Below are positions 1 to 33,269 of a stretch of 33,269 bases of DNA, piece after piece. Location of the stretch: NCBI GenBank assembly GCA_964618805.1, contig CAZUBM010000022.1, positions 1 through 33,269 of the forward strand, given 5' to 3'. Within the stretch, counting starts at the first letter, position 1; the number at the start of each line of letters is the position of its first letter. The notes under the pieces are model-generated. The model had not been told where the DNA came from. It ran no database searches and worked only from the letters and a program-made list of their open reading frames with translations. This DNA comes from an uncultured Nitrososphaerota archaeon. Its GTDB lineage: Archaea > Korarchaeota > Korarchaeia > Korarchaeales > Korarchaeaceae. The translations under genes were made by a program, and so were the position numbers.

Positions 1-126
1 AAAGATAAAGCCGTGTTTAAAGCTTACGTATTAAAGAGCGTGGGGATTATAGAATTTCTATCAGGCTGAGAGATATTTAAACAAATGTCAAAGATTTATT
101 TATGAACAGGATTCTGTAATGAGGAA

Positions 127-351
127 ATGGAAGATTTACTGAAAAGAATAGAGATTAACCCGGAAAAGCTTTTGGGAAAGCCCGTAATCAAAGGTACTAG
201 AATACCAGTACATTTAATTGTAGAACTCGTTGCAGAGGGACTTTCTCCCGAGGAGATCCTCAAGGAGTACCCTGAACTGGAGTTACAGGACATAAAAGCT
301 GCTTTGTTGTACGCAGCCAAGGTTCTAGAGAGGGAGATCATTGTCTCTTAA
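127..351 (+). CDS. DUF433 family antitoxin (orphan; toxin deleted)
   Basis: GKPVIKGTRIPV...ILKEYPEL..DIKAALLYA is the DUF433 signature. Confidence 0.92.
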   Translation: MEDLLKRIEINPEKLLGKPVIKGTRIPVHLIVELVAEGLSPEEILKEYPELELQDIKAALLYAAKVLEREIIVS

Positions 352-385
352 CATTCTCACGGATAGGAGAATCAGAGTTAGATGA
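341..385 (+). pseudogene. Deletion scar of a DUF5615 PIN-like toxin
   Basis: TTG overlapping the DUF433 stop reads (M)SLNILTDRRIRVR*. RRIRVR resembles DUF5615 C-termini, so start and tail look joined by an internal deletion. Confidence 0.5.
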
Positions 386-630
386 CCTTTTTATGAAAAT
401 ACGTAAGAATAGCCCATATCATTGCAAACTTATTCAAATAATCCTCTCTTAAAGCCATTCGGTGCTCGCTGAGAAAGAGCAGACAGCGAGATATAGGAGG
501 TGAGAACGTTAGAAGGAGCTTAGAGAAAGGAACAGAGAGATTGAGACTAAGGGAATCCTATGGAAGTTTATGTTGCTGATTACCAGAATATATGCTGTTT
601 CTTCATCCATAAGGAAAGGATCTGAAACAG

Positions 631-867
631 TTAGTTGTGAAGATACTTGCTGATCTTTGAGGAGATAAAGGCTGTTATAACTAACCTATCCCCTTTCTCA
701 ACCCTATAGATTACAACTAACACCTTTTCGTTTATCTTCTTCACAGCTCTCAGTTCCTCGTTCTGGATCCGTTTATCAGGATTGTCTAGGCATCGTTCCA
801 CCATGTCTCTGCTTATTCCTCTCTCTATCATTCTTTGGACAGCGTGCAAGGTGAACCTTAAGGTCAT
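631..867 (-). CDS. DUF4258 family RelE-like toxin
   Basis: FTLHAVQRMIERGIS...LVVIYR...VITAF; 4-nt overlap with the DUF2283 gene. Confidence 0.85.
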   Translation of the reverse strand: MTLRFTLHAVQRMIERGISRDMVERCLDNPDKRIQNEELRAVKKINEKVLVVIYRVEKGDRLVITAFISSKISKYLHN

Positions 868-1082
868 GGGCTCACCAGCGTCTCGATGCCCTCCCTAATC
901 ACCCTGCCGAGATCTATCCCTGACTTGGAGAAATTCAAGATCTCGACTCCTATAACTCCTTCATCGTCAAGATCCACTATGACTCCCTCCCTTATCTCCG
1001 TGCTCTCCTTGACTTTACCTTCTCTTATTCTAATGTATAAGGCATCAGCCACCTTGTCATAGCTAATGATTAGTCGGTTCAC
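864..1082 (-). CDS. DUF2283 family antitoxin
   Basis: YDKVADALYI...VDLDDEGVIGVEILN motif. Confidence 0.9.
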   Translation of the reverse strand: MNRLIISYDKVADALYIRIREGKVKESTEIREGVIVDLDDEGVIGVEILNFSKSGIDLGRVIREGIETLVSP

Positions 1083-1260
1083 TTATGATCCCCTTTATTC
1101 AATTTTTCGAATATCCTAATTAACTATCGCCTTCGATATTCTCATGAATTTTTTAGCAACGCGCCAACCGTGCCTTAAGCTACTTCGAATGTAAACACGG
1201 CTGTAGTGTGTCCTAAGATGCTATAAGTTTTATATCTCTCGTACAAACAAAAATTGGATA

Positions 1261-1572
1261 ATGATGGAAGAAAGCACAATGATAGTCAAAAAAGAAGGGA
1301 TCTGCGGAGGATCAGCGAGGATAGCTGGGACGAGAATAGCTGTCTGGGAGGTAGTGTCTTGGCATAAGCTAGGCTGGAGCGAGGAAAAGATAGCAAGAGA
1401 GCTTTGTTTAAGGCCAGAGCAAGTTAAAGCAGCCCTAAAGTACTATGAGAGGCACAAGGAAGAGATAGGTGGTGAGATAGAGCAAGCAGAGACGTTAGAG
1501 GAGGAACTTAGCGAAAAGAGCAGAGAGGCTATAGAGAAATTAAAAGCTAAAAGGAGGGCAATGAGGGTTTAA
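1261..1572 (+). CDS. DUF433 family antitoxin
   Basis: ICGGSARIAGTRIAVWEVV...QVKAALKYY; TTTTATAT TATA-like box about 30 nt upstream. Confidence 0.9.
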   Translation: MMEESTMIVKKEGICGGSARIAGTRIAVWEVVSWHKLGWSEEKIARELCLRPEQVKAALKYYERHKEEIGGEIEQAETLEEELSEKSREAIEKLKAKRRAMRV

Positions 1573-1573
1573 T

Positions 1574-1780
1574 TTGCTTATTACCAAGCTATACGCTGAC
1601 GAGGATGTCCCTCTCCCCCTAATTAAAGCCTTAAGGAAATTAGGAGTTGACATCTTGAGGGCTCAAGAGGTAGGGCTCGTCGGAGCTAAAGACGAGGAGC
1701 AGCTGGTATGGGCTATAAGAATGGGTAGGGCCTTGCTCACCTTTAATATAAGGGATTTTCCAGCATTACAGTCAAGGTAA
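1574..1780 (+). pseudogene. DUF5615 PIN-like toxin, 3'-truncated
   Basis: KLYADEDVP...LRKLGVD...DEEQL...LLTFNIRDF, stopping at 68 aa where a HicB fragment begins. Confidence 0.8.
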
Positions 1781-1868
1781 GACTGTAGAGGAGGCATTAA
1801 AGAACCTGAAGGAGGCGATAGAGCTTTATCTAGAGGAAGATTCTGAAGCTAAAAACATCTGTTGTTAA
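1770..1868 (+). pseudogene. HicB/UPF0150 C-terminal fragment
   Basis: Reads SQGKTVEEALKNLKEAIELYLEEDSEA with no start codon. Confidence 0.8.
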
Positions 1869-1871
1869 AAT

Positions 1872-2741
1872 TCATTTTCTGAACCACCTCTTTTTGGCTA
1901 TTCTAAGATCTTTATCGCCAGCTTTGTTGCGGGGAAAGAGAAGATACGAGACAGCCCTTATCTTCCTATTATATCTTTTTAAGAAATTGAGACCTCCCCA
2001 AGATTCGAACTCATTGCTCATTTCTCTATAAACCAGCTCTGTAAGTCTTTCTTGTTTTTTCTCTTGAAGCCATCTTAAATAAGCATCCATTTTCTCAAGT
2101 TGTATTCTTGCAATTTCATACCCTTGCTCTAATCGTCTTCTTAGCAAGAAGTATGTTCTCCAGAATTCTTTTGGCGGCTTTATATCGGGGTCCTTTGGTT
2201 CTACTTCTCTCTCAGCGAGAGCATAAATTATTGGTGGAGGCTTTGTCATCTCAAGATATTCTCCTTCTCTGCAGAATTTCTTGTAAGCGCACCTTGAACA
2301 AATAGAACTAACTGGTTTTACAGAAGGAAGTACATTTTCGACAAGAGCTGCTCTCTTAATCTTCCAGATTTCTACTCCTATCTCCCTAAAATTAGGGATT
2401 ACTTCATTGAATTCCTCTACAGTCCCATATCTTGGGTTTATTAGTAAGGACTTTACAGGCCTGGCAAGCCTCATACCCCTAAAAGTTAAACCACTCAATT
2501 CCAAATCTCTGAGAAGAGAGTTATAAAATAGCAAATCTTCCTTCCCATCTTTAATTGAGCGTTTTAAATCTTTAGACGTTTTAATTTCGATAAGAACAGG
2601 CCCTTCGGCCGTCTCAAGCAAATAGTCTGGTGCTGAGAAGGAGCAGATGTCTTTGTTTATTAATCGGGGCTTGTACACTTCAAGGATCTCTGGTAGCTTC
2701 TCAGCAAGAATTCCAGCAGTCTTAAAGAATGATTTCTTCAT
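1872..2741 (-). CDS. Cas4-like PD-(D/E)XK nuclease, catalytic and C-terminal part
   Basis: APDYLL...LIEIKT (PD..ExK) and CSRCAYKKFC (CxxCxxxxxC). Becomes in-frame with 2722-3192 if one A is removed from the A8 run at 2745-2752. Confidence 0.8.
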   Translation of the reverse strand: MKKSFFKTAGILAEKLPEILEVYKPRLINKDICSFSAPDYLLETAEGPVLIEIKTSKDLKRSIKDGKEDLLFYNSLLRDLELSGLTFRGMRLARPVKSLLINPRYGTVEEFNEVIPNFREIGVEIWKIKRAALVENVLPSVKPVSSICSRCAYKKFCREGEYLEMTKPPPIIYALAEREVEPKDPDIKPPKEFWRTYFLLRRRLEQGYEIARIQLEKMDAYLRWLQEKKQERLTELVYREMSNEFESWGGLNFLKRYNRKIRAVSYLLFPRNKAGDKDLRIAKKRWFRK

Positions 2742-3192
2742 ATGTTTTTTTTAACTCTTCCATATACTTTTCGTAGTAATCTGATAGAGATGTGGAGGCG
2801 GTCTTCTCAACATAAATAGCTTTCTTAACTAGGACATCAATTACTTTTTCCTCCTCTTCTTCCTCTCCAGCTGTTAAATTCTGTATTTCTGAGGCCTCTA
2901 CCATAGCTCTCTTTAGCAACTGAGATTCAGAAATTTCTTCTTTTTCTCTTGATTTTAAGTCCTGAAAAGAAGCTATAATTTCAAGTATCTCTTCAGTTAA
3001 TTTCTCGCCAGCCATCCCTATGAAGTATGAGGGAGGTGGTGGGATTTCTTTTCTCTCTATCTGTCTTGTTTTAAAACCTAGTACTTTGAGCGCTATTCGC
3101 TTGAGACATCTCAAATAGTCTTTGAAATCCTCACGATTTACTGTAAATCTGAAATTTAAAGGATAGAATTCATTAGGTCTCTTTTCATCCAT
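2722..3192 (-). CDS. N-terminal part of the Cas4-like nuclease
   Basis: DFKDYLRCLKR (first Fe-S Cys motif) and the IGMAGE helix; overlaps the downstream ORF at a homopolymer run. Confidence 0.65.
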   Translation of the reverse strand: MDEKRPNEFYPLNFRFTVNREDFKDYLRCLKRIALKVLGFKTRQIERKEIPPPPSYFIGMAGEKLTEEILEIIASFQDLKSREKEEISESQLLKRAMVEASEIQNLTAGEEEEEEKVIDVLVKKAIYVEKTASTSLSDYYEKYMEELKKTYEEIIL

Positions 3193-3377
3193 TAACTAAT
3201 CCCTCTTATAGGGCATCTTTTTCAACAATAATTCTGCTAAGGAGTAAATTGAAAACATTTTTTGATATAGTTTTTTCCCTGCTGCTGTAGCCTATCACTT
3301 ATTCTTATCCAATAATCACTAAGTCCAATAGATTCACAGAGCGAACCATAATTAAATAGTGAGAATCTTTATACAAG

Positions 3378-4874
3378 ATGTCAACTGAACCCGAATCCAG
3401 AGTCAAAGAGTTAGAGGGTTCCCTAAAAGATCTCAAGTTAATTGGGGTTGTTGGCAGCACGACTTTCACAACTCAAGCTCCTTTAATCCTAGTTGAAGGT
3501 ATGGAAAGAGAAGTTAGAGAGGAGGATCTTGTCGTTATCAAAAACCTAAATGGTGGCCTGATACTTGCAGTATGTCGTGAGGGAGCTGGCATAAACGACA
3601 ACTTAAGAGTTGGTTCTTACAGCCCAGGGGTAGCATACGTAAGGGCTACAGGCAGAAGTCCCTCGAGCGCAAAGGAGAGCTACCACTTCATCCTATCGTT
3701 CATTGGCCTAATAGAAGAAGATGGTATGAAAACAAATGATCTGCTTGTTGCTCCTGGATCCCCCGTCTACCTGTTCAGAGGATCGGAACACAACCCCTTG
3801 GAGTACATAAGACCGAAGAAATGCGTGGTTGGAGGTCATTTAATTGGAGAAAGAAGCTGGAGTGTTCCATTTGATTCTACGTTCATACCTTATCACGTAG
3901 GGGTTTTTGGAGCAACAGGTTCAGGGAAATCCTTTTTGGCAAGATATCTGCTCATACCACTTCTAAAAGAGGCTGGTTATGGTGTTTTGGTGCTTGATTG
4001 GGCAGGAGTTGATTATGCACCATATCTTGAAAAGGTAATACCTGTGGTTGAAATAGAGTGCGATCCTGACTCCATCATATCTTACATCATAGAGAAGACT
4101 AGGAATTTCGGATATAAGACGGAATCTGCCACCATAATTGCTCCACTAGAGAACACGATAATTCACGAGTGGAAAGATCTCCTCAAGCATAAGGATGGTG
4201 AGTATGTACGCAACGAATTAAAGAGGCGCATTAAGGAGAAGATACAAGGCGATAGAGAATATGATAGGCTGAGGGACTACGAAAAGCTGGCAATAAGCAG
4301 GGTAGAAAGCGGGTTCGAAAAGATCTCGGCAGAAGAAATGGAGACTCTGATGGGCGAAAAGAAGGTAAGCGAAATACTGCCTTCCTCTAAAGAAGTTTGC
4401 GTAATTGATATGCATGGAGTTGAGGCATCGAGAAAGCTCTCGTTTTTCCTTACCTTGGCGGAACATCTTCTCTCTGAGATGAGCAAGGGCAAAGATCTAA
4501 ATCTGGCCCTAGTTATAGATGAAGGACCACAGTACTGCCCTTTCGAGCCTAAAGGCCTTCAGTATTACACTACAGAGAAGATAAAGAACATGTGCGCTTT
4601 AGGAAGGAAGCACCAGCTTTGCATGGTCCTAATCTCGCAGGGGATAGCTGGAGAGATAGGGATAAATGCTGCAGTTAGGAGGAACCTTAACACGTGGTTC
4701 ATAGGACAAATACACCCGATAGACTTAGAGGAGGCTGGTAAGAGGTTATCTCCTTATGGTATAAGGCCAGAGACTCTCCTTTACCTAGATCCAGGGGAGT
4801 TCTACTTCATTGGTAAGATGAACCCATCGCCTACACCCCTCTTAATATCCTTCGAGATAGAGGAGGGAGCCTAG
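3378..4874 (+). CDS. herA: HerA/FtsK-family helicase ATPase (DUF87)
   Basis: N-terminal barrel, HVGVFGATGSGKS Walker A, VLDW, LVIDEG Walker B, GRK arginine finger, ISQ motif. Confidence 0.9.
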   Translation: MSTEPESRVKELEGSLKDLKLIGVVGSTTFTTQAPLILVEGMEREVREEDLVVIKNLNGGLILAVCREGAGINDNLRVGSYSPGVAYVRATGRSPSSAKESYHFILSFIGLIEEDGMKTNDLLVAPGSPVYLFRGSEHNPLEYIRPKKCVVGGHLIGERSWSVPFDSTFIPYHVGVFGATGSGKSFLARYLLIPLLKEAGYGVLVLDWAGVDYAPYLEKVIPVVEIECDPDSIISYIIEKTRNFGYKTESATIIAPLENTIIHEWKDLLKHKDGEYVRNELKRRIKEKIQGDREYDRLRDYEKLAISRVESGFEKISAEEMETLMGEKKVSEILPSSKEVCVIDMHGVEASRKLSFFLTLAEHLLSEMSKGKDLNLALVIDEGPQYCPFEPKGLQYYTTEKIKNMCALGRKHQLCMVLISQGIAGEIGINAAVRRNLNTWFIGQIHPIDLEEAGKRLSPYGIRPETLLYLDPGEFYFIGKMNPSPTPLLISFEIEEGA

Positions 4875-6068
4875 TTGGAAGAAAATCCATTATTGCTGCT
4901 TCCAAGGCCAATAGTTGAGGCTTTATTCGAGAGCGCTGATAAGGAAGCTGGAAGAATAATGCAAAGGCTGAGAAAGCTAGAGAAATCGATAGAAGGGATA
5001 AAAGAGCTATTTAGGTTCACTAAGATATCTGGTGAGAAATATGGGCGTGTTGTTGCTGCAGATGGGGCAATGTCCTCGGGTCCAAGTAGCAGGTTGGGTT
5101 CTGGATTTGCTATTTATACTGCTGGTCACATGGCGTTCGACGGTAAAGAGCTGGTAGGAGAAAGGTATTATGCTGGCTCTCTAAGTTGGATCGAGGACAG
5201 AAAATCCTTCAAGGCACTTCTCAAGTTGCTTATGGCTTATGCTGAGAGGAAAGCTGCCTTAGAAGCTTATGAGACATACGGACCAGATTACATACTGCTT
5301 GATGGTCCATTCTTCTACTTTAGAGGGGGTTGTAGATACCTAAGGGCTGTTAAGATAGGCGTTGATGGAATAGAAACCGGATTGGATCTGATAAGGCGTG
5401 TAAGGGACATGACTTTAGAGCTAATGAGAACGGGGAAAGCGGTATGCGTAATCAGGAGGAGCCTTATAAGAGCAATAGATGGTTGGCTTCTCTACAATTA
5501 TGGGGAGGAATCATGTCTAAGAGCCAGGGATAAGCATATTTTGACGTTATTAATGCCTCCAAACTCTATCTGGGCGTATAAAGATTTGTTGGGCGAGGAG
5601 GGAGCGTTGCTATACGCTACGTTCTATCGGTTTTATAGAAGGTGGAGGCAAGAGGGTAGATCTCCTAGGATGCTCATGGATATGAAAGAAGACTTAATGG
5701 AACAGTCGAGGAGGGACTGGAGTAGGAAGTTCCTCTTAGATCTGGACATAGAAATTAGCAAGGTTCCTAAAACTGAGAGATATTACGTCCGTTACTCTTC
5801 TGAAGCCCCTCCTTTCGAGGTGGAAGTTGTTGAGGGCACGGATGTATCTGACTTCGCTCGTTACTTCTTAGGATTCAATAACCAAGCGACTGGCCTGCCT
5901 TTTCCAGTAGATCTGATAGATGGTATGGTATCGCTTCCTCGAGGATCAACAACGGCCTTTACCAGAGAGGTTGAGGCTAGACTTATCAGAGAGCGTAGCA
6001 TTCCAAACAAGGCTGCAATCTCTTGCTACTTTACCTATCTAAACCCGCAGAAGGAGGAATTTATCTAA
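4875..6068 (+). CDS. nurA: NurA-family nuclease
   Basis: VVAADG, AER, ILLDGP motifs and C-terminal GLPFPVDLID; abuts herA. Confidence 0.85.
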   Translation: MEENPLLLLPRPIVEALFESADKEAGRIMQRLRKLEKSIEGIKELFRFTKISGEKYGRVVAADGAMSSGPSSRLGSGFAIYTAGHMAFDGKELVGERYYAGSLSWIEDRKSFKALLKLLMAYAERKAALEAYETYGPDYILLDGPFFYFRGGCRYLRAVKIGVDGIETGLDLIRRVRDMTLELMRTGKAVCVIRRSLIRAIDGWLLYNYGEESCLRARDKHILTLLMPPNSIWAYKDLLGEEGALLYATFYRFYRRWRQEGRSPRMLMDMKEDLMEQSRRDWSRKFLLDLDIEISKVPKTERYYVRYSSEAPPFEVEVVEGTDVSDFARYFLGFNNQATGLPFPVDLIDGMVSLPRGSTTAFTREVEARLIRERSIPNKAAISCYFTYLNPQKEEFI

Positions 6069-6189
6069 TAGCTATTTCCGCTTAATGCTATCATAACAGA
6101 CCTGTTAGAGCAGATATTACCAAACTTACGTTATATCTGATTCATGAGACTAGTGAGGTTTTATTGTTAATTAGTTAAACGAAAAGCTT

Positions 6190-6543
6190 ATGAGTACTAG
6201 CCACTATGGCTATAGTGGTATGGGGATAGTACTACAAACTCCAAAGGAACCTCGTGAGATAAAGGACCTCATTAAGAGCGTCCGCTCTAGGCTTGGAGCT
6301 AATAGGAGCATAAAATACGACAGCTTTGCTATCTGGTCCTTCAACCAATTGCCAAAATACCTTTGGCAATCGTGGAAAGAGATATTGAGGGAAAATAAAG
6401 TTTCCTGGCAGGATTTTCTTGCTATCCTCAAGTTACATACCAAAGACATGATAGATTGGGCCCTTTACGATAGGATAAGCTGGGAAGAGCTAGTAAGCAG
6501 GATAACGGAAACGATCGCTCAAAACTTTGAGGAGGAGGTCTGA
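6190..6543 (+). CDS. Small Trp-rich helical protein of unknown function (start may be 6220)
   Basis: Clean 117-aa ORF co-oriented between nurA and the MTase; no family recognised. Confidence 0.7.
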   Translation: MSTSHYGYSGMGIVLQTPKEPREIKDLIKSVRSRLGANRSIKYDSFAIWSFNQLPKYLWQSWKEILRENKVSWQDFLAILKLHTKDMIDWALYDRISWEELVSRITETIAQNFEEEV

Positions 6544-6643
6544 TGAAGAGCATTCCTTTCTTTCTGTCAAGTGAAAACTGCTCTGGCACAGTAGCTACAA
6601 TATACGCAATAGCTCCCTTAGCTAAAAATAAAGGGGGTTGTAG

Positions 6644-7624
6644 ATGCAGGAGATAGAAAGAGAGGTTGCCACCCATCTTAGCCGAGAGGATCTCAAGTGG
6701 CTACTTCAGCGACTTGCAGATAGGCCAGAAAGAGAGGTTGTAATGATAGCAAAGGATCCAACTCTCTGCTCAAGAGTTGAAGAAATTGTTTCGAAAATAC
6801 CTACATGGCATAAACTGTACTTAGGTGACGCTAGAAACCTAAACATGATCAAAGATAAGACAGTGCATCTTATCGTTACATCTCCGCCCTACTGGACCAT
6901 CAAAAAGTACAAGCCATTAGAAGGACAATTGGGAGTTATTAGGGACTATACTAAGTTCTTAGAAGAGTTACGTAAAGCATGGAGTGAGGCTTATCGCGTA
7001 TTAGTGCCTGGAGGCAGGTTAGTTGTCGTAGTTGGTGATATCCTTCTCCCCAGAAGAAGAGAAGGAAGGCACATGGTGATCCCCCTTCATGCTGACATCC
7101 AGAGGCAGTGCGTAGACCTGGGCTTTGAGAACCTTGCACCTATAATCTGGTACAAGATCGGGAACGTCAGCAGAGAGGTTGCAGGCAGAGGTTTCTTGGG
7201 GAAGCCTTATCAGCCCAACGCCATCGTGAAGAACGACATAGAGTACATACTGATGTTTAGGAAACCAGGATATAGGAGCGTATCTCGCGCGAGGATGAAG
7301 CTAAGCGTAATTCCGGAGGAGAAGTTCAAGGAATGGTTTGTTCAAGTCTGGACAATACCAGGAGCCTCTACAACAAAGCATCCGGCGCCTTTCCCACTAG
7401 AGCTTGCTGAAAGGTTAGTTAGGATGTTCAGTTTCGTTGGAGATGTCGTGCTGGATCCGTTTGTGGGGACAGGAACCACAATGGTGGCAGCAGCTAAGTG
7501 GGGAAGGAACAGCATAGGAGTGGAGATAGATCCCGACTTCGTGAGTCTGGCTTGGGAAAGGGTCAGGAAGGAGACGGTATCGTTATTTGGAAGGGCTGAG
7601 TTAGAACTCCACGGGTTGCAATGA
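6644..7624 (+). CDS. Beta-class N4/N6 DNA methyltransferase (probably m4C)
   Basis: TSPPY motif IV precedes HPAPFP and LDPFVGTGTT motif I; GVEID. Confidence 0.93.
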   Translation: MQEIEREVATHLSREDLKWLLQRLADRPEREVVMIAKDPTLCSRVEEIVSKIPTWHKLYLGDARNLNMIKDKTVHLIVTSPPYWTIKKYKPLEGQLGVIRDYTKFLEELRKAWSEAYRVLVPGGRLVVVVGDILLPRRREGRHMVIPLHADIQRQCVDLGFENLAPIIWYKIGNVSREVAGRGFLGKPYQPNAIVKNDIEYILMFRKPGYRSVSRARMKLSVIPEEKFKEWFVQVWTIPGASTTKHPAPFPLELAERLVRMFSFVGDVVLDPFVGTGTTMVAAAKWGRNSIGVEIDPDFVSLAWERVRKETVSLFGRAELELHGLQ

Positions 7625-8337
7625 GCGATCCTTTTGATGCTTGGGGAAGGCTAAACAGAAATATAGTTGAGGAGAGACTCTCTTTTACATCTATACAAGA
7701 GGAGCTACTTCGGATATTATGGAGGTTAGATGAACGTTGGAAGAAGGGGGCAGTAGATCAGGGTCTTTACAGGCAGAAGGGCAACTACTATCGGGACACG
7801 ATAATTTCTCTCATAAGGGCAAGATGCCTGCTTCAGGGGGTTGATGTAGTGTTAAAGGAAAGAACGCTTCAGGGAAGGACAGATGTACACAAGGTGGATT
7901 TCGCCTTTCCTGAGTCTGGCGACCCCATTGTAGCTGGAGAAGTCAAAGCAATAGGAAGTCCGCCACACGAATCATATCCTGAGCGGCCAATCGGCATAGA
8001 TGTAGATAAGAGGATAAAGGAAGTAAAGTACACTCCTGTGGATCTCAAGAGGAGGACAGATCCAACCATCTCTAAGCCATGGCAAGAATGGGTGAAGCGC
8101 ACAAAACCTAAGTTTTACGTATTTTGGATAATGAGAAGAGGTGTCCGGAATTCTGTGGATAAGATCTTGAGTAAGGTGGCTTCAATCCTCGAGTACGCTA
8201 ATGGCGTGTCGGCGGTGATTTATGAGGAGCGAGAGGGATCATACGTATACATCTTTACTGGTGGGCACGGAATAAGCGCAGTGGATGGCCTTGTTAGGGA
8301 AATATGTACTGAAATATTCTCCAATTTATCTCTCTAA
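7621..8337 (+). CDS. Putative type II restriction endonuclease, PD-(D/E)XK
   Basis: HKVDFAF...AGEVKA; ATGA overlap with the MTase. Confidence 0.72.
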   Translation: MSDPFDAWGRLNRNIVEERLSFTSIQEELLRILWRLDERWKKGAVDQGLYRQKGNYYRDTIISLIRARCLLQGVDVVLKERTLQGRTDVHKVDFAFPESGDPIVAGEVKAIGSPPHESYPERPIGIDVDKRIKEVKYTPVDLKRRTDPTISKPWQEWVKRTKPKFYVFWIMRRGVRNSVDKILSKVASILEYANGVSAVIYEEREGSYVYIFTGGHGISAVDGLVREICTEIFSNLSL

Positions 8338-8425
8338 TTTGGATCTAAAGAATGAAAGATAGGAACTATCTCGCTTTTTCTAACAATAATCAGTAAAGTC
8401 CGAGGCTTAAAGTCTACAAGAGATC

Positions 8426-9030
8426 TTATAAGGACTCTATCTTGATTAAAAGATACTTGAAGATACCGTTTTTTCTTTTCAATTCTGAGTAATTTCTCCA
8501 GTTGAATTTATACCTCCTTTTCAAGATTATTGGATCTTCTCTGCCCTCCATGGTTCCTTTACTTGTTCCCTCCCCCACCTTAGTGCCTTTTTACTTTCTG
8601 GGATAACTCTCCCATCGTGTATTCTGAAATCCTTGTCATAAGTGTCACGTTTTCTCGGAGATACCCAATACAACGGATCGTTTGTAAGGAAGATAGCATA
8701 ACCAACAGCCTTTGGAAGTTTCTCAACGCACTCTTCAAGTCTTGATAGATCCTTCATGAAGTCATACCTGCCAACATCGTTGGCTGATTGGTTCTTCAAC
8801 CTAAATCGTTCATGATCTATTTCTATTTCAACCTCTCTTGTCTTGTACTTCAATTCTATTAGTGCCATGTTTTTCCTATCATCTTGAAGGAAAATGTCAA
8901 TGTAAATTTCCTTGTTATCCAACTCAATTCTTCTTTCAGGCCTTATATTCACATTTGGATGCTTTTCATGTATTTCTTCAAAAGCTAACCATATTGAAAG
9001 AAATACACTTCAGAAAAGTTGGCAATTTCT
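8426..9030 (-). pseudogene. Frameshifted PD-(D/E)XK nuclease (core ORF 8527-8952)
   Basis: YIDIF...LIELKYKT, RYDFMKDLSRLE, AIFLTND. The C-terminus EGTSKGTMEGREDPIIL...FKYLLIKI continues in another frame after a G5 run; 5' end degenerate. Confidence 0.7.
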
Positions 9031-9039
9031 TCATTCCTA

Positions 9040-9378
9040 AAAAGTCGGTCACGTTTCCTGATACGGTCTAGGATAGCCTTTATTCAGTTTTGGACATCTT
9101 CTATAGTGCCTGTTCCATCTACTTCTCAACGCCTTTTTTTGGCATAATACTCAATAAGAAGATAGGATTCTCTTTCGTATATCTCAAGTCTTATCTTAAT
9201 AACATCTTCTTTATCGTCCTCTCTTTAGTAAAGATGTCCACCACAAAAGTCGCAGATCTCATCATTTTTTGGAGGGTTGAATATGAGATGATAAATTGCG
9301 CCGCATCTCTCGCATATTCTCCTAGATGACAGACGTCTGATGAGTTCTTCCTTGTCCACCTTAAGAAAGGATCACGTG
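9040..9378 (-). pseudogene. adk: Adenylate kinase C-terminal half with zinc LID domain
   Basis: [48 protein letters not shown]...IRLEIYE...LIEYY...VDGTGTIEDV, with internal stops and no P-loop. Confidence 0.85.
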
Positions 9379-9419
9379 CGCTTATCGAAACAAGGCTAAA
9401 GAAAGTAAAATAGACTCTT

Positions 9420-11254
9420 CTACCGGATGGGAACTCCTTCTCTCTCTAATGCCCTCAGGATTTCTTCCAAGCCGAGTTCTATTAGTTTAGCTTTTGTCGG
9501 AATTCCAGTCTCTAGGTCCCATCTCCTTTCAGCATAGTAGTTTTCTAACGCAGCATCAAATTCTTTTTTATCTACTATTCCTCCTGATCGTAAGGGTTCG
9601 TTGTAAAATCTCTCTGGTAAGACATCGCTTCTGCGGCTAACCCCCTCTCTTACACCGAAACACCTTTGAACATTCCAAATCCTTTCTCCAATTCTTAGCA
9701 GATCATCAGGGCTAACCTTCCATCCGACAACATATTCAATAATCTTGGAAAAGAAATCTAGATACGTATGATAAGAAAGCCATGGAAATATATGAAAACA
9801 GATACATAGAGAATCTAATAATACTGACGAAAACTGTTGCTCGGTTGTACAACCAGTTTCATGACGTGCACCACTTTCAGTTACATAAGGCAGACCAAGC
9901 GCATAAGTGGGAGAGTGCTCCTTTCTCACTCTTGGATCTGCAAATGGAAGCTCCATACCCTTCACGTGCATAGCATATTTCTCAGCACCCTTACCTATTC
10001 TCTCAGCAGCTATTCTAGAACCCTCAGCAAGTACATCTCCAATCCCCTCTCTGTAAGCTATGGCCTTTATTAGATCAAGCATAGCTTCCCCATTTCCCCA
10101 TTTTAAGTCTAGATCGTTTAATTCGCTCTTCTTAAGAATACCTTTCTCATAACACTCCATCGCAAACGAAATCACGCCTCCAGTAGATATTGTATCCATT
10201 CCTAACTCATCACAGAGCGAATTAGCTTTTAATACGATTTCTGGGTCAAACACTCCACAGTTGGTGCCGAGAGCTGCCACATTTTCTAACGAGGGAGATC
10301 TACCAAGAGTGCCAGCATATTTTCCATCTCTTATAAGCGCTATGTGCTTATCAAACCCATAGCAGCCAAAACATGCCCATTTCCTGACGTAAAATAGCTT
10401 CTCGAAATTGTAACTACTTATTTTCCAATACTCTGGGTGTGTGGCCTCCTGAAAGTTTCTAACTTTGGCTCCTTCTACATTAATGTAATAAGAGTAGCGA
10501 CAGGGGTTGTCCCACCTGCTATAAATGTAAAGCTCATTGGGATTTTGACCGAGCTTTGCGCTCCTCATGTTTCTCAGATGTTCCATAAGCATGTCATAGG
10601 CCTTGCGCAGTCCTTCCCTATTTAATACTGGGAACCCCTTTGTTCCGTAAACTGCTACAGCCTTTAGTTTTTTTGAGCCCATAACTGCACCAAGACCTGC
10701 ACGTCCATATGCAGCATAATACGCTGTCATAACATTCGCAAACCTTACTAGTCTCTCCCCAGCTGGACCTATGCAAAGAATCTGTAAGTGTGGATCATTT
10801 AAATCCTTTTTGATCGTTTCTATTGTTTCGGTAACGTTCAAATTCCATAAAAATGTTGCATCCTTTAATTCGCAGTTACCATCTACTACATGCAAATAAA
10901 CAGGTTTCTTAGACTTTCCAACAAAGATTATGCCGTCATATCCAGCAAACTTCAGCATGGGTCCAAAGTAACCGCCTGCACTAGCTTGTCCCACTAACCT
11001 AGTCAAAGGAGACTTTGAAACGAGATGAATGCGTGTACAAGGAAGACCAGTGAGAGGTCTTCCCATTAGGATCATGGGGTTCTCGGGAGCGAATGGATCG
11101 ATTCCCTTTTTAGTCATCCTGAAGAGAAAATAGGTTCCAAGACCACGTCCGCCCATGAACTTCATCTCAGTAGTAAGGTCAATCGATTTTTTTCGATGCT
11201 TCCTTCTTCTAAGTTTACCTCTAGAATTTTTCCCGTATAGCCGCCAACATGCAC
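9420..11254 (-). CDS. aor: Aldehyde:ferredoxin oxidoreductase family protein (main ORF 9420-11165; N-terminus frameshifted)
   Basis: GYTGKILEVNL (upstream frame), GGRGLG, KSPLT, LKFAGYD, IGPAGE, GRAGLGAVMGSKKLKA, CFGC, DELGMDTIS, VKGMELP. Adding one A to the A7 run at 11187-11193 joins the frames. Confidence 0.9.
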
Positions 11255-11261
11255 TTGAGAC

Positions 11262-11708
11262 TCACCTCTTGTTTGAATGATGGTAAACAGTTCTCCTAAG
11301 TATCTGGGCAATTTTTTCAGGAGGATCGAAAATTTTCTCTCCAGGTTCGCCCCAGATGTTTGGACCAAAGCGACATTCTAGTGCTCCTGTGGGACAGGCT
11401 TTGACGCATCGAATCTCACCATCGCAAAGATCACAGATGAGAGGATACTTAAGTTTGGGATGGAAAAATATCGCTTTTGCAGGGCAGGCTTCTGAACAAC
11501 TACCACAAGTAATGCATTTCGTTTTATCTACAATAATTGCGCCAGTCTTATCACTAATGGATATTGCTGCTACCGGACAGGCTTCTATGCAGGGAGCTTC
11601 GTACCCAAATGAACTTGAGCAGCCCCTGCAAGAAACAGGTATATCTATCCCTGGATAATGGAAAACTCTTATTCTCGATAGAGCTGGGTTTATAACTCCG
11701 TAATGGAA
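11262..11708 (-). pseudogene. 4Fe-4S dicluster electron-transfer subunit of the AOR operon, 5'-truncated
   Basis: Not in the ORF track. Reads FHYGVINPALSRIRV...CRGC...PCIEACP...CITCGSCSEACP...CDLCDG..RCVKACPTGAL with no start codon. Confidence 0.85.
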
Positions 11709-13679
11709 GGAGCTATTGAGATAGCAAAATTACGGTTTTGGCTCTGGCTAATTTCTCAGGTAGATCCAATTAAAGTTGAAGGTAAGAAATTAGAGACTTT
11801 ACCTAATTTAGATTTCAATTTAATGGTTGGGAATTCCCTAATTGGTTTCGTTAATATCGAAGACATTGAGTTTGATTTTGTAAGAAAGCAGAAAACCCTG
11901 ACTTCCTGGTTGGGAGAAAGTAAGATAGAATGGTTAAAAAATCTGGCAAAAGAAAAAAAGAAATTTAAAACCTTACCTGCTCCAATAGCCATAAAGTTAA
12001 GGGAGAAATTAAATAAGGAGTTAGAAGCTGCTAGGGAATTCTTGAATGAAGAATTTTATAACAGTATTAGTACGATAATTATAAACTATATTAGGAGCAT
12101 TCAGAAAAAATATAATAAATTTAGAAAAAATAATAAAGAGATTGAAAAATTAAAAGCTGAAATTAAAAGCACGTTCGGTAAAGACTTATTTAACAAAATA
12201 ATTACTGTAAACTTGAATAATAAAGAAGAAATGAAAGCCCTTGGCTACGAACTATTTAAATATCTTAAACCATTTCATTGGGGATTTGAATTCTATGAAG
12301 TGTTTGATCTTGAAAGATCTAGCGATGAAAGAGGATTTGATGTGATAATTGGGAATCCACCTCATGGTAACCTCCTTAGCGACATCGAAAAGATGTGGAT
12401 TAGGAAGATTCATAAATACTCTCAACCTAACAATATAGCAGAAGTTTTCTTAGAAAGATGCTTTAGTCAGCTTAAAATTCATGGCAGAATAGGTTATATT
12501 ATCCCAAAAACCATCGGATTTTATCATTCTTGGAATAAAATAAGAGACTTAATTCTAAATGGCCATCTATTAGAGAGCATTTTAGATGTAGGTATTGGTT
12601 TCATCGGAGTAATCGCCGAACAGTTATGTATTATAATCCAAAAAATTTCTTCTCATGATAAAGAAAGGATCAAAGAAAACAATGTACGAATATATGTAGG
12701 AGAACCGTTAAAGTCGGCAACTCATGGAAAGCAAATAAAATTTGTCGGAAATGTACCTCAAACTTTCATGCAAATGCATAATGTGCTCATATTTAGACCG
12801 TTGAACCGCATAGAAAGAGACATAATTAAACACATAGACACTCATTCAACTAAGTTTAGAGAAATATATGAAAGAGCATTTCGTGGTCTTTTTATCTATG
12901 AAAAGGAGAAAAGTAAATATATTGGGAAAGGGTCCGTTTTCTTTATAGAAAAAGAACCTGCTATTCAACAATTTTATGTAAAAGATTGGACAACTATAAT
13001 GATAAAACCTTTATGGAAGAAGAAAGTTAAAGAAATTCTACAACCAAAGCTAATCTTTAAAGTTTTAAGGGGAAGTAGGATTGTGGTTTTCTGCGATTAT
13101 GAGGGAAAATTTCTTACGACAAGCAATATAAGTAACGTTGTATTGAAGGATCAATATAAGCATCTTTTATCCTCTTTAGAGGTGATTCTTAATTCACCTT
13201 TACTCTCTTTTTATGCCCAGAAAATGTTGTTTAGTGAAACAACGGAAAGTGCAAGGCATTGGGATGATCCTTATGTAGGTGAATTACCTATAATAATTCC
13301 TTCGAAACCTTTTAGAATAGCAGCAAGTCAACTCGGGCACTATCTCCACTTTTTGAAAAAATATTATTGGGATAAATTCCTAAGTAAAAATTGTAAGGGC
13401 TTAGAAATTGAAAATCTACTTAACGAACTCACGCGGATTGTCAATTGCTTAGTTTATGAATTGTATTTTAAAAAAAAATTCAAACAAAACGGAATAAAAA
13501 CAGAACTTCTTAAATTAGTAAAGCAATATTTTAGAGACACCTCTGATCTTAAATCAGATATCCAAAGACTCCAGGTCATCAAAGAAGTTGTTGAAAATAT
13601 CAAAAACGATAAAAGAATCATGGATTTGATAAGTAGAATAAAATCTCATCCTTGGGTTAGGGTTATTGAGGGGCGCTAA
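11703..13679 (+). pseudogene. Type IIG/Eco57I-like RM enzyme, C-terminal half (MTase motif IV and TRD)
   Basis: AIEIAKLRFWL, LPNLDFN..GNSL, PFHW..EF, GFDVIIGNPPH and a TaqI-C-like TRD. Lacks motif I and the REase domain; visibly AT-rich. Confidence 0.8.
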
Positions 13680-13807
13680 AAGATGAAGCCGAAAAGTTCA
13701 AGTAGTTTAATTCTTTGCTTAGAGATTACATTCTCATTTTCGTGAAACGCACCTTTCACGCAACCATTAGATATAAGTTTAGGCCTTCTTTCCAATGGGA
13801 AAAAGAG

Positions 13808-14014
13808 ATGGCTATTATTGCAATCCTATGGAAAGAGGAGGACATGTATGTAATTCAAGACGTTAACACGGGAGTTACAACGCAGGGAGAAACGCTAGAA
13901 AAAGCAATTGAAAATTTAAAGGAGGCCGTCTCTTTATATCTAGAAGAGGCATCTGAAGAAGAGTTAGGGCTTCAAAACAGGGAGATAGTTGCCATTCTGA
14001 GGATAGAAGGCTGA
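13808..14014 (+). CDS. HicB/UPF0150 antitoxin (orphan; MKLP stub of HicA at 14019)
   Basis: ILWKEEDMYV...VTTQGETLEKAIENLKEAVSLYLEE. Confidence 0.85.
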   Translation: MAIIAILWKEEDMYVIQDVNTGVTTQGETLEKAIENLKEAVSLYLEEASEEELGLQNREIVAILRIEG

Positions 14015-14114
14015 TCTAATGAAACTACCTTCTTGGAGTTTCCCTCTCTAATCGCCCTTAACAGCGATAAGCTTAAGGAAGAGGTTTGAGCTGAGCTCTG
14101 TCAAGCCTAAGAGT

Positions 14115-14538
14115 CTAGTCGGTTATCCTTTTTACGAATGGGATGTTATCGAAGTGCTTATCAAAGCTGTAAACCTCTTTAATACCCTTCTTCTTGCATA
14201 TTATCGAGGCTAACGCATCATTAGGACTTACCCTATATCTCTCCGATATTACAAGCGATTCTTCGTAGTCTCCTCTTTCAACACCACATATCTCCAAGTT
14301 GGTCATCGCTAGCAAGCTTTCTAGTAGTTCCAGACTTTTAGAAAGACCAGATCTTGCTTCAACTATATTTATTATCTCAGATAGGTGGACAACCGATGTT
14401 AGAACTCTCTCGCCTTTATCTACTCTTCTTAGCATCTCTTTAGCCTTCTCCTTAGCTTTGGCTTCTTTTTCAGGTAGCCTCTTTTTTTGGTTTCAAATAT
14501 GCGTACAGAAAGACGGATGAGTCAAGGTACCTAACCAT
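14115..14538 (-). pseudogene. vapC: VapC PIN toxin, frameshifted paralogue of 17293-17715
   Basis: MVRYLDSSVFL start at 14538; A7 run at 14482-14488 where the paralogue has A6; PNDAL and YSFDKHFD motifs. Confidence 0.85.
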
Positions 14539-15574
14539 ACAAGGCCTCCCGAACCTTGTGGACATCTGAGAAGTCTTCTACTTCAACGCGCGCACTTTCT
14601 AATGCCCTTCTCAGCACTTTCTCGAAGCTTTTCTCATCATGAGGTCTTCCTTCATCCATACTCCTTCTTATTTCGGGCCATATTTCTCTGCAATAATCTT
14701 TCAATCCTTTTAGGAGGAGATCACCTCTGAACCAATTGTTAGATACGGGAATCAGTCTATATAGGGTCCTGCGCCACGCTTCTAGCATTGTAAACGGTCT
14801 TAGCATGAACTCAGATGCTGAGAAAACATTGCATTTTCCCTCCCCAATTTTCTTGAGGGAGTTAAGCCATTTAACTCCTTCATCACATCTCATGAGGTGA
14901 TGATCAACTATGAGGCTTCCGCATGAATTTACCAGTTTTGATGCCCTTGAAAGGTAGCTCTTCATGTATTCTCTGTCTAATCTGTAGAGGGAGGGACCAT
15001 CGGCTATTATAAAATCCGGATTTATCCTCTTGGCAGCTCTGATCACTTCCCAGCTTGAAATATCCGCATCTGAGAGGTGCAACAATGTTCCATCTTTCCT
15101 CACGATGGTACCTAGGACCATGGTATTCGATCTTCCTGTGTGAGGAAAGGGACCGATAAACTCCAGCAGGCCATCTCCCACACCCGGTTTAGCTTCAACC
15201 ATTTGATCACCGAACCTCCTCTTTAATGCCGTAAACCTTATTCTCTCTACTCCTCTGCAGAATTTCTCAGCCTTTACCCAAATTCTAGCATCGCTGTTGG
15301 AAGGAAGTACCTCTATTCCCAATTGAAACGGATTTGGATTCAGTAAAGGGATATGATCTCCATGAAGATGGCTTATAATTATATCCTCAGCGCTCTCCCA
15401 TGCGCTAACTATCTTACCTTTAACTTCATCTCCAACGACCGCTTGAACTGGGTGAGGATGAAGATTATAGCGGGAGAATCCCAATGCTACTCCTGGATCT
15501 ATTAATATTCTATCTATGGATGTAGAGAGGCCCCTAACTCCGAGGGTCTCTGTTCCGAGTATCTCTATCTCCAT
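14531..15574 (-). CDS. MBL-fold metallo-hydrolase (UPF0282-like) with a fused antitoxin tail
   Basis: ETLGVRG, IDPGVALG, ISHLHGDH, PH, SD, DHHLMR. The last ~18 aa match the C-terminus of AbrB 17708-17935. Confidence 0.85.
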   Translation of the reverse strand: MEIEILGTETLGVRGLSTSIDRILIDPGVALGFSRYNLHPHPVQAVVGDEVKGKIVSAWESAEDIIISHLHGDHIPLLNPNPFQLGIEVLPSNSDARIWVKAEKFCRGVERIRFTALKRRFGDQMVEAKPGVGDGLLEFIGPFPHTGRSNTMVLGTIVRKDGTLLHLSDADISSWEVIRAAKRINPDFIIADGPSLYRLDREYMKSYLSRASKLVNSCGSLIVDHHLMRCDEGVKWLNSLKKIGEGKCNVFSASEFMLRPFTMLEAWRRTLYRLIPVSNNWFRGDLLLKGLKDYCREIWPEIRRSMDEGRPHDEKSFEKVLRRALESARVEVEDFSDVHKVREALYG

Positions 15575-15890
15575 TCCTTATTACATTCCATTGTTAACTT
15601 AAATGAGTTTGGTCTAAGATTCAGCTAAACAGCACATGGTATGCTCAGTTAAGGGGCAAGTACTGCAGTCATGAGATCAAATCTCCATAGGAAGTTACCT
15701 GGGTTGAATGGAAAAAACCAAAGCTAGCATTATAAAGGGAGGAAGAGGGTAGAAATTCCTCCGCACGATTTTGAAAGAGATGTGCGGATTAGCATTGGTA
15801 GCCGATAGATCAACGACTTGAGCCAAAGAACATGAACGAAGAGTTGAAGAAAAGCTATAATTTATAAACTATAATCTGTTAATTACAGTT

Positions 15891-16097
15891 ATGTCCCAAA
15901 AGACCGTACAGGTAGGAGAAAGCACTTATAGATTACTTAAAAGGCTAAAAAGGAAAATGGGGGCCAGAAGCTTCGGAGAAGTGATTGAGAAACTCGCTCT
16001 AAAGGAACTAGGCATTGACGACAGCATGTTTGGTGTCGATAAGGGGAGGCTCACCCCCTTCAAGAAGGAAGACAGGATGGAGGATAGGACATGGTAG
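15891..16097 (+). CDS. vapB: VapB-family antitoxin
   Basis: KTVQV.ESTY..L..LK...SFGEVI..L; SMFGVD; overlaps the PIN gene. Confidence 0.85.
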   Translation: MSQKTVQVGESTYRLLKRLKRKMGARSFGEVIEKLALKELGIDDSMFGVDKGRLTPFKKEDRMEDRTW

Positions 16098-16495
16098 TGT
16101 TCGACACATATGCCTGGATCGAGTACTTCATCGGGAGTGAGAAAGGACGGAAGGTTAGGGAATTTCTCATAAAAGAAGATGGTAAGACGCCTTCGATAGT
16201 TCTAGCCGAGATAGCGAGGAAGTACTTGAGAGAGGGGTTTGAGAAGGGAGAAATCAGGAAGAGGCTGGAGTTCATCGCCGCCAGAACCGAAATCATCAAT
16301 ATAGACGTGAGGATTTCGATGAAAGCAGCTGAACTTTATCTCAGGCTTCTTGACCACGCCAAGAAAGGGGGTTTAAGGACTCCAAGTTTGGCAGACGCCT
16401 TAATCTATGCCATGGCTTTGCTGAGCGGAGAACGCCTTTTAACGGGAGATAAGCTGTTCAAGGGACTGACTAAAGTGGAATATATAGCAGACTAG
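16091..16495 (+). CDS. vapC: VapC PIN-domain toxin
   Basis: VFDTYAWIEY, LAEI, SLADALI, LLTGDKLF. Confidence 0.92.
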   Translation: MVVFDTYAWIEYFIGSEKGRKVREFLIKEDGKTPSIVLAEIARKYLREGFEKGEIRKRLEFIAARTEIINIDVRISMKAAELYLRLLDHAKKGGLRTPSLADALIYAMALLSGERLLTGDKLFKGLTKVEYIAD

Positions 16496-16570
16496 TTAAA
16501 TTCTTAAGATAAAGTTATTTCCAGCCTTAAGCTTATTCGTGAAAAGCTCCCTTCACGAAAGTTGGTAGAT

Positions 16571-16834
16571 TCATACGCGTCTATATGCTTTTTCCCTTCT
16601 TCTTATCCTTAAAACAACAACCTTTCTTCTCTTCTTATCCACAAGATAGACTATCCTTATGTCGGCAACTCTTACTCTGTAAATCCTTTCTCTCCCTCTG
16701 AGCTTCTCGTATGGAAGGGAAAATGGATCTTCCTCTAAGGAACGTAAAACCTCGATCACTTTCTTCCGAAGCCTCTTTTCCATCAGCTCTAAGTTCTTAA
16801 TTTCTCTTTTCTTAACCTCTACAGCCCAAGGCAA
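16571..16834 (-). CDS. relE: RelE/ParE-family toxin
   Basis: YEKLRG..IYRVRVADIRIVY...RRREKAY. Confidence 0.9.
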   Translation of the reverse strand: MPWAVEVKKREIKNLELMEKRLRKKVIEVLRSLEEDPFSLPYEKLRGRERIYRVRVADIRIVYLVDKKRRKVVVLRIRRREKAYRRV

Positions 16835-16841
16835 GACTTTT

Positions 16842-17033
16842 TCACTCCTCTATTTCTGAAATGGGAACTGTATCGAGCTCTCCTTTTTCGTAAGCTTCGA
16901 TGTCTCTGTCTAGTTCCGCAAGCTCTTCCTTGGTGAGAGAAAAGAAGCCCATGAAGTTTTCTATTCTCTCTGCAAGATGTTCAAGCTCCTTTCTTATTGC
17001 TTTGAGTTCCTTGACGATCTCCTCTAAGGACAT
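16842..17033 (-). CDS. RelB-like coiled-coil antitoxin
   Basis: Small acidic ORF directly upstream of relE; paralogue at 30672-30863. Confidence 0.75.
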   Translation of the reverse strand: MSLEEIVKELKAIRKELEHLAERIENFMGFFSLTKEELAELDRDIEAYEKGELDTVPISEIEE

Positions 17034-17152
17034 CCCTCTTTCCTCGCAAAATATTCGTCTTTTTATTCTTAAAGCCTACTCTCAGACGCCTATAAATAGT
17101 AGAAGAAGTGGTGATTAGCGCAGTCTACAAACTGGAGAGGACATGAGACGAC

Positions 17153-17246
17153 TCTAGGAGCGAAGCCCTAAGGGAACTAATTAGGCCTGGTATAAAGAGT
17201 TTGAAGGGCATGTTTGAGGTAGCAGGGATCGTGATGAAGCTCGAAG
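17153..17246 (+). pseudogene. Internal fragment of an RHH antitoxin (copy of 31508-31601)
   Basis: tctaggagcgaagccctaag...gtgatgaagctcgaag aligns with 31508-31601. Confidence 0.8.
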
Positions 17247-17292
17247 TTCAAGGACCTCTAACGCCATCGATGTCTAATACTAAACCAAAAAG

Positions 17293-17715
17293 TTAGTCAA
17301 TTATCCTTTTTACGAATGGTATGTTGTCAAAGTGCTTATCAAAGCTGTAGATCTCTTTAATACCCTTTCTCTTGCATATTATTGAAGCCAAAGCATCGTT
17401 AGGACTCACTTTATACCTCTCCGCTATTACAAGCGATTCTTCATAGTCCTCACTTTTGACTTCATCTATTTCCAAGTTAGCCATCGCTAGCAAACTTTCG
17501 AGAAGTTCTAAACTCTTAGAAAGACCAGTTCTTGCTTCAACTATGTTAATTACTTCAGATAAATGAACAACTGAAGTTAAGACGTTCTCGCCTTTATCTA
17601 CTCTTCTTAGTATCTCCTTAGCCTTCTCCTTAGCCTTTGCTTCTTTTTGCGATAACCTCTTTTTTGGCTTCAAATACGCAAACAAAAAGACGGAGGAGTC
17701 TAGGTATCTAACCAT
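17293..17715 (-). CDS. vapC: VapC PIN-domain toxin
   Basis: YLDSSVFL, HLSEV, PNDAL, YSFDKHFD. Confidence 0.92.
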   Translation of the reverse strand: MVRYLDSSVFLFAYLKPKKRLSQKEAKAKEKAKEILRRVDKGENVLTSVVHLSEVINIVEARTGLSKSLELLESLLAMANLEIDEVKSEDYEESLVIAERYKVSPNDALASIICKRKGIKEIYSFDKHFDNIPFVKRIID

Positions 17716-17935
17716 ATAAGGTCCCTCTTACCTTATGAACATCTGAGAAGTCTTCTACTTCGATCTCTATTGCGTCGAAAAGATCGGAAAGTTTCAACCT
17801 CTTTCTTAAGGGTCTAATTAAGATCTCCTTATCGCTTATCTTAACCATTATGACCCTCTCACCCCAATTTTTCCTCCAATCAGAAGGAATTGTAATTCTT
17901 CCCATTTTATCTAAATTTCTCAAAATGACTTTCAT
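17708..17935 (-). CDS. AbrB/MazE-type antitoxin
   Basis: LDKMGRITIPSDWR...ILIRP. Confidence 0.88.
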   Translation of the reverse strand: MKVILRNLDKMGRITIPSDWRKNWGERVIMVKISDKEILIRPLRKRLKLSDLFDAIEIEVEDFSDVHKVRGTLYG

Positions 17936-18238
17936 TTTCCAAAATGATTAGAAAATGGTAAATATAAATATTTCAGAATCATTCTTAAGGATTCGATTGA
18001 GCACTGATATAAGGAAGCAGATTTCTTTTCTTTGTTTTTCAGCGCGCTCACGCGCCGACTCTGGGCTTGCCAAAAAAAGGCAAGTGGGTTCAGAGTGCTA
18101 GAGCTGAGAGATTATTGAAGTCAAATGATTCCATCTCGTACTGTGAATAATGAAAGATCTATGCATTGTAAACCCTCAAATCCATTGTGCGCATCAGCTT
18201 CCTTTCTGGTCACTATTATTCTCTTTCCCTAATTGTAA

Positions 18239-18385
18239 TCACTTTCTTTTCCAAAGCAACAGAATTATTACAAATGCGGCAACAACAATCCCGCTGATGG
18301 CTGGAATGACTAACTTCATTTTAAATGGCGAAGGAGACGGTGATAGTGAGGGTGCTGGTTGAGTTGGAGATGGAAGAGGGGTCTG
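18239..18385 (-). pseudogene. C-terminal Pro/Ser/Thr linker and membrane anchor of a surface protein (fragment)
   Basis: TPLPSPTQPAPSLSPSPSPF + hydrophobic helix + WKRK; the upstream part of the ORF is antisense of duplicated DNA. Confidence 0.55.
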
Positions 18386-18591
18386 AAGAAGAGTTGGGAC
18401 TTCAAACAGGAGATGATTGTAACATTCAGCTACCTGATTACCTAATCTAGATCTAGAGATATCTCTCATCATTAAAGTCATTCATTATTCTTATTGAAGA
18501 AAGTTTAAGCCGTTTCTGAGAAAGGGTTAAGAGCATTATAATAGACGTTAGAAAAGAAAAAAGAACTAAGCGTATCCTGGAGAGGATCCGT

Positions 18592-19242
18592 TTGATTTCA
18601 AGCGTACTTATAGGCCTTGGGCTTTGGCTGCTAATTTTCCTGCCAAGCTCTGCTATAGGTGGTCTCCTGTCGAAAACGAGGTTAAGGAAGAACGCTGCCT
18701 TAGTGGGTGCTGTTGTTCAAGTGTTGTTCATTGTTCTTTCCATTCTTGTAGTGCTTTTCCTCCTTGGAGCTGACTTCAAAAGTTTTGGGTTCAAGGTAGA
18801 TGTGTTTCACACGTTGAACTCGTTAACGGTGTCGCTCCCAATAGCCTTATTGCTGGCATTTCTATCAAGCCTTTTGACTAAGTCGGAGGCGTATAAGCCT
18901 CGCTTTCTTCCCGAGAACTTCCTCTTCTTAGCGTTGCTTGCATTGTTGCTGGCCCCTCTTGCAGAGGAGCTTGTCTATAGAGGCGTACTTGAGGGCTACC
19001 TTCTTAAGAGCACCAGTACTTGGGTTGCCATTGCTCTACCAGCAGCTCTCTTCGCTTTGCAACACATAACTCCATTCTCATCAGCTCCAAGAAAGGTTCT
19101 TGTATTAGTAGTTGTTAACGCGCTAGTGCTTGGCATTCTGGCAGGATACTACAGAGCGGCTGGTCAGTCCATTATGCCAGCGATAACTGTTCATGCAACA
19201 TTCAATTTGGCCGGCATCGTGGTAGAGAAGGTCTGCGCTTAA
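18592..19242 (+). CDS. CPBP/CAAX (Abi) intramembrane metalloprotease
   Basis: APLAEELVYRG, LFALQH, HATFN motifs; multiple TM helices. Confidence 0.92.
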   Translation: MISSVLIGLGLWLLIFLPSSAIGGLLSKTRLRKNAALVGAVVQVLFIVLSILVVLFLLGADFKSFGFKVDVFHTLNSLTVSLPIALLLAFLSSLLTKSEAYKPRFLPENFLFLALLALLLAPLAEELVYRGVLEGYLLKSTSTWVAIALPAALFALQHITPFSSAPRKVLVLVVVNALVLGILAGYYRAAGQSIMPAITVHATFNLAGIVVEKVCA

Positions 19243-19314
19243 ATTCCTAGCGCCCCCTCCTGTACTAGAGCCTAACCCTCCCAAGTTCGTGGTCGCACAG
19301 AAGAAATCTGGCTC

Positions 19315-19968
19315 CTACCTGCCAGAGCCTGGGGAGGACCTTGACCCTTTCTTCAGCTTCAAGATTCCCAGCTTCTCAAGGATGCGCAGGATCTTCTCCC
19401 TCTCCCCCTCCTCGAAGGGCTCCAGCCCCTCGTAAATGGCCCTCCTGTCCACCTTAATTATTCCAAGGTCCGAAAGCTCTTTTATCAACATAAGCGTCTC
19501 GTAGTCGCTCCTCCTGCCCATCCTGGCCTTCTGTATTATGTGATCCTCTATCCTCATGACCCTTATCTCGGTCCCCTCCACCTCCACCCTCAAGGCCCTC
19601 TCTAGGCACTTCTCGGGTATGTAGATGTCGAGCACATTTGCAAGAACCTCTATTGTTCCTGAGCCCTCCTCCAGGCTGAACCCTATAACCCCGGTTCCGA
19701 ACTCGGTAACGCCAAAGCTCCAGCCTAGCTCCTTGCACACCTCATAGAAGAGCTCCCTTTCCTCCATCGGGCTTGTTCCGGGGATGAACACATCAACATC
19801 CTTTGTCCTCCACTCTACTCCGTAGCCGACGGATAGCACCATGTTCCCGACGAGCATGATCTCGTATCCCCTCTCTTTCATGGCCATCGCCAAGAGGGAA
19901 AGGGCCTTCAGTCTTGCCTTCTCTTCAGCTCCTCCACTAACTCCCTTTCCTCCCTCAGATCCCTGCAA
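19315..19968 (-). CDS. Pol-beta-family nucleotidyltransferase (DUF2204/AbiEii-like), putative type IV TA toxin; start uncertain
   Basis: MLVGNMVL...RTKDVDVF, IEVL, EDHIIQKARMGRRSD. Confidence 0.8.
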   Translation of the reverse strand: MQGSEGGKGVSGGAEEKARLKALSLLAMAMKERGYEIMLVGNMVLSVGYGVEWRTKDVDVFIPGTSPMEERELFYEVCKELGWSFGVTEFGTGVIGFSLEEGSGTIEVLANVLDIYIPEKCLERALRVEVEGTEIRVMRIEDHIIQKARMGRRSDYETLMLIKELSDLGIIKVDRRAIYEGLEPFEEGEREKILRILEKLGILKLKKGSRSSPGSGR

Positions 19969-20471
19969 ACGCTCACCCTTTCAGCCATCTCCCTAACCCT
20001 CCTCCCGTCCAAGAAGAACTCTCTAACGAGGTAGCGGAACATTAGCTCCCCGTAGCTCAGTCCTGAAGCCAGGAAGGTTGCAGCTGCAACGTGAGGAGGA
20101 GGAACAGGCACCTCGACACCGTATACCTCTGCCTTCGCCCTGGTTAGCCTAAGCCAGACCTCTGGCACCCGGAATACGTGGACTAGGGGGTACTCCCTCT
20201 CAGGCTCTTTACACGTGAGGACGAAGGGGGTGAGCATGCTCACTGGGGCTCTGGGATATAGGGAAGTGTGGACGACGGCAAAGGGCTGCTTGACCTCCCT
20301 CGAGGTTCTCGCCAATGAGGCCGCAACGAACTGTATTGGCGTCGGCTTCCCAACGTAGATGCTCCGCGCGCTACCCCCCTTCCTCCTCGTCCTGTAGATG
20401 TAGTAGTACCTGTATTCCTTGACTGTTCCGTCCCTAAGCCTCTTCCTGATGAGCTTCTCCGCTAAGTGCAT
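19908..20471 (-). CDS. Putative cognate antitoxin/regulator with a basic beta-sheet DNA-binding N-terminus
   Basis: Overlaps the NTase; N-terminus KRLRDGTVKEYRYYYIYRTRRKGGSARSIYVGK; same GC-rich composition as the NTase. Confidence 0.6.
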   Translation of the reverse strand: MHLAEKLIRKRLRDGTVKEYRYYYIYRTRRKGGSARSIYVGKPTPIQFVAASLARTSREVKQPFAVVHTSLYPRAPVSMLTPFVLTCKEPEREYPLVHVFRVPEVWLRLTRAKAEVYGVEVPVPPPHVAAATFLASGLSYGELMFRYLVREFFLDGRRVREMAERVSVCRDLREERELVEELKRRQD

Positions 20472-20678
20472 CGAGTTTGCACTACTTTTTCATTTATTAA
20501 ACTTTATCTTTTCCTTAAAAAAGATAAATTGGGATCTCTGAATAATATTTCACATAAACGAAATATGGAAACTTATGCAGCGCACGTTAGTAAAGAGGAG
20601 CCAGTTCTTGGGGTCTTTATGAGGAAAGAGAGGAGCTACAGGATGCTTACCCTAGGGATCTCAGCGCGCGCGAATTGA

Positions 20679-21999
20679 GAGGAGAGAGTCGAGATAGTTA
20701 AGACTGTTGAAGAGTTTGAGGCCGATCCTCAAGCTTTCTACAAAAAAACACGAGAAAAAGCTGAAGGAACTAAGGGAAAGGATCATTAAGACGCAAGAAA
20801 TCCTACCTAAGGTTGAGATGAGTGAGTCTCTCATCAGGAAGGTTGCAGAGGTGTGTGCTCAGCTTGGTGTCAGCGACAGAGCTGAGATCACGATCGTTAG
20901 AACTGCTAAAACAATAGCTGCCTTTGATGGAAGAACTGAAGTAACTGAGGAGGACATCAAAGAGGCTACGGAATTTGCCCTGCCCAACAGGATGCGTAAA
21001 AGACCATTCGAGAAAGTTCAACTGCGGCCGATTTCACATAACCACCAGAGTAGGAAAGACAATAACAGGCAAGACCACAAGAGCGACGAGGGAAGGTCTA
21101 ATGCGTCCAGCCATAGTGGTAATGAGAGGGAGAGTCCGAGCGGATCTGGGTTTCATCCTGGCAAAGAGAGGGTATTCGGCATAGGTGAGGTCCAACGCGT
21201 CAACATAGGGACACTTCAACACAGAAGCGAGGTTAAGGGCGGAGGTCGGAGGGTTAGGGTTAGATCAAAGGACAGGAGAGGGCTCTACGTCTCAAGCTGT
21301 ATCCCGAGGTCTGATCTGATGGACATAGCCTTTGACGCAACGCTCAGGGCTGCCGCACTCCGCAACAGGGGGTTGGGTTGTATCACGATAGAAAAAGAAG
21401 ACATCCATGAAAAGGTACGCTACAGCAGGGCTCCTTCCCTTGTGATATTCCTGGTTGATGCAAGCGGCTCGATGGCCGCAATGAGGAGGATGGAAGCTGC
21501 CAAGGGTGCAGCCATATCTATCCTTAACGATGCCTACTTGCATAGAGATCAGGTCGCCTTCATAGCTTTCAGGGGGAACTCAGCGGAGGTTCTCTTACCA
21601 CCAACAAGGAACCTAGGGCAGGCAGTAAATCTTTTAGCTGAGCTCCCGACTGGAGGTAGGACGCCCCTGGCTGCGGCTCTACTTCAGTCAGCTGAACTCA
21701 TAAAACTTCAGAAAATTAGGAAAAGAGACGTTAAGCCAGTTGTGGTGTTGATATCAGATGGAAAGGCTAATGTCCCTCTCAGAGCGGAGGGTGACATTAG
21801 GGAAGAACTCATCGAGCTTTCAGGCTGGCTTAAGAGATTAGGCGCGAACGTCATAATACTTGACACCTCGCCTAACAACGCCTTGACCTTCGCTCCGAAC
21901 TACTTGACTGACGTAGCTTATGCAAGCGGAGGCCAGTACATCAGGCTTGAGGATGTGAGTGAGAGTAGTATCTATGGGGTTTTGAGACAGGTGCTTTAG
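20679..21999 (+). pseudogene. Mg-chelatase ChlD/BchD-like protein, 5'-truncated (AAA lid + vWA; ORF 20707-21999)
   Basis: EERVEIV...FEADP in the upstream frame, RAEI..RTAK.IAAFDGR, ALPNRMR, DATLRAAA, FLVDASGSM MIDAS, TGGRTPLA, ISDGKANV. No Walker A. Confidence 0.85.
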
Positions 22000-22264
22000 A
22001 TAGCGAGACTGGCGCGCTAACCTAACAATCTAACGAAATCCATGCAATTGTACCGACCAAAATGGAAAAATTGCCAAACTAAGAATAGAATACTTGATAT
22101 CTGGGTATGAAACGAAAAGTAAGGAAATTACCGAGCGCGCTATTTCGCGACCTCCTTCAGGAGCTCCTCCCAGTCCCCTGGCACGAGCTCCCTCTCTGCC
22201 CTGTCCTCGAGGATGTGGTAGAGCTCCGGGGTGTCGCGCTAAATACAGCGCTCTGAGGAGGGAT

Positions 22265-22584
22265 TTGGACCTTCTTGGCTCTAGAATTCTTGCTCCAGAG
22301 ATACTCCGCGTTTTTCGCTGTCTCGGAACGAGCGACGCCCTTACCGTGAACGAGCTCAGGGAGAAGGCCGAGGTAGGGGCCAACTTCGTGGCCAGGCTCA
22401 TCGCCATACTGAAGGACAGGGGGTAGTGGAGGTCAGGAGGGATCCCGAGGACGGGAGGAGGAAGATAATAGCCCTCACTCTAAAGGGAAGGGAGCTCCTT
22501 GACGCCCTAACAAACCTTAAGCTAATCCTAGACAATTTGGACTTTCAATCTCCCCTCGCCGCAGGCGGTCCGGGGTCTCGATAA
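22265..22584 (+). pseudogene. MarR-type winged-HTH regulator, frameshifted
   Basis: LTVNELREKAEV...LKDRG / VEVRRDPEDGRRKIIALTLKGRELL across a G5 run at 22419-22423. Confidence 0.7.
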
Positions 22585-22690
22585 GGGAGGGCACGCGCTA
22601 AAATTAACTTCCCATAGTATGATTCGCGAGAATATGATTTGAACTCTTTGGCAGTTTGAACTCTAGAGTGCGCGCGCTATCCTCGTGAAA

Positions 22691-22884
22691 TCATTTCGTG
22701 CTCACCTGCTCCTCTTGATACTCAATTAGAGCCCTTTTTATTGACTCTAAGATCTCCTGTAGCTCTGATCTTCCCAGAGTAAATGTAAAATTAATTCATT
22801 TTCTTCAAGGAGGAAAGCAAGTTCGAGAAGCTTCCTTCTAAGTTCATCTATCTTGTGGATTATGGAGATGATCTCAGCACTCAT
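22691..22884 (-). pseudogene. Degenerate small coiled-coil antitoxin-like gene
   Basis: MSAEIISIIHKIDELRRKLLEL... then, frameshifted, ILESIKRALIEYQE; lies between two GCGCGC sites. Confidence 0.35.
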
Positions 22885-22915
22885 GACTTCCACGCCTCCA
22901 GAGCGCGCGAAACTC

Positions 22916-23320
22916 TTAGTACAGAGACCCTGGATCCACCCTTTCTATCCCCTCAACTTCCTCGTAGGCCTTGTCAAACGACAGCATTTTGCCATCCGTA
23001 AGCAAAGCTGTGGCCGCATAGTGGGAGTCGAAGAAACCAAGGCCGAACTTTCTCCTCAGCCTTACAGCAGTTAAAACAGTTTCAGGGTTTACGGGAAGGA
23101 ATCTCAAGCCAGGGATTGCTGCAATGGCCGAGACATCCCTCTCCAGCTGATCCTCCCTCCCCCTGCTTTTGTATATAAGTTCCATTTCAAGCAGAGCCGC
23201 GCTAGAAACCTCAACCTCAATCTCCCTTCTCATGATCTTCTCAAATAAGGCTCTAGCTACCTCATGGTTTGGATCCTTTTTATTCAGCAACGCGAAGAGG
23301 ACGTCGTTCTCAAGTATCAT
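22916..23320 (-). CDS. vapC: VapC PIN-domain toxin
   Basis: ILENDVLFA...DPNH, LLE, FFDSHYAATA, SFDKAY. Confidence 0.9.
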   Translation of the reverse strand: MILENDVLFALLNKKDPNHEVARALFEKIMRREIEVEVSSAALLEMELIYKSRGREDQLERDVSAIAAIPGLRFLPVNPETVLTAVRLRRKFGLGFFDSHYAATALLTDGKMLSFDKAYEEVEGIERVDPGSLY

Positions 23321-23574
23321 TTCCCAGCCTCCTCCTCAGCCTGTCTTTCAGCCTCCTTCCTAAGCTCTGAGAAGGGGACGTCCGTTGTGAACGCGCCGTC
23401 AAGGATCTTAAGAGGATCCTCGGGTAGCGGTATTACCTCAAGCCTCTCCCTGATTGGTATTAAAAGGACCCTCTTCCCTATCTTCAGCCTCTCCCTTATC
23501 CCCTTTGGGATGAGGATCCTTCCTCGAGAATCGACCTCAACTACAACCGAGTTCTTTACCCCTATCTTTCCCAC
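23317..23574 (-). CDS. AbrB/MazE-type antitoxin
   Basis: VDSRGRILIPKGIRERL. Confidence 0.9.
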   Translation of the reverse strand: MGKIGVKNSVVVEVDSRGRILIPKGIRERLKIGKRVLLIPIRERLEVIPLPEDPLKILDGAFTTDVPFSELRKEAERQAEEEAGK

Positions 23575-23892
23575 ATTATTGGATTGAATGGGAACATATT
23601 AAAGTTTACCTATGTAGTGGGAAAATTTATCATAGGTGGGAGATGGGTTCTGATGCAATCCCCTACCCTGCTCTGCTCCTTGCCTACGCTGAGCAGTTAT
23701 CCAGAAGAGATTGTAAAAAGGATTTAGGGTTGAAATCATTCCTAAACCTGCAAGAATATCGAAAAAGGAATTCTTAAAGATCTTGAGAGAGAAGTAGAGC
23801 TTCTAATATATCTGCAGCCTTAACACAGCTTAATTATCTGGATAAGGAGTTCAAAATCCCTTTTTTGGCTTTTTTCAATAAGTGTATTAGAG

Positions 23893-23930
23893 TTTTGTAT
23901 ACTTTTTATGTAAGATTCTCGAATACAAAA
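23893..23930 (+). promoter_or_regulatory. TATA-like box flanked by an 8-bp inverted repeat (likely TA autoregulatory operator)
   Basis: TTTTGTAT (23893-23900) and ATACAAAA (23923-23930) flank TTTTTATG just upstream of ATG 23940. Confidence 0.55.
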
Positions 23931-23939
23931 TGAGTTGAC

Positions 23940-24173
23940 ATGAGCGACGTATTAAGCATACGAGTCCCGAAAGATGTAAAAGAACGCCTTAGAAAGTACA
24001 AGGACTTTAACTGGAGATCTTACATAGTAGAGATGCTTGAAAGAAAGCTAAGGGAGCTTGAACTTCGGGAAATTGTTGAGAAAATAGATGAGCTTAACAG
24101 AGATCTTGAGCCGTCCAAGGTAGCCAGCTGGAAAATGATAAGGGAGGACAGAAATGCTCGTTCTGGACTCTAG
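23940..24173 (+). CDS. vapB: RHH VapB antitoxin
   Basis: VLSIRVPKDVKERL...NWRSYI...IREDR. Confidence 0.88.
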   Translation: MSDVLSIRVPKDVKERLRKYKDFNWRSYIVEMLERKLRELELREIVEKIDELNRDLEPSKVASWKMIREDRNARSGL

Positions 24174-24582
24174 CATATTTGCCAGCATTGTAGTCAAAGA
24201 TGAGTTCTACGAGGAGTGTAAAGAGCTTGTCATGCTGCCGTCTGCCACGCTAGACCTTTCCTTTGCTGAGTCAGCAAATGTGCTTTGGAAGCACGTGCAC
24301 CTGCTTAGGAGGATAGCCAAAGAAGAAGCGGTGAAAAGGGTTGAGCTTTTAACTGCTTTAGTAAGATCTTCTGATGTCCACTCCTCAGGGGATTTCATGG
24401 TAAAGGCCTTGGAAATTGCCTTGGAGTGCAGAATAACGGTTTACGACGCGCTCTTCTTGGCTCTTGCGATGAAGCTTGGGGCTAAGCTAGCCACTACGGA
24501 TGAAGGACTTTATAACAAGCTCAAGGATACCAAGTACTCTAAATCTCTCCTTCTGATTGGAGGACGCTCGGAGATCGAATAA
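24154..24582 (+). CDS. vapC: VapC PIN-domain toxin
   Basis: VLDSS, ESANVLWK, ITVYDALFLALA, LATTD. Confidence 0.92.
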   Translation: MLVLDSSIFASIVVKDEFYEECKELVMLPSATLDLSFAESANVLWKHVHLLRRIAKEEAVKRVELLTALVRSSDVHSSGDFMVKALEIALECRITVYDALFLALAMKLGAKLATTDEGLYNKLKDTKYSKSLLLIGGRSEIE

Positions 24583-24860
24583 CATGGACAAACGTCTTCG
24601 CCTTACAGACTAGGATTCAGTTTTTGTTGAAAAAAGGAACAGTGCACAAGCGTATATTTAAGTTCATTCTCATCACTGCTTTGACGAACAGAGGGTTTCT
24701 GTTCTAGTTTAAGCTTATGGGTTCTTAAGGAAATAAAGAGCACGAAATCGCTTTAGTTTTTCAGCTCAAGAGATTAGTTATCCTTTTTCGAATGAAATGA
24801 TGTCAAAGCGCTTATCAAATATGTTAATTCTTTCAAACTCAGGAGCAAGAAGGGCTTTTA

Positions 24861-25292
24861 TTATCTAATCACTACCTTCACTTCCATTCTCTCAAAGTGC
24901 TCCTTGTCCGTAGAGGCCACATCAGCTGGAAGGTACCTGGCTATTGCAGCTACTAATATGTCTGAAAAGGGAACTGGTCTTCCTGATGCTTTTAGCTTAG
25001 CATCTAGCTCCAGAGCTTCAAGGAGAAGCTCTTGGCTCATCCAGACAACTCGTCCCAAGGACTCCACTGCCTCCTTTCTGCTCCTCAGCTCCTCCGCTCC
25101 AGCACCCCTTCCGACCTTGTGACCGTAAAGGTACTCGTACAAAGCTATCCAAGGTACGACCACTTCCTCGTAAGGAGCTAGGAGGTTGGCCAGCTCCTCC
25201 CTTCCTCTATCCAGCAGGTCTATTAGGAAAGAGGTGTCCAAGACCAGCTTACCACCATTCCCTTCCCGAGACTTCTGAGACTGTTCTCTCAA
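24861..25292 (-). CDS. vapC: VapC PIN-domain toxin (true start uncertain, near 25258)
   Basis: VLDTSFLID, YEYLYG, PFSDILVAA, STDKEHF. Confidence 0.88.
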   Translation of the reverse strand: MREQSQKSREGNGGKLVLDTSFLIDLLDRGREELANLLAPYEEVVVPWIALYEYLYGHKVGRGAGAEELRSRKEAVESLGRVVWMSQELLLEALELDAKLKASGRPVPFSDILVAAIARYLPADVASTDKEHFERMEVKVVIR

Positions 25293-25488
25293 CCTTCTCG
25301 ACCTCCTCCTCCGGTAGTTTCGTCCTTTTGATTAGCTCCAGAATGAGACCTTTCCTCGTTTTCCTATAAACCTCTATGAGTCTATCTATGGTCTCGCCGA
25401 GACTTCTGGCATTCATCATCTCTTTTACTATCTTTAGCTTCTCGTAGGTCTCATCCCGGACGGATATCACCTTCAAGCAGTTCACCAT
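25249..25488 (-). CDS. vapB: VapB-family antitoxin
   Basis: KVISVRDETYEKL...SLGETIDRLI. Confidence 0.85.
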   Translation of the reverse strand: MVNCLKVISVRDETYEKLKIVKEMMNARSLGETIDRLIEVYRKTRKGLILELIKRTKLPEEEVEKVERTVSEVSGREWW

Positions 25489-25848
25489 TTCTCTATATTA
25501 CTATATTAGTATATTAACATAGAGCTATGAGTTGTTCGAAGGTCATGGCTTAGTGCTTTCGGGCGCTCCATCTCAGGTGAATTACAAGCTAGCTTCGCGA
25601 GTGCAAACTTCTCTAAGTTAAACGCTTTAAAACTGAAGAAGCACCTTTAACATCTTAGGTGAGTGATCATCCCTATTGACCTGCGTTTTATCTCCTCCGA
25701 TTCTTAACTGCTCATCTTAGGGATATTGGCCTTAGCAATAAGCTTCTCATGCTTATGACTCTCAATTGCTCCCAGTCACTTCCTCTTTTCCTCGTTGAGG
25801 CACTCGTTATCCAGACCATATTCTCTGAGCTGAAGGATCATTGATGGT

Positions 25849-26010
25849 TTAATGAGAGCGCGCTCTTACCAACCTCACAGCTCCTGTAGGGCAAACGGTA
25901 GTGCATAAACCGCATCCAAAGCACTTCTCCTCATCAACTAGGCACTTGTCCCTGACAACGCTCCTGGCCTTAAATACGCAGCGCTCTATACAGGCCCACA
26001 CCCGATGCCC
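25849..26010 (-). pseudogene. 4Fe-4S ferredoxin-domain fragment
   Basis: Not in the ORF track. Reads CIERCVFKA...VDEEKCFGCGLCTTVCPTGAVRLVRAR and ends on GCGCGC at 25858. Confidence 0.75.
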
Positions 26011-26065
26011 TTTCAGAACATTTATATAATCTCGGAAATTTTCATTAATTCTGAGGAATTAAGTT

Positions 26066-26308
26066 ATGTCGGAGATCGTTCTTAAAGTTGGGAAGAGGGG
26101 AGAAATCTATACGAGTAAGGAAATAAGGGAGAAGACTGGAATAAGGGAAGGAGGTAAAGTAAGAGCTGTTGTGAAAGGCAAAAAACTCATAATAGAGGCA
26201 CTGCCATCAATTGAGGAGGCGATATCAAACTGTTTGGTTGAGATAACTCCAGAGGAAGCCGAAAAGCTAAGTGAAGAGGCTCAGAAAGAGGAAGGAATCT
26301 ATGGATAG
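26066..26308 (+). CDS. AbrB/MazE-type antitoxin
   Basis: KVGKRGEIYTSKEIREKTGIREG. Confidence 0.88.
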   Translation: MSEIVLKVGKRGEIYTSKEIREKTGIREGGKVRAVVKGKKLIIEALPSIEEAISNCLVEITPEEAEKLSEEAQKEEGIYG

Positions 26309-26783
26309 GCTTCTGCTGGACACAACTTACTTGCTTCCGATATTTGGAGTTAGAGTAGATCTCAAAGGATTTGAGACGATGTTTCCCTTGCTGTTGGATA
26401 AGTATCCAGTGGTTTACAATCCAATTTCGATAGTCGAGGCCAAGTTTATCGTGCTCAGATTATCAAAAAGGCAGTCTCAAAAGAGGAAATTGATCTTGGA
26501 AAGATTTAGAGAGGGGCTCAAAATCTTATTGAACGATGAAAGGCTTTCCCAGACCATAATAACGAACTCTGATGTGGAGGAGATAGCTGATAAGCTTCTG
26601 TCAGAAGCTGGTATTAGGGACTACTTTGACAGGCTGATCTACTCGACTGCAGCCTATTTCAGCACTATTTTATTGACGGAGGACGAAGCTTTGAAGGGAA
26701 TAAATTTAGAGGATCTTCCATGTCCAAGTAAAGTGATAAAATGGAGTGAATTAGCTAAATTCCTTGTTAAACACGAGAAGTGA
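26301..26783 (+). CDS. vapC: VapC PIN-domain toxin
   Basis: LLLDTTYLLP, SIVEA, DYFDRLIYSTA, LLTED; ATG at 26301 overlaps the antitoxin end. Confidence 0.88.
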   Translation: MDRLLLDTTYLLPIFGVRVDLKGFETMFPLLLDKYPVVYNPISIVEAKFIVLRLSKRQSQKRKLILERFREGLKILLNDERLSQTIITNSDVEEIADKLLSEAGIRDYFDRLIYSTAAYFSTILLTEDEALKGINLEDLPCPSKVIKWSELAKFLVKHEK

Positions 26784-26937
26784 ATCTTTTCGATCTTCCT
26801 CCTGAAATAAAACCGCCTATAGATGCTTGGTCGGAGCGTTGCAAGGAGTAATTACTCCTTTCTTAAGCTCGCTAATGCGGCCTAAACAATTAATGGAAGT
26901 TCCACGCCTACCTCTTTAGATGTCTGTTGAGTTCTTC

Positions 26938-27062
26938 CTAAAGCCTTTGTTTTAACCACTTGCTATACATTTCGAACGTTTCCGGTGATATAGGATCCAC
27001 AACAGCTATTCCTTTGACTCTTCTCACAAGCTCCTTGTCAATGCTATATACAACCGAGGCGC
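26938..27062 (-). pseudogene. PIN-domain C-terminal fragment
   Basis: ASVVYSIDKELVRRVKGIAVVDPISPETFEMYSKWLKQRL*. Confidence 0.6.
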
Positions 27063-27594
27063 TATAAGTCTTAGCCGCGCGCGCTAGCCTAAATAACCTT
27101 CTTTTCGGAACGAGAGCCCTCTACGAGGTGGTAAAAAGGGTGATGAAATAAATAGAGTTAGCCACAATCATATTTGGTTGAAATGAAAGTAGTCGACTTG
27201 AACAAGGACAATATGGATGATCTCATATATTTGCTCCTATAGGTTGCTCTTTGATGAAAGACAGAAGAAGCTAGTAGGGTACTGATTTTTAAGCCCGCAT
27301 CTCGTAACGGTCAAAAGCCTCCATACTTGTTTTGCCACTATTCCATCCGTATAAAAGCTTGAATCGTTCAAAACACCCAAAAATTATTCAATGTAAGTTC
27401 TTACACCATTTTCATTGCTTTTGAATGAATAGAAGTAGCCTTCTTTACACTGATGTAGTATCGTCATCTTGATCGATTGTAAACCAAAGAAGTTCTACTT
27501 TGAAGATTCGGTGGTTTGCTTCGTTTGCGATGTAGGTGATGCTTGTTTTCCGTAGCGCGCACTCATCCTTTTCCCTATCCCTCATTTTACCTCC

Positions 27595-27702
27595 TCATAC
27601 CAACTTTTTCTGGTCCACCCTCTTCATCCCCTCAACTCCCTCATACGCCTCGTCGAAGGAAAGAATCCTACCATCTGTGAGCAAAGCTGAGGCGGCGTAG
27701 TG
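27595..27702 (-). pseudogene. VapC C-terminal fragment (paralogue of 22916-23320)
   Basis: HYAASALLTDGRILSFDEAYEGVEGMKRVD versus HYAATALLTDGKMLSFDKAYEEVEGIERVD. Confidence 0.8.
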
Positions 27703-27901
27703 ATAGTCTTGGGCTTAATCCCACCATAATCGGCGAAATGCTAGATCAAGACAAGGGCAGATATATGAAACAGAAAGGGAAGTTAGTTCGATTTCCTCTT
27801 TTGCTGAGGATCCATATTTGAAGCTTATTTCCTGACCTTCTTATTTGACTGTTTGAGACGACATTGTTCATTCTCTGAACACTAATAGCTAAGAGTAAGA
27901 G

Positions 27902-28141
27902 GTGAAGTGTTCAGCCCTGAGAAGGAACCATTATAGTTCTAGACCTATCCAGTCTCTTCGTACTGGTAGCTGCGTTTTGATAGGCATATTGATAATAATG
28001 CTGATTCTAAAGATAGTGACGTTCTTAATTCCTCCAGCTGTAATTGCGGCTGCTGTTTACTTCTTAACGAAGGACGTTAAGCTGGCAGGATTGGCCTTTC
28101 TAGCCATAGATATCTTAGAGACCTTTACTAGATCCAGATAG
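27902..28141 (+). CDS. Small membrane protein or gene fragment
   Basis: Hydrophobic C-terminal half; start uncertain. Confidence 0.35.
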   Translation: MKCSALRRNHYSSRPIQSLRTGSCVLIGILIIMLILKIVTFLIPPAVIAAAVYFLTKDVKLAGLAFLAIDILETFTRSR

Positions 28142-28217
28142 CCAAAAATCCTAGTAAAGAGCTTTAACACATAACTGACGGCTTTGCATTTTTATCATTC
28201 ACCCGGCTGTATTCGAG

Positions 28218-29594
28218 ATGTCTATAGATAAAGTCAACAAATTCATTGAGGATGAGTTAGACAGGTTTCTTCAGCAACTTTCCAGACTAGTTCAGCAACC
28301 AAGTATTGCGGCAACAGGAGAGGGAGTAGAGGAGTGCGCAGAACTTCTTGTAGAGATTATGAAGGAGAATGGTATACCAGCACGCACGCTACCAGTGGAA
28401 GGAGGACCTCCTGTCGTGTATGGCGAACTAAGAACCCAATCGGGATCCACTCCATCAGGAAGAAAACCCCCTACTCTCATTTTCTACGATCACTACGATG
28501 TTCAGCCACCAGATCCTCTTGACGAATGGGAATCTCCGCCCTTTGAACCTCAAATTAGAGATGGCAAGATATACGGTAGAGGAACGTCTGACAACAAGGG
28601 AAATATAATCTCTAGGATACATGCAGTTCAGGCCTTTCTTTCTGCAATTGGAGATATCCCAGTCAACGTGAAGTTCTTTGTTGAGGGCGAAGAAGAGATA
28701 GGAAGCCCTCACCTCCCACCATTCATTGATAAACACAAAAGCCTATTCAAGGCAAACTGCGGAATTTGGGAGTTTGGAGGGGTTGATCACGAGGGAAGAC
28801 CGAATATTTGGCTTGGTTTAAAGGGAATGCTATACGTGGAGCTTAGAGCAAGAGGAACAGCCATAGACACACACTCAGCAAGGGCGCCAATAATTCCTAA
28901 TGCTGCTTGGCGACTAGTTTGGGCTCTGAACATCTTGAAGGACCAGGATGAGAGGGTGTTGATAGAGGGGTTTTATGATGATGTCTTAGAGCCAACTAAG
29001 AAAGAGCTAGAGCTTATAGAGAAGATACCTTACCCAGAAGAGATTGTAAAGAAGGATTTAGGGTTGAAATCATTCTTAAAGAACCTAACTGGACCAGAGC
29101 TGGTAAAAACATTGCTTTTGGAGCCTACTTGCACGATATGCGGTATTGAGTCGGGATACACGGGGGAGGGATCGAAGACAGTACTCCCATCAACTGCTAT
29201 GGCCAAAGTAGACTTCAGACTGGTCGCTAATCAACGCCCGAAGGACATTTTAGAGAAGTTGAGGAACCACCTAGATAAACACGGGTTCAATGACATCGAG
29301 ATAATTGCACGAAGTTTTCTTGAGCCAGCCAAGACCCCAGTTGAGGACGACTTCGTGCAACTTGTGATCAGAGCTGCTGAGGAAGTTTATCAGAAGGAAG
29401 CTATCGTCTACCCAACGTCAGCAGGGTCAGGACCTCTTTATTTATTCAGAAATGTCCTAGGAATTCCCATGGTGTCAGTTGGAGTAGGATATCCCTTGTC
29501 AAGAGCTCATGCACCAAACGAACACATAAGGATAAAGGATTATTTGTTAGGTACCAAGCTTATTGCAAAGATCATGAGTGATTTAGGCAAATAA
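28218..29594 (+). CDS. M20 family metallopeptidase (DapE/ArgE/dipeptidase-like)
   Basis: YDHYDVQP, GRGTSDNKG, EGEEEIGS, DTHS, AHAPNE. Confidence 0.93.
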   Translation: MSIDKVNKFIEDELDRFLQQLSRLVQQPSIAATGEGVEECAELLVEIMKENGIPARTLPVEGGPPVVYGELRTQSGSTPSGRKPPTLIFYDHYDVQPPDPLDEWESPPFEPQIRDGKIYGRGTSDNKGNIISRIHAVQAFLSAIGDIPVNVKFFVEGEEEIGSPHLPPFIDKHKSLFKANCGIWEFGGVDHEGRPNIWLGLKGMLYVELRARGTAIDTHSARAPIIPNAAWRLVWALNILKDQDERVLIEGFYDDVLEPTKKELELIEKIPYPEEIVKKDLGLKSFLKNLTGPELVKTLLLEPTCTICGIESGYTGEGSKTVLPSTAMAKVDFRLVANQRPKDILEKLRNHLDKHGFNDIEIIARSFLEPAKTPVEDDFVQLVIRAAEEVYQKEAIVYPTSAGSGPLYLFRNVLGIPMVSVGVGYPLSRAHAPNEHIRIKDYLLGTKLIAKIMSDLGK

Positions 29595-29802
29595 TGCAGT
29601 ATATCCAGGAATTCACACGCTAAACCGGCATAGTAGCTGTTACGTTTTGCTCAAAGCTATTCTCACATGTGTTTTTCATTAAGCCACCTACGAGGACTCC
29701 TTACAATCTTTGATCAGAGAACATTGCTCTTTAGCCATGTTAGCTGACAAGGATCTGCAATCCAGTTATTTAAGGGCTTGTAGTTAAGAATTAGGCGATA
29801 AA

Positions 29803-29940
29803 ATGACTGTAAAGAAGGTTTTTGTAGGTTTGGATCTTTTGACCCTGGTCCTAGCTGCGTGCGGTTGCTGTAACGTGCTTACAGCCGAAATCCGCGGATC
29901 CGCTTTTCCAATAAATTCAGCATATAGTGTTAGAGCCTAG
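29803..29940 (+). pseudogene. 5' stub of an exported or lipoprotein gene ending at GCGCGC
   Basis: MTVKKVFVGLDLLTLVLAACGC... is signal-peptide-like; its TAG overlaps the GCGCGC at 29940. Confidence 0.4.
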
Positions 29941-30059
29941 CGCGCTAAGTGGTCAAAAGATCGAAGATCCTTCGTAACTGGTTGTTCATGTTTATTGCTT
30001 TTAACACGTTTTGAATTTCTTACAAAGAAATAAATATGAAGAAGGAAGAATAAGGTCCG

Positions 30060-30269
30060 ATGCTAGTTAAGTTTGAAGTTTACAACGATGGAGAGAATTG
30101 GTGCGCTCGAGGAATAGGGGTGAGCATCTTCACCCAAAGTAAGACCCTAGATGAACTTATGAGTAATCTTAAGGAGGCCGTATCCGTCCACTTCGAGGAT
30201 GAGTTGAAAGAGGGCGAGGAAATAAGTATATTAGTGATTTCTGAGGTAAAGGTGCCTCCTATTGCCTAA
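30060..30269 (+). CDS. hicB: HicB-like antitoxin
   Basis: WCARG..IFTQSKTLDELMSNLKEAVSVHFE. Confidence 0.88.
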   Translation: MLVKFEVYNDGENWCARGIGVSIFTQSKTLDELMSNLKEAVSVHFEDELKEGEEISILVISEVKVPPIA

Positions 30270-30510
30270 GCTGCCGGTAGTCAGCGGAGAAGAGTTGATC
30301 AAATTCTTAAAGAAACTCGGATATGAAGTAATAAGGCAGAGAGGAAGCCACGTTAGGCTGGAAAAGGTTACTAAATTAGGTGTTCATAAAATAACTGTTC
30401 CTAGACACAGGGAAATTGCTAAAGGAACCTTAAACGACATTCTGATAGATGTTGCCTTATGGAATAACATGACAAAGAGCAAGCTAATTGAAATGTTAAA
30501 AGAGAAATAA
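30262..30510 (+). CDS. hicA: HicA mRNA interferase toxin
   Basis: KLPVVSG.ELIK.L...RQRGSHVRL...VPRH.EIAKGTL..I. Confidence 0.92.
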   Translation: MPKLPVVSGEELIKFLKKLGYEVIRQRGSHVRLEKVTKLGVHKITVPRHREIAKGTLNDILIDVALWNNMTKSKLIEMLKEK

Positions 30511-30671
30511 ACATCTTGAGTGAAATCATGAGACAAGATGTCTTTTCTTAAAGTTTTACACATTTAATATAACTAATGGTCTATAAGTCAGCTTAAAGCT
30601 ATCAAGGCAAATGAATCCATCTCTATAACCTAGCGGAGTTATGTTCGTGTGCAGCCCAAGGCAAGATGCTT

Positions 30672-30863
30672 TCACTTCTCTATCTCTGAAAGAGGGATTG
30701 TGTCAAGCTCTCCTCTTTCATAAGCCCTGACATCTTTGTCCAACTCCACAATCTCCTCCTGTGAGAGGGCAAAGAAGCCCATGAAGTTTTCTATTCTTTC
30801 TGTTAGATTTTCAAGTTCTTTTCTTATTGCCTTGAGCTCCCTGATGATCTCCTCCAGAGACAT
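30672..30863 (-). CDS. Orphan RelB-like antitoxin (paralogue of 16842-17033)
   Basis: Near-identical protein; downstream relE reduced to its first codons (TTG CCT TGG GCT). Confidence 0.75.
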   Translation of the reverse strand: MSLEEIIRELKAIRKELENLTERIENFMGFFALSQEEIVELDKDVRAYERGELDTIPLSEIEK

Positions 30864-30977
30864 CTCCGTTTATCCTCGCTTAAGCTTCGTCCTTTAGGTT
30901 TTAAAAGCTTGCCCTCAGTACATACTTTTCTTTGACAGCGTGTGCTCAAAGGCGATAATAGGATTTTCGACCGCACG

Positions 30978-31256
30978 ACGCAGGAAGAAACGCTAGAAAA
31001 AGCAATTGAAAATTTGAAGGAGACTGTCTCTATATCCAGAAGAGGCATATGGAGAAGAGTTGGGACTTCAAAACAGGAAATAGTTGCCATATTCAGCTAC
31101 CTGATTGCATAATCTAGATCTAGAGATATCTCTTATCCTTACAGTCAGTCATTATTCTTATTGAAGAAAGTTTGAGCTCATTTCTAAGTCTGAGGTGTAT
31201 AAGCCTCACTTTCTTCCCGAGAACTTGCTCTTCTTTGCGTTGCTTGCATTGTTGCT
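30978..31256 (+). repeat. Mosaic duplicate: hicB tail + 18388-18520 + CAAX gene 18878-18950
   Basis: Aligned by eye, e.g. ttcttcccgagaactt...gcgttgcttgcattgttgct and taatctagatctagagatatctct. Confidence 0.8.
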
Positions 31257-31426
31257 CCTCTTGGAGAGCCTTTAGGTTTTGAAAACTTGTCCTCCAATTG
31301 TCCTAGTGATTAGAATCATAAATCAAGGAGATCAAAAAGGGCTAGATGGGCCGATTGTACTTCATATGAGCGTATTATAGATTAAGAATTATATACATAC
31401 ACGTATAAGTATTCATAGAAAGTAAT

Positions 31427-31687
31427 ATGTCGCGCACAGTGCCATTAAGGCTTGAAGAGAGAGACCTTAGGCAGGTGGACCTTCTTGTAAGCCTTGGAAT
31501 GTACAAATCTAGGAGCGAAGCCCTAAGAGAACTAATTAGGCTTGGTGTGAAGAGCTTAAAGGGCATATTTGAAATAGCAGAGATCGTGATGAAGCTCGAA
31601 GAACTAGAGAAAAAGGGAGGAGATGTTCCTATTAGACTAAAGGGAGCTCTTAAGCAGCTTTTAGAGGAGAGGGAGAGGTTCAAATGA
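31427..31687 (+). CDS. RHH (CopG/NikR-like) antitoxin
   Basis: VPLRL...VDLLVSLGMYKSRSEALRELI. Confidence 0.87.
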   Translation: MSRTVPLRLEERDLRQVDLLVSLGMYKSRSEALRELIRLGVKSLKGIFEIAEIVMKLEELEKKGGDVPIRLKGALKQLLEERERFK

Positions 31688-32178
31688 GCTATATAGACAC
31701 TAGCGTGATAGTAGCAGCTCTAGACCCGTCTGATCGCAGAAGAGATCAGGCCAGGCAGATTTTGGAGGGAAGAGAGGAGAAATTCATTTCAGAATTGGTT
31801 TTAGCCGAGCTTTCAAGCGTTCTAGCTAGAAGGAAGGAGTTGAAGAAGTTAGCCTCTGAGCTGGGAGTTAGGGAAGATTTAGTCCTGCCTGCCATTTTGA
31901 TCTATCTGATCAAAAGGTTTGGTCTCATCTACAAGAAGGTTAATGGGTTTGTAAGGCTCCCTGCCATAGGGGGACTTTATTCTCCAATGGCATTCGCAGT
32001 AACTTGGTCCACTAAGCTCAGACTTAGGACATTAGATATGATCCATCTCGCATATGTCAAGATAATGAAAGAAGAGGGTTTATCCGTACGAAACATCGTT
32101 ACAGCTGACGAAGAATTTCAAAAAGCAAAGGGAATTACCAAAAAGAAGATCAGTGTTGAAGTATCCATCATCAGATAA
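31684..32178 (+). CDS. vapC: VapC PIN-domain toxin
   Basis: YIDTSVIVA, LAELSSV, LRTLDMIHLAY, VTADEEF. Confidence 0.9.
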   Translation: MSYIDTSVIVAALDPSDRRRDQARQILEGREEKFISELVLAELSSVLARRKELKKLASELGVREDLVLPAILIYLIKRFGLIYKKVNGFVRLPAIGGLYSPMAFAVTWSTKLRLRTLDMIHLAYVKIMKEEGLSVRNIVTADEEFQKAKGITKKKISVEVSIIR

Positions 32179-32433
32179 TTTGAGGTTGTCTGCTTTCTTA
32201 AGACCCTCAAAGACTACAGTGCTTTCAATAATTAGGATCAAGATAGTGTTAAGGAAGTTGAGCGCTGTTCCTTGCTATTCGATAGGTGCTCGTGATCTAC
32301 AACTTGATTTCGATAGTTTTCAGGTCAATGGAATGTTGCTGAACATCCCCTCTAATCCTTAGAATGTCATTTACTAGAACTTCTTTGAACCTTTAGGTAG
32401 ATATGCTAAAAGACTGATTTTGTTGATCAGCTC

Positions 32434-33269
32434 TCAGGGCCTGACATCCACATTAACTATGATCTTGCCTTGATACCCATGTGACTTTGATTCAGCAGTT
32501 ATTATTATAGTGTATACACCTGGAATCTCCCCCTCCTTAGGTGTAATAGTGACTCCAACGTCCTTAGACTTGGATTCCAGCTCATAGAATTTAGTAGGAT
32601 TTGTGGAAAAGCTGATGTCCCACCCTTGGGGCACTTTATCCACCTTTAGCTCTACTTCATCATCTACTAAGCTAGGAAGCTCTATTGAGACAAAGAATGT
32701 GAGAGATTGGCCTCTTTTTAGCTCATAGTGGGCTTTACTGCATTCTTCTGGTAGAGATTTTATTTCCAAAGATGATAAATGATATTCGTCGAAGTAACCG
32801 TAGGATACGCCCACCTCACAACGAGGAAACGTAATGTGCTGAGGGATTAAATAGGTTGGTGGAACGAGCCCGCTCCTTGGCATCCAATAGGAGGACTCGT
32901 ATTCTATCCATCCAAGATCTGGGTAAAGGACCTCGATCCAAACGTGTGCCGCCCTTTCTTCGCGCTCAACATCAGCAACAAAACCTGTAACGTCCCTGCA
33001 AGGTATTCCAGCTGCTCTTAGCAGAGCCAAGGCAAGATTGGCGAAATTAACGCAGTTTCCAACTTTGTTCTCTAGCGTCCTTTTGGCGTCCGCAAAGGGA
33101 ACTCCATAGCAAGCAATCATACTCTTCGAACACGTGTAGGTGATGTGCTCCCTTACCCATCCGATTATCTTAAGAGCGGCTTCCATCTGAGTTTTGGATC
33201 CCTTCGTAAGGGATTCTGCCAAGCTTTTGATTTGTGGATCGTCGACCTGTATGTATGGAGTTGATTCCA
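32434..33269 (-). CDS. Transglutaminase-like domain protein with an Ig-like C-terminal domain (5' end beyond window)
   Basis: GNCVNFA, RAAGIP, HVWIEV, GWIEYE triad; VPQGW Ig-like tail; frame open to the window edge. Confidence 0.85.
   Translation of the reverse strand, partial: ESTPYIQVDDPQIKSLAESLTKGSKTQMEAALKIIGWVREHITYTCSKSMIACYGVPFADAKRTLENKVGNCVNFANLALALLRAAGIPCRDVTGFVADVEREERAAHVWIEVLYPDLGWIEYESSYWMPRSGLVPPTYLIPQHITFPRCEVGVSYGYFDEYHLSSLEIKSLPEECSKAHYELKRGQSLTFFVSIELPSLVDDEVELKVDKVPQGWDISFSTNPTKFYELESKSKDVGVTITPKEGEIPGVYTIIITAESKSHGYQGKIIVNVDVRP

Follow-up and report, generated by a model that had tools for sequence, protein, structure and literature searches.

The window, that is the whole stretch of DNA that was analysed, covers 33,269 nucleotides of a korarchaeal contig, and an ORF scan of it recovered all of the reading frames named here, with the following features lying between 1872 and 8337.

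1872-2741, minus strand: 3' fragment of a Cas4-like gene, 289 aa, with weak matches to PDDEXK_1 and PADLOC Cas4
2722-3192, minus strand: 5' fragment of the Cas4-like gene (ORF156), 156 aa, aligning to the N-termini of homologues
2745-2752, minus strand: A8 homopolymer in the sequence, the site where the Cas4-like gene loses its frame
3378-4874, plus strand: herA, 498 aa, with DUF87 (PF01935), Walker A GATGSGKS and Walker B VIDE
4875-6068, plus strand: nurA, 397 aa, from PF09376 and the predicted fold, its first base directly after the herA stop
6190-6543, plus strand: ORF117, a small helical protein, from its profile family and AF2 model
6644-7624, plus strand: beta-class N4/N6 DNA methyltransferase, 326 aa, with PF01555 and an SPPY motif
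7621-8337, plus strand: type II restriction endonuclease, 238 aa, from PADLOC REase_II, with a 4-nt overlap with the methyltransferase gene

Coordinates and domains agree with the first-pass annotation in its description of abutting herA and nurA, a co-oriented 117-aa ORF, a beta-class methyltransferase and an endonuclease amid toxin-antitoxin (TA) genes. In fact, a domain scan, which took a selection of the ORFs of 50 aa or longer in the first 13.7 kb and, past that point, the ORFs of 60 aa or longer that do not overlap, revealed TA genes on both sides of the stretch and throughout the 33-kb contig, with eight full-length PIN-domain ORFs and a truncated ninth, and further genes for ParE, HicA, MNT, DUF4258/DUF2283 and DUF433/DUF5615 as well as an Eco57I-like fragment. 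As had also been remarked earlier, mre11, rad50, cas1 and an array are missing: no Mre11, Rad50 or Cas1 domain was found among the window ORFs scanned, and neither a repeat array nor a tRNA was found in the window. When same-genus genomes are compared with window positions 1-20000, common DNA is seen only at 9067-9366, 13738-14029 and 17148-19998, together with short matches of low identity (66-85%) to the AFOR gene at 9472-10775. A Logan contig of 12,086 nt (depth 22.4), possibly from the same sequencing run as the window DNA, has 0 differences from window positions 1053-9000. Moreover, two further studies contain contigs of relatives, about 90-95% identical, that span the NurA-ORF117 and ORF117-methyltransferase junctions, and the gene arrangement is therefore stable over a short evolutionary distance.

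The HerA-NurA pair and its ancestry

The window HerA scores 76.5 bits for DUF87 (E 4.3e-21; cut-off 23.2) and matches the PADLOC models mad8 (E 1.2e-14) and HerA (E 2.9e-10), and its Walker A and Walker B motifs are invariant in 30 sequences. The best PDB sequence matches of its family profile are 9c1m (4.9e-11) and 8xau (2.1e-8), an ATP-binding protein and a HerA, and the T. kodakarensis HerA 9x1l is matched at 7.5e-5; for the N-terminal HAS barrel, a sequence profile search alone gave no PF09378 match at E<=0.01. For NurA, PF09376 reaches 22.5 bits (cut-off 21), with only residues 101-163 aligned and a Pfam match of only 50 residues, and the profile matches PDB entry 2ygk at E 2.8e-6. The AF2 model (pLDDT 92.2) has the S. 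solfataricus NurA 2ygk on top in Foldseek (E 4.5e-12), followed by the T. kodakarensis HerA-NurA 9x1m_G (E 4.8e-9) and 3taz (2.3e-7), every one of these leading matches being a NurA, so that, as modelled, the window NurA has the NurA / RNase H-like fold. Its alignment shows 28 invariant columns, including D63, E96, E124, D143, D219, E317, D346, D349, E365 and E367, and all of the family-invariant acidic residues are kept in the window; the 'DG' motifs I and II, defined as in the review PMC13748450, are D63-G64 and D143-G144, invariant in 43 sequences including that of the window.

The genome-wide domain scan gave four NurA and ten DUF87 matches. On contig C1 a nurA-herA-Metallophos(Mre11-like)-SMC_N/SbcC(Rad50-like) operon adjoins a reverse-gyrase-like ORF, and since this canonical operon lies on another contig, the window pair is an extra copy, which bears out the earlier claim that this herA-nurA is accessory. 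Two more stand-alone herA/nurA pairs lie on contigs C17 and C11, and thus the locus adds an intact copy from a divergent clade to a genome with three other pairs. The window HerA is only 24.6% identical to the C1 HerA (E 2.4e-6), and the two NurAs have no significant BLAST similarity.

None of four same-genus genomes (completeness 71-90%) has a pair of the window type. No other korarchaeal HerA is more than 48% identical to that of the window, and those korarchaeal NurAs that are in the tree (L053, L056, L063, L065 and L067) fall in the other clade, the tree being quickly built and carrying a warning of long branches. The nearest NurA relatives, at 51-66% identity, belong to L050, L052, L051, G271 and G066, with L050 as the closest relative of the pair and its HerA 65% identical, and the clade is otherwise seen in Bathyarchaeia-like MAGs. 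The HerA-NurA of the window is an extra pair, probably acquired horizontally, from this divergent clade.

The activities and the biological role that we infer for the pair follow its solved relatives: a HerA hexamer would pump duplex DNA, starting at a free end, into a NurA dimer for degradation. The pair would work on its own, most likely in clearing linear DNA, foreign or broken, and its role would be an accessory one because the standard nurA-herA-mre11-rad50 operon is kept elsewhere in the cell. According to PMC12977600, the HerA-NurA of T. kodakarensis digests both DNA strands starting at the ends, and an antiviral role is raised by the authors; HerA-NurA pairs that stand alone are widespread among archaea, with their role debated between repair and the destruction of foreign DNA.

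Among known systems, the archaeal HerA-NurA (S. solfataricus 2ygk; T. kodakarensis 9x1l-9x1p) shares with the window pair the abutting genes, the NurA fold, the DG motifs and Walker A/B, but the window pair is very dissimilar in sequence from the canonical one, stands outside an mre11/rad50 operon and lies in a variable region missing from same-genus genomes; that it forms a canonical herA-nurA-mre11-rad50 operon was rejected, as no Metallophos or SMC domain occurs among the window ORFs scanned. The anti-phage systems Sir2-HerA and DUF4297-HerA (PMC11514289, PMC11472057 and PMC11291478) likewise join a HerA-family ATPase with an effector nuclease, whereas the effector in the window is NurA, and Pfam and PADLOC scans found neither a Sir2 nor a DUF4297 domain in the window. 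The methylation-associated defence system MADS is outlined in PMC13662399 as an eight-gene system with a MAD7-MAD8 ATPase-nuclease module. The window resembles it in the match of HerA to mad8 and of the methyltransferase to mad2 (E 5.8e-19), but no other mad gene was matched in the window and NurA matches none of the PADLOC models. The canonical C1 HerA matches mad8 even better (4.6e-24), so the mad8 match is generic to HerA, and identity with a mad1-mad8 operon was rejected on these generic mad8 and mad2 matches.

The neighbouring genes

The Cas4-like gene is broken as assembled. The 289-aa ORF had been described as a 4-Cys PD-(D/E)XK nuclease, and C33, C148, C151 and C157 are present, but the ORF is only the 3' two-thirds of a frameshifted gene: it aligns to residues ~150-435 of full-length homologues, while ORF156 matches the opening ~150 residues of P0002, P0004, P0006, P0009 and P0010. 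Intact homologues have 407-456 aa, and six of ten database homologues (422-456 aa) start with an ORF156-like sequence including a CPRK-type first cysteine; ORF156 itself carries an N-terminal 'REDFKxYxxC' segment where homologues read TCPRK. The family profile matches the two pieces in the window, which a TAA separates, and the ORFs differ in frame, with a 20-nt overlap at the A8 run. By these alignments ORF156 forms the N-terminal portion of this gene, which is broken by a frameshift in the A8 run, and since the Logan contig agrees across this site, the frameshift is not an artefact of one assembler. An intact 433-aa copy is found in the sister genome G004.

As to its family, the 289-aa ORF matches PDDEXK_1 with 21.5 bits (E 2.6e-4; cut-off 22 bits) and PADLOC Cas4 at E 7.5e-5, and the full-length homologue P0006 matches PADLOC Cas4 only at 1.1e-6, with no Pfam match at 1e-5. 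The residues D39, E52-x-K54 and C148-x2-C151-x5-C157 of the ORF are invariant across the family in D39, E52, K54 and the three cysteines. These PD-(D/E)XK motifs and the putative Fe-S cluster cysteines C...CX2CX5C are like those of the CRISPR adaptation nuclease Cas4, but the 289-aa ORF stays far under the TIGR00372 cut-off (16.9 against 65 bits), and the full-length gene of ~435 aa has an extra middle region and a C-terminal helical extension of ~130 aa. It also differs from Cas4 in its surroundings: no cas genes or array lie near the window gene, and the neighbours annotated in L036, L038, L039, L040, L045 and L047 include neither cas1/cas2 nor a CRISPR array, while in L036 and L040 the family gene stands between ribosomal-protein and RNA-polymerase genes. 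On the bit score and this lack of cas1/cas2 or array association, membership of the Cas4 family was rejected. The recurring neighbour in the family, at 7 of 14 loci, is a PolB-exo-like gene of ~215 aa, absent from the genome of the window at E<=0.01. In the preferred reading the window gene is what a frameshift has left of another two-gene module, one in which a PolB-exo-like exonuclease gene follows elsewhere.

ORF117, with six tryptophans, is a member of a widespread unnamed family of small all-helical domains with conserved tryptophans, for which 103 cluster representatives were obtained at E<=1e-3. Its AF2 model (pLDDT 92.5) has five helices and no convincing PDB match, and elsewhere the domain is fused to Peptidase_S24, TPR-PIN proteins and SF2 helicases. 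Its relatives in nine other korarchaeal genomes are never beside HerA-NurA, and it has no conserved link to any neighbouring gene elsewhere.

The last two genes show nothing unusual against type II restriction-modification systems with a beta-class N4/N6 methylase. The methyltransferase matches PF01555 with 145.6 bits (E 2.9e-42) and PADLOC MTase_II at E 6.2e-65, and its SPPY before FxGxG gives the beta order; the endonuclease, which overlaps it, matches REase_II PDLC03576 (E 4.7e-23) and has 26 homologues, including a Staphylothermus hellenicus protein named restriction endonuclease by UniRef. The two are adjacent, and the pair is kept elsewhere: in G043, another korarchaeon (99% complete), a methyltransferase 73% identical to that of the window is followed by an endonuclease homologue (63% over residues 53-232 and 54% over 4-55) broken by an in-frame TAG, both standing between housekeeping genes, and the only NurA is a weak one (E 3.4e-8) on another contig. 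The two genes would form a self-contained system moving as a unit.

In a census of 59 other loci of the HerA-NurA family, HerA abuts NurA in 42 of 42 loci, with 2 HerAs cut by a contig end, and in 11 of 13 new loci, contig ends again cutting the two that remain. The flanks are mostly metabolic or housekeeping genes that differ between lineages; THUMP tRNA methylase, nitroreductase, FKBP, UPF0179, GlnA, SRP19, Sua5 and ThiG are examples of the lineage-conserved neighbours that most loci of the wider family have. The Cas4-like gene, ORF156, ORF117 and the endonuclease are found in none of the 59 loci, and none of the 14 Cas4-like loci has a close HerA or NurA. The proposal that homologues co-occur with the Cas4-like and restriction-modification genes thus fails for three of the four partners and holds sometimes for the methylase (7/59), a DNA methylase being the sole one of them to turn up again next to HerA-NurA of this lineage.

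Readings of the stretch

The reading that we prefer, with a probability of roughly 55%, is that four modules without any relation to each other have come to lie side by side, as a mosaic, in a TA- and restriction-rich variable region of a korarchaeon. The HerA-NurA pair is the only part of it that is both unusual and intact.

Rather unlikely, though leading to a testable lead, is a coupling of the pair to the methylase, by which the beta-class methylase would mark self DNA and HerA-NurA would destroy unmarked linear DNA, with the endonuclease perhaps supplying ends. Such a machine would be the methyl-based counterpart of the phosphorothioate-based TdpABC, in which the DNA modification reportedly protects self DNA from a HerA-like/NurA-like complex. 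TdpABC (An et al. 2025, cited in PMC12914056 and PMC13223576; structures 8wet and 8wfd) is a defence system of thermophiles that depends on phosphorothioate. The window is similar in having a HerA-like and NurA-like pair near a DNA-modifying enzyme, and the NurA model matches the TdpAB chain 8wfd_G at E 5.7e-8; but the modifier is a methylase instead of a phosphorothioation enzyme, and a methylase is absent from most family loci. The HerA profile has no match to TdpA at E<=0.001, and no phosphorothioation gene was recognised in the window, PADLOC v2.0.0 (2023) predating Tdp.

The matches of HerA to mad8 and of the methyltransferase to mad2 are in keeping with this coupling, as is the distribution of methylases. 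All seven of the 59 loci with a PF01555 methylase beside HerA-NurA are in the clade of the window, which alone is repeatedly found beside DNA methylases: the quick NurA tree, with its long-branch warning, has one in 7 of 9 rows of this clade, against 0 of 34 outside, and the adjacency is commoner than predicted from 2-7 matches per genome of 1-2 Mb. In the nearest relative L050, methyltransferase, herA and nurA are packed in one direction, the first running straight into herA, and this methyltransferase is 55% identical to that of the window, of the same subfamily and with the same best PADLOC models; in L077 and L081-L084 the methyltransferase is convergent right after nurA, and in G376 it comes 2.2 kb after nurA. 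However, the association was noticed post hoc, and a prospective test found PF01555 on the same contig in only 1 of 12 further genomes with a clade-like NurA, some of these contigs being 2.6-3.6 kb. G141, nested among the methylase-bearing tree rows, is without one, as are L051 and L052 within 8-10 kb. Moreover, the adjoining methyltransferases belong to different subfamilies in three different arrangements, that of L081-L084 follows adenylate kinase, a housekeeping setting, and that of the window has its own overlapping endonuclease and its closest relative (73% identical) in a restriction-modification pair that lacks HerA-NurA. If methylation gating were true, it would be a new restriction-like mechanism in archaea.

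Still less probable is a plain second repair machine, a housekeeping paralogue for the ends of DNA breaks with no anti-foreign role, for which the TA and restriction setting would be incidental. It would suit the lineage-conserved synteny of most wider-family loci among metabolic or informational genes, the L051 pair beside a Hel308-like helicase and MCM, and the 3.4-Mb genome G052, where the window type is the only Pfam-detectable NurA; but the genome of the window is already equipped with the canonical operon and a further two pairs, the window copy is absent from four same-genus genomes and stands in DNA that these do not have, in genus g3 the family is patchy (a strong match in 5 of 10 genomes), and broken copies are seen in G008, G376 and G074.

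That the Cas4-like nuclease, HerA-NurA, ORF117 and the restriction-modification pair are one new multi-gene defence system, as the first-pass annotation had proposed from their physical adjacency and DNA-related predicted activities, is very improbable, since genes that adjoin within a TA- and restriction-rich island need not make up one system, co-occurrence fails for three of the four partners (0/59 and 0/14 loci), the Cas4-like one among them is frameshifted, and relatives of ORF117 lie elsewhere in HerA-NurA genomes, for example 260 kb away in G013.

The locus and its setting

The window is contig C22 of an archaeal source genome of 2.18 Mb in 62 contigs; MAGs of Candidatus Methanodesulfokora and Korarchaeum are among its relatives. 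Every ORF named in the first-pass annotation was found again at its position, and the features are as follows.

1872-2741, minus strand: Cas4-like ORF, 289 aa (PDDEXK_1 E 2.6e-4; PADLOC Cas4 E 7.5e-5; TIGR00372 16.9 bits against a cut-off of 65)
2722-3192, minus strand: ORF156, 156 aa, between the 289-aa Cas4-like ORF and herA
3378-4874, plus strand: herA (DUF87, 76.5 bits)
4875-6068, plus strand: nurA (PF09376, 22.5 bits against a cut-off of 21, over 50 residues only)
6190-6543, plus strand: ORF117, a Trp-rich ORF with no family evidence
6644-7624, plus strand: methyltransferase (MTase; PF01555, 145.6 bits; SPPY before FxGxG, which is the beta order)
7621-8337, plus strand: restriction endonuclease (REase; PADLOC REase_II, E 4.7e-23)

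Toxin-antitoxin genes crowd the entire contig, including eight full-length PIN-domain ORFs and a truncated ninth together with ParE, HicA, MNT, DUF4258/DUF2283 and DUF433/DUF5615 genes, and an Eco57I-like methylase fragment is also found; neither a repeat array nor a tRNA was found on the contig. The Eco57I-type methylase ORF at 11703-13679, with another ORF (11356-11658) upstream, matches type IIG REase-MTase models only in their middle and C-terminal parts (positions 581-852 of 1100), and may be a type IIG, BREX or DISARM-like methylase in truncated form. When window positions 1-20000 are compared with the same-genus genomes, shared DNA appears only at three short stretches past 9 kb, besides which short matches of 66-85% lie within the AFOR gene (9472-10775). 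Moreover, Logan contigs from X3 and X4, two sequencing runs of other studies, contain relatives 90-95% identical to window 4200-8100, from the 3' end of herA through the REase; these contigs are all short, and some of them bridge nurA and ORF117 or ORF117 and the MTase.

HerA-NurA as an extra pair

The assignment of the window NurA is firm, since it is supported by profile, model, structure and residue conservation together. The profile of the family (43 sequences) matches S. solfataricus NurA (2ygk) with E 2.8e-6; the AlphaFold model, with a pLDDT of 92.2, has the NurA fold, its best structural matches being 2ygk (E 4.5e-12), the T. kodakarensis HerA-NurA complex (4.8e-9) and chain G of TdpAB (5.7e-8); and the window sequence departs from none of the family's 28 invariant columns, among which are ten acidic residues and the two DG motifs. 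For HerA, the profile matches 9c1m (4.9e-11), 8xau (2.1e-8) and T. kodakarensis HerA (7.5e-5). The pair carries conserved catalytic residues and Walker motifs.

The source genome has 4 NurA and 10 DUF87 matches. A second, canonical operon, for which the first-pass annotation had proposed a search, is indeed present on contig C1, where a nurA (451 aa) and a herA (560 aa) cluster with a Metallophos gene (386 aa, Mre11-like) and an SMC_N/AAA_23/SbcC gene (688 aa, Rad50-like), adjoining a Toprim/topoisomerase/helicase ORF; the window pair is therefore an extra copy. The window HerA shares 24.6% identity (E 2.4e-6) with that of the C1 cluster, and the two NurAs show no significant BLAST similarity. 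Two further stand-alone HerA-NurA pairs are located on C17 and C11. The HerA on C11 (L015:5009-7657, 882 aa) contains an intein with an HTH domain inside, and its NurA partner is directly upstream. That some archaea have multiple uncharacterised NurA copies is mentioned in a 2026 review (PMC13748450).

Outside the source genome, intact orthologues of 45-48% identity are found in 7 of the 40 other genomes of the relatives sample (G006, G010, G013, G014, G016, G019 and G030) and broken or partial ones in two more, G008 (in-frame TAG) and G011, while none is found in the four same-genus genomes. A scan of species representatives gave 42 loci in Bathyarchaeia, Hecatellales, Nitrososphaeria-labelled MAGs, Korarchaeum, Brockarchaeota and Caldarchaeum, four of them on contigs shared with another set of loci in the count; the order is HerA, then NurA throughout the 42, with a contig end cutting two of the HerAs. 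Among 401 genomes searched in the class of G057, 44 have a match, from which 13 further loci in 12 genomes were taken; HerA abuts NurA in 11 of these, and contig ends cut the remaining two. Altogether, 59 distinct HerA-NurA loci besides the window were obtained. In quick IQ-TREE and FastTree trees, the window NurA groups with those of L050 (66%), G271, L052, G066, L051 and G366, and the korarchaeal NurAs included, L053, L056, L063, L065 and L067, all five belong to the other clade. From this placement and the little DNA shared with same-genus genomes, we infer that the pair was acquired horizontally and lies in variable DNA.

HerA-NurA as a stand-alone pair is already known, and this locus adds another. 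The most likely reading, to which we give a probability of about 0.55, is an autonomous accessory machine that shreds DNA ends and lies beside an unrelated restriction-modification system. Judging from solved complexes and from PMC12977600, a HerA hexamer would take duplex DNA by a free end and translocate it into a NurA dimer, and the dimer would degrade both strands; the authors of that paper already propose the destruction of foreign DNA as a possible role of HerA-NurA.

The methylase neighbour and the housekeeping alternative

A DNA methylase is the sole recurring neighbour of HerA-NurA, adjacent in 7 of the 59 loci; these represent roughly three or four independent lineages, and every one belongs to the window's clade. 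The closest relative, L050, has a PF01555 methylase that is co-directional with herA and leads directly into it, with 55% identity to the window MTase and the same best PADLOC models; L077 and L081-L084 have one from a different subfamily, which lies downstream of adenylate kinase and converges on nurA, directly after it. A branch with an SH-aLRT of 99 in the quick NurA tree, at which the tool warns that long branches meet, separates these six loci, L051, L052 and the window from all other rows; a methylase is present in 7 of the 9 rows on the window's side versus 0 of 34 on the other. Because each of these genomes has just 2-7 PF01555 matches, adjacency by chance is expected to be rare. The link was then tested on loci outside those that prompted it, and PF01555 was found on the same contig in one of 12 further genomes with a clade-like NurA, several of these contigs being only 2.6-3.6 kb long; the one is G376, a methylase-rich genome (17 PF01555 matches), with the gene 2.2 kb after nurA. 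G141 is nested among the methylase-bearing rows yet has no methylase. A HerA-NurA pair guarded by methylation, by analogy with the phosphorothioate-dependent defence TdpABC and its complex of HerA-like and NurA-like proteins, is a tentative reading, clearly less probable than the autonomous shredder, and this clade-restricted association is worth following. As for other candidates, the genes upstream of herA in 7 loci of an 8-locus neighbour cluster are MTase-like by tblastn, but they are THUMP-UPF0020 housekeeping genes of tRNA-methylase type; the eighth member, L074, has a partial PF01555/D12-like ORF (631-1215) 3.3 kb upstream of herA, which was not counted as adjacent.

The genes flanking HerA-NurA vary by lineage and are mainly metabolic or informational, for example a THUMP tRNA methylase, nitroreductase, FKBP, UPF0179, glutamine synthetase, ThiG, SRP19, Sua5, transporters and aminotransferases; TA, AbiE, TnpB or AAA_14/DUF4143 genes appear now and then. 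A plain repair paralogue is an unlikely reading of the pair.

Several family members show features of their own. In-frame stop codons in G008 (C1:11191-12638), G376 (C75:2723-3904) and G074 (C3:17360-18541) suggest that the pair is dispensable in these genomes. A conserved pair of genes of ~240 and ~600 aa follows HerA-NurA in two korarchaeal genomes, G019 (L028:12421-14959), with an MNT-HEPN pair inserted in between, and G016 (L034:3368-5861); it has no Pfam match and matches SspC only weakly (3.3e-4). A Bathyarchaeia genome (L086:11785-14566) has another NurA (PF09376, E 1.4e-20), together with a 532-aa ORF, directly downstream of its HerA-NurA pair of this family.

The other genes of the proposed system

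The first-pass annotation proposed the Cas4-like gene, HerA-NurA, ORF117 and the MTase-REase pair as one candidate defence locus, a very improbable reading that our comparison does not support: the neighbourhood is not conserved, and the Cas4-like gene, ORF156, ORF117 and the REase are absent from all 59 HerA-NurA loci (tblastn, E<=1e-3).

The restriction-modification pair is independent of HerA-NurA. Among the 26 homologues of the REase are proteins from Staphylothermus hellenicus and an Archaeoglobus MAG. Within the phylum sample the enzyme occurs in G043 only, where the MTase (73%) adjoins the REase (63%), which an in-frame TAG leaves in two pieces; nucleotide-metabolism and ATP-sulfurylase genes flank the two. 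Neither HerA, NurA nor ORF117 is beside this pair, and NurA has only a weak match in G043, on a different contig.

ORF117 is likewise independent of its neighbours. Its gene family is genuine, numbering 103 cluster representatives at E<=1e-3 and 34 at <=1e-10. It occurs in 10 of the 43 phylum genomes, and in the four having both ORF117 and HerA-NurA (G013, G010, G014 and G008) they are on separate contigs or 260 kb apart. A conserved link as controller protein of the restriction-modification pair was rejected, because the G043 pair has no upstream homologue and the korarchaeal relatives adjoin AlaX-like, MPG glycosylase, pyruvate kinase and radical-SAM genes; a 120-aa ORF after nurA in L050 was considered as an analogue and shows no similarity. 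It is modelled with confidence (pLDDT 92.5) as a bundle of five helices, to which no known fold could be assigned (best Foldseek PDB E 0.6) and for which a wide VIA-align search gave no convincing relative (best Z 5.8, tied among unrelated helical proteins). Peptidase_S24 proteins and 1,400-aa TPR-PIN proteins carry the ORF117 domain N-terminally, SF2 helicases C-terminally. The domain is a widespread unnamed five-helix Trp-rich module (P0048, P0104, P0074, P0100; L104:1-1821, L105:1435-3315), and its fusions to LexA-type S24 peptidases, TPR-GreAB-C-PIN conflict-system proteins and SF2 helicases hint at an adaptor binding nucleic acids or partners; it is one of two unnamed families worth following.

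The Cas4-like ORF at 1872-2741 was named in the first-pass annotation, but the adjoining ORF156 was not mentioned, and the gene is broken. The 289-aa ORF has 10 database homologues, six of them of 422-456 aa, whose N-terminal segment MSFTASREDFKLYLTCPRKLA... aligns with ORF156; the two window pieces are in different frames, overlapping at an A8 run (2745-2752, minus strand), and the family profile matches both with a stop between. An unbroken frame of 433 aa is present in the same-genus genome G004, and a single ORF of 407-448 aa covers both parts in 7 of the 9 metagenome loci with listed ORFs, the remaining two being one ORF cut by a contig end and one fragment only. A 12,086-nt Logan contig (depth 22.4), from a run that is possibly the source of this DNA, has 0 differences from window 1053-9000, so that the frameshift is not specific to one assembler, though the reads are the same.

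The family (~435 aa) has no Pfam match at E<=1e-5, and in the phylum sample occurs only in the source genome and G004 (2 of 43). Among 14 loci fetched from metagenomes, the scan profile being built from a 9-row alignment, none has HerA, NurA, ORF117, MTase or REase close by; L045 alone has a DUF87 gene, 3 kb off and beyond tRNA-modification genes. A gene of ~215 aa is next after the Cas4-like gene in 7 of the 14, most other loci ending too early; it was not found in the source genome at E<=0.01. This partner weakly matches PF10108 (PolB-exonuclease-like; L038 1.7e-7, L047 1.6e-5), its copies in L036, L039 and L040 having no Pfam match. In L036 and L040 the two genes are flanked by ribosomal-protein/Spt5 and NusA-KH/L7Ae/RNA-polymerase genes. 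The Cas4-like gene and its exonuclease-like partner make up an unnamed, uncharacterised two-gene unit worth following, as seen at L036:9584-11540, L039:267-2229, L040:3679-5638 and L038:49-1993.

Follow-up and report, generated by a model that had tools for sequence, protein, structure and literature searches.

The stretch of DNA analysed here (the window) comprises 33,269 bases of assembly G000, a 2.18-Mb Bathyarchaeia-type MAG that is 93.7% complete. It was compared with genomes of the same genus (relatives G001, G002, G003 and G004) and with an independent metagenome run (X3); every dataset used was a metagenome assembly. The window contained 15 matches to GCGCGC, forming 12 loci that all lie inside 14588-29945; the rest of the window had none. 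Coordinates and counts thus confirmed the cluster of 12 loci between 14.5 and 30 kb described in the initial annotation. The three copies of GCGCGCGC mentioned there were found at 20664, 22670 and 27077. AGCGCGCT was present as well, but at 4 of the 12 loci (18042, 22135, 25858 and 29940), so that calling it frequent was generous. The loci and the neighbouring genes and gene fragments are listed in Table 1.

Table 1. GCGCGC loci of the window and the genes or gene fragments next to them.
Position	Strand	Feature	Homologue or basis
14103-14587	-	Decayed VapC gene copy with the final ~18 codons of its AbrB-type antitoxin; ends at motif	Paralogue of 17281-17761
14588-14593		GCGCGC joining AbrB tail to 3' end of MBL-fold gene	
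14594-15574	-	MBL-fold gene (PRK04286-like)	NCBIfam NF003288, residues 1-282 = profile 1-288 of 303
18042-18047		AGCGCGCT between divergent genes, inside segment common to G004	Motif at G004:C38 position 2795
20366-20371		GCGCGC within intact ORF 19908-20471; ordinary coding occurrence	G003 orthologue
20584-20663	+	5' stub of small gene, stops 2 nt short of motif	G004:C38 ~612-686
20664-20671		GCGCGCGC, two-sided joint, filler CA + (GC)4	G004 left, X3 right
20672-21999	+	ChlD-like gene without AAA+ N-terminal module; AAA lid and VWA remain	Pfam
22012-22017		GCGCGC 12 nt past chlD stop	
22135-22140		AGCGCGCT	
22670-22677		GCGCGCGC beside small ORF 22747-22893	
22903-22908		GCGCGC 8 nt past stop of VapC 22916-23320	Inside segment common to G004
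25849-26001	-	Last 47 codons of 4Fe-4S ferredoxin-domain gene	G001:C230 ORF 2208-2924 (239 aa)
25858-25863		AGAGCGCGCTCT between two converging gene ends	G001:C178, G001:C230
26934-27075	-	3' part of VapC (PIN) gene, cut at motif	G003:C132 2336-2476
27077-27084		GCGCGCGC, two-sided joint, filler C + (GC)4 + T	G003:C132, G001:C27
27085-27150	+	Last 21 codons of second M20 peptidase gene (SLNNLLFGTRALYEVVKRVMK, then stop)	G001:C27 ORF 6733-8211
27469-27549		Fragment homologous to interior of contig C12 gene	HSP C12:46644-46724, 88%
27555-27560		GCGCGC 5 nt past the end of fragment 27469-27549	Paralogue ends 27549
29803-29939	+	Signal-peptide stub of lipoprotein-like gene and 76 nt without assigned source	G004:C164, G002:C18
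29940-29945		TAGCGCGCTA after signal-peptide stub	

The decayed VapC/AbrB copy matched its paralogue with 83% identity (14192-14584 against 17370-17761), and window 14103-14584 corresponds to G004:C38 2035-2514. Homology to both ended at 14584. The intact copy reads through where the decayed copy has AAC-GCGCGC, which bears out the proposed MBL/AbrB fusion next to a motif that the intact AbrB paralogue lacks. The frame of the MBL-fold ORF (347 aa) crosses the motif as Ala-Arg and enters the AbrB tail.

At 20664 and 27077 the joints were readable from both sides and carried 10 nt of filler each. The homology of the small-gene stub to G004 ended at GGATCT, 2 nt before the motif at 20664, and G004 then continues differently. 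On the right, a 9.5-kb contig of X3 matched 20672-22310 and was unrelated upstream; the motif does lie just before the truncated start of chlD, as had been described. The remaining 430-aa ORF contained the Pfam domains AAA_lid_2 (residues 45-103) and VWA_2 (246-353). At 27077, homology to G003:C132 ended at 27075 and homology to G001:C27 started at 27086, both relatives being without the motif. These edges flank the motif in agreement with the gene tail assigned to this position. The G003 ORF (2333-2563) continues beyond the VapC break, and the complete peptidase of G001 (493 aa) has the C-terminus ...ISLNNLLFGTRVLYEVVKRVMK. A breakpoint missing from the earlier list was found at 27555; in the C12 counterpart of the adjoining fragment, the distances from the break to the two ends of the ORF are 408 and 230 nt.

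Not every locus is a scar, and the loci are mixed in origin. The motif at 20366 is located inside an undisturbed gene, as had been stated, and was rejected as a scar: the colinear G003 orthologue has CTCACC at the motif bases without a gap, i.e. plain substitutions (CTCCTCACCTTATC in G003, CTCCGCGCGCTACC in the window). At 25858, described as the end of a ferredoxin fragment, a gene tail is present (C-terminus ...LVRARSH, against ...LVRAI in G001:C230), but the motif consists of GCGC plus one GC. Here the homology edges were 25862 and 25870; in G001:C178, another gene follows AGAGCGCTCT, and homology to G001:C230 begins at GCTCTTACC. As a plain scar this locus was rejected as well, since the motif is an AGCGCT that was already present and gained a single GC; a joint with 9 nt of microhomology (GCTCTTACC) lies next to it. 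The signal-peptide stub reported to end at 29940 exists, but its homology stops 77-84 nt before the motif, at 29863 (G004:C164) and 29856 (G002:C18), where the relatives continue.

No breakpoint is known at 18042, which is part of a segment with 98% identity to G004 (C38 1901-4289 = 17148-19539). Locus 22903 lies in a second such segment (C38 4472-5333 = 22852-23690, 92% identity), with the G004 motif at position 4523. The X3 contig covers both 22012 and 22135, and none of the differences listed for it falls at these loci; for 22670 no informative homologue was found. In total, an informative relative was lacking for 6 of the 12 window loci.

Dinucleotide shuffles of the window contained 1.31 ± 1.24 GCGCGC (maximum 4), and none of 100 reached 15 or more. 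Compared with the rest of the genome, the island was enriched in matches (15, 1.2 expected; Poisson p 4e-12) and in loci (12, 0.84 expected; p 1e-10). It was the densest 15.5-kb stretch in the assembly, the next densest stretches having 6 loci. The whole genome contained 182 matches, where a maximal-order Markov model predicts 110 and a 4-mer Markov model 47. The comparison with a Markov background that had been suggested thus confirmed an excess in both island and genome. The genome total was 129 loci, of which 50 were located in ORFs of at least 90 aa, compared with 83% of random points.

As had been supposed, the motif marks joints of gene fragments far above chance, genome-wide and in the sister genomes. 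In an unbiased k-mer scan of 1444 paralogue-HSP ends, CGCGCG (13 vs 0.64 expected) and GCGCGC (15 vs 0.92) were the top-ranked real 6-mers, enriched 16-20x. Paralogue HSPs ended flush with the motif at 16 of the 129 loci and spanned it at 2; shifted control loci gave 1-4 flush and 7-17 spanned, and 9 of 1000 random points were flush. Comparison of G000 with the fetched relatives gave 17 colinear long/short indels of 100 bp or more; five had (GC)3+ at the joint and 12 had no such filler, a share biased upward since the regions were picked for motif richness. An alignment of 90.7 kb contained 64 indels of 3 nt or more, none of them a plain (GC)n insertion; hence the filler accompanies rearrangement.

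Further joints could be read outside the window by comparison with outgroup genomes. At C15:19259, exactly GCGCGCGC in G000 replaces 326 bp that are kept in G004 between flanks of 98% identity. At C15:23116, GCGCGCGC in G000 stands against 1589 bp in G004 and 1587 bp in G002, immediately preceding a 4-nt CATA microhomology. The reverse case was G004:C87:5229, with A-GCGCGCGC-T in G004 where 692 bp stay in G000. In G001 (C223:524), 275 bp were lost within a PIN gene. At C2:9372, 15 nt containing GCGCGC occurred in place of 641 or 643 bp, the right-hand homology possibly restarting 7 nt left of the motif. Run X3 has a further joint absent from the window, ...CTAGCGCGCGCT before 23734. Three other candidates were rejected as scars, namely C2:7175 (a coding substitution), C8:34742 (the 5' end of a tRNA-Leu gene) and C2:55 (a contig overlap).

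All in all, the events with readable polarity were deletions of ordinary resident coding DNA (275, 326, 641, 692 and 1589 bp), and one event was a tandem partial duplication. In the long forms each edge was crossed by an open frame. The pieces that had been lost were mutually unrelated and had no common ends. This does not agree with the proposed system for capture or shuffling. The filler at the joints ranged from 2 to 15 nt, mostly of alternating G and C, GCGCGC and GCGCGCGC being commonest. These comparisons establish the deletions and the filler; they also show that the filler is missing from the unbroken forms and that it recurred independently in three genomes. Since the unbroken partners are without the motif and the filler is found at deletions, we regard the motif as filler made at illegitimate joints, mostly deletions. 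With a probability of roughly 0.5, the (GC)3-5 runs in this archaeal lineage are scars that illegitimate end joining left behind by adding self-complementary GC filler at the joints.

The manner in which such filler is produced we infer as follows. A stretch of DNA would be lost (once duplicated) and the ends rejoined with insertion of 2-15 nt, mostly alternating G/C. A polymerase or terminal transferase, as candidate enzyme, would extend 3' ends with G/C, and self-pairing (GC)n would let any two such tails anneal. A reverse gyrase is present in G000, which implies a heat-loving archaeon with a high growth temperature; GC-only pairing would be stable at this temperature. After gap filling and ligation, (GC)3-5 would remain, its length being set by the overlap. 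The region from 14.5 to 30 kb would represent a dispensable toxin-antitoxin island adjoining restriction and nuclease genes. We propose that a dozen motifs and gene stumps piled up in this toxin-antitoxin-rich island because deletions were tolerated there.

Searches of the 93.7%-complete genome gave no Ku, reverse transcriptase (RVT_1) or Prim-Pol; the sole PolX-like gene was frameshifted, and of 40 genomes in the class one had it. A polymerase whose additions strictly alternate between G and C is not known to us; the filler may therefore be better explained by a template or an oligonucleotide as its source. The excess of flanking T and TAA/TAG is beyond what tailing alone explains.

Our literature search found no description of such a (GC)n repair scar. 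The N-regions and filler of NHEJ (TdT and Pol mu in vertebrates, the LigD polymerase domain in mycobacteria) likewise place non-parental bases at rejoined ends, with deletions, and TdT additions are G/C-rich. In contrast, the filler found here is a near-constant, self-complementary alternating (GC)3-5, in an archaeon where Ku was not found and the only PolX-like gene is broken. Polymerase theta-mediated end joining with templated insertions (PMC5068794, PMC4912351) likewise combines deletions with short inserts that lie at microhomologies or next to them. Similarly, microhomology adjoins the filler at C15:23116, 25858 and C2:9372. However, Polymerase theta inserts copy nearby sequence and vary by joint, whereas here the same motif occurs throughout without a local template. 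The small palindromes that arise de novo in tumour cells where the amplicons of double minutes are joined (PMC3734650) are likewise created at rearrangement joints but in a eukaryotic cancer setting.

Alternatively, a cut-and-paste element with (GC)n-type ends, perhaps TA-inserting and left unassembled, could have excised imprecisely, so that flanks were lost and its terminal bases now read (GC)3-5. We consider this unlikely. A constant template would be the simplest source of a constant filler, T and TA are enriched beside the motif (147 and 67 of 258 sides), and five loci are no more than 100 nt away from a contig end, where ~0.7 were expected by our estimate from contig number and length. 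MAGs usually lose multi-copy elements. Run lengths differ by single bases (56 GCGCGC, 35 GCGCGCGC and 38 others), and G000 encodes an intact TnpB besides two matches to DDE transposases, of which one is a short fragment. However, the TnpB gene is more than 1 kb from the closest motif, no repeat family (>300 bp, at least 85% identity) exceeds two copies, and the contig-end sequences that follow the motif are unrelated to one another. Target duplications or extended inverted repeats were not above chance, and a plain footprint was seen in none of the 64 small indels. Tc1/mariner TA footprints and imprecise P-element excision leave a few constant bases at a joint, sometimes with loss of flanking DNA. 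The TA excess resembles these, but neither an element nor terminal repeats, target duplications or simple footprints were found.

It is rather improbable that the (GC)n tracts pre-existed, as Z-DNA-prone fragile spots or an intergenic signal near which homology merely ends. Three loci (18042, 22903 and 25858) are indeed old and common to G004, 22012 and 22135 are probably common to X3, and 25858 grew from AGCGCT just behind two different genes in two genomes. Furthermore, stop codons are frequent beside the motif (TAA or TAG at 48 of the 67 TA-flanked sides), and 79 of the 129 loci lie outside called ORFs. Yet in the clean two-sided cases both edges of the long form are without a tract, and 10 of 17 paralogue breakpoints fall inside called ORFs, deep within the unbroken copy. 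There was no preference for a gene side (5' 42 vs 3' 37; random points 448 vs 331) and no longer conserved word around the motif. HIP1 (GCGATCGC), the highly iterated palindrome of cyanobacteria with thousands of copies, also inside genes, is likewise a short G+C palindrome over-represented in one lineage. It was reportedly seen at the ends of a deletion and present in both parents, whereas the motif described here has 129 loci, mostly outside ORFs, and parents without it.

The leading idea of the initial annotation, a site-specific recombinase core or an integron-like cassette-capture platform, is already largely refuted, and we assign it a very low probability. Both this crossover core and a restriction site cut and rejoined require the motif in the parents, where it is lacking: longer or unbroken forms in relatives, the independent sample and paralogues have none at the break. 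Like integron arrays, the island is a variable mosaic rich in toxin-antitoxin genes that differs segment-wise, by gain and loss, between sister genomes. Tyrosine recombinases are encoded elsewhere in the genome (five PF00589 matches, four over the cut-off, on four other contigs), and the final codons of one of them contain the motif. But the window has no recombinase, as had been observed, and no adjoining integrase or attC-like inverted repeat was found at the loci. The pieces are gene stumps rather than whole cassettes, and the motif arises at events that delete resident DNA.

Equally remote is an enzyme that cuts GCGCGC or GCGC, with fill-in and ligation regenerating or lengthening the site. 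Filled-in and rejoined GCGC-type ends would yield (GC)3 or (GC)4, and the right-hand parent at G001:C223 has GCGC at the joint. A type II system with an SPPY methylase, a motif typical of N4-cytosine enzymes, and a nuclease (PADLOC REase_II, E 5e-23) is located at 6644-8337. Nevertheless, the three cleanest long forms and 20664 have no GCGC at the break; the nuclease had no PDB match, and its homologues were unnamed or called just restriction endonuclease. From the earlier end-joining proposal the rejoining of ends as such is favoured, but not a pre-existing motif, which we see as made at the joint.

Contigs chimeric at a low-complexity palindrome are the least credible explanation. In its favour, every genome used is a MAG, branch points of the assembly graph coincide with several loci (C2:55 and C10:70267 adjoin 55-nt contig overlaps) and the joints at 14588, 20664, 27077, 27555 and 29940 were seen only in the probable source sample. 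But the palindrome is much shorter than any assembly k-mer, and contigs of a second assembler from the probable source run bridged 11 of the 12 loci at an even depth of 21-36 (25858 fell into a gap, 25821-25902), in support of the junctions that were to be checked. Additionally, identical joints recurred in G004 at 2-8% sequence divergence, and separate joints of like kind were present in G001, G004 and run X3.

The window contains 15 matches to GCGCGC at 12 loci, counted over all 33,269 bases, and every one of them lies within 14588-29945. In dinucleotide-preserving shuffles 1.3 matches were expected, and 15 were reached in none of 100. The confinement of the motif to 12 loci between 14.5 and 30 kb, as described in the initial annotation, was thus confirmed, coordinates included. 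The source genome (G000), of which the window is contig C22, comprises 2,176,148 bases in 62 contigs with 42.5% G+C and carries 129 loci of (GC)3 or longer: 56 GCGCGC, 35 GCGCGCGC and 38 others, with (GC)5 as the maximum. The TA-module-rich island at about 14.5-30 kb holds 15 matches versus 1.2 expected from the rest of the genome (p 4e-12). With 12 loci in 15.5 kb it is the densest motif cluster of G000, the runner-up having six.

The sole flank preference was T outward (147 of 258 sides), followed by A and then by A or G. Among the 129 loci neither a longer conserved word nor a conserved flank beyond +/-2 nt was found, and target-site duplications and extended palindromes were near chance. 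Motif pairs 27-176 nt apart enclosed unrelated sequences, which speaks against a mini-element. Only 50 of the 129 loci fall into ORFs of at least 90 aa, compared with 83% of random points. A HIP1-like palindrome would be present in thousands of copies across genes and spacers, whereas here 129 loci are found in 2.18 Mb and 61% of them lie outside such ORFs.

Self-BLAST of G000 bore out the proposed coincidence of the motif with homology breakpoints. In a motif-blind test, 14-base stretches at the 1444 paralogue-HSP ends were analyzed for enriched 6-mers; the top ones were CGCGCG (13 vs 0.64 expected) and GCGCGC (15 vs 0.92), followed by CGCGCT and AGCGCG. With flush defined as a paralogue alignment that stops no more than 6 nt from the motif, and spanned as one running across it, 16 of the 129 loci were flush and only 2 spanned. 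Displacing the loci by 120-200 nt gave 1-4 flush and 7-17 spanned, and 1000 random points gave 9 and 58, respectively. Two of the 16 were rejected as joints: C8:34742 belongs to the 5' end of a tRNA-Leu gene, C2:55 to a 55-nt contig overlap. In 10 of 17 comparisons the unbroken copy had a called ORF running across the break, and both ends of that ORF were often hundreds of bases away. A glycosyltransferase, for example, is interrupted mid-domain and its frame through the motif reads ...EAMAR*.

The decisive comparisons were obtained from regions in which the flanks are 95-99% identical between G000 and the same-genus genomes G001-G004. All genomes are metagenome bins, the relatives being 71-90% complete, and joints were compared at contig level. 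At C15:19259, 326 bp in G004 correspond to exactly GCGCGCGC in G000. At C15:23116 the same GCGCGCGC stands for 1589 bp (G004) or 1587 bp (G002) and precedes a 4-nt microhomology which a simple deletion would have used. The roles are swapped at G004:C87:5229, where G004 carries A-GCGCGCGC-T against 692 bp retained in G000. Furthermore, a PIN gene in G001:C223 is shortened by 275 bp with GCGCGC at the joint, and at C2:9372 15 nt including the motif are found in place of 641 or 643 bp. Filler (bases absent from both parental sequences) of 8-10 nt was seen between flanks that had 0-4 nt in common. What was lost is ordinary coding sequence in which open frames continue across both edges (membrane protein, CoA-transferase-like genes, acetyltransferase, PIN domain), and the lost pieces do not have common ends, so that the long form is ancestral and the events are deletions rather than excisions of one element. 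The island pieces themselves occur in G001-G004 in different order.

When colinear long/short differences of 100 bp or more were counted between G000 and 225 kb of fetched relatives, 17 events were obtained. Five had (GC)3 or longer at the joint, a share that is inflated because the regions were picked for motif richness; most of the others overlap by 5-19 nt. The GC scar is absent from some deletions in the genus: G002 (locus L015 on G002:C18) lacks 1064 bp inside an M20 peptidase gene (window 28157-29220), and the joint is clean and without filler.

Judged by these alignments, five of the 12 window loci are demonstrable joints (14588, 20664, 27077, 27555 and 25858), 25858 being a special case. 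Of the breakpoints named in the initial annotation, those at 14588, 20664, 25858 and 27077 held as joints; at 25858, however, the AGAGCGCTCT of the relative and the microhomology joint indicate that the motif itself grew from an older GCGC by one GC. On the right side of 20664 a 9.5-kb contig of X3, an independent metagenome run, begins exactly after the motif, the upstream sequence being unrelated. The arrangement at 27077 is as after loss of an upstream region common to the VapC and peptidase genes. That 20366 lies inside an undisturbed gene was found as described. Six loci (18042, 22012, 22135, 22670, 22903 and 29940) are without informative comparison; three to five of these are common to relatives and therefore older.

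Features of the window
Position	Feature	Observation
1872-6068	PD-(D/E)XK (Cas4-like) nuclease, HerA-type ATPase and NurA-like gene	just upstream of the restriction genes
6644-8337	type II restriction-modification pair	
11703-13679	658-aa ORF	type IIG restriction-methylase models and Eco57I, middle and C-terminal part only
14588	AbrB antitoxin-copy tail fused to MBL-fold gene	paralogue and relative comparison
20366	ordinary coding occurrence	
20664	5' gene stub joined to chlD-like gene without AAA+ module	left homologue in G004 stops 2 nt before the motif
25858		AGAGCGCTCT in a relative at this site, beside another gene; joint passes through adjacent 9-nt microhomology
27077	VapC 3' part and last 21 codons of peptidase gene, pointing apart	
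27555		alignment of adjoining fragment with its paralogue (C12:46644-46724) stops at 27549, leaving 5 nt to the motif

In contigs built by a different assembler from the probable source run, 11 of the 12 loci are bridged, which argues against junctions made by one assembly only. X3 additionally carries a joint ...CTAGCGCGCGCT before 23734 that is absent from the window. In a six-frame protein search of the island fragments against the genome and the fetched loci, an MBL paralogue on C3 was the only addition among the listed matches. Recurrent island breakpoints free of the motif were seen at 26012-26016, 26793-26796, 27705 and 29856-29863. At 27705 homology begins exactly in contigs from two relatives (three), run X6 (one) and the source run (one, minor); the site has no motif, and a VapC fragment of 100 nt directly precedes it. 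At 22310 the source run and X3 each have a contig leaving the window sequence with the same continuation, and the population holds an alternative arrangement there.

The comparisons with long and unbroken forms show that the motif arises during joining. The explanation we favour, with a probability of about 0.5, is end joining in which a self-complementary GC filler is added. Broken ends would receive a GC tail, the self-complementary tails would anneal and the gaps would be filled. More tentatively, and with the odds somewhat against it, the genus may possess a dedicated, undescribed form of break healing, in which short (GC)n tails or linkers, able to pair with one another, would zip any two ends at high temperature, leave a scar that dates and maps each repair, and drive the decay of genes in dispensable islands. 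As in Ku/LigD end joining, nucleotides are added at joints that have hardly any or no homology; that system, however, encodes a Ku homologue, and PF02735 was not found in G000, a 93.7%-complete MAG in which a gene may be missed, while the B. subtilis positive control was matched. Neither a reverse transcriptase (RVT_1) nor Prim-Pol was found in G000. A small PolX-like nucleotidyltransferase gene (C3:1280-1828), split over three frames in surroundings that look like a mobile or viral stretch, was rejected as the enzyme: of 40 class genomes only one gave a PolX thumb match, and the gene is missing from the sister genomes, so it cannot explain a genus-wide trait. Within the text reached by full-text search, the literature held no description of (GC)n filler or of the motif in archaea.

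The main rival, which we consider unlikely, is that the motif is the footprint of an element lost from the assemblies. A filler this uniform points to one fixed template, and the T/TA flanks and the nearness of loci to contig ends would fit as well. A cut-and-paste transposon, however, should provide an element with matching ends and simple footprints in colinear DNA, and neither was found. No multi-copy element was found in the G000 assembly, a point weakened by the tendency of MAGs to drop repeats, and loci at contig ends have no end sequence in common. The 90.7 kb of aligned DNA contained 64 small indels, none of them a plain (GC)n insertion, which argues against a tiny insertion element. 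TnpB on C58 was rejected as a candidate enzyme, being more than 1 kb from the motif at C10:70267. At the end of C10 and on C58, a radical-SAM gene seems to have had its 5' end replaced at a GCGCGC joint; over the 54 nt upstream, identity to the start region of a C26 gene is 91%, and the intact 461-aa TnpB gene converges on the radical-SAM 3' end.

The recombinase core and the rejoined restriction site, both considered in the initial annotation, fared worse. Site-specific recombination requires the core in both partners, whereas (GC)3 is missing at the break from the long or unbroken forms (C15:19259, C15:23116, G004:C87:5229, 20664, 27077 and the paralogue cases). Religation after restriction requires the recognition site at the parental break, whereas the three cleanest long forms show no GCGC at either edge, the exception being the right edge at G001:C223. 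Because the parents are devoid of the sequence, both are excluded as a general explanation. In line with the earlier observation, Pfam scans of 20 window ORFs detected no recombinase; PF00589 (tyrosine recombinase) matched only on C35, C4, C29 and C5. A capture or shuffling system is likewise unnecessary for the island, since neighbouring gene stumps are what deletions leave. An integron is very unlikely: no IntI-type tyrosine recombinase lies beside the island, no attC-like imperfect inverted repeat of tens of bases was found at the motif loci (of 16 inverted-repeat pairs in 14000-30500 one 15-nt pair straddles 29940, did not extend and is likely chance), and the segments are not whole, mostly promoterless genes but stumps (chlD-like without the AAA+ module, a 21-codon peptidase end and 47 codons from a ferredoxin-domain gene). 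On C35 (80-2551) a 414-aa tyrosine recombinase with a C-terminal zinc ribbon adjoins an Orc1/Cdc6-like ATPase, probably as an integrated element; its frame crosses GCGCGC in the last five codons (...LLARKE*).

To our knowledge, the rejoining of broken chromosomes in archaea without Ku is poorly known, and we know of no way of testing it directly in uncultivated lineages, the Bathyarchaeia among them. A scar of defined sequence would document past end-joining events: the sites of repair, the amount of DNA removed and the regions where loss is tolerated. It would also indicate an enzyme that adds GC tails or inserts linkers. It would explain the patchwork of gene stumps in a TA/defence island without capture machinery, and the motif could mark pseudogenes and deletions in these genomes.

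The motif signal varies within the genus. AGCGCGCT and its reversed control were counted at 22:2 in G000 and 25:2 in G001, and at 4:3 to 10:3 in the other three members. Beyond the genus the ratio was mostly 1-3:1 and unconvincing in 35 other class genomes. The outlier G046 (14:1) was rejected as spread beyond the genus: 13 of its 14 sites lie in frames of at least 100 codons and are therefore ordinary coding sequence. The runs holding this DNA are labelled hydrothermal vent metagenome, and reverse gyrase is present in G000, which makes a hot habitat likely. The reverse gyrase (C1:179830-182964) was matched as three adjacent pieces in different frames, two with internal TGA, which could reflect frameshifting, a split gene or misassembly.

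Several restriction and nuclease genes are located upstream of the island. The methylase of the restriction-modification pair matches PF01555 with 2zie as best PDB match and carries the motif TSPPYW, which we take to be typical of N4-cytosine enzymes. The overlapping gene (238 aa) matches the PADLOC REase_II model (E 5e-23) and had no Pfam or PDB match; no named homologue or PDB match pointed to the specificity of the window's restriction enzyme. The 658-aa ORF covers profile positions 581-852 of 1100 and may be a truncated gene at the island edge. The HerA-type ATPase contains DUF87 and also matches PADLOC mad8 weakly; together with the adjacent nuclease and NurA-like genes it could form a defence module or represent end-resection proteins.
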